From Macrostomum hystrix (Eukaryota; Animalia; Platyhelminthes): a stretch of 64,000 nucleotides of DNA. The position numbers and the translations under genes were made by a program. Below, one piece after another: positions 1-64,000 of the stretch. The DNA is taken from contig CATNEN010000007.1 of the NCBI GenBank assembly GCA_950097015.1, forward strand, positions 1-64,000, written 5' to 3'. The notes beneath the pieces were generated by a model, which was not told the origin of the DNA, did not search any database, and saw nothing but the letters and a program-made list of their open reading frames with translations. Position 1 is the first letter of the stretch. Every line of letters starts with the position of its first letter.

Positions 1-510
1 GACCTCGCAACTGTCGCACTGCCAGCCAGACGGGGCTTGGCGGCGGGGGGAGAATTCAATTGGAGAACGAGAGAGAGAGAGAAACAGACAGATACAGCTA
101 TTGGGAGAGAGAAAGACAAAAGCAATGGTTGCATAGAGACTCAGCTTGTTGCAGGCCATCCGAGCCACCCATTGGAGATGCAGTGAGAGACGGAGAGAGA
201 GGGAGGGAGAGAGGAGGGGGGCAGACGGTGCTGGGGACTGGCGCCGATGCAGAGTTACAAAAAAATAACAGACCCACCGATGATGGCTGCAGCCCCCCGG
301 CCTGGCTACAAAAGAACTTGTAGAGTGAAAATAAACACCAGAGTAATGTATGCATTTAAAACGTTGAGATGGTAGAAAACACACCCCTGCAGTGTGAGTA
401 GGGCAGCTCTGTCTGACTGAGACAGAAAAATACAAATAGACAGACTGATAGGGCGAAAGGGGGCGATTTTCAAGCAAAGAAATTGGTTGCGAAAACTTAA
501 TACATTGGGT

Positions 511-546
511 TTAGGGTTAGGGTTAGGGTTAGGGTTAGGGTTAGGG
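511..546 (+). repeat. Interstitial telomere-type tract (TTAGGG)6 with degenerate flanks
   Basis: Six perfect TTAGGG units, preceded by TTGGGT and followed by TTATGG TTTGGG. Confidence 0.9.
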
Positions 547-1429
547 TTATGGTTTGGGTTTTTGGCTGGACACGCCCCAGTGTCTTCTGTTAGATAAAAA
601 AGTCTGTCTGGTTGTGTCTTCCTTTTTTGCCTGACAGCCTGACTAGGGCAAGGTTATTCTTGTAAATGACGCAAAACTTAGCAATTTCGCGATAGAAGGG
701 CCTGCATGATGCTCCCTCACCATCAGACCTTCCTGCACCTGCAATTCTGTTTTGTCTTTTGCCTTTAAGACTCCCATTTTAGGCGCCATCTCTAATGCTA
801 CTTGTGCCCTGTCGTTCCTCATTCCTTTATGTGCTGACATTTGGTCTCCTCTATGCTAGCAAAAGCCAAGAAATATTAGAATATTCTTCCCACCCCTGTT
901 CTCTCGCCTTCATCTCTTTCTCTTTCTCCCCCATTTCTCTCCCCCTTTCCCCCTTCTTTCTCTCCCCTATTTCTACATTTTTCTCCCTTCTCTTCTCCCT
1001 CGTTCTCCCTCTTCTGTCCTTGAATGTCAGTTTCATCTCAGAATCCCGTATAAAAATGGACGGCTTTGGGAATTTATGTACGAGCTATGTTTTTGCCGAA
1101 TGACACTTCGATCCTTCTTTCCTCGCGCCCTGCAGTCAACCTGAAATAATAACAACATCTCTCTATAGCCCGCGAATTTCTTTGCCCAAATCATTCATCC
1201 CAATCGGATCCATTCGATCGACCAGTTTCTCTGCATTGCAGTTTCTGCTCCTGTTACCAGGCGTGGGTGGATGAAGGCATGGGATTTTTCCCAGGTGGCT
1301 GAAGACGAAATCCAACCGCTTTATATGGGATAAATGAGAAAACTAATTGTAAGTCAATAATCGAGAAAACTGTTTTTGTTTACGCCCAGGTGAATCTTTG
1401 GATGTCGATTGGGATTGGAAACATCCCCA

Positions 1430-1505
1430 AGGTCGCTAGGGTCGAGATTCGAACTTCAGACCACCCAGTAAGTCGTTCAAAGCTCTTACCAATGGGCTGA
1501 AACCT
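1430..1505 (-). mobile_element. tRNA-derived SINE head (body probably extends leftward)
   Basis: The minus strand reads an A-box-like TCAGCCCATTGGTAAGAGC and a B-box GTTCGAATCTC, with no clean cloverleaf. Confidence 0.45.
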
Positions 1506-2202
1506 TAGCTTAAACAATGATTTGGTGGAAAAATAAATAAACGATTGTCAAAATTATGTTGAATAAGAACTTACCCGATGCCACTGAACTAAACAGGGCG
1601 GCACTTATGGAGAAAAAGTGTAAAATAGAATACAAGAACAGGCTCCTTCAGAATGCTTTTCTCCTCCTCATCAACTTAGGAAGTGAAGGCAAAACATTCA
1701 GCATTGCCTTTAGGGTTTAGCGTGGGAGGCGGGGGGAAACAAGACTCAGGGCAGGGCGGGCTGAGTGGATGAGGCAGAGCTTCATCAACTCAAAGTTTCT
1801 TCATCGGCGAATTCAAACAAATTTGTTGCATATTTTCCAACTTTCTGTTTTTTTGTAGAACAGCTTAACAACATGGCAGCTTTATAGAACAATGGTCTTG
1901 CCTGATTATTTGGGGTGCCGGATTGAAGTGCCTGGTGGAAAGCTGTCATTTAATGCCTCAGCGACCTACCTAGATCATTATATTCAGCCGAAGCAATCGA
2001 GCCGCCTTGGATTCGCCATCAAGCAGCGGCGCGCAGACAAGATGCTGTCACCGAGAAAAGCAGCTCAAACACGCACACCCTGCAAGCCACGGGAGATGGC
2101 GTCCAATGGCTGCCTAATTCCAAAAAGGGATTTCGACGTCTGGGCGGGGTCTAGTTCCGCTGTGAGCCCAAGCGGACTCTCTCCAGCTCCCAACCCCACA
2201 AG

Positions 2203-2260
2203 CTCGTCAATATAAGACGCGATTATCAGGCGAGAGTCCCGTTTGCTCTGACTCAGTCTT
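2203..2260 (+). promoter_or_regulatory. Core promoter of the small secreted-protein gene
   Basis: CGTCA half-site next to TATAAG (~2210) and an Inr-like TCAGTC (~2253). A 5'UTR intron follows (GTGAGT 2319 to CCTTACAG 2418). Confidence 0.5.
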
Positions 2261-2424
2261 GACACTCTGCTCAGCGGTACCAAGGCTCAAAGCCCACCGA
2301 CTTCAATTTGAGAAGGCTGTGAGTGTCCTATCTGTTGTCGCTATCTGTCTGTGAAGTTTCAAGCATGCTCAGGCACTCACAGATTTCAATGCTAAATAAA
2401 TTGCAACCCTCCTTACAGACAGCC

Positions 2425-2748
2425 ATGGACAAGCTCGTGCTCCTCCTACTCGCTGCCCTGCTGCTAGCTGCCGCCCCCGCAACTGCCGCCCCCACCGCCA
2501 ATCGGCCGACACCCGCCGAAGCCCATCCGTCCAGTGGGCAACAAAAGCAGCAGCAGCAGCAGCAGCAGCGGCAACTCCTCTCAGAGCTGCAGTTTGAGCA
2601 GCTTTGGTCTGAGTTCCTCCACAGTATGGAGCAGCCCGCAGCTCCGGCGAGGCCGGATCAGCAGCAGCAGACTGAGCTAGATGCCCAGTTCGTCACCGAC
2701 CTGCTGCTGTCATCGCCCCGCTACCGAGCCGAGCTCCTTGGACACTGA
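2425..2748 (+). CDS. Small secreted polyQ-containing protein / possible peptide precursor (107 aa)
   Basis: MDKLVLLLLAALLLAAAPATA signal peptide, GC-rich codon usage, upstream UTR intron and TATA, AATAAA at 2768. No family recognised. Confidence 0.75.
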   Translation: MDKLVLLLLAALLLAAAPATAAPTANRPTPAEAHPSSGQQKQQQQQQQRQLLSELQFEQLWSEFLHSMEQPAAPARPDQQQQTELDAQFVTDLLLSSPRYRAELLGH

Positions 2749-3045
2749 GCTCGCTCTTGTGTACTAAAATAAACCCACATCCCGATGGCTCTCCTGACGG
2801 AACTGAATTTTCATGCGAATTCAAAATAAACTGTCGGTTCGTGGAACAAGCTTAAAGCCACGATACATTCCCGCCTCTCGCTACTGACGATGGCCGGCTT
2901 AAATAGTCAAGCTTGCGCATGAATAGTTTAAATATCAGTGCGTATTTATTTAAGTACAATTCAGTGTTTCAATGGAAGTTTCAGAACTATCAGCTTGGCT
3001 TGATACCCGGATGTGAAACTGGTGTAATTTAAGCTTCATCTGACT

Positions 3046-3420
3046 CAGGCGGTGTGTGCCAGAGCGGTTAATGCGTGTGCCTCTCGCACCAAGGTCCCTG
3101 AGCTCGATTCCGTGGCGAGGCCACATTAAATTGGAGTGCAGCCGCGGAGTGAAGGCTTGGGGTCTTGTCATGCAATTTATGCCATTGAGGGCCAACCTCC
3201 AAGGCACAGTGAAGTGTACACTGCCTGACGATGAGAAAGTCAGGGCAGATGTACACACCTGTGTAAGCGTGTACCTGCGTACAGTATCTGTGTGCGTGTG
3301 TGTTCTGGAGTCAGCGAAATGGGGCAGAATTGCCTCCTCGCTGACTGCGGGCCTAGTGTCACTAAATGATGTGCCATTACCCGCAGGCCTCCTACAATTA
3401 TTATTATTATTATTATAATC
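3046..3420 (+). mobile_element. tRNA-derived SINE family A, full-length copy
   Basis: A/B-box-like head (GCCAGAGCGGTT...GCTCGATTCC), body shared with the copies at 48852, 49170 and 54745, and an (ATT)n tail at 3398-3418. Confidence 0.8.
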
Positions 3421-3875
3421 AACAGATAACACATAGCTTTAACAGATAACCAGCTGAAACTTCTAACTTGTGACACTACAGTGCGCACAAGTGTTGGCCC
3501 TTTGTCGATCTTGATAAGAGCGAATGCGCAAACTTGTGATTTCTGTAGAAGTTTAGTAAAAACTTTTCATCCTTAATGGTATCGCTGGTACTTGTATAAT
3601 TGTGTACACGCATAAACGGATGTAGTGAACAAGTTTGTAACACCGAGTATCGAGAAAATCAACGCTATATAATTATACATTGTGCAGATAGTAATCTATA
3701 GATTTTAAGTCGTTAAAAAATATTTTTGTTGACAACTCCTGAACAGAAAATTGTTGAAAGAGAGGTCCATGTGGTTTGGTTTCTGACAAGCTAAAAATCT
3801 ACAAGGAATTGGTGATGCAACACTGTGGCTTGCTGTCTAGCTAATGGGTGCAAAAGTTAGTCCCACAGTTGAGAT

Positions 3876-5098
3876 TCACAGGTCGATGCGGGCCACCTGA
3901 AGAAAGCTGAGGTCCTGCCTAGCCGAGTAGATCACAAATCGGTCCTGGCCGGGCACTGAAACATCGCTGCGCAGTGTCACGCTGATCTGGCTGCCGGCAT
4001 CCAGTGTGACCATGCCAACTGTCAGGCAGGTCAGCGGCCGCACTGTGCTCAGAACCCGGCCGGTGAACTTGGCCGAGCCGTCGACCTGTACGGTGCACTC
4101 GATACTCCGAGGCACGCTGACGTTGTGCATCCGGACCACCAGCTGGGCGGCCACATAGTACATGCCCGCCTGCAGCACCCGCACCGAGGTGTCGTCGGGC
4201 GTCACGGCGAAGGCGTCCTCTTGGTAGGCGTGCTTCGGCACCCAGGGCCGCACTGGGATGTCGTTTTTGTGCTCTGTAATAATGATAATAATAAATTATT
4301 ACACCTGCCACAATCGGGCCAGATGTGCTGCCGACTGAAGGCTGCGTACAGCTGTTCACGCAGGACGCCACACCCACCCTCCATCACCCCAGCTGATGCT
4401 GGTTCCCATTTAACAGCTGGGTGAACTGAAGCAAATCAGAGTTTGAGTGTCTTGCTAAAGGACGCAAATTGTTCCAGTGGAGTGGGGAATCGAACTCCCG
4501 ACCTTCAAGTCGTGAGTCCAACAGTCTAAACGCTAGGCTAAAATCCCCCTTGGGAAATTAATAAAAGGCAATTTCAGCACAAAAGTACATGCTTAATGAT
4601 CAGAGCAGTTTTCGATGGCGCTAAATTAATTACCTCTGCTCACGATGGCTCCCTGTCTCACTGTGCAGAAGAGACCTGGAAGTTGCCACCACACGCTGGC
4701 AACCTTTCTGAGCTCAGTCTCAGGGAGATCTGAAAATCAGATTTTTGAATCACTACAGATTGAGTCTAAATTATTGTAGGATTCCACACAGTTTTTGAGT
4801 ACTCCCATCTCAATCGCTCACCATTCGAGTCTCATCGGCGAGATGCTCGGATGAGTTCAACCAGCTGCTATTCAGCTTCGGATCGAATCGCTTCAGCCCG
4901 ACTGTTGTGCTGAAGGTGAGAACGCCGAGGACGCAGGCGGCCACCCGCTGCCGCAGCCAGAACTAGCCGGGAGTGCCTTCTCGCCTTGGACATGCGGACT
5001 TGACGACTGACTGTTGGCTTGGATGCAGCTGCTGGAGGCTCAACAGACTGAGCTTCCACTTGGAGCAGATGAGCATCGGGACTCGCCTCTTGAGACAT
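3876..5098 (-). pseudogene. TNF-like gene T1: type II membrane TNF-homology protein with two frameshifts in this sequence (pseudogene or assembly error)
   Basis: Exons 5098-4822, 4729-4634, 4273-3876. The last exon has VRVLQAGMYYVAAQL and ends SFLQVARI. Removing one G at 4944-4946 restores a TM helix (LVLAAAAVAACVLGVLTF). Adding one base at 4678-4679 restores the C-x8-C exon seen in paralog T2. TATA at ~5183-5191. Confidence 0.75.
4278..4550 (-). mobile_element. CORE-type tRNA SINE family B inside T1 intron 2
   Basis: CCCATTTAACAGCTGGGTGAACTGAAGC...GTGTCTTGCTAAAGGAC resembles the reverse complement of the MIR CORE. Reversed B and A boxes follow, with a (TTA)n tail. A second copy lies at 33085-33370. 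Confidence 0.7.
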
Positions 5099-5714
5099 GT
5101 TTGGTTGAGTTCAGTAGACTTGTTTCAATCGTTGATTTGCTTCTAGAATGGAAGCTTTTGTTAGCAAAATGAAGTCCCTGGCTTATTATAAAGCCTGGGC
5201 AACCCTTGGCCCGCGTTCCCTTGGCCATCATTCTAGCTAAAAATAGCAATTCTGAAGTGCTCCTTAGGCCTGCCGCCGACTGGTGTCGTTGCGATGAAAT
5301 CTCTGCAGCAGTTAAAATTAGAAGCTCATTGTGCCAGTTAGTGGCAGAGAATTGTGACGCCTCATTATTTTGTTGCTTTTGGCACAGCTTTCGCCGTTTA
5401 ATTTTGCAACCCTCGAGATTAAATTTAGGTCCAGTCGGCGGTTTTCGAATAAACGAAAATAAAACATCACAATAATTAATTATATTTAAACAAAGTTTAT
5501 TTTTGACAGTTTTAGCATTCTAAAAAAATTATAACCGACCTGATAATCTTTTTATTTCTCAGGTTAATCAATCAATTTATAACTGATGTAATTGATCTAA
5601 AAGATAATTTATAAATTGATCTCGTATCTGAAAATCGATGTGTTGATCGATTTTATTTTTATGAATTGACGATTTGATAATCAATGAATTGACTTATCTG
5701 ATAAAAATGATCTC

Positions 5715-7937
5715 TCTTATAATCTGTGGATTAATCTCTCTGATCATCTGTGGATTGAATTCTCTGATCATCTGTGGATTAATCTCTCTGATCATCTGTG
5801 GATTAATCTCGCTGATCATCTGTGGATTGAATTCTCTGATCATCTGTGGATTGAATTCTCTGATCATCTGTGGATTGAATTCTCTGATCATCTGTGGATT
5901 GAATTCTCTGATCATCTGTGGATTGAATTCTCTGATCATCTGTGGATTGAATTCTCTGATCATCTGTGGATTAATCTCTCTGATCATCTGTGGATTAATC
6001 TCGCTGATCATCTGTGGATTGAATTCTCTGATCATCTGTGGATTGAATTATCTGATCATCTGTGGATTGATCTCTCTGATCATCTGTGGATTAATCTCTC
6101 AAATCATCTGTGGATTGAATTCTCTGATCATCTGTGCATTAATCTCTCTAATCATCTGTGGATTAATCTCGCTGATCATCTGTGGATTGAATTCTCTGAT
6201 CATTTGTGGATTAATCTCGCTAATCATCTGTGGATTGAATTTACTGATCATCTGTGGATTAATCTCTCAGATCATCTGTGGATTGAATTCTCTGATCATC
6301 TGTGGATTGAATTCACTGATCATCTGTGGATTGAATTATCTGATCATCTGTGGATTGAATTCACTGATCATCTGTGGATTGAATTATCTGATCATCTGTG
6401 GATTGAATTCACTGATCATCTGTGGATTGAATTATCTGATCATCTGTGGATTGAATTATCTGATCATCTGTGGATTGAATTCTCTGATCATCTGTGGATT
6501 AATCTCTCTGATCATCTGTGGATTAATCTCGCTGATCATCTGTGGATTAATCTCTCAAATCATCTGTGGATTGAATTCTCTGATCATCTGTGGATTGAAT
6601 TCACTGATCATCTGTGGATTGAATTATCTGATCATCTGTGGATTGAATTCACTGATCATCTGTGGATTGATTTATCTGATCATCTGTGGATTGAATTCTC
6701 TGATCATCTGTGGATTAATCTCTCTGATCATCTGTGGATTGAATTATCTGATCATCTGTGGATTGAATTCACTGATCATCTGTGGATTGAATTATCTGAT
6801 CATCTGTGGATTGAATTATCTGATCATCTGTGGATTGAATTATCTGATCATCTGTGGATTGATCTCTCTGATCATCTGTGGATTAATCTCTCAAATCATC
6901 TGTGGATTGAATTCTCTGATCATCTGTGGATTAATCTCGCTGATCATCTGTGGATTAATCTCTCAAATCATCTGTGGATTGAATTCTCTGATCATCTGTG
7001 GATTAATCTCGCTGATCATCTGTGGATTAATCTCTCAAATCATCTGTGGATTGAATTCACTGATCATCTGTGGATTGAATTATCTGATCATCTGTGGATT
7101 GAATTCACTGATCATCTGTGGATTGATCTCTCAAATCATCTGTGGATTGAATTCTCTGATCATCTGTGGATTAATCTCTCTGATCATCTGTGGATTGAAT
7201 TATCTGATCATCTGTGGATTGAATTCACTGATCATCTGTGGATTAATCTCTCTGATCATCTGTGGATTGAATTATCTGATCATCTGTGGATTGAATTCAC
7301 TGATCATCTGTGGATTGAATTATCTGATCATCTGTGGATTGAATTATCTGATCATCTGTGGATTGATCTCTCTGATCATCTGTGGATTAATCTCTCAAAT
7401 CATCTGTGGATTGAATTCTCTGATCATCTGTGGATTAATCTCTCTGATCATCTGTGGATTAATCTCGCTGATCATCTGTGGATTAATCTCGCTGATCATC
7501 TGTGGATTGAATTCTCTGATCATCTGTGGATTAATCTCTCTGATCATCTGTGGATTAATCTCTCTGATCATCTGTGGATTGAATTCTCTGATCATCTGTG
7601 GATTAATCTCTCTGATCATCTGTGGATTAATCTCTCTGATCATCTGTGGATTAATCTCTCTAATCATCTGTGCATTAATCTCTCTGATCATCTGTGCATT
7701 AATCTCTCTAATCATCTGTGCATTAATCTCTCTGATCATCTGTGGATTGATCTCTCTGATCATCTGTGGATTAATCTCGCTGATCATCTGTGGATTGAAT
7801 TCTCTGATCATCTGTGGATTAATCTCTCTGATCATCTGTGGATTAATCTCTCTGATCATCTGTGGATTGATCTCTCTGATCATCTGTGGATTGATCTCTC
7901 TGATCATCTGTGGATTGATCTCTCTGATCATCTGTGG
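5715..7937. repeat. 24-bp minisatellite (CTGATCATCTGTGGATTGAATTCT)n, ~90 copies
   Basis: Direct inspection; explains the LIICGLNS / DHLWIEFS pseudo-ORFs. Confidence 0.97.
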
Positions 7938-8082
7938 AATAATGTACCCCTGAATCGAAGGACTTTAAAATGCGATCGCCTGTCAACAATTGAGAACTTT
8001 GACTAAAAAAACTGATAAAAGAGTTGCGACTTTTGAAGAAATCAGACTTGGGTGGCAACAAAGTTTATAAAACTGCTAAACT

Positions 8083-9235
8083 ATGGTTGATGAGTCAGTC
8101 AGGTCAGGTGACACAGAAGCATGTGCTATGACTTTAGAAAAATGCGAACAAGGATACAGAGCTAGAAATCTAAATCAAATGCAGCACGCGGCACACTGCG
8201 TGAGTGTCAGAGTGTCAGAGGTGTCAGAGTTTCAGAGTGTCAGAGTGTCAGAGTGTCAGAGTGTCAGAGTGTCAGAGTGTCAGAGTGTCAGAGTGTCAGA
8301 GTGTCAGAGTGTCAGAGTGTCAGAGTGTCAGAGTGTCAGAGTGTCAGAGTGTCAGAGTGTCAGAGTGTCAGAGTGTCAGAGTGTCAGAGTGTCAGAGTGT
8401 CAGAGTGTCAGAGTGTCAGAGTGTCAGAGTGTCAGAGTGTCAGAGTGTCAGAGTGTCAGAGTGTCAGAGTGTCAGAGTGTCAGAGTATCAAAGTGTTAGA
8501 GTGTCAGAGTGTCAGAGTGTCAGAGTGTCAGAGTGTCAGAGTGTCAGAGTGTCAGAGTGTCAGAGTATCAAAGTGTCAGAGTGTCAGAGTGTCAGAGTGT
8601 CAGAGTGTCAGAGTATCAAAGTGTCAGAGTGTCAGAGTATCAAAGTGTCAGGGTGTCAGAGTGTCAGAGTGTCAGAGTGTCAGAGTGTCAGAGTGTTGGA
8701 GTGTCAGAGTGTCAGAGTGTCAGAGTGTCAAAGTGTCAGAGTGTCAGGGTGTCAGAGTGTCAGAGTGTCAGAGTGTCAAAGTGTCAGAGGTGTCAGAGTG
8801 TCAGAGTGTCAGAGTGTTGGAGTGTCAGAGTGTCAGAGTGTCAGAGTGTCAAAGTGTCAGAGTGTCAGAGTGTCAGAGTGTCAGAGTGTCAGAGTGTCAG
8901 AGTGTCAGAGTGTCAGTGCAGTTTCATCATGTCAGTGGTAAGTAGCCAAGTCCTAAATATCCTGAATCAAGTTGTAATGTTTGGCTGAGTAATTTGACTG
9001 GCAATTTCCGGTTTGATTTAGCAAGATTTCAGAAGTGCAAGTGTTCAGGAAGTGAATCGGAATGTTTAACAAGATCTCAGTCGATTGAATCCTTCCTAGA
9101 AGCTTCATCTTTTACTTGCTTGCACTTGCAATTGCAAAATCGTTTATTTGTCATCGTCTGTTACAGATGACGTGCATTGATAAGTGTCCAGCAATTACAT
9201 GCGAAACATGGACTTGTCAAGCTAAGCCAGGTTAA
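8083..9235 (+). CDS. Candidate two-exon Cys-rich micro-protein (8083-8199, 9167-9235; ~61 aa)
   Basis: Strong GTGAGT donor at 8200, TGTTACAG acceptor at 9166, in-frame exon MTCIDKCPAITCETWTCQAKPG*, AATAAA at ~9285. No signal peptide found and the model is uncertain. Confidence 0.3.
8204..8915. repeat. 8-bp tandem repeat (GTCAGAGT)n
   Basis: Direct inspection; begins immediately after the GTGAGT donor at 8200. Confidence 0.97.
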
Positions 9236-9393
9236 AAGTGTAACGAGTGACGGAGTGGGGTTGTAACCTGTACGATGTATGCAATAATAAATAAATGTAC
9301 ATAGACGTACACTTTAATTTCGGGTCTTGAAGTTAAAATTAATCTAAAAACACCCTCACTCAACGACACAAACTTTTAGAAGTAAAAGGGAGC

Positions 9394-10008
9394 AAATTGT
9401 CCCCAGTCCGATTGTCCCCAGTCAAATTGTCCCCAGTCCGATTGTCCCCAGTCCGACTGTCCCCAGTCCGATTGTCCCCAGTCAAATTGTCCCTAGTCTA
9501 ATTGTCCCCAGTCAAATTGTCCCCAGTCCAATTGTCCCCAGTCAAATTGTCCCCAGTCAAATTGTCCCCAGTCAAATTGTCCCTAGTCTAATTGTCCCCA
9601 GTCAAATTGTCCCTAGTCTAATTGTCCCCAGTCAAATTGTCCCCAGTCCAATTGTCCCCAGTCAAATTGTCCCCAGTCAAATTGTCCCCAGTCAAATTGT
9701 CCCTAGTCTAATTGTCCCCAGTCAAATTGTCCCCAGTCCAATTGTCCCCAGTCAAATTGTCCCCAGTCAAATTGTCCCCAGTCAAATTGTCCCCAGTCAA
9801 ATTGTCCCCAGTCAAATTTTCCCTAGTCCAATTGTCCCCAGTCCAATTGTCCCCAGTCCAATTGTCCCCAGTCCGATTGTCCCCAGTCCGATTGTCCCCA
9901 GTCAAATTTTCCCTAGTCCAATTGTCCCCCAGTCAAATTGTCCCTAGTCCAATTGTCCCCAGTCAAATTGTCCCCAGTCAAATTGTTCCCAGTCCAATTG
10001 TCCCCAGT
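9394..10008. repeat. 15-bp minisatellite (AATTGTCCCCAGTCA)n, ~40 copies
   Basis: Direct inspection. Confidence 0.95.
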
Positions 10009-10440
10009 GAGTTAAATAATTAAAACCACAATGATTCACTGTTTGCGCAGTTGAAAAGCTACAAATTAATTTTCTAAAACAAAATTTCTCCTGTATTTTT
10101 GTCACTTTTTTATTTCATACAAAATGTACTTTTATTGGGTAAATATAGTTTGTGATTAGAACTTGTGACACTTCATTGTTATAAAAACGTGTTAAACAGC
10201 AAAAAGAATATTTTACTCGAAGTACCTGAAGTTTTTTACTGAACAAAATTGTTTAAGAATTTAACTGTCCTGATTTTTTTCTGAGAAGCAGATAGCAATA
10301 ATAACTCTGAAAGTAAATTGTACAGTAACTCAAGAATGGGATGCTCATTCTCTATAGTGAAAGTCACAGCCATAACCTGGGCCTAAGAACATTGTCAACA
10401 CCGAGGCCCAGATTTAGTTTATTCAGGAATCAAAGCATTG

Positions 10441-12203
10441 TCACTGGCCAATCCTCGTCACCTGCAGGAAGGTGAGTTCCTTCCTACAAACGTGCAGCCT
10501 GAACTGATCCTGCCTCTCTCTGATTCCGTCCAGACTTGTCAGACTGACCCGGATTCGAGCTCCGGCCCGCAGGTGCCGTATGCCGATCGTCATGCAGGTC
10601 AAGGGCCGGCTGACGCTCAGTGACCTGGCAGCCGAACTGGGATCACTGTCGTCGATGTGCAAGGCGCACTCGATGGTGCGGACTGAGCTGGCATCCACCA
10701 GCTGGGCCACGAGCTGCGTGGTCATGTGGTACAGGCCGGGGCGCAGTACAACCAGTGTGGAGCCGCCATCGGCCAGAGAGAAGGCACCGTCTGCGACGTT
10801 TCCACTGCTGCTGTCTGGAGTCCATGGCGCCACAGTCACTGAGCTCTTGCCAGCTGGAATGCAATTTTAAGGGGCTAAATGACTGCAGACCTATTGCGGT
10901 ACCAACTACCAACTGCAGTACCAACTACAGAACCAACTACAGAACCAACTACAGAACCAACTACAGAACCAACTACAGAACCAACTACAGAACCAACTAC
11001 TGCACCAACTACAGGACCAACTACAGAACCAACTACAGAACCAACTACAGTACCAACTACAGTACCAACTATGGTACCAAAAGCAGTGCCAACTACAGTA
11101 CCAACAACAGAACTAACTATGGTACCAACTACAGTACCAACTAAACCACCAACTACAGTACCAACTAAACCACCAACTACAGGACCAACTACAGTACCAA
11201 CAATTACTAACAGTTGTCTAATCGGTTACCTCTGCTCAGAATGTCCATGTCGCGGCACAGATTCCCATAGAACTTGCTTTGACACGATTCCAAGCGTTCG
11301 TAAGCGATCCGCAGAGTGATCTAGAATGCGTATTGAATTCGTTTGTCAGGATTCAGAAGGCCCATGTTGGTCAGTGATTGAATACCCAGCCAGGATTTTG
11401 TAGGGCTTACATTATCAGCCAAGACGCTGTTCGCATTGTCCATGGTCCTGGCCACCTGCAGGTAGGTGCTCTCCGGCTTGAACACTTGGATCCTGAACTG
11501 GCTCTTGTCCAGAGAGTCGTCAAGGTTGCGCAACCGGACACCAATCACGTCACCACCCCGCAGCCTCAGAATGCTGACCGCCAGGCAGCTGATTGGCCGG
11601 CCGGCGCTCACGGACCGACCAGAGAAGGCCGCCCGGCCGTTGATGGTGATGTCGCACACGACGTCCTTGGCTGCGCCGGCTTCCTCCAGCAGCAGCTGGG
11701 TGGTGAGCTGAGTTTTTATTTTATACAAACCAGGCCGCTGCACCTGCACCTGTGCCGCCTGATTGACCACCGCGAAGCTGCCAGCCTTGGCGGTGCCATC
11801 GACAATGGCCCAAGGTCCGAGCTCGACATTTTTCTGACCCTCTGAAGTTTAAAAGTCAGTCAGTCAACAATTCTGGTTAATTCTCTAAATAACAAACCAT
11901 TGGCATTTAAAAAATTTAGCTAATTTTCTCACTTTTGGTCAGCACGATGGAGTTGCGGCAGAGGCTGCCGTTAAAAACTCCCTGGCACGATGTCAGTTGT
12001 TGGGAGTCGACTTTCATAAAAATCTGGAAGTTAACATTAAGAAATAGTTATTTGAGCCGTACAGTTAGGCGCGAAGGTTCACAAAGGTGCGCGAAATTTA
12101 CCGTGTCGGGAAGTTGGGACGAGTTCCCGAAAGGCGCGCCTTGTGCCAGCGGTATTCCTCCTAGGAGCAGCAGAATAGCGACCACGGCTCCGAAGCTGAG
12201 CAT
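10441..12203 (-). CDS. TNF-like gene T2: secreted protein with two tandem TNF-homology domains (375 aa)
   Basis: Exons 12203-12102, 12023-11933, 11841-11411, 11320-11230, 10853-10441. All introns are GT-AG, phases 0/1/0/1, 1128 nt open. Signal peptide MLSFGAVVAILLLLGGIPLAQG. Domain motifs GPW...VQRPGLYKIKTQL...STYLQV and APW...VLRPGLYHMTTQL...TFLQV. TATAAA at ~12328-12333. Confidence 0.85.
10899..11203. repeat. 12-bp minisatellite (ACCAACTACAGA)n in T2 intron 4
   Basis: Direct inspection; lies between donor 11229 and acceptor 10854. Confidence 0.9.
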
Positions 12204-12949
12204 TCTCAGATGAGAAGTAGATTGATTCTTGGCGCAACTGGGCATACTGGCGAAATTTGATCAGGAAGCCTCGGTGAGTTTCTCTTAGAAGACTCGTTAA
12301 CTTTGTGGCAGAGAAATTTGCGCCTTATTTATAGGCAATTTTTTGTCAGGTCATCCGCGCACTTCAGTCTAAATTGTCACTTCCGTTGGTTTCGCCACAG
12401 GCTGTAAATAGCATCAGTTTAGCCTCGCCCTCGACCAAGCCCTTCTAAAAATAGCGCCCGCCAACTCGAAAAGCCGCCAATTTTTTCATTCGCCATTCCG
12501 CACCGCCATTGTGTGATTCTTCCTGAAAATAACCTCTCGCCTTTGTTGACCATTGCCAAAAATACCCATTGTGCACCTGCCACAGTGGATGAAATTAGAA
12601 ACCTGTTGTTTGTGTTATCAATAAACTTCGACCTAGAGATTAATCAGAACTTGAATAGTTTTTTAATTTCTCAATTTGGCAACATTTCTTAGAAACAAAG
12701 TTCACCATCGCATACATTTTTAGACGAAAACATATTTTAAAGAAATTTCCTAAATACAATGGCCTTTTAAAACGCCCTAAATTCTATGATTTTAGTATTT
12801 TAAAAATAAAATCACGAAAAAAGTACCGGTTTATTAAACAAATATTATGATTCTCAATAATTGTTGCCCATCTGACGGACAGGCCCAAAATATTCCTTTA
12901 ATTAATTCCCACTCCACTTAAATAATTTGCGCCATTTAGCAAGACAAAC

Positions 12950-15900
12950 TGAATGCCAAAAGAGTGTCTCAGTATCCCTGAAGAGTGTCTCAGTATCCCT
13001 GAAGTGTGTCTCAGTATCCCTGAAGAGTGTCTCAGTATCCCTGAAGAGTGTCTCAGCATCCCTGAAGAGTGTCTCAGTATCCCTGAAGAGTGTCTCAGTA
13101 TCCCTGAAGTGTGTCTCAGTATCGCTGAAGAGTGTCTCAGTATCCCTGAAGAGCGTCTCAGTATCCCTGAAGAGTGTCTCAGCATCCCTGAAGAGTGTCT
13201 CAGTATCCCTGAAGAGTGTCTCAGTATCCCTGAAGAGTGTCTCAGTATCACTGAAGAGTGTCTCAGTATCCCTGAAGAGTGTCTCAGTATCCCTGAAGAG
13301 CGTCTCCGTATCCCTGAAGAGTGTCTCAGTATCCCTGAAGAGTGTCTCAGTATCCCTGAAGAGTGTCTCAGTATCCCTGAAGAGTGTCTCAGTATCCCTG
13401 AAGTGTGTCTCAGTATCGCTGAAGAGTGTCTCAGTATCCCTGAAGAGCGTCTCTGTATCCCTGAAGAGTGTCTCAGCATCCCTGAAGAGTGTCTCAGTAT
13501 CCCTGAAGAGTGTCTCAGTATCCCTGAAGAGTGTCTCAGTATCACTGAAGAGTGTCTCAGTATCCCTGAAGAGTGTCTCAGTATCCCTGAAGAGCGTCTC
13601 CGTATCCCTGAAGAGTGTCTCAGTATCCCTGAAGAGTGTCTCAGTATCCCTGAAGAGTGTCTCAGTATCCCTGAAGAGTGTCTCAGTATCCCTGAAGAGT
13701 GCCTCAGTATCCCTAAAGAGTGTCTCAGTATCCTGAAGAGTGTCTCAGCATCACTGAAGAGAGTCATAGTATCCCTGAAGGGTGTCTTAGTATCCCTGAA
13801 GAGTGTCTCAGTATCCCTGAAGAGTGTCTCAGCATCCCTGAAGGGTGTCTTAGTATCCCTGAAGAGTGTCTAAGCATCCCTGAAGAGTGTCTCAGTATCC
13901 CTGAAGAGTGTCTAAGCATCCCTGAAGGGTGTCTTAGTATCCCTGAAGAGTGTCTAAGCATCCCTGAAGAGTGTCTAAGCATCCCTGAAGGGTGTCTTAG
14001 TATCCCTGAAGAGTGTCTAAGCATCCCTGAAGAGTGTCTCAGTATCCCTGAAGAGTGTCTCAGTATCCCTGAAGAGTGTCTAAGCATCCCTGAAGGGTGT
14101 CTTAGTATCCCTGAAGAGTGTCTAAGCATCCCTGAAGAGTGTCTCTGTATCCCTGAATTATGTCTCAGTATCACTGAAGAGTGTCTCAGTATCCCTGAAG
14201 AGTGTCTCAGCATCCCTGAAGAGTGTCTCAGTATCACTGAAGAGTGTCTCGGTATCACTGAAGGGTGTCTCAGTATCACTGAAGAGTGTCTCTGTATCCC
14301 TGAAGAGTGTCTAAGATCACTGAAGAGTGTCTCAGTATCCCTGAAGAGTGTCTCAGCATCCCTGAAGAGTGTCTCAGTATCCCTGAAGAGTGTCTCAGTA
14401 TCCCTGAAGAGTGTCTCAGTATCACTGAAGAGTGTCTCAGTATCCCTGAAGAGTGTCTCAGTATCCCTGAAGAGCGTCTCCGTATCCCTGAAGAGTGTCT
14501 CAGTATCCCTGAAGAGTGTCTCAGTATCCCTGAAGAGTGTCTCAGTATCCCTGAAGAGTGTCTCAGTATCCCTGAAGAGTGCCTCAGTATCCCTAAAGAG
14601 TGTCTCAGTATCCCTGAAGAGTGTCTCAGTATCCTGAAGAGTGTCTCAGCATCACTGAAGAGAGTCATAGTATCCCTGAAGGGTGTCTTAGTATCCCTGA
14701 AGAGTGTCTCAGTATCCCTGAAGAGTGCCTCAGTATCCCTGAAGAGTGTCTCAGTATCCCTGAAGAGTGTCTAAGCATCCCTGAAGGGTGTCTTAGTATC
14801 CCTGAAGAGTGTCTAAGCATCCCTGAAGAGTGTCTCAGTATCCCTGAAGAGTGTCTCAGTATCCCTGAAGAGTGTCTAAGCATCCCTGAAGGGTGTCTTA
14901 GTATCCCTGAAGAGTGTCTAAGCATCCCTGAAGAGTGTCTCTGTATCCCTGAATTATGTCTCAGTATCACTGAAGAGTGTCTCAGTATCCCTGAAGAGTG
15001 TCTCAGCATCCCTGAAGAGTGTCTCAGTATCACTGAAGAGTGTCTCGGTATCACTGAAGGGTGTCTCAGTATCACTGAAGAGTGTCTCTGTATCCCTGAA
15101 GAGTGTCTAAGATCACTGAAGAGTGTCTCAGTATCCCTGAAGAGTGTCTCAGCATCCCTGAAGAGTGTCTCAGTATCCCTGAAGAGTGTCTCAGTATCCC
15201 TGAAGAGTGTCTCAGTATCACTGAAGAGTGTCTCAGTATCCCTGAAGAGTGTCTCAGTATCCCTGAAGAGCGTCTCCGTATCCCTGAAGAGTGTCTCAGT
15301 ATCCCTGAAGAGTGTCTCAGTATCCCTGAAGAGTGTCTCAGTATCCCTGAAGAGTGTCTCAGTATCCCTGAAGAGTGCCTCAGTATCCCTAAAGAGTGTC
15401 TCAGTATCCCTGAAGAGTGTCTCAGTATCCTGAAGAGTGTCTCAGCATCACTGAAGAGAGTCATAGTATCCCTGAAGGGTGTCTTAGTATCCCTGAAGAG
15501 TGTCTCAGTATCCCTGAAGAGTGCCTCAGTATCCCTGAAGAGTGTCTCAGTATCCTGAAGAGTGTCTCAGCATCACTGAAGAGAGTCATAGTATCCCTGA
15601 AGGGTGTCTTAGTATCCCTGAAGAGTGTCTCAGTATCCCTGAAGAGTGTCTCAGTATCCCTGAAGAGCGTCTCCGTATCCCTGAAGAGTGTCTCAGTATC
15701 CCTGAAGAGTTTCTCAGTATCCCTGAAGAGTGTCTCAGTATCCCTGAAGAGTGTCTCAGTATCCCTGAAGAGTGCCTCAGTATCCCTAAAGAGTGTCTCA
15801 GTATCCCTGAAGAGTGTCTCAGTATCCTGAAGAGTGTCTCAGCATCACTGAAGAGAGTCATAGTATCCCTGAAGGGTGTCTTAGTATCCCTGAAGAGTGT

Positions 15901-17524
15901 CTCAGTATCACTGAAGAGTGTCTCAGTATCCCTGAAGAGTGTCTAAGCATCCCTGAAGAGTGTCTAAGCATCCCTGAAGGGTGTCTTAGTATCCCTGAAG
16001 AGTGTCTAAGCATCCCTGAAGAGTGTCTCAGCATCCCTGAAGGGTGTCTCAGTATCCCTGAAGAGTGTCTCAGTATCACTGAAGAGTGTCTCAGTATCCC
16101 TGAAGAGTGTCTCAGTATCCCTGAAGAGTGTCTCAGCATCCCTGAAGGGTGTCTTAGTATCCCTGAAGAGTGTCTAAGCATCCCTGAAGAGTGTCTCAGT
16201 ATCCCTGAAGAGTGTCTCAGTATCACTGAAGAGAGTCATAGTATCCCTGAATTATGTCTCAGTATCCCTGAAGAGTGTCTCAGTATCCCTGAAGAGTGTC
16301 TCAGCATCCCTGAAGAGTGTCTCAGTATCACTGAAGAGTGTCTCGGTATCACTGATGGGTGTCTCAGTATCACTGAAGAGTGTCTCTGTATCCCTGAAGA
16401 GTGTCTAAGATCACTGAAGAGTGTCTCAGTATCCCTGAAGAGTGTCTCAGTATCCCTGAAGGGTGTCTCAGTATCCCTGAAGAGTGTCTCAGCATCCCTG
16501 AAGAGTGTCTCAGTATCACTGAAGAGTGTCTCGGTATCACTGAAGGGTGTCTCAGTATCACTGAAGAGTGTCTCTGTATCCCTGAAGAGTGTCTCAGTAT
16601 CCCTGAAGAGTGCCTCAGCATCCCTGAAGGGTGTCTCAGTATCACTGAAGAGTGTCTCAGTATCCCTGAAGAGTGTCTAAGATCACTGAAGAGTTTCTCT
16701 GTATCCCTGAAGAGTGTCTCAGTATCACTGAAGAGTGTCTAAGATCACTGAAGAGTGTCTCAGTATCCCTGAAGAGTGCCTCAGCATCCCTGAAGGGTGT
16801 CTCAGTATCACTGAAGAGTGTCTCAGTATCCCTGAAGAGTGCCTCAGCATCCTTGAAGGGTGTCTCAGTATCCCTGAAGAGTGTCTCAGTATCCCTGAAG
16901 AGTGTCTAAGCATCCCTGAAGAGTGTCTCAGTATCACTGAAGAGTGTCTAAGCATCCCTGAAGAGAGTGTCTCAGTATCACTGAGGCACTCAGTATCCCT
17001 GAAGAGTTTCTCAGTATCACTGAAGAGAGTCTTAGTATCACTTTGAAGAGTGTCTCAGTATCACTGAACACTGTCTCAGTATCACCGAAGAGTGTCTCAG
17101 TATCCCTGAAGAGTGCCTCAGCATCCCTGAAGGGTGTCTCAGTATCACTGAAGAGTGTCTCAGTATCCCTGAAGAGTGCCTCAGCATCCCTGAAGGGTGT
17201 CTCAGTATCACTGAAGAGTGTCTCAGTATCCCTGAAGAGTGCCTCAGCATCCCTGAAGGGTGTCTCAGTATCACTGAAGAGTGTCTCAGTATCCCTGAAG
17301 AGTGCCTCAGCATCCCTGAAGGGTGTCTCAGTATCACTGAAGAGTGTCTCAGTATCCCTGAAGAGTGCCTCAGCATCCCTGAAGAGTGCCTCAGCATCCC
17401 TGAAGGGTGTCTTAGTATCCCTGAAGAGTGTCTAAGCATCCCTGAAGAGTGTCTAAGCATCCCTGAAGGGTGTCTCAGCATCCCTGAAGAGTGTCTAAGC
17501 ATCCCTGAAGGGTGTCTCAGTATG
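12950..17524. repeat. 21-bp satellite (CAGTATCCCTGAAGAGTGTCT)n, >200 units with higher-order block duplications
   Basis: Direct inspection. Variant blocks recur at ~900 and ~800 bp spacing (13720, 14621, 15417). Confidence 0.97.
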
Positions 17525-18026
17525 CCTAAAGTCTACTCCTTGGTGTCCTTAGTTTAACACAGTATAGTTTCAGTCCACCCAAAATGTGTACGGACCCAAT
17601 TGAAGCAGGTGTAATAAATGAAGATCAAAAAATTTTTCTCGTAGAGGCGAGAAAGAGAACTTCCACTCTCTAAATTCTCTACCTGTGACAGATTTCTTTT
17701 AATTGCCCTAATTTGTTCAGGTGTCCTTTTGTAGACAAGCGGAGAATGACTCAAGTACCTCGGCGTAGCTGTCATGCTGTCTGTGCGAACAACCTTGTTG
17801 TTGCCATTATAAACTATCCATAACTGACCATGCAAGCACTGAAAATGAACAATTCTGCAAAGAAACTATTTTTTTCTTTTATTTGACGCTTTCAACCGAT
17901 GAAAATATTTCAGTAGTATCGGCAGTACTACGGCAGTAGTATCTACAGTGAAAGCTGTAATTTTTGTTGTGTAACTGCTAGTACTACAAAGCTACTGTTG
18001 TGCCATAGAAAATTGACTTTGGATTG

Positions 18027-21000
18027 TGTTGCATATGCTGCATGCTATGCTGATTTATTTATAGACTTATTCTCGTCTAAAAGTAGTCTATGTGCCATTG
18101 AGGCAAAATGCTACTGTACATCTTGTTTGCTAGAAGCTTCAATGCCCCTTAAGGGTAAAGAAATATAACAGCGAGCTTTAGGCTCATGCCAACTTGGAGC
18201 TGCTCTAATAACGCACTTCTGCAATTCACAAACCCAAGTGCCTTCGTGATCTTCAAACGTAACATGGCGACGAGGAAAAACCACTGGATTCACTGAAGAA
18301 GCTGTGTACTGACTACCTTACGTTCGCAGGAGTGATGACTCAGCCGTTGGATTTTCGACTTGGAGAACTGCCTCTTTCTTATCCCGAGATCGAGCAGTAT
18401 TTCAAAAGACTGCAGTTTTACCTGGTGGCTTCAGGGAAGCAAGCTCACTCCAAAGCAGTACTTCTAGCGACATGCGGAGACGCAGCATTCACACTGATAG
18501 AAGAGCTTGCAAAGCCAAAAGACATCACGAAGGAGGAAGTAACGTTCGATGATATCCAGAATTCGCTAACCGCACATTTTAAGCCCAAAACATTGCTTCA
18601 CTATGAGAGACACGTGCTTCACTCCATGGTGCAAAAGGAGGGTGAATCGATTGCTACCTACATCGAATGTCTGAAGCGCCAAGCCAACAAATGCAGATTC
18701 GGTGATCTCCGAGACGAACTAATTCTGTCGCAGTACACATTTGGCTTGCGGAATCAAGTGCTAAAGCAAAAGCTTCTTTCAAGAGAGGATGTCACTTTGG
18801 AAGGCGCGATACAAGAAGGTTTGCTGTCTGAGTCGATTAGGATGGCAACAAGCAAGCCGGATACAATCGCGGCGGTGCAGAAGAAGAGTCATTCCGGATG
18901 GGTAAGACCAGAAAAGACGCCTGCCCACAAGCAGCAGCACAGTTGGGACAACCGCAAAGGACCGACAAAGCCTCGTGAAACTGGTCACTGCCACACATGT
19001 GGAAAAGCAGGACACGTCAGGTCAAAGTGCCGATTTAGGGATGCGCAGTGCCGAAAGTGTGGGAAGGTTGGACACCTGGCAGCAGTTTGTCGCTCCAAGA
19101 CCGTTAATACTCTGCAGAACGTGTGCCGATCAGAGGATTCTAGCCATGGGCATGTAGGAGCAATCTACGCGACAACCGACATCGGAGATCGTCATTCAAC
19201 GGATCAGTGGTTTGTTACATGCAAGATTGGAGACGCGAGTGCTAAGATGTTGGTAGATACAGGCAGTCAAGTTACCATCATACCCAAGCACGTTGCTGAC
19301 GGTTCCAATCTGAAATTCAAACCAGTTACTAAAACGCTTAAGTCGTACGGCGGATTCCAGCCAGAAATATACTCAGTCATTCAGGATGCAACGATTACTC
19401 TGTCCGATGGAAGATCTGCCACGGGAAAAGTGTATGTAGGCAGCGATTTATTGGCTATACTGGGAATGGATTTCCTATCGCGCCTGCACATACTACACAT
19501 CGACGGAAGTATTTCAGAAGATCTTCTTTGCATGCCAGTGGTGCGTGATGCAAATTCGAGATTTCTCGCGAGTTTCCGCCTCCGCTCAGATGCTAGAACG
19601 GACGGCATGCGATATCCAGCCAGATCTTTGCCCTTTTCTATGAAGTCCATGGTTGAGACCGAGCTCAAGCGACTGCTAAATGCAGGCATTATATATCCAG
19701 TGGAAGACCCAACCGTTTCTGCGCCAATTGTTCCAGTTTTAAAGCAGCAAGGCTCAGCGAGACCAATACGTCTATGTGGCGACTACTCAGTCACGCTTAA
19801 TCGCATAATCGATGCCGATCGCTACAAGCTTCCAAAGCTAGAAGAAATCCTTTCTAAAATTCCTAATGCCAAGTACTATTCAGTCCTGGATTTAGAAGAC
19901 GCGTTTCTTCAAGTTGCGCTTTCTCCTGAGAGCCAGAAACTTACCTGCATATCTACGCACCTGGGCTACTTCGCTTTCAAAAATCTTCAGTTTGGAATTT
20001 CCGCAGCACCATTAATCTTCCAAGAAGTCATGGATGATGTGCTCAGAAACGTAGAATGCACTGCTTCGTATCAAGACGATATAATAATTGGAACTCCCGG
20101 AGACCGACAACAACACATCCTGGTGCTAAACAAGGTAAAGCAGCGTTTGGCTGACAATGGGTTCAAGATTAACGCCCGCAAGTCACAGGAATGCCTACAA
20201 AGCGTCAAGTTTCTCGGGTTCATTATCCACAACGGCAAGCTCGAGCCTGATCCAGCGAGAATAGAAGCATGGGAAAATATGCCAGATCCCACTGATAAAG
20301 ACCGATTAAAAAGCGCCTTGTGTACTCTTCGACACTACGGTCTGTTCTGCAAGAATTTTTCTATCATCGCTCGACCGTTGTATTCATTATTGAAGAAAGG
20401 ACAGCACTGGTTCTGGAACAAAGAGCATTCACAGGCCTTCAAGAGATTGAAGCAAAGTATCCGACAAGGAGCGATAACTGCTTACGACTCGTCAAAGCGT
20501 CTGTTTCTGACTTGTGATGCGTCAAAGGATGGATTGGGGTTCGTGCTCTCTCATGACAGAGAGCAGAGACAGATTGTTTGGCTCTGAAGCAGAGTGCTCA
20601 CACCCGCAGAGGGTAATTATGCAAATATCGAACGAGAGGCGCTGGCTATCGTCGAAGGAGTTAAGTATTTCCACCAGTTTCTCGCCGGAAGAAGATTTAC
20701 AATTCTATCAGACCACAGACCGCTTCAGTTCATTTTCGATCACCATAAATCTTCTGAACGTGTTTCCGCCAGGCTTCAACGCTGGTCGCTCATTCTACGA
20801 GCGTATGACTACAAGATCGAATATTCCAAAGGCGATTCGATGTACGCCGCTGATACTCTGTCGCGACTTCCAAATGGCAATTGCATAACGAAGGAATCCG
20901 TCAACCTACTGTCAATAAATGCCCTGGACACTTTTGCGAATTCCGAAGATCTACTGCGTCGAATTGCTAAGACGAATGACTGCCATCTGCAGACACTGAA

Positions 21001-22380
21001 GCATTACATTCAGGGTGGATGGCCGGAGTACTTACCGAAAGTCATGTTGCCTTACTCAAAAGGGAAGCTTGAGTATACTATTCAGAACGGTGTTGTGTTT
21101 AAAGGATTGCGGATCGTTCCACCCAGTGAATTACGAACGGAAATTTTACACCTGCTCCATGAAAATCATCCCGGAGTTGTGCGCATGATTCGTTTGGCAC
21201 GACAGTATTTCTGGTGGCCAGGAATCGACACGCAGATAAACTGCTTCGTTCGAAGGTGTGCACAGTGTCAGCTTCACGCAAGAAAGCGAACTAACTCCAA
21301 TTTATCCTCTTGGGAAGATGCGCAGACGTTCTTCGAGAGAGTACACGCAGACGTCGCGATATTCAAAGGACACCGATTCCTAGTGCTAGTAGACGCATTC
21401 TCGAAGTGGGCGGATGTTCGGCATATCGATTCAATGAAATCGCAATCTGTAATTCGGGCATTTCGACAAACATTTAATTACATGGGTCTCCCACAAACCT
21501 TGGTGACAGACAACGGTACAAATTTCACGTCCGCCGAATTCGCCACGTTCCTAAAGGAGAACTTCGTTCAGCACCTTCTGACTCCTCCAGGTCACCATCA
21601 GTCGAATGGGCAAGTGGAGCGGATAATAGAAGAGTTTAAATTTCATCTAAAGAAGTCAAACGCTACTTCTGACGCGGCTGAACTAGAGCGAATTGCAATC
21701 GCGTTCTGTCTGTTTCACAATACTACACCGCAATGCAATGGTTCTATTCCTGCTGGTTTGGTGTTTCTTCAACTGCCAAGAACTCGCTTGTCAAGAGTGT
21801 GCACTGACTGGATTCAACCTCGACTACAAGCCGAACCAGTCTTCATTCGTGTGGAACACAAGGAAGAGAGGGTTCCGTCAATGATTACTACTTCCGTCGG
21901 AACCAATACCTTTCGTGACGACAAGGGTCGGCTGGTACATCAATCGGATATTATACCAAAGCTTCATGACGTGACTGACGGATCTGATTCCGACCAGAAT
22001 CAAAAACCCGTCTCGGAGGAAAAAACTACCGACGTCACGGCTAATCAAGCTACGGAAACGGCGCAAAAACTGAGGCGGAGTTCTCGCCAACGTCGACCCC
22101 CTGATCGTTTGGGTTACTGACGTTTTTCAGCATCGGTGGGGGTGTTGCATATGCTGCATGCTATGCTGATTTATTTATAGACTTATTCTCGTCTAAAAGT
22201 AGTCTATGTGCCATTGAGGCAAAATGCTACTGTACATCTTGTTTGCTAGAAGCTTCAATGCCCCTTAAGGGTAAAGAAATATAACAGCGAGCTTTAGGCT
22301 CATGCCAACTTGGAGCTGCTCTAATAACGCTCTTCTGCAATTCACAAACCCAAGTGCCTTCGTGATCTTCAAACGTAACA
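18027..22380 (+). mobile_element. Full-length Ty3/Gypsy LTR retrotransposon (Mag-like architecture)
   Basis: 238-bp TG...CA LTRs at 18027-18264 and 22143-22380, with one mismatch seen. 5-bp TSD GATTG, PBS TGGCGACGAGG at 18265, purine-rich GGTGGGGGG tract before the 3' LTR. Confidence 0.97.
18332..22120 (+). pseudogene. gag-pol: gag-pol polyprotein interrupted by a single in-frame TGA at 20585-20587
   Basis: Two CCHC knuckles, protease LVDTGS, RT YQDD, RNase H (LTCDAS...IVWL*SRVLTPAE.NY..IERE), integrase HHCC and D-D-E. ORFs 18332-20587 and 20594-22120 are in the same frame. Confidence 0.93.
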
Positions 22381-22697
22381 GATTGTCAAACCCGATTTGT
22401 TTCATTGATATCTAAAGCAACCAAACTTGGGAATCGAAGGAGAAAAGCTTCGATGTTTTTGGAAGGAATGTTTTTGCATAGCTATTATATAAGCGTATAT
22501 TTCATGCATAAGTAGTCATGAAAAGTAGGCGAACAAAGGCACAATATAAAATTTCTTTATAACAAAAGTTTGGCAGTGGAATCAAAAGAGGCAAAGTTGA
22601 GAATTAGCTTTGATTCGGTTAGAATGAATAAATGTGCAGCAGATGAGGGCTTATGTACATTATGCTGATCCCAAAGTCCCAAGGTCGCGTTGAAGAG

Positions 22698-23612
22698 TCA
22701 CGGCAGCCGCACCGCACGAATGTAGGTGCTGGCCTCAGTTGTCTGCAGCTCCTGCCGACTCAGCATCCGCAACTTCATCGTGACTTTGTCGCCAGCCCGC
22801 AGCGTCACCAGAATGTTCAGCTTGCAGACGAGGCTGACATCCGTGACAGCGGTGCCAGGCTCCGATTGCAACATCTCGTGCTCGCAGACGCGCCTACCGA
22901 TCACACCGTTGATGGCCAAGCCGCCGGACAGGTGCAAGTCACCCGAGCTGAAGCGAACGCGCGCGGCTGCGTCAACGATGTAGACGCTGTCGCGAAGGGC
23001 ACGGATGTGCCTCCGGTCGGGCGTCAGCTCAAAGTCCTCGGCCAGCTCGCCAAAATGCTTGAGTGGCCCCAGACTGCCAGCAGTCATGTATCGCCTGGCC
23101 TCCCAGCAGGGGTCGCCAGGGCATGCGCCGGTGTTGGACACGTCCAGAAAGAACTCTGACAGTCGGGCGCTCTGCGGCTTGTCCTGTCTGTGTGGGCTGC
23201 TCAATCGGCCGATCTGCTGCAAGTTTCGGACGCTGAGGGCCAGCGCAACGAGCGCGCAGGTCGCGACGGCCACGCCAGCGACGACTCCAAGGCGGGGCCT
23301 CCAGCAGCTTTGAGATGATCGTAGCCTCGAGGATGTGACACCTTCTTCTAGTCGGCATAGCTCCGTCGGGGTGACGCACTTCGATTCAAGTTCGCTGAAA
23401 TTATCCGTGATAGTTTCGGCTGAGCCATCCACTGCCTGGTGGGCCTTGTCGGTTACTCTCATGGCTGTGGCTGAGTTCTTGTGAGTTTGAATTTTAGCTA
23501 CCTTTTTTACGGCGCGTTTAAATTTTGTTAAAACGGACGCTTCCCCGATAAATCCCTGGATTGGCCCTGGCACAAGCCGTTGGCGACGTTCCTTATAGCT
23601 CGGTGCTGGCAT
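22698..23612 (-). CDS. TNF-like gene T3: intronless type II membrane TNF-homology protein (304 aa)
   Basis: Long N-terminal tail, TM GVVAGVAVATCALVALAL, domain with IRALRDSVYIVDAAARV, LRAGDKVTMKL and STYIRAVRL. Confidence 0.8.
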   Translation of the reverse strand: MPAPSYKERRQRLVPGPIQGFIGEASVLTKFKRAVKKVAKIQTHKNSATAMRVTDKAHQAVDGSAETITDNFSELESKCVTPTELCRLEEGVTSSRLRSSQSCWRPRLGVVAGVAVATCALVALALSVRNLQQIGRLSSPHRQDKPQSARLSEFFLDVSNTGACPGDPCWEARRYMTAGSLGPLKHFGELAEDFELTPDRRHIRALRDSVYIVDAAARVRFSSGDLHLSGGLAINGVIGRRVCEHEMLQSEPGTAVTDVSLVCKLNILVTLRAGDKVTMKLRMLSRQELQTTEASTYIRAVRLP

Positions 23613-23921
23613 GTACACGCGTGCGTAATCTATTTTTAGTTTTTTAGCATTCGGAATTTCCCTGGTACTTCCAATGGCCTTCTTGACTTCCTTCTAGTGA
23701 CTCAATTAAGAAGTACGTTTTTTAACACAAGGAAGTTTGCTTTGGTACAAGCAATGAGTCATGCTGATACTATTGCGAAAAAAATTCAAACAATTCTTTT
23801 TTGTAATAACAGCCTAGCATTCTTATCTACCCTAAAAGTGGACTAAGGATTGTAAAGAGTGGTAAAGCCTTCGTGATTTCCTCTAAACAATTGTGCTTTA
23901 ATGATCTCTGTATAGTATTTT

Positions 23922-24697
23922 AGAATGCCTGAAGAGTGTCTCAGCATCCCTGAAGAGTGTCTCAGTATCACTGAAGAGTGTCTCAGTATCACTGAAGAGT
24001 GTCTCAGTATCCCTGAAGAGTGTCTTAGCATCACTGAAGAGTGTCTTAGCATCACTGAAGAGTGTCTTAGTATCCCTGAAGAGTGTCTTAGTATCACTGA
24101 AGAGTGTCTCAGTATCCCTTAAGAGTGTCTCAGTATCCCTGAAGAGTGTCTTAGTATCCCTGAAGAGTGTCTAAGTATCCCTGAAGAGTGTCTCAGTATC
24201 CCTGAAGAGTGTCTCAGTATCCTTGAAGAGTGTCTCAGTATCCCTGAAGAGTGTCTTAGTATCACTGAAGAGTGTCTCAGTATCCCTGAAGAGTGTCTTA
24301 GTATCCCTGAAGAGTGTCTTAGCATCACTGAAGAGTGTCTTAGCATCACTGAAGAGTGTCTCAGTATCCCTGAAGAGTGTCTTAGCATCACTGAAGAGTG
24401 TCTTAGTATCCCTGAAGAGTGTCTCAGTATCACTGAAGAGTGTCTCAGTATCCCTGAAGAGTGTCTCAGTATCCCTGAAGAGTGTCTCAGCATCCCTGAA
24501 GAGTGTCTTAGCATCCCTGAAGAGTGTCTCAGTATCCCTGAAGAGTGTCTCAGTATCCCTGAAGAGTGTCTCAGTATCCCTGAAGAGTGTCTAAGTATCA
24601 CTGAAGACTGTCTCAGTATCCCTGAACAGTGTCTCAGCATCCCTGAAGAGTGTCTCAGCATCCCTGAAGAGTGTCTCAGCACTCCTGAAGAGTGTCA
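23922..24697. repeat. Second array of the same 21-bp satellite
   Basis: Same unit and orientation as 12950-17524; degenerate units trail to ~24830. Confidence 0.97.
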
Positions 24698-25243
24698 AAG
24701 TACCATGTAGTTTGTCCACAAAGTTTTCACTAAATTGAAACCGTAGGGTCCCAGAAGAATGTGTGGGACATCCCTGAAGAGTATCGGGGAAGCCTGGAAG
24801 TGTCCTTTAGTCCCTGAAGGGTTCTTGCGTATCATTAAAGAGATTAGAAGACATCGAAATTTTTATGGCTAATAAGCTAGCAAAACTTTTCTGAATTTTC
24901 AGAATTCCGTGTATTGTAACACTAGATGACTGGTTGCACTTGCTAGTATATTTTGGCTAACAGAATGTGTTCCATTAAGAAAGTTTTAATGATGATATAT
25001 ACACGAAATATAAAGCTTTGGTATAAAACAGCTATGCTTTTATGCAGGACATGCAATTTTGTAATGTTGGACGATTAGCGTCAAATAATAAAAAGTAACG
25101 AGATAGATGTTAATAAATGGAAGAGTAATGGAGCAGTAACAGCATGCCGCCAATTAGAACACTGCAGCTACATTGATTGAAGCAACTCGCACAATAAACG
25201 GTCATTCGGTCATGTAATCCTGCAATGGATGCTCACAGTGTGC

Positions 25244-26041
25244 TCATCCGATGCGGACCAGCCTTAGAAATGTACTCCGGGATGATTTCTGAACCATCTG
25301 CCGATTGTGCAGGTTCAGTTTGATTGACAGCTCATCTCCGGCCAGCAGTTTGGCGTATCCGCTGAGCTGGCACTGCAGAGTCTCCGACTGCAGCCCCAGA
25401 GACTCTGCTGGCAGCACGGGGAGGCGCTGGAGACAGTTCAGCACATCCATTTTTTCCAGATTTTTGGAGCTGCCCGCTTGCTGTCTAATGACCTCGATAG
25501 AGCCCTGCAGAGCCAGGCTGCCGGACTCGAAGGTCACGCGCACCTGAGCGTCAATGCCGAACACACCTGGACGCAGGATGCGAACCCGGCGTCGATCCTC
25601 GGTCAGCTGGAAGCAGCCAGCTTGGCTGGTTTGGTCTGTCTGGCGCAGCCGGCCCAGGCCAGTTTTGGTCATCATGTACTGCACGCCACTCAGGCACGGG
25701 TTTTCCAAGTTGCCTTCGTCCTCACATTTCTTCAAGGAAGATATGTCCAGAGCGAAAGCTGCGAATTGTGCCTGCGACTCGGCTGACTGCTGCTGCTGCT
25801 GCTGCATGGCCTGAAACAAACGTCTTCTTCCGCTGATATTGCCTTTGAGCATCTCGTCTAGGCCAGCCGGTGAGTTCCGGTCTCCAATGACAACAAGGCA
25901 GATGGCAACGAGGCCTAGCAGCAAGCCGGACCCAGCAGCGGTGGCAAGGCAGGCTTTGCGGCACGAGCCGGATCGCCTAGGAGCAGCGGAATTCACTTCA
26001 ATAGCTGACGGAGTCTGCACCAGAGGAAGTTCTTGAGACAT
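25244..26041 (-). CDS. TNF-like gene T4: type II membrane TNF-homology protein with an intronless CDS, EF-disulfide type (265 aa)
   Basis: TM GLLLGLVAICLVVIG. VRILRPGVFGIDAQVRV; NCLQRLP...QCQLSGYAKLLAGDELSI resembles the BAFF/EDA pattern; ends STFLRLVRI. Probable short 5'UTR intron (~26096-26045) and TATATA at ~26130. Confidence 0.85.
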   Translation of the reverse strand: MSQELPLVQTPSAIEVNSAAPRRSGSCRKACLATAAGSGLLLGLVAICLVVIGDRNSPAGLDEMLKGNISGRRRLFQAMQQQQQQSAESQAQFAAFALDISSLKKCEDEGNLENPCLSGVQYMMTKTGLGRLRQTDQTSQAGCFQLTEDRRRVRILRPGVFGIDAQVRVTFESGSLALQGSIEVIRQQAGSSKNLEKMDVLNCLQRLPVLPAESLGLQSETLQCQLSGYAKLLAGDELSIKLNLHNRQMVQKSSRSTFLRLVRIG

Positions 26042-26507
26042 GCCTGCTCTGATCTTATGCTCGTAGCAACAAAACTTGTCACGAATTACAGCTTACTTTC
26101 ACAGCACACACGCGCTTTTTATCTGTATGTATATATAGATTTGAGCGGAGTACCGTTAGACCACACAGTCTGGCCACTGTGCGACTAAAATTAGCTAGAG
26201 AGTAAGTTAAACGCGGTTGTCATTTACTTTGGTATGACCAGTGAAAAGCAGATTTGCGGTTTCAGACACCAGAGCCATTCTCTACTGTTTATTGAATTCA
26301 AAAGATATATGCCTAGTAAGCGTCACACTACAATAAGCGAAACGACACTTTTTTACACTTTCATCATTTATTTTTAGCTGCAAAAACAAGCATTTTTTCT
26401 AAAATTAGAAGTTAATTCCTTGTGTGACGCGTCCGCAAAGATTTTACTTTAGATCTTCTTATGGCGGTATACAAATATAGCAATATTTTTAATTTTTTTT
26501 TTACTTC

Positions 26508-27060
<553 letters not shown>

Positions 27061-27870
27061 TTTTTAGTTTCGGTTTTTTGGTTGTTTGTTAGTTTGGTAG
27101 TTTGTTAGTTAGTTTGTTTCCTTAAACTGGGAATTTTTTTAATTTCTGCGAACTCCAAAGACGGTCATTTTCCGCTAATCCGGAAATTCCGTTGCAAAAT
27201 TATTGGCGTCTTCCTTCACATCGTCATCTGGAAGTGCACATTGCGGATGTTTTTAAGAGTATGAAAATGTTTTCTGTTACTCTGTGTACCCATTTTACGC
27301 ACGGAAATCTGAACTTAGATCATATAAGCAAGTCGCGAAGGTTTTTTTACTTGTAACACTGCAAAGCTTTACCAAATGAAATTGAATTTCTAGAATGTGC
27401 TGATAAAATTAGCATTCAACATTCTAAAATTAAACAAACAAGGTAGCGTTTAGCTTCTTAGCGAACTTGCTTAACTGCCTTTTTAACTACTCGCGCATCT
27501 TAATTTAGTCAGAAAGAATGCCGTGAATGCGGATTTGCCCTTTTGTTATCTAGCCTAGTTATTACAGGATGGAGCCCTGTACATTAACCGGGCGCAACGT
27601 ACATACGCCCGTTAAACTGGCCTGGGACAGGTTAAAAACCGGAGCGAATGTACACTCCTAAGTGTACACTTAGTGAAGAGGTCCCGCGGAAAGCCCGCAA
27701 GCATTATGGCTAAAATTAGAAAGGGAAGTTCACCACCCACCCCCCTTCCAGCTGCATAAATTTTTCGTTTTTCGCTTTCTTAGTTCTCAGAAATAAAAAC
27801 GCTAAACGCAACTGTTTATAATTCTGAATTGTGGACCAGCTGAAATCATCAAACTCAAACAGCCTGCAAC

Positions 27871-29979
27871 ATGAATGGACCGTACGAGAATCTGATCCAG
27901 TCGGGCCTCGATAACCCAGCATGTTTGGATCACGCGGAATATGGGCCAATTGAGAAGCGATTTGTCAAACGACTCGACGATGCTTATCGAGTTAAAAGTT
28001 TGACTGCCAAATTTTCTGTCATTTGCACCGTGATCCTGCTGGTGGCAGCGGCCTCTACAACTGGCATGTCCGGCTGGGCCTATTATTCGATGCGGCAGAG
28101 AGCTGACAATAGTCCATGCGTGAGCACCGATATACTAAATATGAATTTTAAATAAAATACTAAATTCACTTGCACTGATTTTCATTGCAGACCTACACAG
28201 CCTTTGTCTTGGACACTGATGCCATACAGTCATGCGGACTGCCTGCTATGCACCACCCACCGTGTCAGATTAACTCCACCGGGGCATTGTTGACCTCTGA
28301 GATGTGTAAGTTGTGGATTTGCTTCTAAATCTGCTTTGTAAAGCTAGATTATCAATCCATTCTGTCCTCCGAGGCTAGATTAACAAACCATTGTATTCTC
28401 CGAGGCTAGATTAGCAATCCATTCCATCCTCCGAGGCTAGATTAGCAATCCATTCTGTCCTCCGAGGCTAGATTAACAAACCATTGTATTCTCCGAGGCT
28501 AGATTAGCAATCTTTTCTATCCTCCGAGGCTAGATTAGCAATCTTTTCTATCCTCCGACGCTAGATTAGCAATCTATTCTATCCTCCGACGCTAGATTAG
28601 CAATCTATTCTATCCTCCGAGGCTAGATTAGCAATCTATTCTATCCTCCGACGCTAGATTAGCAATCTATTCTATCCTCCGAGGCTAGATTAGCAATCTT
28701 TTCTATCCTCCGAGGCTAGATTAGCAATCTTTTCTATCCTCCGAGGCTAGATTAGCAATCTTTTCTATCCTCCGAGGCTAGATTAGCAATCTTTTCTATC
28801 CTCCGAGGCTAGATTAGCAATCTTTTCTATCCTCCGAGGCTAGATTAGCAATCCATTGTATTCTCCGAGGAAAGATTAGCAATCCATTGTATTCTCCGAG
28901 GAAAGATTAGCAATCCATTGTTTTCTCCGAGGCTAGATTAGCAATCGATGATAATCTCCTAAGCTAGACTATGTATTATATTAGTCATGCACCTATGACT
29001 CAAACGGCACAAACTTAATGAAGAAAAGAACAGTTTGATGCGAAAGTTTATTTTAAGCAACACAAGGTAATTACTGCCCAACACTTAGAAAAAGGATGTG
29101 CAATTATACTGAATCTGTACGCGTGCTTCACTCATTGAAGCTAACTAGGATGTCCCGCCTGTAACTTCTAAAAATGTTTGCTAAATTTATTACTATATTC
29201 AAATTTCCCTACTATCAGTAGAGTAGGTAGTAGGTTCTTGCAATTTTTAATTGAACGATGTGGAGCAGCCATGTTTATTTGCACAGTCAACAACGCAGTG
29301 GGGCCCTGGAAATCTGGAGAGCTGGACGGTGTTGTCGACGGCGGCTACAGCGGCAGCGTCTGCGGCTTCGAGCTGGAGAGGTCTAGGACCCACCTGGTTG
29401 TGCGCCAGCCTGGCTTGTACCAGCTGACTGGCCAGGTGAGCTAGAGGGCGAGGTAGAACGATTCGGCCAATAAATCATAATTGATTAATCAATCCATGAT
29501 CCATCGATTAAACAAACAAAGAATTACTAAGTTATTCAAAAGATAAATCGATCTATAAATAGAATAACACCGATCTATAAATAGAATAACCGATCTATAA
29601 ATAGAATAATCGATCAATAAATAGAGTAATCGATCGAATAATAAAATATTCGATCGATAAACTGCCGTATCGATCGACAAAGAGACTAAATCGATCGATT
29701 AAAAATCGATCAATGAAAGAGTATATAAAACGACGAATTACTTGTTGCTAGGTAACCTTCACTGACGATGGCCCGGCCCACCTGGAGTGGCAGGTGAATC
29801 ACGCCGAGTGGATCGCCGTGAAGCGCGGCCGCGGCGATCGCGCCGGGCCAACTCAGGCCCGCCTGGAGGCCGTGCGCCGGCTGGCCGCCGGAGACAAGCT
29901 GTCGCTGCACCTGGACCGGGGCGAGAGGCGCCTAGCAACCCCTGCCCCCACTACCCACATCGGGCTTGTCCGCCTCTGA
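27871..29979 (+). CDS. TNF-like gene T5: type II membrane TNF-homology protein (246 aa)
   Basis: Exons 27871-28119, 28191-28305, 29287-29435, 29752-29979. GT-AG introns, phases 0/1/0, 741 nt open. TM FSVICTVILLVAAA. The spliced product gives the signature LVVRQPGLYQLTGQ|VTF, then LAAGDKLSL and THIGLVRL. Confidence 0.88.
28344..28945. repeat. 31-bp minisatellite (TCCGAGGCTAGATTAGCAATCTTTTCTATCC)n in T5 intron 2
   Basis: Direct inspection, ~19 units. Confidence 0.95.
29540..29710. repeat. Degenerate ~20-22-bp ATCGAT-rich repeat in T5 intron 3
   Basis: Recurrent CGATCTATAAATAGAATAA units. Confidence 0.75.
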
Positions 29980-30593
29980 ACTGTCCTGACCGTGCTGAGG
30001 CAAGTGGACTACTGAAGTGGACTACTAAATGGCCAATGTTTGATTTTTAGGTTTTTTATTGCAGCATAATGTAATAAGCTTGCACAAATTCATTGATCAA
30101 TGCGCTCGAAAGCATGACTCACTCAGTCCATTGTTTTTTTACTTGCCTTTGCACATTCTAACTGTAAATGTATTTCCCGAAGTGATACTTTTGCCTTATA
30201 GCTAGCAGCTGACTGCTTAATTAATTATTTGGTGTAACAATGCTTTCTGATTTATTTTAATCTGCTTTACGGACATTAATAAATAACGACTAAAGACCAG
30301 CTTTTTAAACGTTTAAACAAAATTTCAAAATTCAAAACGACATTTTTTTATATTAAACTTTTTTTTATAATTATTGAAAACTGAAGCTTGAAAATGATCA
30401 AACAAACACTCGAACAAAGAAACTTTAATTTCTGCTTGACTTTTCCAGTTTGCGATATTATGTATAAGCAACAAAAAATGGGAAGAGAAAACAAAAGCTG
30501 CAATTCTATTTTTGCTGGATAAATTATTTGAAAAAGTACTAAAGTTTAGACACCCTAAACATACTACTATTTCTTTTTTCAAGTCCTCCGATC

Positions 30594-30797
30594 CACTTGT
30601 TCACCCACCCTCCCAGTTCACACTTGTTCACCCACCCTTCCAGTTCACACTTGTTCACCCACCCTTCCAGTTCACACTTGTTCACCCACCCTTCCAGTTC
30701 ACACTTGCTCACCCACCCTTCCAGTTCACACTTGTTCACCCACCCTCCCAGTTCACACTTGTTCACCCACCCTTCCAGTTCACATTTGTTCACCCAA
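30594..30797. repeat. 27-bp minisatellite (TTCACACTTGTTCACCCACCCTTCCAG)n
   Basis: Direct inspection, ~8 units, directly after the glycosyltransferase stop codon. Confidence 0.92.
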
Positions 30798-30810
30798 AGT
30801 TCTCGTACAG

Positions 30811-33800
30811 TCAGGCGTAGCACAGTCTGGCAGCCAGCCTGGTGTTCTCAAGCTCCGCTGGTCCCAGAGGCCCGCCGCCCGCATTGTTAGGCCTGCCCAG
30901 CAGCAGTTCGCCGACTGGGAATCGCCGCAGGGGCCGCCGCCGTTCGTTTCGAGCGGCAGCCGGGTAGCCCAGGTGCAAGAACCGGTGAACGCCCAGCGTA
31001 TTGGAGGTGAGCCACTTCTCAGCCAGCTGACTGTAGCCGGATTGGCTCAGCTTGCGACAGGCAGCGAGCTTCAGCGGATTGTTTTCGCGGCTCTCTGACG
31101 CTCGGATGTGAAAATAATAGTTCTGATGCAACCGGTGGGATGCCGCTCGGCTTCCTGCCGGATTCAGGAGTCGCTCTGCGATGTGGTAATTTTGCACATA
31201 ACGAATTTCTAATTCGCGCACTTTAAGTCCAGCCAGTGGATATTTTTAGATCTGAGTGAGCGACTCTCAATGTACGTAGGTAATGTACTTTGGCTATTTT
31301 TAGATCTGAGTGAGCGACTCTCAATGTACGTAGGTAATGTACGCTGACTATTTTCAAATATGAGAGTGCAAATGGTAGTGTACATAGATTATGTTCGTTT
31401 GTTAATTTTAGATCTCATAGTCTTAACCTCATTGTACATAGGTAATGTACGCTGGCTATTTTTAGATCAGAGAGTGCAACTCGAAGTAAAGTTAGATTAT
31501 GTTCGTTGGCTTCGTTTAGATCTAGGAGTACAAATCGCAATTTACCATAGGTAATGAACGCATACATATTCTTTGTTTTAATGAGTTGTAAACAGACTGT
31601 ACAAATATGCGCTTATAGAACATTTGTGCGTAAAGCGGTGCTTTATACTGTTAAGCTACACTCGTAATATTTTACATTATTTTATCTAGCAGTTGATGTA
31701 AGTTATTGCTGGGAAAAGTACATTTGTAAAGCTTTTTTTCTTTGAAGACACATGAGATGCATTCAAATGTTTGAACTTACCACAGACAGACTTCAATAAC
31801 GCTGATCTATCCAACAATGGTGAGAACACACTCGGACTCAACAGTCTCAGGCGCTGACTCAAGTTGGGCGTCACGGAGCGGTACTGCTGGTACTGCTGAG
31901 TCAGGTAGATGGGCCCCGTGGAGCTGATTATGTCTTCAACTGTAAGGCAGGATAATTAACACGCGATAAAATCCATTATCTGCGTGACTTGTACAGAAAG
32001 ATATGCTATTAGCAGCGATGACTCATCGCCAGTCGATGGCGTGGGGTGGGTGTCGACGAAATCGTGATAAGGCATCAACCAATTGGAGAAAAGTGAACTA
32101 TTTTTAGACTGCTAAGTGCTAATTCATACCGTTTTTCTTGCTAGGCAGGTTCTGTATAACTTGCTCCAGAAACGGATGCCTCTTCGTACAGCCGATGACA
32201 GAATTCATGACCGAGTACTCGATGCCGTGCAGAATTTGAGTCTGCTCCGGGCGTTCTTGATCGAAGAAGCAGGTCTCAGTGGCCACAAGGGAGTCTAGCG
32301 GTTGTATGCAGTGCACGTCCATGTCTATGTACACACCTGCCATGGACAAGGAAACAACGAATCAAAGAAGGACATTGACCATCAACTTCGCCGTGAAAGG
32401 TAGATATTACTTTTAATTAAGTGTTTACCAAATCTACTTTTTATTAAGATTTGTAATGATTTAAAAAAACTAAATTTATTATTCGCAGTAACTGACAGTA
32501 AGAGATAACCCCAGAGATAAGGAGAAGGCTGAAGGGTAAAAGGAATGAGGACGGGTCAGAGGGTAAGAGCTGAAAAGGAGGGGGTGAGGAAAGAGAGACG
32601 AACAGCTAGCCAATCAGAGGCGAGGGAGAGGAGAGAGGAGAAAGTACAATAAGAGGTCACGCGAGCGTGAACTAACACAGAGAGATCAAGGAAAAGTAAT
32701 AACAAGACTTAAAGCGCTACAAGACGCGTACATTTGAATGTACTTTAGTGTACATATTAACGCATCGAATGTTACATTGGAGTGTAAATTCGTGCAAAAA
32801 GTAACTGAAATGTACATCAAAATCACAATGAACATTTTAATGAATCAGCGCCATAACGCATGACTATTAAGAGTATTAAGAGTAAGGCACACACAGTTTT
32901 TCCGATGCAATTCTTTTGTTGTAGGAAAAATCAAAGAAAAATGTTGTGGGTGGTGCCACATGCTAACAAGGGCCTCTGTCTACTATACAAATCTACTGTG
33001 CAGCATGCAACACTTGCCACTGTAAATAAGGTAGAAATGCCCACAGAATATTTTATTGAATAATTCATGGAATGCTTCATTTCAGTACGCCTGCCCAATC
33101 GGGCCAGATGTGCAGCCGACAGCACAGCCGCAGCTACTGCGTGGCACATCTGAAGGCTGCGTACGGCTGTTCAGTCCATGGACTGGAAGGACGCCACACC
33201 CACCCTCAATTACACCCGCTGATGCTGGTACCCAATTAACAGCTGGGTGAATTAAAGCAATGTAGAATTAATTGTTTTGCTAAAAAGCATAAACCTTGAC
33301 AGTGGAATCAGGATTCGAACCCCCCGACCTACAATCCGTGAGTCTAAAGCTTCAGCCACTAGGCTACAACCTCCTTTGCCTGCATGAATCATTCACACAA
33401 TGGCTCATACAATGGCTCATACAATGGTTCATACAATGGCTCATACAATGGCTCATACAATGGCTCATACAATGGCTCATACAATGGCTCATACAATGGT
33501 TCATACAATGGCTCATACAATGGCTCATACAATGGTTCATACAATGGCTCATACAATGGCTCATACAATGGCTCATACAATGGCTCATACAATGGCTCAT
33601 ACAATGGCTCATACAATGGCTCATACAATGGCTCATACAATGGCTCATACAATGGCTCATACAATGGCTCATACAATGGTTCATACAATGGCTCATACAA
33701 TGGCTCATACAATGGCTCATACAATGGCTCATACAATGGCTCATACAATGGCTCATACAATGGTTCATACAATGGCTCATACAATGGCTCATACAATGGT

Positions 33801-34756
33801 TCATACAATGGCTCATACAATGGCTCATACAATGGCTCATACAATGGTTCATACAATGGCTCATACAATGGCTCATACAATGGCTCATACAATGGCTCAT
33901 ACAATGGCTCATACAATGGCTCATACAATGGTTCATACAATGGCTCATACAATGGCTCATACAATGGCTCATACAATGGCTCATACAATGGCTCATACAA
34001 TGGCTCATACAATGGTTCATACAATGGCTCATACAATGGCTCATACAATGGTTCATACAATGGCTCATACAATGGCTCATACAATGGCTCATACAATGGC
34101 TCATACAATGGCTCATACAATGGCTCATACAATGGCTCATACAATGGTTCATACAATGGCTCATACAATGGCTCATACAATGGCTCATACAATGGCTCAT
34201 ACAATGGCTCATACAATGGCTCATTGAACTCACCGCCGAAGTGGTGCAGTATGAAGTACCTCAGTGCGTCTGACCTCTGCAGAGCCTTCTTATAGCCGTC
34301 AAACATTGGCAGGAAGTCCGCATAGTTCGCTTCAACAAACTTCCTGGCCTCCGAGTCTGTCCACAGGACGTAGACAAAATCAGGATTTCGGCGAATGCAG
34401 GAGGCGATCGAGTGGCGATACAGCTCCGGCACGATGTCGGTGGCATAGATCTGGTGCAGCAGCAGGGGAATCCTGCCATCGCACTGGCCCGTCAGGTTCA
34501 ACCGCCCAGTGGAGGCTCGCCTAGCCGCGGCCAGCTGTCGTATCCTGGCGTCGACATCCGGGTCTCCGGTCAGCTCGAGCCAGACCGGCTCGTCCCAGGT
34601 GAAGTAGATCCAGCCGCGGCTGACCGCGACCGTTAGGAGAAGCAGCAGAAGAGCGAGCAGCAGCGGCGGAAACAGGGAGACTGCGCAGGTCGGCTGGCCG
34701 AAACCGGGGCCGCAGCAGCAGGCGCGACGATGGAGGCTGCGGCAGAGCAGCCGCAT
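30811..34756 (-). CDS. GT32-family DXD glycosyltransferase (SUR1/Och1/A4GALT-like), type II membrane, ~417 aa
   Basis: Exons 34756-34234, 32336-32130, 31939-31781, 31175-30811 (last acceptor less certain); 1254 nt open. Motifs IPLLLHQIY, YVLWTD, SDALRYFILHHFGG|VYIDMD, HPFL, STGPIYLT. Confidence 0.88.
31243..31550. repeat. Degenerate ~55-60-bp tandem duplications in glycosyltransferase intron 3
   Basis: TTTTTAGATCTGAGTGAGCGACTCTCAATGTACGTAGGTAATGTAC occurs twice exactly, then as diverged copies. Confidence 0.7.
33085..33370 (-). mobile_element. CORE-type SINE family B, second copy
   Basis: Aligns by eye to 4305-4550 (AATCGGGCCAGATGTGC...GGACGCCACACCCACCCTC...GCTGATGCTGGT...CAGCTGGGTGAA), with reversed B/A boxes. 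Confidence 0.75.
33396..34224. repeat. 12-bp minisatellite (ATACAATGGCTC)n in glycosyltransferase intron 1
   Basis: Direct inspection, ~69 units, starting ~10 nt inside the donor. Confidence 0.97.
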
Positions 34757-34817
34757 CCCGGATGGACTCCACTTGTGGCTGGCAGGGTCGGATATTGTTT
34801 TATTAAAACTGCAGCAG

Positions 34818-35010
34818 CGATTCTAGCTTCGATTCTAGCTTCGATTCTATCTTCGATTCTAGCTTCGATTCTTGCTTCGATTCTAGCTTCGATTCTAGCT
34901 TCGATTCTAGCTTCGATTCTAGCTTCGATTCTAGCTTCGATTCTAGCTTCGATTCTAGCTTCGATTCTTGCTTCGATTCTTGCATCGATTCTAGCTGCGA
35001 TTCTAGCTAC
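34818..35010. repeat. 12-bp repeat (TTCTAGCTTCGA)n upstream of the glycosyltransferase ATG
   Basis: Direct inspection. Confidence 0.92.
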
Positions 35011-35424
35011 GGTTCCCACTGCGATTCAAGGCAGAATGTAGGGCGGGTGAAGGAAAAAAATACTTCAATTTGTTCACCCGATAAGTACTCTGCAGGTTCA
35101 CAAGGCTGTTAAGTGCATACTTCGACGTAAATAGAAGTCCTCTCACGTGACTCATTTCATCCCATCCCAAATAGATAACACTGAGACACGCGCATTGCAC
35201 AGCTTTTAGTCGTCCCCACTAAGCCTGGTTTTCTCAAACTCTCCAAACCTCTTCTGCAAGCTTCTATTCGCTATTACGAGTTATTGAGACTAAATTTCGA
35301 TTGAGATCATTCCTACTTCATAGACTTCAAGGCCTCTCATTTTACGATTGTCTCACCTCTTTTTATTACGAAGATCAATAATTTTTCCCACTTCTTTTTC
35401 CTCTCTTATCTTTCCTAACTCTTC

Positions 35425-35865
35425 CTATCCCATCTCTCCCTCACTTTCCTCTCCCATCTCTCCCTCACTTTCCTCTCCCATCTCTCCCTCACTTTCCTCT
35501 CCCATCTCTCCCTCACTTTCCTCTCCCATCTCTCCCTAACTTTCCTCTCCCATCTCTTCCTCACTTTCCTCTCCCATCTTCCTCACTTTCCCCTCCCATC
35601 TCTCCCCCACTTTCCTCTCCCATCTTACTCACTTTCCTCTCCCATCTTCCTCACTTTCCTCTCCCATCTCTCCCTCACTTTCCTCTCCCATCTTCCTCAC
35701 TTTCCTCTCCCATCTCTTCCTCACTTTCCTCTCCCATCTCTTCCTCACTTTCCTCTCCCATCTTCCTCACTTTCCTCTCCCATCTTCCTCACTTTCTTCT
35801 CCCATCTCTCCCTCACTTTCCTCTCCCATCTCTCCCTCACTTTCCTCTCCCATCTCTCCCTCACC
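35425..35865. repeat. ~24-bp CT-rich minisatellite (CTCACTTTCCTCTCCCATCTCTCC)n
   Basis: Direct inspection. Confidence 0.92.
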
Positions 35866-36543
35866 TTCTTACCGATCTTGTCTGTCCTTCGCCAGTTGAT
35901 GATCCAACACTCGCGTGTCAATGGTGAAGCAAACAAGCTGAAACTTTGTCGCGCAGTTGCCGGGCAAAGTCTATTTTTCAGCGGTCCTCTCAGCGCCTCT
36001 GCACCGTTAATTCTATCCCCAGTTAGCCCCAGTGGCGCTTTAGAAACTGGTTTGCAGTGTTCGCCAGGACCCAAGCACTGTGATTGGCTAGCGTGGTGAA
36101 GGAGAGAGTTTTGACAAGAACTAAAAATTGGATTGGCAGCGGAGCAGGGGATAGGAGCAGCAATGACAGATGAGAGAGAAATATCCAACTGCATGTTAGA
36201 CCTGTGAATTTGTATTTCGCTGTCTCCGGGCGCTGTGTCTGAAAGCCAAATAAGGAGGGGCTAGGGAGTGTCTACCTGTCAGCAATCGTTCCCAAGCGAT
36301 GTCCTAAATATTTTATCATTTTATCCCCAATATTTTATTGCCGTTGTTTGCCTCGGAGCCAAAAGCACCCACCCCACTCCACGTCGGGCCATTGTGAGCA
36401 GCGGCAATGAAACGATGCTCATTATCATTTGAACAATTCATAGCTGCCAATTGATTATGCTATTCTGCATGCTTTCTGAATTTCGTTTTATGAACCTCTG
36501 GCTTTGATATTTCTTCCTCTGTATTAATATGCTTCTTATCCCA

Positions 36544-38481
36544 TAATCTACCTCTCTCATCGCTAATCTACCTCTCTCATCGTTAATCTACCTCTTTCAT
36601 CGTTAATCTACCTCTCTCATCGTTAATCTACCTCTCTCATCGTTAATCTACCTCTTTCATCGTTAATCTACCTCTCTCATCGTTAATCTACCTCTCTCAT
36701 CGCTAATCTACCTCTCTCATCGCTAATCTACCTCTCTCATCGCTAATCTACCTCTCTCATCGTTAATCTACCTCTCTCATCGTTAATCTACCTCTCTCAT
36801 CGCTAATCTACCTCTCTCATCGCTAATCTACCTCTCTCATCGTTAATCTACCTCTCTCATCGTTAATCTACCTCTCTCATCATTAATCTACCTTTCTCAT
36901 CGTTAATATACATTTCTCATCGTTAATCTACCTTTCTCATCGTTAATCTACCTCTCTCATCATTAATCTACCTTTCTCATCGTTAATCTACATTTCTCAT
37001 CGTTAATCTACCTCTCTCATCATTAATCTACCTTTCTCATCGTTAACCTACCGTTCTCATCGTTAATCTATCTTTCTCACCGTTATCTACCTCTCTTATC
37101 GTTAATCTACCCCTACTCTCATAGTTAATATACATTTCTCATCGTTAATCTTCTATTCTCATCGTTATTCTACCTTTCTCGTCGTTAACCTACCTTTCTC
37201 ATCGTTAATCTACCTCTCTCATCTTTAATCTACCTTTCTCGTCGTTAATCTAGTTTTCTCATAGTTAATCTTCCTTTCTCATCGTTATTCTACCTTTCTC
37301 GTCGTTAATCTACCTCTCTCATCTTTAATCTACCTTTCTCGTCGTTAATCTAGTTTTCTCATAGTTAATCTTCCTTTCTCATCGTTAATCTACCTCTCTC
37401 ATCGCTAATCTACCTCTCTCATCGTTAATCCACCTTTCTCATCGTTAATCTATCTTTCTCACCGTTATCTACCTCTCTTATCGTTAATCTACCCCTACTC
37501 TCATAGTTAATATACATTTCTCATCGTTAATCTTCTATTCTCATTGTTAATCTTCCTTTCTTTCTTATCGTTAATCTAGTTTTCTCATCGTTAATCTACC
37601 ACTCGCTTCGTTAATCCACCTTTCTCATCGTTAATCTACCACTCTCTTCTTTAATCCACCTTTCTCATCGTTAATCTTCTATTCTCATCGTTATTCTACC
37701 TTTCTCGTCGTTAACCTACCTTTCTCATCGTTAATCGACCTCTCTCATCTTTAATCTACCTTTCTCGTCGTTAATCTAGTTTTCTCATAGTTAATCTTCC
37801 TTTCTCATCGTTATTCTACCTTTCTCGTCGTTAATCTACCTCTCTCATCTTTAATCTACCTTTCTCGTCGTTAATCTAGTTTTCTCATAGTTAATCTTCC
37901 TTTCTCATCGTTAATCTACCTCTCTCATCGCTAATCTACCTCTCTCATCGTTAATCCACCTTTCTCATCGTTAATCTATCTTTCTCACCGTTATCTACCT
38001 CTCTTATCGTTAATCTACCCCTACTCTCATAGTTAATATACATTTCTCATCGTTAATCTTCTATTCTCATTGTTAATCTTCCTTTCTTTCTTATCGTTAA
38101 TCTAGTTTTCTCATCGTTAATCTACCACTCGCTTCGTTAATCCACCTTTCTCATCGTTAATCTACCACTCTCTTCTTTAATCCACCTTTCTCATCGTTAA
38201 TCTTCTATTCTCATCGTTATTCTACCTTTCTCGTCGTTAACCTACCTTTCTCATCGTTAATCGACCTCTCTCATCTTTAATCCACCTTTCTCATCGTTAA
38301 TCCACCTTTCTCATCGTTAATCTACCTTTCTCGTCGTTAATCCACCTTTCTCGTCGTTAATCTAGTTTTCTCATCGTTAATCTATCTTTCTCACCGTTAT
38401 CTACCTCTCTTATCGTTATTCTACCCCTACTCTCATAGTTAATCTACATTTCTCATCGTTAATCTAGTTTTCTCATCGTTA
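36544..38481. repeat. 20-bp minisatellite (ATCGTTAATCTACCTCTCTC)n with higher-order duplications
   Basis: Direct inspection; the right half is more diverged and contains duplicated variant blocks. Confidence 0.95.
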
Positions 38482-39383
38482 AGCGAAACATTTTCTCCCA
38501 GTCCATCGAACTACTTTCAACTTCCTCTACCCAAGCACCTATTCCACCTGTACAACAGATGAGTACAACTCTTCAATGCCAATTCAGAGCTCATACAGAT
38601 AGTATTAAGCAGCCAAAATGCAGCCATAGAGTGAAGGTGTGTCACAAGTAGCAGAACAATCCCCCTAAGGCAATCACCCCTTAACGAAGCAGTTTTTTTC
38701 TGCATGGGGAGAATCAAAGTCTAAAATAGCTGCTCCTGACATATTCTGAAAGCGCCAGACTTCCCAGTGCGTGACTGGCTGGCTATATTTAAACTGTTCC
38801 GCGTCAGAACCAGGCCTTGACGGAGGAGAAAGCAGAGTGGATTTTTTTGGAAGGCTTGGGGGAAATAGTGGCGGGGAAATGGGGACGGGAATGGACAAAA
38901 GTGCATTGATGCCATTCTCTGGATAAGAAAGCTCCAGTTACAAGCGAGGAGAAAATGAAAAAACCGTGGCCTCTGTTTTATTATTCTGAGCAACAATGCC
39001 GGCCAAGCGGGTGAAGCCAAAGCAGCCTCTAAACTATTTTATTTTTTTCGACGAAAAAAGACATGCCAATAAAAATTGCGCAAAGCTGAAAGACTAACAT
39101 AAAAATGTCCCGCTTTTAGCGCGATATTGCCCGAATGCAAGCTAGCAGGGATTGTATTGTGAGGCTGCTTCACACTCAGCAACCTAGGTAGACTAGTACT
39201 GCTCAATTTGGGCCCGGCAACTGGATACGGGCAGACAAGGCAGTGGGAAAATGAAGGGAGGAGGGGTAGAAGGAAAGGATGAGGATAGGGGAAGAAAGGA
39301 GGATGGTGCGATGGGAAAAATTGAGAATGGTGGGAGAGGAAAATAGGGGATGGGCGGGAAGGTAAGGATTGTGGATGGGGCTA

Positions 39384-40300
39384 AGATTTGAGGATGGGGA
39401 GAGTGGGAGATTTGAGAATGGGGAGAGTGGGAGATTTGAGGATGGGAGAGTGGGAGATTTGAGGATCGGGAGAGTGGGAGATTTGAGGATGGGGATAGTG
39501 GGAGATTTGAGGATGGGGATAGTGGGAGATTTGAGGATGGGGAGAGTGGGAGATTTGAGGATGAGGAGATTGGGAGATTTGAGGATGGGGAGAGTGGGAG
39601 ATTGGAGATAAGGGAGAGTGGGAGATTTGAGGATGGGGAGAGTGGGAGATTCGAGGATGGGGAGAGTGGGAGATTTGAGGATGGGGAAAGTGGGAGATTT
39701 GAGGATGGGAGAGTGGGAGATTTGAGGATGGGCAGAGTGGAGGATGGGGGAGAGTGGGAGATTTGAGGATGGGAGAGTGGGAGATTTGAGGATGGGGAGA
39801 GTGGGAGATTTGAAGATGGGGAGCGTGGGAGATTTGAGGATGGGGATAGTGGGAGATTTGAGGATGGGGATAGTGGGAGATTTGAGGATGGGGATAGTGG
39901 GAGATTTGAGGATGGGGAGAGTGGGAGATTTGAGGATGAGGAGATTGGGAGATTTGAGGATGGGGAGAGTGGGAGATTGGAGATAAGGGAGAGTGGGAGA
40001 TTTGAGGATGGGGAGAGTGGGAGATTCGAGGATGGGGAGAGTGGGAGATTTGAGGATGGGGAAAGTGGGAGATTTGAGGATGGGAGAGTGGGAGATTTGA
40101 GGATGGGCAGAGTGGAGGATGGGGGAGAGTGGGAGATTTGAGGATGGGAGAGTGGGAGATTTGAGGATGGGGAGAGTGGGAGATTTGAAGATGGGGAGCG
40201 TGGGAGATTTGAGGATGGGGAGAGTGGGAGATTTGAAAATGGGGAGCGTGGGAGATTTGAGCATCTGGATAGGGGAGAGGGGGAGAGTTGGGGATTTGAG
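39384..40300. repeat. 24-bp purine-rich minisatellite (GGGAGATTTGAGGATGGGGAGAGT)n with a 375-bp higher-order period
   Basis: Direct inspection; equivalent pseudo-ORF starts at 39369, 39744 and 40119. Confidence 0.95.
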
Positions 40301-40617
40301 GAGGAGAGAGAAATAGGCAGAGAAGAATAAGAGAAGAATTAAGAACATATGGAAGGCGATAGAAACTAGAAAACTATAAATTAGGAAGCTAATTGCGTAG
40401 ATACATTAAGAGAAGTGTAAACGATAGTGTAAAATATTCGTTGGTTATTAATAAAGGTACAGTAAACAATTAGAGATTGGAGATTAATTAAAATGAGTAA
40501 AGTGACATCCCAAATCAAGTACGCGACTGTTTAAGCTATTGTAACCGTGTTTTGTTGAGTCAATTGAGTGTTGCGTCATCCTTTAATTTATCCCCTAAGT
40601 GAATTGTGATCAAATGA

Positions 40618-43365
40618 TCAAAGGTGCGACTCCACGGTTGAAATAGTCGATATGACGCAGCAGTTACAGCCGCTGCCTATCTCGCCTATGGGCCGCTGTC
40701 CTGCCGATCTGTTGCGCGACGCAACAAAGTCCGCGTAGAGAGCGCGCACAATCTCGCCGGTTACGATGTGGCCGCAATTCAGTCGGATCATCCACACAAA
40801 GAACAGGCCGTCGATGCGGATAAAGTCGGATTCGAATTCGTTTAGGTTTTCCTGCGTGCGGTTTTATGAGTGAAGACATGTACACTGAGGCAAGGGTAGG
40901 AAGGGAAAGGAATCACTGGCTCCATTTACAAATGTACACTGAGGCAAGGGAAGGAAAGGAAAAGACTCGCTGGCTCCATGTACAAATGTACAAAGGGGCA
41001 AGGGAAGGAAAGGAAAATAATCGCTGGCTCCATGTACAAATGTACAAAGGGGCAAGGGAAGGAAAGGAAAAGACTCGCTGGCTCCATGTACAAATGTACA
41101 CTGAGGCAAGGGAAGGAAAGGAAAAGACTCGCTGGCTCCATGTACAAATGTACAAAGGGGCAAGGGAAGGAAAGGAAAAGACTCGCTGGCTCCATGTACA
41201 AATGTACAAAGGGGCAAGGGAAGGAAAGGAAAAGACTCGCTGGCTCCATGTACAAATGTACAAAGGGGCAAGGGAAGGAAAGGAAAAGACTCGCTGGCTC
41301 CATGTACAAATGTACACTGAGGCAAGGGAAGGAAAGGAAAATACTCGCTGGCTCCATGTACAAATGTACACTGAGGCAAGGGAAGGAAAGGAAAATAATC
41401 GCTGGCTCCATGTACAAATGTACACTAAGATCAGAGAAGAAAAGCAATCGGGGGTGGAGCCAGCCTGTGCCTACAAACCTCATTTTGTACGTTTTCCTGA
41501 TAGCCACAGCCCTTGATGAGTGACCGTAGGCACTCGCGCCGACTGCAGGCCAGTGTGAATCTGCGCAGCCAGGTCAGAACGCTGGTGGCACTGACCACGG
41601 TCGCAATCGTAAAGTAGAACCACAGGATGATGTAGACCTTCTCAGTGAAGATGTTCGAACTCATGGTGCAGTAGGTTGTGGCGCTATTAACACTCGTGAG
41701 ATCCTGATATGACAGGTGACACACTCCGAGCCTAGATAAACATAGATTATAGATGACTGTGGAGCATTGTAACAGACCAGCGGTTAGAAGAAAGGAGAGC
41801 TGGAAAGCAGCAGAACTGAGGATGTCGGGAACTGGGAATAAGGAGAGGGAGGAGTCGAGAAAAAAATGGGTAAAATAAAAGAATGGAATTTTAAAAGAAT
41901 GGAAGAAGGGAAAGAATTAAAGATGGGAGAGGGGAAGAATCGATAATGGGGAGAGGGGAAGAATTGATGATGTGGAGAGGGGAAGAATTGATGATGGGGA
42001 GAGGGGAAGAATTGATGATGGGGAGAGGGGAAGAATTGATGATGGGACGAGGGGAAGAATTAGGGAATAAGAAGGATAGGGTAGAAGAGTGGAATGGGAA
42101 AGGGGAGTGCAGTATAACAGTCGGTGCATCTGTCTCACCTGGGCAGCACCATGGTAACTTCCCAGTCGAGTCCCGTGGTGATGTTTCTCAACAGGTCAGC
42201 TCCAAAGGACAGCGAGTCGAAGCCGAGAAACTTTCTCATGAGCTCCAGCTGCAGCACCAGTACAGTCAAGCCGACTAGCTTTGTTGCCAGGTACATGACG
42301 AAGGTGTAGTTACCGAAGCGCTTGCTAACTGGGCACCATGGCAACCGCCGGTGCAGTGCCGTCGCCCAGTCCACCAGTTTGCCGCGCCGGTATTCGCGCG
42401 TAGCTAACAGCAGGTCCTTGAGGCAGCTGGTCAGCTCGCCGACTCTCTCAGCCCGCTTGCCCGGCGGCAGAAGCGATGCCTCTCTAGCCGAAGCGGCGAT
42501 GAAGGCCAGGTGAGAGGCCGGCCGGCTGAAGCAGAGCAAGTCGAACAGGGCCTTCGGTAGGTAGGAGAGTAGAGCTTGGATGCCAAGCAGCAGGGGCACC
42601 CACAGGTAGTAGCCTGCGGTGTTCATTTAAAACAGCGTGGTCGCTTCAGTTCTCAACGATTCTCAATTTATATCGACAACCTGTCCATCTCACCTGTTCA
42701 TTTCTGCTGTACTCTCAGTCTATCACACATTCGCTCTAACTATCCCTCATTTCACTCGTTATCCTAATTTATCCCATTATCCTCATCAGCTCCTTATCCT
42801 CAAATCTTCTCCATATCCCTCGTTTCACTCCTTATCCTCATTTCTCTCCTTATCCACCATGACTCTCCTTATCCCCCATTTCTCTTCTTATCCCCATTTA
42901 TCTCCTTATCCCCATTTCTCTCCTTATCCCCATTTCTCTTGATCCTCAATTTCTCTCCTTATCCCCATTTCTCTCCTTATCCCCATTTCTCTCCTTATCC
43001 CCATTTCTCTTAATCTTCAATTTCTCCTCACAATCCCACTCACGAATGACAATGTGGTTCTTTCTGAGCCATTGTTCATTCACATAGGGCAGTTCGTCGG
43101 TCATGCGGAGCGGGTAGACGCCGGTCACCCAGCAGTAGCTCTCGATCATCTGAGCGTCCATCATGGTCAGTGGCGTGAACGGCTTGTGCAGCAGCATGCA
43201 GGATATGGGCTTGGTGAAGTACTCCTTGGCGCCGATGACCAGACTGCTGACCAGCAGAACAATGCCGCTTAGAAGGAATGTGACCCGATCGCCAAAGTCC
43301 AGCAAAGCGGCTGGTGCCAGCAGGCCGGAGCTGCGAACATAGTCGAAGAATTTGAAGATCGTCAT
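40618..43365 (-). CDS. inx: Innexin (gap-junction/hemichannel protein), 427 aa
   Basis: Exons 43365-43044, 42613-42139, 41731-41479, 40851-40618; 1284 nt open. Motifs DFGDR, KPISC, ESYCW, IR|YYLWVP, LPR|LGVC...YC...NIFTEKVY, FIRIDGLFFVWMI. Confidence 0.93.
40878..41428. repeat. 54-bp minisatellite in innexin intron 3, ~10 units
   Basis: Unit GTACAAATGTACACTGAGGCAAGGGAAGGAAAGGAAAAGACTCGCTGGCTCCAT. Confidence 0.95.
41935..42065. repeat. 24-bp repeat (ATGGGGAGAGGGGAAGAATTGATG)n in innexin intron 2
   Basis: Direct inspection, ~5 units. Confidence 0.85.
42860..43030. repeat. 18-bp repeat (TCTCCTTATCCCCATTTC)n in innexin intron 1
   Basis: Direct inspection. Confidence 0.85.
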
Positions 43366-43906
43366 TAGCGTGAGTCAAGACCGGCTGGTCTTCTCCAGCC
43401 AGAGATCGGATCATTAGTTTAAATAAAATGAACCCAGGTGGCATACAGAGAACATGTAGCCGAGCACGCGTTCGTTTGTAGCGCTAAATGTTTTTTTGAA
43501 GCGATACATCGAAAATAATTATTCCCATCCAAGTAAATTTCAGTTTTCCGCCCTCTGTGCTTTTACAGGAATTCGGTAGAGTTTTAGCTTAGGCAAACAT
43601 TGCGCACTATTCGGTACAATTTTGTTTAACAGAGCAGCACGACTGGCACTTGGCAGTCCAACAGTGCGCACAGCGCTGGGTGGAGGGAACAAGTAGGCTG
43701 GGTCCATTTGACTGCTCACGGCCGAGCTCGGGGGGAGGGAGGGCAGAACGGCACCGAAGGAGAGAGAAGAAATGCAGCGAGAGACTCAGATAAGAGAACA
43801 AATGAAAAGCATGACAGAAAGGACTGTCTGGGCTAGGCAAAACAAGTTGCCATAAATTTCTGAAACAGGAAAACTCGGCAAAAGCGCCAGCAGCGAAAGC
43901 GGCAAG

Positions 43907-46125
43907 ATGCAGCTAGCACAGCAGCCGAAGCAGCAGCCAAATGTGGTATCGAAACTAGTCGGAAAAATCAAAGACGAAGCCAGCTCACTGAAACAGCGAC
44001 TGCACAATGGGGCCGCTGCAGAGAGCCCCGCGGCAGCGACAGCTCAGGAGGACGAAGACATTCGCGGAGATGCAGTCAGACAGGCGGCCAAGAGTCACGC
44101 CGCCCTGCTGCGCTTTTGCCAGCCCGGCCTCGGTCGCAGAATCTGCGCCAACTGCCAGGCCGAGGATGACGGCTGCCTTCGCTGGAACCTCGGCCCGCTG
44201 TTTCAGCAGCACAAGCAGCAGCAGGATCCGCAGCAGCAGCAAGATACAATGAGCAGCAGGGAGCAGGGCCGGCTGCTGGCGATGGCCTTCAATCCGATGC
44301 AGCCAGTTGTGCAGCGACTGCACGATCTGGCTAGCGGTGAGGGCGAACTCGGCTTCGACTCCAGCGACGAGACCTATGAGATGATCAACCTGGCCACTGA
44401 GTTTCTGCATGGGCTGTGCACCAATCATCTGGCTCCGATTATGCCTCTGCTGTTCAAGGTGAGCGGCGAGTTCTGCTCTACGCTGATTGGTTAAAAAATC
44501 GTAGATATGAGTGGGGGAGTGAGGTTGTTAGTCTTATTAAGGGCGGAGGGGTAGAGAGTGAATTGACTGGACCAATGAGGAAGGACGCAGAGGGGTAGGG
44601 AATGTGGCTGTCCTAGTAAATGAAAAGTGACGAAGATATGCATACAACCATTTAACCTTTGGCACCATCGGAAGGACTCAAGTGTCACTCTGATTGGCAG
44701 CTGGGCCCTGGAGACGGCCCTCCGTTGCTTCCACCCCACTCTGGATTATGTCATCTCCATGCCAGCGTGGCTGCGGGCCAACAAGCTCTGCGTGTGCGAC
44801 ACGGCCGGCGTCACCCAGACAGTGCTGCGGCCGGCGGCCTCCTCCGGTTGGCTGCCGTTCGAGACCAGCGTGCACCAGGCCCTGGTGTGCGGAGTCGAGC
44901 GAGTCGTGGCCAACACGGCCGCCGCTGTGCTGCAAGACTCTGCTGAGTCGCCGGTGCGCCCGGACTCGAGCCGGCGCATCAGTTGCAACGCCGGCGCCGG
45001 CGACTCCACGCTGGCCTGGCTGCCGAAGAGGGCCAGCCTGCCGGTGCTCTGCCACACCAGCTCCGGGGGGGTGCGCGCCGCCACTCTGCGCCTGTTCTTC
45101 GGCGCCCCCTGCTGCCTGCTGGGCGGCGGCAGCGGAGAGCGCGGCCTGTTTGGCCACCTGCTGCTGGGCTTCAGTCAGCCAAGAATGCTCTGCTTGGCCA
45201 GGTGAGCGTAAAGGACGGAAAATTTTGATTCAGTTGGTGGAATTTCACGAAAACCGGTCATTCGTTTGGGGAGCTGTCGTGAAGAAGGCAGTGGAGTGGG
45301 TATTTGAAATACCCCGAGGTATTTCTCGATGGGTGAAATAGCTTGGTCTTTCAACTGTCAAGAGAGATGCGCGATGAGTGTCTGGGGGCTGAGAGACGGA
45401 GACGGTAAACGGGCTCTCGCAAATCCCAAATTATATTATCGACGAGGCTTGTTGAGCGATTCGCACTTGTGAGGGCCACTAGAAAGTATGTTTACGTCAG
45501 TGGAGCTTGCTGCTGAATGGCGCAGGAGATGATGGTCTGATCATTGACGGGTGCGGTAAGTCCTATCTCTCTCGAATATTCTACTCGCAGGGAGGAGCAG
45601 GCCGCTTTGCTCTCTGGCGCTGACGGACCCGATCATCCTCGACTGCGCATTCTGCGAATCCTGAAATTCCTCCTGACCGTCGGCCAGCAGCTCAGCCTGG
45701 AGAAGAGCGAGATCTCCCGGCCGGACAGTCAGCTCAGCTTCCAGGCGGTCTGCTCGGTGCGCGAGTCTCTGCGCCGATTCGAGTCCGACAACGACGGCAC
45801 CGCCTTCTTCCGGGCAAACTTCTCCCGCAGACTAGAGGAGACAGTCGACCTGCTGCTGGACAAAAGCCGGCCGCTCACCTACTTCGGACCGGACTGGGCG
45901 TTCGCCGGAGTCAGCAAGAGGCCGCTGCCGCCGACAACGCTCAGCCTGCTGGCCTGTATTCGCTCCAAGGGCCGGCAGCAGGAAGCCGACGCCCTGGTGG
46001 ACCTGCTGCTGCAGTACCAGCGAATGAAGGAGGACTCGCCCAACGGCAAGCAGGATAAGCTGCTGGGCAAGATCGACAAGGCAATGAAGGCTCTGCTAGC
46101 CGGGGTCGATGGAAGCTCGAAGTGA
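43907..46125 (+). CDS. Mab-21/cGAS-like nucleotidyltransferase-fold protein with degenerate catalytic motif (~537 aa)
   Basis: Exons 43907-44458, 44675-45201, 45591-46125; 1614 nt open (the exon 2 AAG acceptor is inferred). Motifs LIGSWALET...TLDYVI (hGS...[DE]h[DE]h-like), LLGFS...EE.ALL, RLRILRILKFL, RRLEETVDLLL, LTYFGPDWAF. The gene model is firmer than the family call. Confidence 0.6.
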
Positions 46126-47553
46126 TCTGCGAGGTGGGACTTTTATCGCAGCTGAACTTTTTATGTACTGCTTTCCCTGGTTGCATCTTAATTGATGTTA
46201 GAGATAAAATACAATTGCACAATTGCTTGCACAATGCCATGTACATCTAAATGTAAACTAAAATGTACAACAGAATGTACATCTGAATGTGAAAATGGAT
46301 GTACATTACAGTGTACATAGCAAAGTACGCCAGAAATGTACGTATCAGTGCACAAATGCATTGAGTGCATATTGACGCACTCAATTGCACAGGAATTCAT
46401 AGATAACATCTGTTATCGAACTTCAGGAAGTAATCATCTAAAAACCTTAGGTGCACACAGATGTATATTTTAGTGCAGCCTTTAAGAATGTGCTATTGTA
46501 TCATGTCCTGAATATTCGCTTCAAATGAAGTGTTCCGAACGGAGAACATGCCTTAAATGCTAAGCTTAACACATTCTTACGCTTTGTTGTATCTATCCTA
46601 AAAACTATTTACAAAGCTTCCTTAAAACTGATCATATTTTACGAGTATTAATTGATATTTAGCCTATAGCAAAAACAGAAATGTTATACTATTTATTCCA
46701 CTTTTATCCTATTTTACAATTTCACAATAAATCGAGCATACTACTCAATAGAGGAGCACAGAAGTATCTTCCGCGAGGATAAAAAATGAACTCTTAAGCT
46801 TGAACTCGGTCGTGAAACAGTTTTTGGGTCATTTGCTTTGTCCACAACGGCGTTCCAAAAAGTTGGAAGCTGGGAAATGACAAGCCGGGTGCAAAAATGC
46901 GGACCAACTGGAACACATTTCATAGTTGTAATTGGTTGAATTTTCACTTGCTGCATTGCTTCAAACAGTGAAGGGACTGCGGGAAATGATACAAAATACC
47001 TGATCGTTTCCCAGTTTTTGCAACAGTATTTTGCAACTCCTAAAATATTTAAGCAACTGGGCACAATATGACAAGGAAATATAATTGAATGGACACTGAG
47101 AACAAAATGTATCATATCAAGCTAGGATTTAACGTTACCGAAGATATTAATGGTGCAACGACATGTTATAAAACATTGACACAAACTGACTACATGCTTA
47201 GAATAAGTAGTTCTATGCAGCTTAAATCACAACTAGAATTCTAGGTATAAAATCAGGAAGGGGTGGGTAATCAGCAACCCAGAATGAGTGTTTAACCAGT
47301 GCTTCAATTCACCCATCTGTGAAACGAGCAGCTACTAGTATTCATCACACGGCCTAATTGGGCTAGGTGAAAATATTACTACAGCAAACTAAGAATCAAA
47401 ACAAAAATTTGGTGTACAAATCCTGCTGCAATTATTTGTTAAATAAATATAGCAAAATTTCGATTAACTTTAATAAAATTTTGTTTGCAGCTAAAAAATT
47501 CAACAGATTAAGACAGAAATAGCAAACAAAAAACTGAAATTAACATCACTAGA

Positions 47554-50500
47554 TTAAGAAGCCTTTGACAAGTGCTGCTGCTGCTGCTGCTTGCTGATGA
47601 GGGCCAGGGGGGCCATGAGGCAGATGGCAGTAACCCGGTGGAAATAAGCCACGAAGGCAAACACCAGAGCCAGGTAGGCCGCAATGAGGCTAGCCAGGAA
47701 CAGGTCAAACAGAGCCGGTTTAACAATGTGCACACTGAGCACAGAGTCCGCTGAGTCGTAGATCACAACCTCCGGCTCCTTCTTGTCCGGCCGAAACGTG
47801 GCCAGCCGGTAGTCTCGCACAAGCGGAGACAGCATGCTCTGCAGGGTCTGCACGTAGGCGTCCGAACGGCGCAAATTGTGATAAGCCCTATGATCGTGCT
47901 CAAGCAGTTGAGCATAGCTGCGCCAGTTCGATTCGGCATCTTCGGCTGAGCCAGCGGAGTCAATGTCAGCGTACACGTGCCGCATCATCTGTTCGTCGGT
48001 GACATTGGCCACCGGATTAAGCAGCAGATCCAGGAGAGACTTAGCCACGGCGCGATAGTTTGAGTCTAGCTGGCGCCAGTCGATCCGACGGTCGAGCAGG
48101 CTGAGCCGGTGCGAGCAGTCTGCGTGGGTGGGGCACTGGCTCAGTGTCAGGCCTGGCAGGCGCTTGATTGAGAATCTCTCGTGCTCCCAGGGCAGCCACT
48201 CGTTAGCCAGGTTAATCTTCTTCTGGCGCAATTGCACCTGTCACATGGAATATTGTTCACAATTGATTCTTAACTATAATTTATAACTGCGTGTGAGATT
48301 CGAACTCGCGGACTGTCTTTTACTTATTTGCAGGAACGGCATGCCGACGAACTAGGCGGGAGTCGCCCATCGCGCCATCTGGACCCCTGAAAACAGCGTG
48401 GAAGGGGCGGCAGCCGGAGTGCCTCTCACCCCAGGCCCGCACACGCACAGAGCTGACCAAACCAGGTGAGGACTTAGATGCCTGAAGGGTTGGGACGAGA
48501 GGACCAAGCCACGCGCGCAGACGGCTGGTCAAACCTCGCCGCTCAGAGCACGCATGGCTGGTGCACACCCGCCCCACCCCCCATACAACGCCTCACACCC
48601 GGCCCAACGCACAAACACAAACACAAACAAGCAGGCATGCAGAAGGCAAGGGTTAAGCTATTTTTAATTAGCTTTGGTTGCACAAAATAAGGTGCATCTC
48701 CGCAAGTCACTACTTCGCAAACCTCCAACTAAGCCCCGAAATAATCGTGACTTGGAGGGAGGAACGAACCAGCGACACTAGCCGCCGACCCACTCACCCC
48801 CTTCGCGGACTGTCACGGTTAGATAACAAAATAAAAATAAAAAAACATAACTAACGCGTTTGCCTCTCGCACTAAAGTCCCTGAACTCGATTCCGCGGCG
48901 AGGCCACATTAACTTGCGCTGCTGCCTCGGAGAGAATTGGCTTGGGGGCTTGTAGCGCAATTTTATAGACCCTTAAAGGGGCCAACCTCCGAGGCCCAGC
49001 AAAAGTGCACTCTGCCTGACGATGAGAAAGTCGGGTCAGATGTACACACCTGTATGTACACCTGGATGTACAGAACATGATGTACCAGTGCCCGGAGCCC
49101 TTCTGAAAATATTATTATTATTATTACGCAACTAACGGGATATAAACTGAAGCTCGCAACATAGTGGGTAATAATGTTATAATAATTTGCAGGTGACACT
49201 AGACCCGCAGCCAGCGAGGAAGAATTTCTGCCTATTTCGCTGACTCCTGAGCACACACGCACACAGATACTGTACGCAGGCATACGCTCACACAAGTGTG
49301 TACATCTGCCCTGACTTTCTCATTGTCAGTCAGCGTACACTCTCACTGTGCCTTGGAGGTTGGCCCTCAAGGGCGTAGATCGCACGACAAGCCCCCAAGC
49401 CTTCTCTCCGCTGCTGCGCCTCAAATAAATGCGGCCCCCAGCCTAGTGGTTAGATTTTTTAATACTCAAATTTGAGACGATGCTCACAGTATCGGGTTGG
49501 TCGGAGTGCCGACGCAATCTCTCGTAGAAGGAGTGCATCAGGCTACCCTCCTTGGGCAGTTTGCTGACGTGCAGATTAACAGCCGGCTGGAGGCCCACGG
49601 ATTCCAGGCACAGGGCCATGGCAACCCGGCTGAGCACAGCCGAATCGGCCGATTCCAGATTCTCTTCAATCCATCGCTTGGTGCCGAAATAGGACAGCTT
49701 GCCGCCGCTGCTGAGAAGGAACAGGACGCTGTACTTCGGCCTGACGCCCGGCATGCTGTAATAATAGGACAGCAGGCGAGCCAGCCGCAGCAATAGCAGC
49801 ATGCCACTGCCGTTGCTGTCAAAGCCGCGGCCGAGGGTCGGCGCGGAGCCGAACCAATCAATGTAGGCCGACATCACTATAGTGCCATCGGCGCTTTGGT
49901 GCCCAGCTGAGCCAGCACCTCCAGCGGCTGCGGCGGCTGCAGCGGCGGCTTCATTGCCGGACGACATTGGCGAAGCTGGCTGAGGATGCAGAAATCCGTG
50001 CATAGCAACAAACTCTAGGCTGTCAATCGGTTTGCTCTGGGCAGCCCTAGCAGCCAAATGGTAGGTATTGCCCAGCACGGAATTAACTATTAGACGAATT
50101 GGCGAATTGAAATCGTTCGACTGATCAATGCGACGCATGTCATCGAAGACTCGACCGAAATCTGGCGTCTCCACTAGGAAGTAGACAGGAATCGGGACAT
50201 TGTCGCCCCACAGATCCTGTTAGGTTGGGAATTACAAGTTCGAAGTGAAATCTTTGCCGTTCTGTTTCTTAGAATTCAAGCTTTTATTATAACAAAAATG
50301 GAATTTATTTTCTCACCTGCTCCAGCGAGTGCAGCGCAGTACGCACTTCGTCCGTCTCGGCCCCGGCCGCGGCGGAGGAGCTGTTCAGCAGCTCCGGTGG
50401 CAGCAGGATCAGAATAGCGCCGACATTGTCCTGGACTAGGCGCCTGATTACTGCGCCAGACAGCTCCTGCGGGTGGGGCGGATGCGTGAGATCCCGAAAT

Positions 50501-52543
50501 GAGGATCTGCGAATGCCGAAATCTCAAAATCAAAGACCTGATAATTTAATTAGTACTCCCAACTTTAGGATCTGGGAACGTCTTAATCCCAATAAAAGGG
50601 TCTAAGAGTAGGGTTATCCCAACTTGAGGATCTGGGAACGTCTTAATCCCAATAAAAGGGTCTAAGAGCAGGGTTATCCCAACTTGAGGATCTGGGAATG
50701 TCTTAATCCCAATAAAAGGGTCTAAGAGTAGGGCCTCAATGCCCAACTTGAGGATCTGGGAACGTCTTAATCCCAATAAAAGGGTCTAGTAGTAGGGTTA
50801 TCCCAACTTGAGGATCTGGGAACGTCTTAATCCCAATAAAAGGGTCTAAGAGTAGGGTTATCCCAACTTGAGGATCTGGGAATGTCTTAATCCCAATAAA
50901 AGGGTCTAAGAGTAGGGTTATCCCAACTTGAGGATCTGGGAATGTCTTAATCCCAATAAAAGGGTCTAAGAGTAGGGCCTCAATGCCCAACTTGAGGATC
51001 TGGGAACGTCTTAATCCCAATAAAAGGGTCTAGTAGTAGGGTTATCCCAACTTGAGGATCTGGGAACGTCTTAATCCCAATAAAAGGGTCTAGTAGTAGG
51101 GTTATCCCAACTTGAGGATCTGGGAACGTCTTAATCCCAATAAAAGGGTCTAAGAGTAGGGTTATCCCAACTTGAGGATCTGGGAATGTCTTAATCCCAA
51201 TAAAAGGGTCTAAGAGTAGGGCCTCAATGCCCAACTTGAGGATCTGGGAACGTCTTAATCCCAATAAAAGGGTCTAGTAGTAGGGTTATCCCAACTTGAG
51301 GATCTGGGAACGTCTTAATCCCAATAAAAGGGTCTAAGAGTAGGGTTATCCCAACTTGAGGATCTGGGAATGTCTTAATCCCAATAAAAGGGTCTAAGAG
51401 TAGGGCCTCAATGCCCAACTTGAGGATCTGGGAATGTCTTAATCCCAATAAAAGGGTCTAAGAGTAGGGCCTCAATGCCCAACTTGAGGATCTGGGAACG
51501 TCTTAATCCAAATAAAAGGGTCTAGTAGTAGGGTTATCCCAACTTGAGGATCTGGGAACGTCTTAATCCCAATAAAAGGGTCTAAGAGTAGGGTTATCCC
51601 AACTTGAGGATCTGGGAATGTCTTAATCCCAATAAAAGGGTCTAAGAGTAGGGCCTCAATGCCCAACTTGAGGATCTGGGAATGTCTTAATCCCAATAAA
51701 AGGGTCTAAGAGTAGGGCCTCAATGCCCAACTTGAGGATCTGGGAACGTCTTAATCCCAATAAAAGGGTCTAGTAGTAGGGTTATCCCAACTTTAGGATC
51801 TGGGAACGTCTTAATCCCAATAAAAGGGTCTAAGAGTAGGGTTATCCCAACTTGAGGATCTGGGAACGTCTTAATCCCAATAAAAGGGTCTAATAGTAGG
51901 GTTATCCCAACTTGAGGATCTGGGAATGTCTTAATCCCAATAAAAGTGTCTAATAGTAGGGTTATCCCAACTTTAGGATCTGGGAACGTCTTAATCCCAA
52001 TAAAAGGGTCTAAGAGTAGGGTTATCCCAACTTGAGGATCTGGGAATGTCTTAATCCCAATAAAAGGGTCTAAGAGTAGGGTTATCCCAACTTGAGGATC
52101 TGGGAATGTCTTAATCCCAATAAAAGGGTCTAAGAGTAGGGCCTCAATGCCCAACTTGAGGATCTGGGAATGTCTTAATCCCAATAAAAGGGTCTAAGAG
52201 TAGGGCCTCAATGCCCAACTTGAGGATCTGGGAACGTCTGAATCCCAATATAGACTCCAAAAGGTAGTTAATCCAACCTATATTTTTCGGTTCGTAAAAT
52301 GAGATAGTCTATTCTAACCAGAGGATCCGTGATTATTGATAAGATTGATAATAAAACGCTTATCAAAGCTAGATACTGTGGCACGTCTCACCTGAACCCT
52401 AGCCACCACGCATTTTCTATTCAACTGTCCCGAGCCTATAGTCCTAGCTTCAAAGTTGAGTAGGGCGCTGCGACTTCCATAGCGGGAGCCAAACATGTCG
52501 AACTGGTGCAGACGGTAGATGGGCACATCGGAAACTGTAGCCA

Positions 52544-52577
<34 letters not shown>

Positions 52578-52712
52578 AGTGGCAGCTTCCTGACCGGCCA
52601 GTTGGCAGCGAGTGGGCGCCACCAGCAGCACAATCGATAGCAGGCAGATGAGCGAAGCTGGCGTGAAACTGCGAGCCAGGTCTTCGCAGAGATTTGCCAA
52701 GTCGTGAATCAT
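47554..52712 (-). CDS. NCLN: Nicalin (inactive M28-like ER translocon component), 627 aa
   Basis: Exons 52712-52392, 50466-50317, 50216-49488, 48237-47554; 1884 nt open. Motifs YRLHQFD...YGSR, GFDSNGSG, LFLLSSGGKLSYFGTKRW, QKKINLA...WEHERFS, VKPALFDLFL followed by a TM helix. Confidence 0.95.
48852..49126 (+). mobile_element. SINE family A copy (5'-truncated) in nicalin intron 3
   Basis: Matches 3070-3290 and ends in (ATT)n. Confidence 0.8.
49170..49440 (-). mobile_element. SINE family A copy, inverted relative to 48852-49126
   Basis: The reverse complement matches 3120-3400. Confidence 0.8.
50553..52245. repeat. 60-bp minisatellite with a 64-bp variant in nicalin intron 1; 244/248-bp higher-order period
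   Basis: Unit GGGTTATCCCAACTTGAGGATCTGGGAACGTCTTAATCCCAATAAAAGGGTCTAAGAGTA, ~28 copies. Confidence 0.97.
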
Positions 52713-52840
52713 TATTGCTTTGCTTTTTGCACTGCTTAGATAGACTGTGTGGAACTGTTATGGAACTGGAAATGTGCATAAAAAGTCGAAAGTCTCAACT
52801 TGAGGATCTGGGATTTTAAGTCTTGTGCTTTGTGAAAAAT

Positions 52841-53104
52841 ATGTAATTATGTATGCATGTATGTATGTACATTATGTAAGATGAATATGTAATTATGTAT
52901 GCATGTATGTACATTATGTAAGATGAATATGTAATTATGTATGCATGTATGTACATTATGTAAGATGAATATGCAATTATGTATGCATGCATGTATGTAC
53001 ATTATGTAAGATGAATATGTAACTATGTATGCATGTATGTACATTATGTAAGATGAATATGCAATTATGTATGCATGTATGTACATTATGTAAGATGAAT
53101 ATGT
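52841..53104. repeat. 42-bp AT-rich repeat just upstream of the nicalin ATG, ~6 units
   Basis: Unit ATGTAATTATGTATGCATGTATGTACATTATGTAAGATGAAT. Confidence 0.92.
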
Positions 53105-54744
53105 ACTTATCAGCTTTTTCAGCTTTTTGATGGAAAAAAATTAAATACATGATTTCAATTTTTTGACAGACACTTTGCACAAAAATGCTGCCAAATCGAC
53201 AGTGTTTTATTTTATAGCAAAAATAGATCAAAGGGGACAAGGCCCTGCCCATTCTCATTCTGGACAAGCAGTCTATAAACCCCATTCTCCCTTTCAGTGT
53301 CATCGTGTTGATTTATTTACCAGGACAAGATAATCTACAAAAAATTGTCAAGCAGCAGCCACCCTTTTGTTGCTGTTTCTGACACCCCCAATTTTGTCTA
53401 ACCTCCTATTTACAATAATCATAAATAAAACAGGAGAGCCTAGCTAACCCTGCTGGGTAATAAGATTGCTTGTTTGGTTTATGATGGCTATAAATGACAT
53501 ATTGGTGCATTACTTAATGGGGCAAGAGTAGTGAGGCCACATAAAGCCCCACACTTACAGTTTATTCAACATATTGTATGTCCAACATGTGAAATACTTA
53601 ACAAAATTTATTTTTAACAAAAACATACCCTAGTCAAGAAGGTGACACATAGACACATAGTGCATCTTAAATTTGTGCCTCTAAAATATTTTTTCAAGAT
53701 ACTGAATGTTTTGGTGAGAACCTTGCATTATCAGCACATGTAGAAGATAATGACAACTGTCAAATTTCATTCAAATTGAATATATACAATAAGATAACAT
53801 TGTGATTTTTTCAAAAGTGCACTTTTTATAAACTTTAATCATAACTAATTTTCTCTTTTCATGTAGAAATTATACTTATGCTCAAATTTACTTTTGGCAC
53901 AAATTTTGGTGCAAATGAAATTTTGTACATATGCTCTTTTTGGTACACACAATCTTTTAGGCAACATTGTCATATGGCACATGGCATAGAACCAAAAAAC
54001 TGATAGATAGGTTTTGTTTTAGTGCAAAAGCTACACCTTCCTGACTATGGCCAATATATAGACAATTTTCTTGCATACTAGCGCACAGTTTGGAGGACAA
54101 GATGTCAATTCGCTAAGTTGAGCATCTGGCATGCATGTCACACAAAGTGCACTCTGGGTTTGTGCCAGCTTGTGTTTATTTGCCAGTATAGGCCAATGAG
54201 TACTGAAATTTTTAAACTTAATTACAACCTTGACTAGGCCTTTGGTTTCTGTACTTAGGAAAACTTATTTTGGGTCAACAACTACAACATAACAAATTAT
54301 CATCACTTTCCTTTACCAAAAACTAAGAGATGCCAGGGTAAAGATAGACTAAAAATGCTGAATTTGGACTTTTTCAAGCCATTCATACTCATTTATTTTT
54401 TGTGTATAAAAACTGAATAGTTAGAAATTAGAATGACAAAGTAATTGCAAAAAATACAATGATGGAGGCTGATCAGCTTTAGCTAGTCTTAGAAAATTCC
54501 TGATGCTCAATCATTTGTTGATTTTTTTTCTAATTATGTTTACAAAGCATGATACATCTTTATGCTTTGTAAGGGATTCAGGTATTTAGTAACAGTTTAA
54601 TGAATTCCATAAATATGTTAAAGATTTTTTAGTAGGCCAAGTCATGTCACTTTATGTGGCTGTGCTAGCTTTCTATCAAACTAAACAGGCAATCATATCA
54701 TTCATCATGTAGCTAGTCAGTCCATGGGCAGTCTTAAGTATAAA

Positions 54745-54935
54745 TGTTTCTCATTGTTAGGCAGTGTACATTTCATTGTGCCTTGGAGGTTGGCCTTCAA
54801 GGGCATAGATTGCATGACAAGCCCGCAAGCCTTATCTCCACAGCTGCGCCCCAAATAAATGTGGCTTAGCCATGGAATTGAACTTAGGGACCATGGTGCG
54901 AGAGGTAAATGCAATAACCACTCTGCCACCGACCT
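54745..54935 (-). mobile_element. SINE family A, older 3'-truncated copy
   Basis: GTGCCTTGGAGGTTGGCC...CATGACAAGCCC...GGAATTGAACTTAGGGACC...GCGAGAGG is the reverse complement of the head and body at 3050-3240. Confidence 0.75.
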
Positions 54936-55251
54936 ACCTAGCCATACATGATAGTTACAAATATTAGGGTCAGTAAAAACATAAAAAATGACTACAATGG
55001 ACCACAATAGACTACAGTGGGACCAAAGCATTAGTTCCATATGCTTAAGTTTTATACTATGCCTTAAAGAGCAACTGATCTGTAATTAAAAATCTTTAAA
55101 TTATAACAAATAAATACAATTTCAGAAAAATGAAATTATTAGAATTCAAATAGCAGCAAGCTAGGCCTAGGGGGCCTATAGTTTTTCACTCCCAGAGCAT
55201 CTTAGAGTTGGGACACTTTTAATAAGTTTTTTGTGTACATCTGTTTTCATA

Positions 55252-55534
55252 CATGCGCAACCTCCCAAATCTTAGCTGGCCGTGCAACTTAGTTTTTGCT
55301 CTATTTATGACTTAGTTTGCTCTCATTTGCAACTTAGTTCGTTTCATTGATTAATTTATGACTTAGTTTGCTCTCTTTTTCTCTCCCTTTTTTCCTTTTC
55401 TTCACACTTTCCTTTTTTGTCCCTTGGTCTCCCTTTGATTTTTTTGCGCTTGGTTGATTGGTTTTTGCAACTTACCTTGCTTGGCCCTTGTTTTACCTGG
55501 CTGGTTCGGCCGGGTTGGCCGGGTGTTGCGCATG
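55252..55534. mobile_element. Putative MITE with CATGCGCAAC terminal inverted repeats and TA target duplication
   Basis: ATACATGCGCAAC (55249-55261) and GTTGCGCATGTAT (55525-55537) are perfect reverse complements. The non-coding interior has GACTTAGTTTGCTCTC subrepeats. Confidence 0.6.
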
Positions 55535-57714
55535 TATGTCTGTTTTTATTATACAGTTCTCATTTTGCTCACTATGCTAAGGTAATTTTGCTAGGGTAAA
55601 AGTTTACTAGGGTAAAAGTCTATGGCAAATATTAGCCACCAATATTTTGATAATCTCAGGGACAATATTTTTGTCTTAGTCTTGTTTTGAAAATAATAAA
55701 TAAGTTTAATAACTAAAATATAAGCCAAAAAAATATGAACTTGTACAACTTTCACCAAGTAAATTATAAAGCAACACAGTTTTCATTTTTAAGACTTCAG
55801 AATAACAACTAGACATCAGCAGCTCTTAAGGCCTTAATATAAACTAAAAGATTGCAGCTCCAAAAAGTTCAAGATATTCTATTTGGACTAATTTCCAAAT
55901 TTCCAACCTGAAAACAAGCCATCAGCAACGTAAGTGGCATTGGCATATGGTGACTGTCTGTCATTGGGAAATAACATAAGAAGCCAATCAACACAGCAAT
56001 ATCTGAACAACTAAAGACTCTAACCACTTGAAAGCTTGAAATTGTTAATTTAATGGGAGATGAGTTAAAAAAAAATTGTGCCTATTTGTGTTAACTAGTA
56101 GGCCTATTAGCATTGATTAGGAATTAATTCAAAATTTAATTTCACTCTGTAGACTGTAGTTAGCCTTCTTAATCTGAATACTGATAGTGAATTCGGAGGT
56201 TCGATCCTCATCTTCGTGTGGTGTGATGACGTAGATTAGCGAGCATTATAATTATTGTCGTTCTGTTCGGATGGAAAACTGACCATGTCGTCGGTTGCAG
56301 CGGGAAAATAAGCTGATTAACGTAACTAGAGATTGGATAATAATATTAAAAAGCTTTATATAGTGGAATAGGCTTACTAAAAGTCAAGCTTCGTTGATTC
56401 AAAGCTCTGTGGTTCTCTAATTTCTTTCTAGTATTTTAACAATAGACACAATCACACTCAACTACACAACAAGAGAGCCATGTAAGGGAGAGATCTTGGT
56501 CCGAATAACAAAATAAGTCGCAGCAGCAGTAACTAAAAATTAATTGGCAATTAATTAAAACAAGAGACACTCTCTCAAAGGTGTGCGCATGCAGTTAGCC
56601 TACCTAATAGTGTTTGCTCTATCTAATTTAGTTATAGACAAATTAAAAGTAAATAATAAAAATGACGCTACAGAAAGCGAATTCCATAAACAACCCGCAA
56701 AATGACACAAAAGTTCCGATTCAACTGACTGTAAAAATTTCTGTTAACATGTTACATAATACAATATAATGGTACCAACAACATTGCAAGGTCACTATAT
56801 TATTACGAATAAAAAGCTGCTAGGCCTAATGCTAAATCCAAAATGTTTTTTTTTCGACGAGTCAGTCAGTCAGTTAGTTTTCCCTCTTTAAAAATCAAGC
56901 TTAGCAGAAGACAAAATGATGAGCCAAAAGCCTGATGTAACTAATTTTAGCTACCAAGCCCGTCACCAATCATGCGCTTTTTAACCTGATTGAGTGGTGC
57001 ATCCTAGTAGCGAAATACGAAGCAAACAAAACTTGCATCACCAAAATGTAAAAAAATCGTATTGTAACTTTCAGCTGGTTATCGAGCAATATTTGTCTAG
57101 GAACATATACTACATAACATTTATGTCTTGGTGAATAAAGACAAGGAATATTGTTATCGACTCATCATAAACTATCCATTAAGTTCTCGATACAGACTGG
57201 CTTCAAGGACGATATTAGTAGTTAGTAGTAGTGCAGTTCAGTAGTAGTACTTGGTATAGTTGAATAGTTAGTAGATGGGAACACAAAGACACTTTCTTTG
57301 TCTTAGTCAGTCTATTATTTAATCAACTATAAATATAGCGAAATCATAATGCTCTTGCATACACATTACTGCATGCTTACTTAGATTTGTCTGCATCTAT
57401 CAATCATGACAGGGAAACCTTATAAGCATGCTATTGATGTTAGCTTATTTCAAGCTTGTGTACCACTAAGGGCATGTAAAATGCTTGCCTAGGCCTAATC
57501 GACACAAAATAGAGAAAACGAAATAATTCATTAAAATTTGGGCTTTTGTGATGCCTTCCTCAGAATTTATTTAGTTCAAATTAGACAACGTGTGGATGCC
57601 ATGATGAAATAATTAAGATCAAAAGCAAGTAGAACGTTTGAAGAATTGTCATTCTGTCGGCAGTCAAACAGAAAGTCTTCCACTACCTTTTAACCCTTTC
57701 AATATTAGTAATTT

Positions 57715-58180
57715 TCACTCATCATCTTCATCCTCCTCATCGTCGTCGTCATCATCCTCATCCTCCTCCTCATCATCGTCGTCATCATCCTCATCCTCCT
57801 CATCATCGTCGTCATCATCCTCATCCTCCTCATCATCGTCGTCATCATCCTCATCCTCCTCATCATCATCGTCGTCATCATCCTCATCCTCCTCATCATC
57901 GTCGTCATCATCCTCATCCTCCTCATCATCATCGTCTTCATCATCTTCATCCTCCTCCTCATCGTCGTCGTCATCATCCTCATCCTCCTCATCGTCGTCG
58001 TCGTCATCTTCATCCTCCTCCTCATCGTCATCATCATCATCCTCATCCTCCTCATCATCGTCGTCATCATCCTCATCCTCCTCATCATCATCGTCGTCGT
58101 CATCCTCATCCTCCTCATCGTCATCGTCATCATCTTCATCCTCCTCCTCATCGTCGTCGTCTTCGGCTTCTCGTTCGTCC

Positions 58181-58215
<35 letters not shown>

Positions 58216-59291
58216 CTCATCATCATCATCATCATCCTCATCCTCCTCATCATCGTCTTCATCATCTTCATCCTCCTCCTCATCGTCGTCGTCATCATCC
58301 TCATCCTCCTCATCGTCGTCGTCGTCATCTTCATCCTCCTCCTCATCGTCATCATCATCATCCTCATCCTCCTCATCATCGTCGTCATCATCCTCATCCT
58401 CCTCATCATCGTCGTCATCATCCTCATCCTCCTCCTCATCATCGTCGTCGTCATCCTCATCCTCCTCATCGTCATCGTCATCATCTTCATCCTCCTCATC
58501 ATCATCGTCGTCATCATCCTCATCCTCCTCCTCATCATCGTCGTCGTCATCTTCATCCTCCTCATCATCATCGTCGTCATCATCCTCATCCTCCTCATCA
58601 TCATCGTCGTCATCATCCTCATCCTCCTCCTCATCGTCGTCGTCGTCATCCTCATCCTCCTCATCATCGTCGTCATCGTCGTCATCATCCTCATCCTCCT
58701 CATTATCATCGTCGTCATCATCCTCATCCTCCTCATCATCATCGTCGTCATCATCCTCATCCTCCTCCTCATCGTCGTCGTCGTCATCCTCATCCTCCTC
58801 ATCGTCGTCATCCTCGTCATCTTCTTCTTCTCGTTCGTCCTCGTCATCATCTTCATCCGCATCAGCTTCCCTGTCATCCTCGTCTTCGTCGGCGTCCCTG
58901 TCGTCCTCGTCGTCATTTGCGTCTGAATCGCGCGCCATCGCCTCCTCTTCGTCGTCGCTATCGTCACCCGCCGACCGCATCAGAGGAGCATCGTCGGTTT
59001 CCCGCTTGGAACTTAGAGCAGTCTCGGGCCTTTGGCCTTGGGGCAGCTGTCATGATGAATCAGGTAATAGGATGAAGGAGTAAATTTACACAAGACCACT
59101 ACACATGCATCTCAACTCTGATCTGATCTCATTGGTTCAAACGCTATAATGCCTCGGTTTGACCTCCATGCCATCACTCGCAATCGTATTATTTGAAAAT
59201 AAAAGTATGACAAATCAAAGTCTTGAGCATGAAAATAACTCACCGCCGAAGCGACCGCAATGGCCAGTAGCAGCAGAAGTAGAAGCCTCAT
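57715..59291 (-). CDS. Secreted, extremely acidic Asp/Glu-rich protein (459 aa)
   Basis: Exon 1 59291-59244 = MRLLLLLLLAIAVASA then GTGAGT. Exon 2 59046-57715 after a GACAG acceptor, in frame: LPQGQRPETALSSKRETDD... then ~400 mostly D/E residues. TATATAAA at ~59394-59401, AATAAA at 57571-57566. Confidence 0.85.
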
Positions 59292-59364
59292 AGTGCAAAC
59301 GTGTCGCTAAACTTGAAAATTATCTGTTGCTCAGAAGTGAACTCAGAAGGTCCAGAATTCTTGG

Positions 59365-59401
59365 TTGTTCCCTGACCAGACTTGACAGTCGAGTTTATAT
59401 A
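59365..59401 (-). promoter_or_regulatory. TATA-containing core promoter of the acidic protein gene
   Basis: The minus strand reads GCCTATATAAACTCG about 100 nt upstream of the ATG, with no intervening ATG. Confidence 0.6.
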
Positions 59402-60689
59402 GGCTAGCGATCAGACTATCAGGCAGCGTGAGCCGACCCACCGCAGCTGCTGAGCTCTTCCACCTGCCGCTGTCGTCAGCGTCTTCTTACTTCGCCAACT
59501 CACAAGCTTTGGAGTCAAACGAGCAGTTCTTTATTGTTTGCGCATGACAACATTGAGCTGGCGAGCTGATCTGCTGACGTTATTAACTTTGTCTATTATC
59601 CGGATTTGATTTTACAACCCTAGATAAGTTTTTTATTTTTAGAGAATGATTTAAACAAATATTTCTGATATTATAAGATTTCCAATATTTGTTTTGCCGT
59701 CGGCAAACATGCCAATTTTCCTTGTTAAGGTAAATATAAATTGAGACACCTGCCGAAAAAGCAAATTTCACAATTTCTACATTGATTTTCGCCAAAGTGT
59801 TTTTGCAACGTCAGTAGCCAAGGAACTTTAATGTGTTCTTTCTTAGAATGTTCATTGTCTATCTGTTCCAATGCGCTTGATGCGGTTCCTGACGTAGGCA
59901 GGCACCACCATCAATAGCCACATATGAACCATGGCTTGAAATTTCACACAAATTGCGTTTATCTCTGAAATTCAATGTGGCACATGTCCCTGTACATGTA
60001 GTTGAGTGATTTGGAACTAGCTCGCACCGGCGGGACACAATGACGGTGAGGTATGAGTAGACCAGGCCCATGAGCTAAGATCTGCGATGCGTCACTCCTG
60101 CAGCCACCTTTTGAGCAGGTTTTTGCAGCTAGTAGGGTGCCTTGTGCCTCCCAGCGCAGAAATCCCTCAACGCTGTCCCTTCCAATGGGTACAAACTGGG
60201 TCAGTTTAAGCGCTTGATGGGCGTTGCCTCGGACCTCTCACCTGAGTCTTAAGGTACATCTGGCTACGGCTCTAAGGGAAAGGTATCACATTTCCACCTT
60301 AACAGTATATGCGACCAGTCCGCAGCGTTCGCCCTACCTGTGCGTGATCAGGTGCCTCTGGTTTCGGCTCTGAGGGAATGGTGTCACTTTCTGACCTTAC
60401 AGGGTTAAAGTACAGGTTTTGACCTTACAGGTACAGGTACGCAGCTTGCTGCTGGTTTTCACCATACCTGGCTGGTCTCATCATCTATGGCCTCTACTAA
60501 TGCCAACTGTGAAACTGGTACTGAAGCTCCCTCCCCATGAACCCGGCCTCCTTCGGGAACCGCCACCGCGGTGGAGCACCTCGCGCCGAGCAGAAAGACG
60601 TCTGGACCCTCGGCAACAGACGCCTCTTCTTCTCGACACCGCAAGCAGGGCGCGCTGAGGATACGCCAACTGACAATGCGGCCGCTACC

Positions 60690-61720
60690 TAGGAAACGTC
60701 TGCACCTTCCACCAAGGCCAAGCTCCCAGCGCTCTAACCCGCCATTTATCATCTGCAGCCAAGAGCGCGATCTGACGGTCGAGCAAGTCGAGAGTGTGTG
60801 GTGCACTGTCGATGCCGGCCTCGTCGACGCATGACCAAAGAAGGCCACCTGGTTAATGTGGTCAAGTCGCACAAAGATGTGGGAGGGCTGCATCCTACTC
60901 AGGTGTCAGTCTGGTGCAACACTCGCTACACCTGGACTCTCACGATGTCTGAGTGAGTGCCAAGTGCTACCTGATGCCTCACTCTCCGACCAAATTATGT
61001 TCATTTCCGCAGCACAGCTAAAATATCCTTGGAAGCGAAAAGCTAGGATCACTGATTGGGGGGGGATTTTAAAAGCTTCCTGGAAGAAACCCACGCTGTC
61101 ACTATAGTCTTTACTCAAGTGCTCCAGTCTTTACAAGGCCACCACGTGCCTTGGGACAGAAGAACTCGCATCCGCTATCACGGAATCGATTTCCACCGCC
61201 TTTGAGGCCGCCTGCCCCTTAACGCGCACAGAGGCAAATCACGAGCCCCGTGGTGGAACCTACAGCTTGGCGATCACCGTCGCAGGCGAAGAGGCTTTAA
61301 AACTACCGAAACTAAAAAAGCTGACCAAACTGCCCATCTCGAGACAATTCATGAGTTTAAAGGCAATGTGGGAATGCTAAATCCAAAAAAATTGGCTCAT
61401 TCGGAAAATCGGATCATTCTACTGGACGTCATGTACTGACGTCCAGCATCATCATGGAAGATAGAATAAAGAGCGCCGCGCTGACTTTCAAACATTTTAA
61501 GTCCCCAGGACCCGACGGCATTGTACCTGCCTCCCTCAGGGTGGCGGTTAAATGTCCTGGTTTCCTTAGGAATCTCTGTAAGATTCCTCTGCAAGGAATC
61601 TCACCAGCAGGAATGTCGAGTGGCTACTGCACCCGCTCACGCTGAACGGCAAGGATATTTCATTCCGCAAGCAAACAAAAAGTGTCTAGGAAGTCACCAC
61701 AGGCAATTATCTGCAGGACA
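60690..61720 (+). mobile_element. Decayed non-LTR retrotransposon fragment (endonuclease end to RT start; I-group/Loa-like by motif)
   Basis: Broken frames give SLSDQIMF, RITDWGG, ELASAITESISTAFEAACPL, FKSPGPDGIVPASL and YFIP. Multiple stops and frameshifts; boundaries approximate. Confidence 0.6.
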
Positions 61721-62476
61721 GCGCATGTTCAATCCAAAACTGAAAGGCCTTCGCAATCCTAGTGCAGCTGGCAGAACGTTAGGTATAACCTCACCCCAAA
61801 ACGGCAATATTAGTAACACCATCCAGGTCGATCCTATTTCGCAGTACCGATCTTGATCAGTGCCTTGCAAGCTAAGACCTGCCCGAGCCTCTAATTGCGA
61901 GTGCAGGGGCGAGCATGCCGAATCTTCCTGAATACCTGCGTCCTTTGATGGCTTCAACGATTTTCTCGACCTAATGCCCTACGGGCATCATATGGATGCA
62001 TATTCGGAAACTGCCCTCCGCCTTCTGGATGTTGCATGGACTCCGTTAAGTTTCAGGTTTCACAGCGAAAGCTTCTTCCGCACACAGACCTCTACCACTT
62101 TGGATATGGCAACAGTGTCATTTTGACGGTTAGCCGCGTACGCCCAACTACAAGTCCTGAGGTCCATGAGGTCCAATTACGTAGCGGTCTTGTGCTTCAT
62201 GTAAACAAAATACAAAGTTTCTATGCAGAAAAAATGAATAACACATATTACCTGAGAACCAACTTGTCTTTAAAAGACTTTTCTTTTAAAATATTTCTTG
62301 AAAAGAATACACCCGCATTATATTTGCATTGGAGTTTTCAAAGACCTGTCAACAGTCGAATAAAATTCCATTACAATTCGACGAGTTAAAGGGAGCTGTG
62401 TAACGGAAGTCTTAGCAAATTGACTCTTCGTTTATCCTTTTTCCTTGAGCTTAATCAAAAGACTAATATATTCATC

Positions 62477-64000
62477 ATGCCGTGGGGTTTCCAAACGTGT
62501 GGTCCTAATGAGGCCCTTGTTATTTCAGGCAAGTACTAGCTATTTTTAAATGATTTACTGTTTAGCTACTGTCCTGAATGAAGTAGGCCCCTAGTTTTTT
62601 ATTACCAATTTTTTTGATTTCGGCAAAAGTTTATTTAGATTAGGCCTCATTATCTAGCTATACTTGACTGTATAATACATGTTCGTGCTGACAGTGGTTG
62701 TTTAGCTTGCTAGCTAGTCATTTTTTATTAATTTTAGTAGGGCCTAAACTATGTTGGCCTATCTAGTATTTACTATTCAGTGAGGGCCACTGCTTTCGCT
62801 GCGGTTCGATTGTCATCAATTACATTAGTATGTCAAAAGTAGGCATCATTAGCAATTTTTTCTGTTTCTTGTGCTTTGATAATATAGCTCAAATAGTGTT
62901 GAGTGATTTGTAACTTTTTTCTCTTGTCAACAAGTTTACATACTATTAGCATTTTACATGTATATATTCTACCCACCTACATTGAGTATTAGGTATGCCA
63001 AGAATTCAGTGTGAGTTGTGACCAACCATGTACACCGAATTTGGCAGGCTGAATTTTGGGCATATAAAACAGATCCAAACTATGGGCTAGAGTTGGCTAG
63101 AGTTTTAAGTAACATTTTAAGTAAATTTCTATAAGTAAGTAAAGAAATTTGGGACAGTTAGCTATTTAATGTGACATACTTATTATATAGCTTTACTCAT
63201 TATCACATAGAAAAAATGATTTAATGGCTTAGGCTAGGAACTAATGAACACAATATATATTCATGATTATCTAAGACATTAATTATTGCTATATTTCTGT
63301 ATTGCTTTTTGCTTTTGTGAATATTTCTGCTATACATGCATAGACCTCTATTTATTTTAATAATAAAAAAGAAAAATACACTTAACCATAAGAATGTTTT
63401 GTATGTTAAATTTTCTACTAATCATTATATTATTTACATTGTTAGCACTTGTTTACATAGACTATAGTCACAATATTATTAGAAATTTCTTTTTTAGTAT
63501 CTTATTGCTATGTTAAATTCAACTATATGTTGTGTGTGACATATGTTATAGTTATATGTGATTGATAACATGTGATTTTGTATTGTTATTAAGAAAATGA
63601 TAATGGTAGTTATTTTTTAGTGTCTAACTATTCAGATCTGGTGATGTCATTTTTTGGGCTACATTTAATGAATGTTTATTACAATTTAGTCAATTGACAA
63701 TTATATAAATTTATATTTCAATGTCTTTTTTTGCCTATCAAAAAACAGGCTGTTGCCATGGCAAGCCCATGTACATACCTGGCGGCAGGAAATTTGTTCT
63801 GCCTGGTATTCAACAGGTGCAACGCATCTCCCTGAACACCATGACCATCACAATTGAATCGCCAAGAATCTACACTCAGCTTGGCGTGCCAGTGACAGTC
63901 ACCGGCGTGGCTCAGCTGCGCATCAAGGGCCAGAATCAGGACATGCTGGCGGCCGCCTGCGAACAGTTTTCTAGGAAAAACTGAGCACGAAATCACCGAG
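62477..64000 (+). CDS. FLOT1: Flotillin-1, 5' part (exons 62477-62528 and 63749 to window end)
   Basis: MPWGFQTCGPNEALVISG|CCHGKPMYIPGGRKFVLPGIQQVQRISLNTMT...GVPVTVTGVAQ...MLAAACEQF. GC donor (GCAAGT) at 62529. One extra T at 63967-63970 shifts the frame; its removal restores FLGKTEHEI. Confidence 0.93.

Follow-up and report, generated by a model that had tools for sequence, protein, structure and literature searches.

The 26 kb between positions 3876 and 29979 of a 64,000-nucleotide stretch of Macrostomum hystrix DNA (hereafter the window) raise the question of whether a cluster of strongly diverged genes encodes TNF-superfamily ligands, as a sequence-only reading of the region had proposed, or another class of jelly-roll protein. 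The explanation that we favour, and regard as quite probable, is that the five genes form a tandem array specific to this macrostomid flatworm lineage and encode highly divergent ligands of the TNF superfamily.

Six homologous domains are distributed over five clustered genes

The region contains six paralogous domains of ~130 amino acids each across five genes (T1-T5), and all six of the TNF-homology domains (THDs) that the sequence-only reading had placed within these 26 kb were recovered. On the minus strand lie the T1 domain (3876-4273), the two domains of T2 (T2b, 10441-10853; T2a, 11411-11841), T3 (22698-23612) and T4 (25244-26041), while the T5 domain occupies the plus strand in two pieces (29287-29435 and 29752-29979). 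No seventh copy was identified when all 1285 six-frame segments of the window were searched by profile. By pairwise BLASTP, T1 and T2b are 38% identical (E 1e-26), T2a and T2b 34% (2e-24), T3 and T4 34% (1e-20), and T1 and T4 27% (1e-5). In the six-frame search, a profile of T1, T2a and T2b retrieved T4 (2e-5), T5 exon 2 (0.002) and T3 (0.13), and a profile of T3 and T4 retrieved T1 (2e-6), T2a (0.0014), T5 exon 3 (0.009) and T2b (0.017), with the positions of these cross-subgroup matches all colinear. The six domains are homologous beyond chance, as each subgroup profile reaches members of the other with E values of 2e-5 to 2e-6. The tree of five domains and outgroups, from which T5 was omitted because its domain is split, resolved only the pairings of T1 with T2b (86/88) and T3 with T4 (95/95).

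The motifs originally quoted for these domains are real and take the forms G/A/R-P-W, RPGLY..Q, L.AGD and S/T-F/Y-L..R. Each domain lies behind a short loop with two cysteines, the THD reading frames are intact in all six copies (125-150 codons), and T1, T2a, T2b and T5 have in common a phase-1 intron 8-10 codons upstream of the xPW motif, with predicted splice sites that follow GT..AG throughout. The proposal that the domains are split across exons applies to T5 only; those of T1, T2a and T2b are each contained in a single exon that lies behind a small Cys-loop exon. Approximately 40% of the 26 kb is composed of minisatellite and one Ty3/gypsy element, and the Ty3 pol sequence in the window has its best match in M. 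lignano (60%).

T3, T4 and T5 have type II anchors, and T5 is transcribed

The three architectures envisaged by the sequence-only reading are supported by the type II anchors of the intronless T3 and T4 and the spliced T5 and by a phase-consistent tandem form of T2; an anchor for T1 is not established. The 19-residue windows near the N-termini of T3, T4, T5 and T2 have mean KD values of 2.0-2.5. T3 is an intronless open reading frame (22698..23612, minus strand) of 304 amino acids from the first ATG in which, by hydropathy, a cytoplasmic N-terminus is followed by a TM segment at residues 108-126, a Cys pair (C-x4-C) and the C-terminal THD. T4 (25244..26041, minus strand), likewise intronless, encodes 265 amino acids arranged as a TM segment at residues 35-53, a helical stalk, a Cys pair (C-x10-PC) and a C-terminal THD, and its AlphaFold model shows both the TM helix and the stalk helix. 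A retrocopy may be the ancestor of T3 and T4, since both are without the introns common to T1, T2 and T5. For full-length T3, a word-indexed search returned no match, the exact sequence being without a record, and phmmer found none among PDB sequences; by language-model features, the closest neighbours of T3 are TNF clusters of molluscs and arthropods (score 0.80).

T5 comprises four coding exons on the plus strand. Exon 1 (27871..28119) contains the start codon, the cytoplasmic part and the TM segment SLTAKFSVICTVILLVAAA, and its predicted boundary at the donor TGC/GTGAGC (a slash marks the exon boundary here and below) agrees with how far the transcript contigs extend upstream of exon 3. Exon 2 (28191..28305) is the Cys-loop exon (..QSCGLPAMHHPPC..), with a predicted 5' end; its 3' end, at 28305, is shown by the contigs, whose loose end maps to 28276-28305. 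Transcript contigs from two public runs, 1086 and 1116 nt long and aligned to 28950-30450, begin exon 3 at 29287 and omit 29436-29751, bounded by GT..AG. They set both boundaries of exon 3 (29287..29435; the first THD half, GPW .. RQPGLYQLTGQ) and the joint 29435/29752 to exon 4 (29752..29979; the second THD half and stop), and the transcript extends past the stop as a 3' UTR to ~30301. One splice junction of T5, 29435/29752, is present in the contigs of both runs. RNA support is confined to T5 among the five genes, and we infer that T1 to T4 are also expressed.

With this topology, T3, T4 and T5 are type II membrane proteins in which a single anchor separates the cytoplasmic N-terminus from a stalk and the C-terminal THD. 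They may trimerise through the THD and, either membrane-bound or shed, could bind and signal to cells bearing TNF-receptor-type proteins.

T2 is predicted to encode two domains in one chain

The tandem-domain model of T2 has five exons on the minus strand and is in phase at every predicted junction (12102/12023, 11933/11841, 11411/11320 and 11230/10853). Exon 1 (12102..12245) provides the start codon and a hydrophobic N-terminus, MLSFGAVVAILLLLGGIPL (mean KD 2.36), followed by AQG/AP. Exon 2 (11933..12023) is predicted as a 91-nt Cys-loop exon, and it precedes exon 3 (11411..11841), which encodes the first THD, T2a, between a phase-1 acceptor and the phase-0 donor AAT/GTAAGC. Exon 4 (11230..11320) is again a 91-nt Cys-loop exon and a duplicate of exon 2, with 12 of 30 residues identical and SCQ..F.G.LCR in common, and exon 5 (10441..10853) has a phase-1 acceptor, TTCCAG/CT, and encodes the second THD, T2b, and the stop. 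An alternative in which the VGSVVG-type repeat between exon 4 and the T2b exon serves as a coding linker was ruled out because a phase-matched GT donor of exon 4 lies before the repeat and the phase-matched T2b acceptor after it.

Judged from its sequence, the N-terminus is probably a signal peptide and possibly a signal anchor, and the T2 product is most likely a chain with two THDs that would be secreted. The gene probably originated when an exon pair, consisting of the 91-nt Cys-loop exon and the THD exon, was duplicated in tandem.

The 5' portion of T1 is in conflict

T1 appears to be a copy of a T2b-type unit. Its terminal exon (3876..4273, minus strand), defined by open reading frame and translation, contains the entire THD and the stop behind the phase-1 acceptor TTACAG/AG. 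A small Cys-loop exon (4305..4378, minus strand; ..ASCVNSC..) is predicted from the sequence and phase fit, with a weak acceptor, a 5' boundary at either 4341 or 4378, and the donor GCAG/GTGTAA after 4305, which would leave a 31-nt intron before the THD exon. An alternative frame for this exon (..MEGGCGVLREQ..) was rejected, as the phase of its donor is incompatible with the THD frame. Further upstream, reading frames and hydropathy disagree within the 5' exon region (4822..5098, minus strand): the ATG frame (5098-4868; mean KD -0.01) has no hydrophobic segment and ends at a stop, versus a TM-like segment, QRVAACVLGVLTFSTTVGL, in a different frame (4962-4822; mean KD 1.34) that runs to a GTGAGC donor. 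Because of this frame conflict, the type II membrane form previously assigned to T1 is not established. An AG lies directly before the reading frame of the TM-like segment, at 4963/4962.

Profile searches and predicted folds point to TNF ligands

Pfam by itself does not support assignment of these domains to TNF. Against a gathering score of 23 bits for PF00229 (TNF), every member fell below cutoff among the seven unjoined pieces scanned, with T1 the best at 16.9 bits and T2b at 13.8, and T2a, T3, T4 and the T5 exons had no match; PF00386 (C1q) had no match at E<=10 in any of the seven pieces. The best Pfam match of both T1 (19.2 bits) and T2a was BclA_C, again sub-threshold. Support came from searches of 177,635 PDB sequences. 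With the five-domain profile, 26 of 28 matches at E<=10 were TNF ligands, including EDA (0.014), 4-1BBL, RANKL, CD40L, CD70, GITRL and Spodoptera Eiger, and with the T1/T2a/T2b profile 22 of 24 were; neither set included a C1q or BclA chain. The matches are individually weak, EDA being the best at E 0.008-0.014, and a profile of T3 and T4 only retrieved nothing from the PDB sequences.

When 1.84 billion representatives were searched exhaustively with the family profile, eleven matches were obtained, nine of them non-spurious; the top two (P0001 and P0002), bacterial repeat proteins (DUF11/DUF7507, YadA), were discarded as bias. The best genuine match was a Hydractinia multi-THD protein (6e-7), and Eiger-like proteins of thrips and a gall wasp were also found. 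Three of these four Hydractinia, thrips and gall-wasp matches pass the Pfam TNF cutoff, and the gall-wasp protein scores 20.6 bits against the required 23. Three metagenomic C1q-/BclA-like proteins (P0004 to P0006; 3.5e-5 to 6.8e-5) equalled the insect TNFs. In alignment, xPW and PGLY..Q correspond to GPW and GLY.IY.Q of the insect Eiger-like proteins.

The models predict a ten-strand THD jelly roll, and the alignments used for folding included TNF domains from insects and cnidarians, a possible source of bias towards the TNF fold. For T2b (pLDDT 84.3, pTM 0.79), TNF ligands occupy every one of the best 42 Foldseek ranks, and a C1q structure first occurs at rank 43. By VIA-align the best 11 are all TNF ligands, among them TRAIL (Z 13.8; rmsd 2.5 over 116 residues), EDA (13.5) and Eiger (12.6); BclA (12.3), Caprin-2 C1q (12.2), a second Eiger structure (12.1) and C1QL1 (11.7) also match, leaving the TNF ligands a margin of only ~1.5 Z units over C1q/BclA for this model. 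For T4, where the pLDDT of the THD is mostly 86-95, all 50 best Foldseek matches are TNF ligands, with RANKL first (1.7e-8). Assignment to the TNF superfamily is thus upheld both by PDB profile matches that are nearly all TNF ligands and by predicted folds that match TNF ligands first. A shape search of the Atlas returned a mixture of phage tail-fibre, bacterial C1q-like, EDA and APRIL clusters, and by language-model features the isolated T2b domain lies closest to phage and bacterial C1q/BclA-like clusters.

Alternative explanations

An alternative, to which these shape and feature neighbours lend weight, is that the domains are gC1q-like, or another jelly roll of the C1q/TNF clan (BclA-like or lectin-like), and would act as secreted or membrane-bound pattern-recognition or adhesion heads rather than as TNFR-binding cytokines. 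gC1q proteins and the C-terminal domain of Bacillus BclA belong to the same Pfam clan and share the trimeric jelly-roll fold, and the closeness of their structures to T2b (BclA Z 12.3 against 13.8 for TRAIL), the rank of BclA_C as best Pfam match for T1 and T2a, and the C1q- or BclA-type Pfam domains borne by three of the nine non-spurious matches in the largest search are all compatible with such a role. They are outweighed by the lack of any PF00386 match, by the absence of C1q and BclA chains from PDB profile matches that otherwise consist almost entirely of TNF ligands, and by the architecture of the genes: no Gly-X-Y repeats occur upstream of the domains in any frame, which leaves T1-T5 without a collagen-like stalk, and the type II anchors of T3, T4 and T5 reproduce the topology of TNF ligands. 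Together with the alignment to insect Eiger-like motifs and a series of motifs common to the published Macrostomum TNF ligands, this makes a gC1q-like identity very improbable.

The number of working genes is a separate matter, as part of the cluster may be decaying, with T1 and possibly T3 or T4 being untranscribed or broken duplicates and the functional repertoire smaller than five. The frame conflict of T1, whose ATG frame reaches a stop at 4868 with the TM-like segment in another frame, the weak acceptor and 31-nt intron of its Cys-loop exon, and the position of the genes among large minisatellites and a retrotransposon would fit such decay. T4 was not assembled in the two runs that contain T5, since their share of words from 25100-30100 is fully explained by T5; these runs are small (~47 million letters), and absence from them therefore carries little weight. 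Against decay, all six THD frames are intact, the T3 and T4 frames run uninterrupted for 304 and 265 codons, respectively, and T1 could obtain its AUG from a trans-spliced leader such as that of M. lignano, which ends ..GCATG (PMC8629364). On balance we consider partial decay somewhat unlikely. A more ambitious extension of the favoured array of TNF-superfamily ligands would be a rapidly evolving TNF-like cytokine network, particular to this lineage and overlooked by standard domain searches, in which the two-THD chain of T2 fills two of three trimer positions and recruits a single-THD neighbour such as T1 to form obligate asymmetric heterotrimers; this we judge to be improbable.

Relation to known TNF ligands

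The premise in the sequence-only reading that invertebrate TNF repertoires are usually small is not supported: the number of TNF paralogues reaches 27 in a mollusc and, in cnidarians, 9 (bioRxiv 10.1101/2024.07.27.603686). Nor can the cluster be called an undescribed system, as TNF ligand homologues are already published for Macrostomum lignano, M. tuba and Microdalyellia, species-specific duplications included (PMC7519573), with ten ligands in M. lignano and four in M. tuba (Bertevello et al. 2020, PMC7519573) and one NGFR-like TNFR in M. lignano (PMC7519573). The published Macrostomum ligands come from the same genus-level lineage and resemble the present group in type II topology, in the Cys pair (C-x10-PC) that precedes the THD, and, by eye, in the motif order LGP, PG.Y..Q, GD, STF(L/W)..VR; M. 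tuba comp64136, for example, ends ..STFLQIARLSD. In contrast, the published ligands pass the Pfam TNF model at E<1e-10 and T1-T5 remain below its cutoff. The T-domain profile found no M. lignano protein at E<=0.001 in a library that includes this species, and the six C-terminal heptamers of T1 to T5 have no exact match in the supplements of PMC7519573. Genomic clustering, a two-THD chain and intronless copies are features of T1-T5 undescribed in that study. T1-T5 are probably new, unusually divergent members of the published flatworm TNF ligand family.

Because T1-T5 score below the PF00229 cutoff, published flatworm TNF ligand counts, which are based on this model, probably understate the repertoire of free-living species, and this is relevant to a published proposal in which parasitic flatworms, having lost a ligand of their own, rely on that of the host. 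T1-T5 also offer candidate partners to the TNFR-like genes of an organism used as a regeneration model.

Outside flatworms, Eiger of insects and EDA of vertebrates are the best profile matches and strong fold matches, and share with the cluster the type II topology and the GPW and GLY..Q motifs. They differ in that identity to the T domains is only 20-25%, in the collagen stalk of EDA, which T1-T5 do not have, in the single Eiger gene of Drosophila compared with five clustered paralogues here, and in the two-cysteine loop exon that lies upstream of the THD in the T genes. Proteins with two THDs are known in molluscs (bioRxiv 10.1101/2024.07.27.603686), and the multi-THD proteins of Crassostrea virginica, Lottia and Hydractinia (LOC130621462) resemble T2 in having more than one THD per chain by in-frame duplication. 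The predicted T2 chain is distinguished from these in having two THDs and no more, each accompanied by a duplicated 91-nt Cys-loop exon of its own, and the cluster exemplifies how new ligand architectures arise, both through the duplication of an exon pair into a two-domain chain and through possible retrocopies.

Six copies of one domain in five genes

Reading of the ORFs and translations of the window shows five TNF-ligand-like genes, T1-T5, between 3876 and 29979, in which a domain of about 130 residues occurs six times. The copies lie on the minus strand at 3876-4273 (T1), at 10441-10853 and 11411-11841 (T2b and T2a, the second and first domains of T2), and within T3 (22698-23612) and T4 (25244-26041), and on the plus strand in two pieces at 29287-29435 and 29752-29979 (T5). 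A five-domain profile run against all six frames of the whole window found no further copy. BLASTP pairs T1 with T2b (38% identity, 1e-26), T2a with T2b (34%, 2e-24), T3 with T4 (34%, 1e-20), T1 with T4 (27%, 1e-5) and T2a with T4 (24%, 4e-5). Leave-group-out profiles were searched among 1285 translated segments of the window: the T1/T2a/T2b profile recovered T4 (2e-5), T5 exon 3 at 29287-29435 (0.002) and T3 (0.13), and the T3/T4 profile recovered T1 (2e-6), T2a (0.0014), T5 exon 4 (0.009) and T2b (0.017), all cross-subgroup matches falling at colinear profile positions. At the level of sequence, the resemblance among the six domains exceeds chance, and the count of six domains in five genes proposed by the sequence-only reading is borne out by translations, BLASTP and profile searches. 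A small tree of the domains supports T1 with T2b (86/88) and T3 with T4 (95/95), and no other grouping. Common to T1, T2a, T2b and T5 is a phase-1 intron 8-10 codons 5' of the G/A/R-P-W motif.

Probable TNF ligands rather than C1q proteins

Pfam is not decisive on family membership. In the proposed comparison of TNF (PF00229) with C1q (PF00386), T1 and T2b match TNF at 16.9 and 13.8 bits, under the cutoff of 23 bits, and no cluster domain matches C1q at E<=10. BclA_C, of the same clan, reaches 19.2 and 13.1 bits on cluster domains, under its cutoff of 38 bits, and the Pfam scan of T3, T4 and T5 returned nothing. Profiles were more specific. Against all distinct PDB sequences, 26 of the 28 matches to the five-domain profile at E<=10 are TNF ligands (EDA at 0.014; 4-1BBL, RANKL, CD40L, CD70, GITRL and Spodoptera Eiger), and neither C1q nor BclA is among the 28, though many such structures exist; a T1/T2a/T2b-only profile gave 22 TNF ligands in 24 matches, and a T3/T4-only profile gave no match to PDB sequences. 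An exhaustive profile search of 1.84 billion representatives yielded just 11 matches at E<=0.001, not one of which reached 1e-10, so that no close relative exists among some 15 billion public proteins, those of M. lignano included. The matches comprise a Hydractinia protein with multiple TNF-homology domains (THDs) and thrips and gall-wasp Eiger-like proteins, which pass Pfam TNF with the exception of the gall-wasp protein, as well as three metagenomic C1q/BclA-like proteins; two bacterial repeat proteins were not counted among the relatives.

The predicted models placed TNF ligands first in Foldseek for both T2b and T4, with the caveat that insect and cnidarian TNF domains were present in their folding alignments. 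The T2b model (pLDDT 84.3, pTM 0.79, ten strands) matched 4-1BBL and EDA best (6e-6), with rows 1-42 all TNF ligands and C1q first appearing at rank 43. A Foldseek-independent aligner returned TNF ligands as its top eleven, with Z scores of 13.8 for TRAIL, 13.5 for EDA, 13.3 for APRIL/BAFF and 12.6 for Eiger, followed by BclA (12.3) and C1q domains (12.2-11.7). For T4, most of the THD is modelled at pLDDT 86-95, and Foldseek's best 50 rows for this model contain TNF ligands exclusively, with RANKL on top at 1.7e-8. In the Atlas, the neighbours in shape and in language-model features form a C1q/TNF-clan mixture that includes phage tail-fibre tips, and the nearest language-model feature clusters to full-length T3 are mollusc and arthropod TNF proteins, weakly (0.80). 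The cluster domains are probably TNF ligands rather than C1q proteins, because their sequence matches are to TNF only, the anchors are type II, collagen repeats are absent from the genes, and the xPW (G/A/R-P-W) and PGLY..Q motifs align with Eiger-like proteins. The TNF-superfamily assignment of the sequence-only reading is thus supported, with moderate to high confidence, by PDB profiles, anchors and motifs.

Gene architectures

The architectures of T3, T4 and T5 are confirmed. T3 and T4 are single ORFs of 304 (from the first ATG) and 265 residues, each with one strongly hydrophobic 19-residue window (residues 108-126, mean Kyte-Doolittle 2.5, and 35-53, mean 2.4), in agreement with the claimed intronless type II form; their topology is predicted to be type II, and the T4 model runs from membrane helix through long stalk helix to beta domain. 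Neither has introns, although its single ORF encodes the Cys pair and THD of the other cluster members, which would be compatible with a retrocopy origin.

T5 is, as had been claimed, a spliced type II membrane form, with a predicted anchor exon and with exon joints seen in contigs. Two public runs of a single study yielded transcript contigs (1086 and 1116 nt) that omit 29436-29751 (GT..AG), begin exon 3 at 29287 and reach about 30301. The contig letters immediately 5' of 29287 map uniquely to 28276-28305, so an exon ends at 28305, which differs from what simple ORF reading would predict. The four plus-strand exons are 27871-28119 (start codon and anchor), 28191-28305 (Cys loop), 29287-29435 and 29752-29979; the contigs contain the last two junction sides, and the remaining boundaries were placed at canonical sites. 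Phases agree throughout, and the contig parts 5' of 29287 (387 and 428 nt) agree with this model plus a short 5' UTR. The sampled words present in the two runs (0.20-0.22 of 5001 bases) are explained by T5 alone, which means that these small runs contain no assembled T4. A 31-nt tandem array (19.5 copies, 28343-28946, plus strand) lies within the T5 intron 28305-29287, and a (TAGT)152 microsatellite at 26509-27118 separates T4 from T5.

T2 is predicted to have five minus-strand exons: 12245-12102 (hydrophobic N-terminus, then AQG|AP), 12023-11933 (X), 11841-11411 (THD-a), 11320-11230 (X') and 10853-10441 (THD-b), with all junctions GT..AG and phases 0, 1, 0, 1. The Cys-loop exons X and X' are exactly 91 nt each, and 12 of 30 residues are identical between the two peptides they encode (SCQ..F.G.LCR among them): an X/THD exon pair has been duplicated. 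Of the claimed secreted tandem-domain form, the two-domain chain is plausible from the phase-matched model and the exon-pair duplication, as judged from genomic sequence. A 36-nt repeat (10907-11201) sits in the last predicted intron.

T1 had been read as a spliced type II form; it has a THD exon and a predicted Cys-loop exon, and its putative anchor is not in the ATG frame. The THD exon (4273-3876) has the phase-1 acceptor context CAG|AG of T2a, and the predicted Cys-loop exon ends at 4305, merely 31 nt 5' of it; the predicted intron (4274-4304, minus strand, GTGTAA..TTACAG), if real, would be near the lower size limit of spliceosomal introns in animals. The ATG frame (5098-4868) terminates at a stop without a hydrophobic stretch, and the TM-like stretch occupies a different frame, 4962-4822, ending at a GTGAGC donor. 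This conflict is possibly a real frameshift in a decaying copy, or an assembly error within a GC-rich run. A spliced leader may also supply the start codon: an AG directly precedes the TM-frame ORF, and the M. lignano spliced leader ends in ..GCATG, with about 30% of genes trans-spliced (PMC8629364). Within the long T1 intron, at about 4480-4570 (minus strand), is a tRNA-like or SINE-like stretch, one frame of which reads ..GLTT.RSGVRFPTP.., typical of the T-arm GGTTCGATTCC motif.

Relation to known TNF ligands

The premise that invertebrate TNF repertoires are small was not borne out and is outdated in view of published mollusc, cnidarian and flatworm counts. Up to 27 paralogues are known in a mollusc and 9 in cnidarians (2026 preprint, 10.1101/2024.07.27.603686), and M. 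lignano has ten, of which four match Pfam TNF at E<1e-10 and six were added by RNA-seq (Bertevello et al. 2020, PMC7519573); M. tuba has four and Microdalyellia three, with species-specific duplications (PMC7519573). The M. lignano ligands group with Eiger and EDA, and oysters and limpets have proteins with two THDs (10.1101/2024.07.27.603686). Compared by eye, the published flatworm ligands (PMC7519573 Data S3) and T3, T4 and T5 share one feature order: a Cys pair (e.g. KC-x10-PC), LGP, PG.Y..Q, a conserved Cys, GD and an STF(L/W)..VR ending. The C-terminus of M. tuba comp64136, ..STFLQIARLSD, likewise compares by eye with ..LSFLQVARIDL of T1 and ..STFLRLVRIG of T4. The novelty claimed for the cluster is not supported: T1-T5 are probably new, unusually divergent TNF ligands of a kind already known.

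By analogy with the TNF family, membrane-anchored protomers would form trimers through contacts of their inner THD sheets, with cysteine-rich-domain receptors engaged in the grooves between them. If T2 is secreted, its two THDs, about 50 residues apart, could both sit in one trimer with the third from another chain, or could instead bridge two trimers.

Repeats and other genes in the window

A 21-nt minisatellite of unit AAGAGTGTCTCAGTATCCCTG forms two arrays, one between T2 and a retrotransposon (12960-17531, 218 copies) and one between T3 and T4 (23928-24696, 37 copies). Together with a 24-nt array (93 copies, 5713-7938), an 8-nt array (8202-8916) and a 15-nt array (9393-10008), these take up about 40% of the cluster, where they could promote unequal crossing-over. 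The Ty3/gypsy-type retrotransposon (18332-22120, plus strand) separates T2 from T3 and has a pol split into ORFs of 751 residues (protease, RT, RNase H) and 508 residues (integrase); the ORF at 18332-20587 is closest to an M. lignano protein (60% identity, full length). The window is eukaryotic DNA of a macrostomid flatworm or a near relative. By eye only, the minus strand also carries an innexin-like exon (42135-42626), a nicalin-like exon (49443-50174) and a glycosyltransferase-like ORF (33389-34756) that continues into a long YEPL repeat.

Follow-up and report, generated by a model that had tools for sequence, protein, structure and literature searches.

A flatworm gene encoding two tandem TNF-homology-like domains on one spliced transcript, within a cluster of divergent TNF-like paralogs

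RESULTS AND DISCUSSION

Structure and transcription of a two-domain gene

The window analyzed here is a 64,000-nucleotide stretch of DNA from Macrostomum hystrix (contig CATNEN010000007.1, positions 1 to 64,000 of the forward strand), and all coordinates given below refer to it. Read from the sequence, a compact five-exon gene (hereafter T2) lies on the minus strand between 12333 and 10215, and a single continuous open frame runs across all five of its exons. The predicted chain has 389 codons when counted from the first AUG (12245), or 375 when counted from the AUG used in an earlier, sequence-only reading of this DNA (12203). All four introns are bounded by GT..AG and are 78, 91, 90, and 376 nt long. 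Exon 1 ends in phase 0 at 12102, and exons 2 and 4 share both their length (91 nt) and their phases (0 to 1). The sequence-only reading had described two modules, each composed of a 91-nt exon and a large exon, joined by a linker of about 13 residues. On re-reading, the coordinates, sizes, and phases of these modules all agreed, and the linker measured 11–13 residues from the last strand of domain 1 to exon 4. The features of the gene are as follows:

12326..12333, minus strand: TATA-like box TATAAATA, recognized from the sequence; the transcript contigs begin about 45 nt downstream of it (at 12282 and 12284)
12102..12284, minus strand: exon 1, comprising a short 5' UTR, the AUG at 12245, the AUG at 12203, and the hydrophobic segment MLSFGAVVAILLLLGGIPLA, then QG followed by AP
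11933..12023, minus strand: exon 2, 91 nt, the start of domain 1, with a putative A strand and a C-x8-C loop
11411..11841, minus strand: exon 3, 431 nt, the body of TNF-homology-like domain 1 plus the linker of 11–13 residues TMDNANSVLADN
11321..11410, minus strand: intron 3, 90 nt, GT..AG, open in frame as far as the acceptor TAG
11230..11320, minus strand: exon 4, 91 nt, phase 0 to 1, where domain 2 begins; paralogous to exon 2
11229-10854, minus strand: intron 4, 376 nt, mostly minisatellite
10907..11201, no strand assigned: 12-nt minisatellite, 24.6 copies, occupying most of intron 4
10441..10853, minus strand: coding part of exon 5, the body of TNF-homology-like domain 2, with the stop codon TGA at 10443-10441
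10215..10440, minus strand: 3' UTR, to the extent seen in the transcript contigs

To this predicted structure we could add transcript evidence from three public sequencing runs (X1, X2, and X3, all from one study) that contain the T2 stretch, and whose contigs were aligned to positions 10100-12500 (2,401 letters). The runs carry no RNA label and comprise approximately 50 million letters each; they were treated as transcript-derived because four introns are cleanly removed, intron sequence is absent from the assembled contigs, and the runs are small. Runs X1 and X2 yielded one contig each (1,432 nt and 1,435 nt, respectively), spanning 12282/12284 to 10215/10216, and both contigs contain exactly the four predicted joints (12102/12023, 11933/11841, 11411/11320, and 11230/10853). 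Two of the four joints were also present in run X3. Compared with the assembly, the contigs show one synonymous change (12144), two single-base indels in the 3' UTR, and nothing else. T2 is expressed, and both of its domains are carried on one spliced mRNA. This bears out the sequence-only reading, which had placed the two domains in one transcript across the 11411/11320 joint, present in the contigs of both X1 and X2. The outcome that had been named as contrary to it, namely transcripts ending at a read-through stop at 11321, failed to appear, as the assembled transcripts splice past 11321.

Two other interpretations of the locus were dropped on the same grounds. The region does not represent two adjacent genes, since the contigs join both parts and domain 2 lacks a separate first exon. 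Likewise, the stop at 11321 does not end the protein encoded by the assembled transcripts, as intron 3 is spliced out in X1 and X2. Retention of this intron would, as read from the sequence, yield a protein with domain 1 only; no such form was found among the assembled contigs of X1 and X2, which are blind to rare isoforms.

The two 3' UTR indels lie at 10232 and 10302, both at runs of A by eye, and reflect either polymorphism or homopolymer error in the assembly. This bears on whether the frameshifts in a neighboring paralog (T1, described below) are real.

A cluster of TNF-like paralogs

T2 is clustered with three complete type II membrane paralogs and with T1, and all of these align over the C-terminal domain. 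The paralogs are as follows:

5097-3876, minus strand: T1, the closest single-domain paralog of T2, with the same small-exon plus large-exon structure
23618-22698 and 26041-25244, minus strand: two intronless open reading frames (ORFs; about 304 and 265 aa) for type II membrane proteins that combine a Cys loop with a C-terminal domain that is TNF-like but divergent
27871-29979, plus strand: a fifth TNF-like gene, type II, with three exons, the anchor in exon 1 and the domain split over the two others

T1 appears frameshifted twice in the assembly, in exon 1 (the ATG frame versus the membrane-anchor frame) and in its small exon (96 nt instead of 91); it may be a pseudogene or be affected by assembly indels. 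The two intronless ORFs had no Pfam match and, by exact look-up, were absent from the protein collection. Given the intron-bearing paralogs alongside, they could be retrocopies. The fifth gene carries the motif PGLYQLTGQV and a terminal THIGLVRL.

Several other features were observed in this part of the window. Between the TNF-like genes, two plus-strand ORFs of 751 and 508 aa (18332-22120) read as a Ty3/Gypsy-type gag-pol, with zinc knuckle, protease, reverse transcriptase, and integrase-like stretches recognized by eye. A minisatellite at 23843-24682 is open in frame and yields LRHSSG(I/M) repeats. Farther along, a single-exon glycosyltransferase ORF on the minus strand (33392-34756; Pfam Gly_transf_sug, E 1e-8) has its best match in Macrostomum lignano (A0A1I8FDK5, 78% identity over a quarter of the query). 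Over positions 34001-42000, GC skew is very pronounced, at −0.29 to −0.48 at 34–38 kb and +0.30 to +0.38 at 38–42 kb, and this switch of sign suggests strand-biased repeat arrays in opposite orientation.

Domain identity and fold

The two domains of T2 are homologous to one another along both of their exons: the large exons (3 and 5) are 34% identical over 135 aa (E 5e-25), and the small exons (2 and 4) are 37% identical over 30 aa (E 1e-8). The cysteine pairs, the open frame, and the hydrophobic pattern are retained in both. There is no membrane helix between the domains, and the linker TMDNANSVLADN is polar, with residues 136-143 of the exon 3 model below pLDDT 50.

Family assignment was based on Pfam scans and AlphaFold (AF2) models of the T2 large exons taken singly, rather than of the joined spliced protein. 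In the Pfam scan, the large exon of domain 2 matched TNF (PF00229) with 13.6 bits (E 0.065), below the gathering cut-off of 23, and the large exon of domain 1 had no PF00229 match. BclA_C was matched about as well as TNF, by domain 1 (E 0.017) and by T1 (E 0.0012), the latter matching both TNF (16.6 bits) and BclA_C. No C1q (PF00386) match was found in the T2 large exons at E values up to 10, nor were collagen-like Gly-X-Y repeats present in exons 1 and 2, and T2 has no collagen or coiled-coil stalk. When profiles of the window domains were compared with all solved chains in the PDB, TNF ligands made up 22 of 24 and 23 of 25 weak matches, the best of which was EDA-A1 (E 0.008–0.013).

The AF2 models are all-beta for both domains (pLDDT 79 for domain 1 and 65 for domain 2). 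Foldseek comparison with the PDB returned exclusively TNF ligands among the first 50 matches of domain 2 and the first 44 of domain 1 (E down to 2.5e-6), with C1q proteins appearing for domain 1 only from rank 45. The closest solved folds for both large-exon models were EDA-A1, 4-1BBL, BAFF, and TRAIL. VIA-align, which is independent of Foldseek, gave Z scores of 12.8 for EDA-A1 and 12.2–12.6 for BAFF, TRAIL, and APRIL; BclA (Z 12.2) and the C1q domain of Caprin-2 (Z 11.9) differed from these TNF ligands by less than 1 Z unit. An Atlas shape search ranked EDA-like and arthropod TNF clusters first. The language-model look-alikes were C1q and BclA_C clusters. As modeled, the fold of the T2 domains is the C1q/TNF jelly roll, and the fold alone places T2 in the C1q/TNF superfamily. 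The narrower assignment to the TNF ligands comes from the sum of the sequence matches, the Foldseek ranking, and the gene context. On the models, T2 probably belongs, as a very divergent member, to the family of TNF ligands, for which the sequence evidence is weak and the structure evidence stronger.

When 1.84 billion representative proteins were searched exhaustively with a profile, no T2 orthologue was detected at E < 1e-10, which indicates that the T2 subfamily is very divergent. The search produced five matches, none better than E 4e-9. The best of these, P0001, is a metagenomic hypothetical protein of 451 aa with two nearly identical BclA_C/C1q-like domains; its N-terminal region is unrelated to T2, and it represents another natural two-domain chain of this fold. 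The remaining four are bacterial repeat proteins, whose matches are probably driven by composition. Word-based homolog searches with domain 2 alone and with an alignment of five sequences gave no match.

Origin of the two domains

A maximum-likelihood tree of five window domains (T2 domains 1 and 2, T1, and the two single-exon paralogs) separated the T2 domains and T1 from the single-exon paralogs with support of 100/99. Domain 1 has the longest branch in this tree, and domain 2 is slightly nearer to T1 (38%) than to domain 1 (35%). The sequence comparisons indicate that the duplication behind the two domains is old. The sequence-only reading had ascribed it to internal duplication of an exon pair. 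The repeated, homologous module is as that reading described, but the tree leaves the order among domain 1, domain 2, and T1 open, and a fusion of neighboring tandem genes would fit T2 as well as an internal duplication would. We infer long-standing selection on the two-domain chain, since both domains keep their frame, cysteine pairs, and hydrophobic pattern, and domain 2 lacks a separate first exon.

Signal peptide or membrane anchor

TNF ligands have a type II membrane topology or, as in lymphotoxin-alpha, a signal peptide, and the N-terminal segment of T2 may be either. An in-frame ATG at 12245-12243 lies 14 codons upstream of the ATG at 12203, inside the transcript and with no stop between them. 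It is the first AUG of the T2 mRNA; a stop lies farther upstream, and there is no other ATG toward the likely start site. Judged by these features, the N-terminus adopted in the sequence-only reading is probably too short. From the first AUG, T2 would begin with a 14-residue basic tail, MPSCAKNQSTSHLR, continuing into MLSFGAVVAILLLLGGIPLAQG and then AP.

The hydrophobic stretch consists of 20 uncharged residues (KD19 2.36), and AQG followed by AP comes after it. In length and hydrophobicity, the stretch almost matches the anchors in the cluster's three complete type II paralogs, which are 21–27 residues long with KD19 values of 2.03–2.53. However, the T2 segment contains G-G-x-P-x-A-x-G, a good signal-peptidase site, and by eye the paralog anchors are without such a motif. 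Cleavage of the segment after AQG is on these grounds slightly favored over a short-tailed type II anchor. The proposal that T2 carries a cleavable signal peptide instead of an anchor is therefore one of two readings: the AQG-AP motif speaks for it, whereas the basic tail added by the upstream AUG and the anchor-like character of the stretch would suit an anchor as well.

Proposed assembly and alternatives

The signaling form of a TNF ligand is a trimer built from separate chains, and how strongly it signals is set by its stoichiometry and clustering. For a chain with two domains, we give slightly better than even chances to a reading in which T2 is a TNF-family ligand whose linked domains are neighbors in a trimer-like assembly, with the third place filled in trans. 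The N-terminal hydrophobic segment would route the chain into the secretory pathway, and domains 1 and 2 would, by analogy, form adjacent protomers of one trimer-like assembly. Such a side-by-side arrangement is possible because the linker length (11–13 residues) falls within the range of engineered single-chain TNF. The third place could be filled by a single-domain paralog, giving a lymphotoxin-like 2+1 arrangement, although this idea is weakened by T1, the nearest such paralog, which looks frameshifted in this assembly. Alternatively, the third place could be taken by a domain of a second T2 chain, which would link two trimers, three chains providing six domains. The likely target would be the flatworm NGFR-like TNF receptor (PMC7519573).

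A more specific version of this proposal, which we regard as possible but doubtful, is that T2 is a natural "two-thirds single-chain" TNF ligand in which the linkage fixes the geometry, either as an obligate 2+1 heterotrimer with a membrane-anchored paralog or as three chains bridging two trimers. If true, the 2+1 heterotrimer would amount to a lymphotoxin-like solution encoded by linkage, and in the bridged form a soluble ligand would reach the NGFR-like receptor already clustered.

Other arrangements of the same chain can be weighed against the side-by-side assembly. Three parallel T2 chains could form a domain-1 homotrimer and a domain-2 homotrimer connected by three linkers, and would then display two different receptor-binding surfaces. 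The domains are only 34% identical, so that each could own an interface, and a linker of 11–13 residues could span two trimers. Both termini of a TNF-homology domain are located at one end of the fold, and this also counts toward the arrangement. It is nonetheless unlikely in our view, since the short linker and the single N-terminal tether would crowd a base-to-base stack, and since the engineered precedents with short linkers (PMC5529482, PDB 4zch) place linked domains in one trimer. Less probable again is that the two-domain mRNA is a functionless by-product of fusion and that the effective product is a single-domain protein, released by intron 3 retention or by proteolysis of the linker; among the readings considered here, this is the one to which we assign least weight. 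Intron 3 is open in frame to its acceptor TAG, so that retention would give a domain-1 protein, and a rare isoform would be invisible in contigs. Against this, the spliced form alone was assembled in two runs, and domain 2, with no first exon to itself, has kept its frame, cysteine pairs, and hydrophobic pattern at 34% identity. That domain 2 is intact after such divergence speaks for selection having long acted on it within the T2 chain.

It could also be asked whether T2 is a receptor ligand at all. A secreted C1q/BclA-like recognition protein, lectin-like or acting as a decoy, would be consistent with the BclA_C scores in Pfam, which rival the TNF scores (E 0.017 for domain 1, E 0.0012 for T1), with the C1q and BclA_C clusters among the language-model look-alikes, and with the VIA Z scores for BclA (12.2) and the Caprin-2 C1q domain (11.9). 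The best library match is likewise a two-domain BclA_C/C1q-like metagenomic protein, and the N-terminus of T2 resembles a signal peptide. The evidence on the other side covers sequence, structure, and gene context: Pfam C1q is not matched, a collagen or coiled-coil stalk is missing, the profile matches among solved chains are nearly all TNF ligands, and C1q enters the Foldseek ranking only at position 45. Moreover, the paralogs are type II membrane proteins, like TNF ligands, and motifs are held in common with published TNF ligands of Macrostomum. A recognition protein is accordingly improbable, a little more so than the stacked homotrimers, and we retain the TNF ligand with neighboring linked domains as the working model.

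With its two-domain chain seen at the mRNA level, T2 offers a simple system for asking how an incomplete single-chain ligand assembles. The gain is modest, in that the architecture is not new in principle and the assembly and function outlined here for T2 are proposals.

Comparison with known TNF systems

T2 shares the jelly-roll fold of EDA-A1, 4-1BBL, BAFF/APRIL, TRAIL, and insect Eiger (Foldseek E ~1e-6, VIA Z 11–12.8). As in canonical TNF ligands, there is a GLY motif in strand C and a hydrophobic last strand; a cysteine pair is placed like the EDA disulfide, and the neighboring paralogs are type II membrane proteins, as canonical ligands are. T2 differs from these ligands in having two domains per chain rather than one, in its low identity to them (12%–24%), in its possibly cleavable signal peptide, and in an extra C-x8-C loop supplied by a separate 91-nt exon.

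Lymphotoxin alpha1-beta2, whose secreted subunit is retained by a paralog anchored in the membrane, provides a working model for a fixed 2+1 mixed trimer. Its structure (PDB 4mxw) was among the fold matches of T2; however, it consists of three separate chains, whereas T2 links two domains covalently and its partner is hypothetical. In the engineered single-chain ligands scTNF, scTRAIL, and single-chain APRIL-BAFF-BAFF (PDB 4zch), domains follow head to tail with short flexible linkers and linked domains are neighbors in one trimer. Engineered single-chain TNF trimers are stable with short peptide linkers (PMC5529482). These ligands are man-made and have three domains that complete the trimer, whereas T2 has two, with a stop after domain 2.

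In a survey of flatworm TNF ligands (Bertevello et al. 2020, PMC7519573), each of the 17 proteins had a single TNF domain, a signal peptide was predicted for none of them (Table S4), and several had very short N-terminal tails. The published flatworm set thus consists of single-domain proteins only. Free-living flatworms have several TNF ligands and, as a rule, one NGFR-like receptor per species; a single NGFR-like TNFR was reported for each flatworm species, with one species-specific duplication (PMC7519573). None of the published flatworm ligands was reached by the T2 profile at E 0.001 in the library search. T2 nevertheless has, like the published Macrostomum ligands, a short N-terminal tail before the hydrophobic segment, and by eye the two have several motifs in common, namely the A strand plus Cys loop, LGP(W/L), PG(I/L)Y, and a C-terminus of the STFLQIARL type (in narrower form LGPW, PGLY, and STFLQ(V/I)AR).

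Natural genes with several TNF domains have been described from other invertebrates in a preprint (10.1101/2024.07.27.603686). These include Hydra A0A8B7E873 and relatives (9, 4, and 9 TNF domains), the ostracod Darwinula (A0A7R9A6L1, 3 domains), and the oyster Crassostrea virginica (A0A8B8AD19, 2 domains), with one case of two domains fused outside the membrane and no second membrane helix. The multi-domain examples come from Cnidaria, Mollusca, and Arthropoda, and no flatworm case was found in the main text of the preprint. Together with the engineered single-chain trimers (PMC5529482, PDB 4zch), these genes show that the "new signalling logic" attributed to T2 in the sequence-only reading was overstated. 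They resemble T2 in carrying several TNF-homology domains per open frame, in one example fused outside the membrane. They differ from it in belonging to other phyla with an independent origin, in being known from predicted proteomes and AlphaFold models, whereas for T2 a spliced mRNA was seen, and in the age of the duplicates, which are recent in those genes and old in T2 (34% identical). Hence, a two-domain architecture is rare among TNF ligands and already known in other invertebrates; T2 adds transcript support and extends to flatworms the short list of multi-domain TNF ligand genes, which otherwise come from predicted proteomes.

Follow-up and report, generated by a model that had tools for sequence, protein, structure and literature searches.

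The poly-Asp/Glu tract, which resembles a triplet repeat in the DNA, is a real spliced gene on the minus strand of the 64-kb window (the whole stretch of Macrostomum hystrix DNA analyzed, 64,000 nt). Its two joined exons are translated into a protein of 459 amino acids with no internal stops. The features of the gene are as follows, all on the minus strand.

59394..59401, minus strand: TATA box (TATATAAA), identified from the sequence, ~30 nt above a predicted transcription start near 59371
59292..59352, minus strand: 5' UTR, minimum extent from transcript contigs, with no upstream ATG
59244..59291, minus strand: coding part of exon 1 (ATG at 59291, 16 codons), from translation, hydropathy and contig cover
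59047..59243, minus strand: intron of 197 nt, phase 0, GT-AG (GTGAGT...GACAG), with the joint present in four of four runs
57715..59046, minus strand: exon 2, terminated by TGA, from translation
59002..59046, minus strand: putative pro-peptide, residues 17-31, with a dibasic Lys-Arg (KR) at its end (residues 30-31; 59007-59002)
58831..59001, minus strand: graded acidic region, residues 32-88, from composition, with a 27-nt period found by TRF
58917, minus strand: polymorphic site in codon 60 (Asn to Asp), from contigs of runs X1 and X2
57718..58830, minus strand: near-pure Asp/Glu array, residues 89-459, from translation and repeat analysis
57715..57717, minus strand: TGA stop immediately 3' of the array
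57566..57571, minus strand: candidate AATAAA polyadenylation signal, from the sequence only

The original prediction had described a two-exon gene with a signal-peptide exon, a phase-0 intron, a pro-region ending in KR and a stop, and each of these elements was found in its expected place. The TATA box and AATAAA signal that it named are also present. The TATA 8-mer occurs only four times on both strands of the window, whereas the AATAAA hexamer, which starts at 57571 (~143 nt past the stop), occurs 120 times, so only the former is informative by itself. Exon 1 encodes Met-Arg, a Leu/Ala/Ile/Val core and an Ala-Ser-Ala terminus that falls exactly at the exon end and the GT donor; it is a predicted signal peptide with a cleavage site that would follow the -3/-1 rule. 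Two further in-frame AG acceptors (59022 and 59004) were not used in the transcript contigs. The plus strand of the array contains a 481-codon poly-Ser open reading frame and a His/Pro/Arg frame. Both are mirror frames of the GAN codons and were ruled out by the spliced joint, which reads CT..AC on that strand.

The window contains several other genes and repeats. Approximately 5 kb downstream of the polyanion gene and on the same strand, the region 49443-52712 shows a weak match to Peptidase_M28 and presumably represents a nicalin-like gene. Exons of an innexin gene were identified by Pfam at 42135-43365 (minus strand), and an open reading frame at 63721-63984 (plus strand) resembles a flotillin exon by inspection. 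Five mutually similar open reading frames (27-39% identity) are located on the minus strand at 3876-4253, 10441-10839, 11321-11770, 22698-23618 and 25244-26041. Two of them have a hydrophobic stretch ahead of the domain, the four scanned produced no Pfam match, and one weakly matches a TNF-ligand chain (E 0.043); these proteins are possibly divergent TNF-like ligands. The open reading frames of a Gypsy-type LTR retrotransposon (18332-22120, plus strand) are split over several frames and include, by inspection, a zinc knuckle, protease, reverse transcriptase and integrase. At 10879-11319 (plus strand), a 12-bp repeat (10907-11201) is translated into Pro-Thr-Thr-Glu units with 20 of 30 mismatches at one codon position, and this may be a coding mucin-like exon. 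At 33389-34756 (minus strand), a glycosyltransferase-like exon continues in frame into a 12-bp satellite generating a long false open reading frame, an illustration of how common open satellites are here. A short interstitial TTAGGG array is present at 511-560.

Transcription of the polyanion gene was analyzed using eight public sequencing runs from two studies. Each run contained 31-40% of the sampled words of the interval 58850-59450, as expected from the exons without the intron. Contigs of four runs were placed on 58870-59900 with one spliced contig per run, and all four, representing both studies, carry the joint 59046/59244 with 197 nt skipped (CT..AC on the plus strand). Reads across this junction had been proposed as a check of the original prediction; the exact joint was recovered, and a spliced transcript exists. 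The contigs of these four runs include none covering the intron and none extending upstream of 59352, with 5' ends at 59352-59337. This joined, intron-less form ending below the TATA box is what an mRNA gives, with run types that are not recorded as RNA, and the contigs are uninformative on expression level, strand and true transcription start. Contig cover of exon 2 reaches only to 58870, and the length of the array rests on the assembly. One substitution, shared by runs X1 and X2, changes Asn60 to Asp. Run X2 (record 3) also contains a second contig of 229 nt, placed at 58874-58916, whose fitted and loose parts encode a tribasic Lys-Lys-Lys followed by an acidic run and have an RDADE unit in common with the gene. 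This contig possibly derives from a sister gene or from another organism or species in that run.

The array comprises 371 codons, 368 of which are GAN, making it 99% Asp/Glu. It consists of 33 units, mostly of 10-12 residues, with EEDEDDDDDD being the commonest (16 copies); at the DNA level there are 21 distinct units and one duplicated four-unit block. Comparison with the 33-nt consensus revealed 65 mismatches, 63 of them at codon position 3. A spanning tree of 18 distinct units, which omits two long units containing all three non-GAN codons, required 15 synonymous changes, two Asp/Glu swaps, nine whole-codon indels and zero changes at codon positions 1 or 2. The array copies share ancestry, and slippage where GAT meets GAC can imitate changes at the third position, so that a binomial value calculated for this bias is an overstatement; the bias is strong nevertheless. 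With nearly all variation confined to codon position 3, these results support the view that the gene is spliced, transcribed and protein-coding and that there is selection for Asp and Glu. The original prediction had based selection on a tract of ~1.25 kb and ~400 residues varying only in multiples of three. None of the 16 indels in the array is indeed frameshifting, but this is not distinctive: triplet slippage keeps the frame anyway, and indels are wholly absent from six of the 12 satellites that served as controls in the window. Thus, the claim of selection on the protein holds through the codon-position pattern and not through the indels. The acidic units were likewise confirmed, but the pure tract is shorter (~1.11 kb), residues 32-88 being graded and punctuated by Arg.

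Removal of the signal peptide and pro-peptide would leave a product of 428 amino acids with a mass of 50.8 kDa (~51 kDa) and a net charge of -396. It contains 269 Asp and 134 Glu (63% and 31%, ~2:1), and with 94% Asp/Glu over 428 residues it is, to our knowledge, among the most acidic secretory proteins. The charge density of this chain (7.8 meq/g) equals that of poly-gamma-glutamate (7.75), and the chain is poor in nitrogen (12.3%). Cys, Tyr, Trp, Phe, His and N-glycan sites are all absent and Ser/Thr are few, a composition that rules out a DOPA-type or phosphoserine-type glue chemistry. The array has no Ser or Gly and one Arg in 371 residues, and the protein lacks KDEL/HDEL, a membrane anchor and a cysteine tail. 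In charge-hydropathy space (H 0.13, net charge per residue 0.93) the chain is far inside the unfolded region and is predicted to be unfolded. An ideal Donnan estimate produced 6-14 bar at 100 mg/ml. The KR site has no Arg at position -4 and no Gly amide donor, and its sequence suggests a PC1/PC2-type rather than a furin-type site. Residues 32-88 can be divided into five segments that are 9-15 residues long and have a single Arg at their end, and Asp/Glu content rises along them from 33% to ~78%. They look like older, diverged repeat units, and the single Arg residues may represent monobasic cleavage sites.

Protein searches were performed exon by exon using exon 2 or its parts, whereas the 16-residue exon 1, being too short for a database query, was compared within the window, where neither it nor the flanks of the gene has a second copy. 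Short queries and composition filters limit the meaning of blank searches of this kind. Residues 1-48 of exon 2, at two candidate lengths, gave no matches (short queries with limited power), and a search with the whole exon 2 was blank, which is uninformative given its composition bias. No match was found by phmmer among 1.84 billion representatives, in Pfam or in metagenome contigs, and the best ESM Atlas score (0.76) is at chance level. Thus, the database searches made revealed no homologue, and a literature search on Macrostomum lignano and aspartic acid-rich proteins found no published description of the gene.

By analogy with other secretory systems, the gene may encode an unfolded, convertase-trimmed polyanion that forms the matrix of regulated secretory granules in some type of gland cell. 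We give this reading, the most likely of those considered, a probability of about 45%; it corresponds to the gland or rhabdite granule component suggested in the original prediction. A signal peptide combined with a non-furin dibasic site and no retention signal points to regulated secretory granules, and the absence of an anchor, Cys, Tyr, His and N-glycan sites is consistent with this role. The signal peptide would direct the chain into the ER, and a PC1/PC2-type convertase would cut at KR, removing residues 17-31 in the maturing granule. The unfolded chain of ~51 kDa with ~400 carboxylates could then be condensed for dense storage by Ca2+, acid pH or cationic cargo such as basic peptides or K/R-rich proteins. 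On exocytosis, counter-ions would exchange for Na+, and the matrix would swell and disperse, hydrating the secretion and freeing its cargo. A ribosome-made chain would thus take the role played elsewhere by chromogranin, heparin, sulphated GAG or poly-gamma-glutamate. Polyanion matrices that cage cargo and swell on release by Donnan exchange are a general mechanism of secretory granules (PMC8482096), and poly-gamma-glutamate, with its equal charge density, is the osmotic matrix that drives nematocyst swelling (PMC9205923). Planarian rhabdites likewise swell and stain as polyanions (PMC5450325), and Aspein, whose architecture is similar, condenses with Ca2+ in simulations (10.64898/2026.06.03.729799). 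The second contig of run X2, with its Lys-Lys-Lys and acidic run, also speaks for this reading. The gland may be of the rhabdite/rhammite, mucus, prostate or adhesive-system type. Prostate glands make many secreted proteins (PMC5977470), and a seminal-fluid location falls within the granule-matrix reading. The data establish the gene, its splicing and its selected composition; we infer secretion and KR cleavage from the sequence, Ca2+ binding from the composition, and also the cell type. Several points count against the granule matrix: a lone KR can exist unused, the searches made found no homologue of known function, and the polyanion of planarian rhabdites is sulphated GAG and not protein (PMC5450325).

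The original prediction had also named the protein a candidate for a negatively charged releasing factor that would counter the cationic adhesive protein. It is unlikely that the protein is this factor, which belongs to the duo-gland adhesive organ, or its source. The whole chain or Arg-bounded acidic peptides would mask the K/R regions of the cohesive protein ap1. Heparin and fondaparinux block attachment, whereas cations or K/R peptides block release (PMC6410801), and the factor is still without identity in PMC6410801, PMC9229212 and PMC6745481. The net charge of -396 suits a strongly negative factor, and secretion is predicted. With one Arg in its 371-residue core, a factor of this kind would be missed by tryptic proteomics, and a dilute polyacid with 12.3% nitrogen could appear protein-poor in element analysis. 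The published model predicts a small, negatively charged molecule, and the releasing vesicles are reported to be PAS-positive and protein-poor (PMC6410801). The product here is ~51 kDa, although the Arg-bounded 9-15-mers could provide small anions for release. The releasing vesicles are ~70 nm wide with low protein density, and their PAS (polysaccharide) staining speaks against a protein with no N-glycan sites and few Ser/Thr. In a broader form, Macrostomum would have a class of gene-encoded poly-Asp/Glu chains that are processed by convertases and tend to be concealed by repeat masking, by the composition filters of HMMER and by proteomics based on trypsin. This gene or one of its sisters would then provide the K/R-rich glue with its anionic releasing agent or with a counter-ion for storage. 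We regard this form as speculative and rather improbable. If it were true, reversible underwater adhesion would become a genetically tractable polycation-polyanion switch.

It is rather unlikely that the protein enters the secretory pathway only to be kept in the lumen of the ER/SR (for example, in muscle), storing Ca2+ or metal there as a high-capacity, low-affinity buffer like aspolin, HRC or calsequestrin. Judging by composition, ~400 carboxylates could bind ~200 Ca2+. Such a store is favoured by aspolin, which likewise has a signal peptide and a short pro-region, and by calsequestrin, which is kept in place despite lacking KDEL. The composition of the chain fits as well, with aspolin, a fish muscle protein, reaching 96% Asp (PMC13665004). 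On the other hand, the dibasic site suggests post-Golgi processing, and the chain has neither a folded or Cys-rich retention domain nor KDEL/HDEL. It is doubtful that the protein regulates minerals or ions outside the cell, acting on CaCO3 or phosphate precipitation or buffering cations and water in the egg capsule, cement, epidermal coat or gut lumen. We know of no mineralised structure in Macrostomum, and the protein is Glu-rich (Asp and Glu mixed 2:1) and without Ser-Gly spacers, whereas Aspein is nearly Glu-free and has them, making the biomineral role raised in the original prediction weak. The four-part plan of Aspein and an Aspein/Asprich-like chemistry are nevertheless present, and an ion regulator could help in brackish water, M. 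hystrix being a brackish species (PMC8621496). A peptide-hormone-type precursor is very unlikely; here an active 13-residue peptide following the signal peptide, or the Arg-bounded peptides, would be the product, with the acidic tail serving as a spacer that has expanded and assists sorting. Prohormones normally have this layout, in which a signal peptide is followed by a peptide, KR and an acidic spacer. However, 371 selected Asp/Glu codons far exceed what a spacer needs, there is no amidation signal, aromatic residue or Cys, and the 13-residue peptide had no match in the searches made. Finally, a transcribed repeat without a functional protein would agree with the lack of a homologue and with read cover ending at 58870, short of the array. 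This is extremely improbable, as the splice joint puts the signal peptide in frame with the sole Asp/Glu frame, the other two minus-strand frames of the exon 2 region carry 2 and 174 stops, 368 of 371 codons are GAN with variation at position 3, and the only variant seen turns Asn into Asp. The rest of the probability belongs to roles outside the readings named.

A repeat-like tract is thus an expressed gene for an extreme polyacid in a soft-bodied animal without a skeleton. The gene bears on two questions: what the releasing substance is in flatworm temporary adhesion, and what packs and swells the granules of flatworm glands. Both are directly testable, since RNAi and in situ hybridisation work in Macrostomum and a specific probe can be made from the 330 nt of unique sequence at the 5' end. 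Should the product turn out to be an ordinary granule protein or calcium buffer, the addition to a known kind would be modest.

The protein appears to act like known secreted acidic disordered proteins, but it is a member of none of these groups and has a sequence match to none. As in Aspein and Asprich of the bivalve prismatic layer, a signal peptide precedes a long, Asp-rich disordered tail. Its likeness to Aspein extends to a short, less acidic N-terminal part, an Asp-Ala-type stretch, a long repetitive acidic tail and a length of ~400 residues. Asp accounts for 60.4% of Aspein and Glu for 1.5%, with the Asp arranged in SG(D)n blocks with Ser-Gly spacers; Aspein is predicted to be fully disordered and undergoes Ca2+-driven condensation in simulations (10.64898/2026.06.03.729799). 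In the Macrostomum protein, by contrast, Glu (31%) accompanies Asp (63%) and there are no spacers. This protein contains KR and comes from a host without a shell; no homology to Aspein or Asprich was found in its N-terminal region (exon 2 residues 1-48, short queries with limited power). With aspolin, HRC and calsequestrin it shares an extreme acidic tract behind a predicted signal peptide. The His-rich repeats, Cys-rich tail and thioredoxin-fold domains of the HRC/calsequestrin type are absent (no His or Cys and no Pfam match) and are not known from the shortest aspolin either, and the protein is about twice as long as aspolin. It also differs from aspolin by its patterned Asp/Glu units, and no homology was detected; aspolin is a poly-Asp protein of muscle that has been reported from fish alone and promotes iron-mediated TMAO demethylation. 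The granins (chromogranin/secretogranin) are likewise acidic and have a signal peptide and dibasic sites. They are about a quarter acidic compared with 94% here, and the Macrostomum protein has one dibasic site instead of many and no granin Pfam match. A granule-matrix role has been proposed for the granins (PMC8482096). Nematocyst poly-gamma-glutamate and the sulphated GAGs of planarian rhabdites are equal or similar to it in fixed-charge density, and the physics proposed for their swelling is the same, but they are made by enzymes, whereas the protein described here is a gene-encoded, alpha-linked chain. Secreted acidic disordered proteins were already known; what is new is that an animal without mineralised structures has a gene for an almost pure polymer of Asp and Glu.
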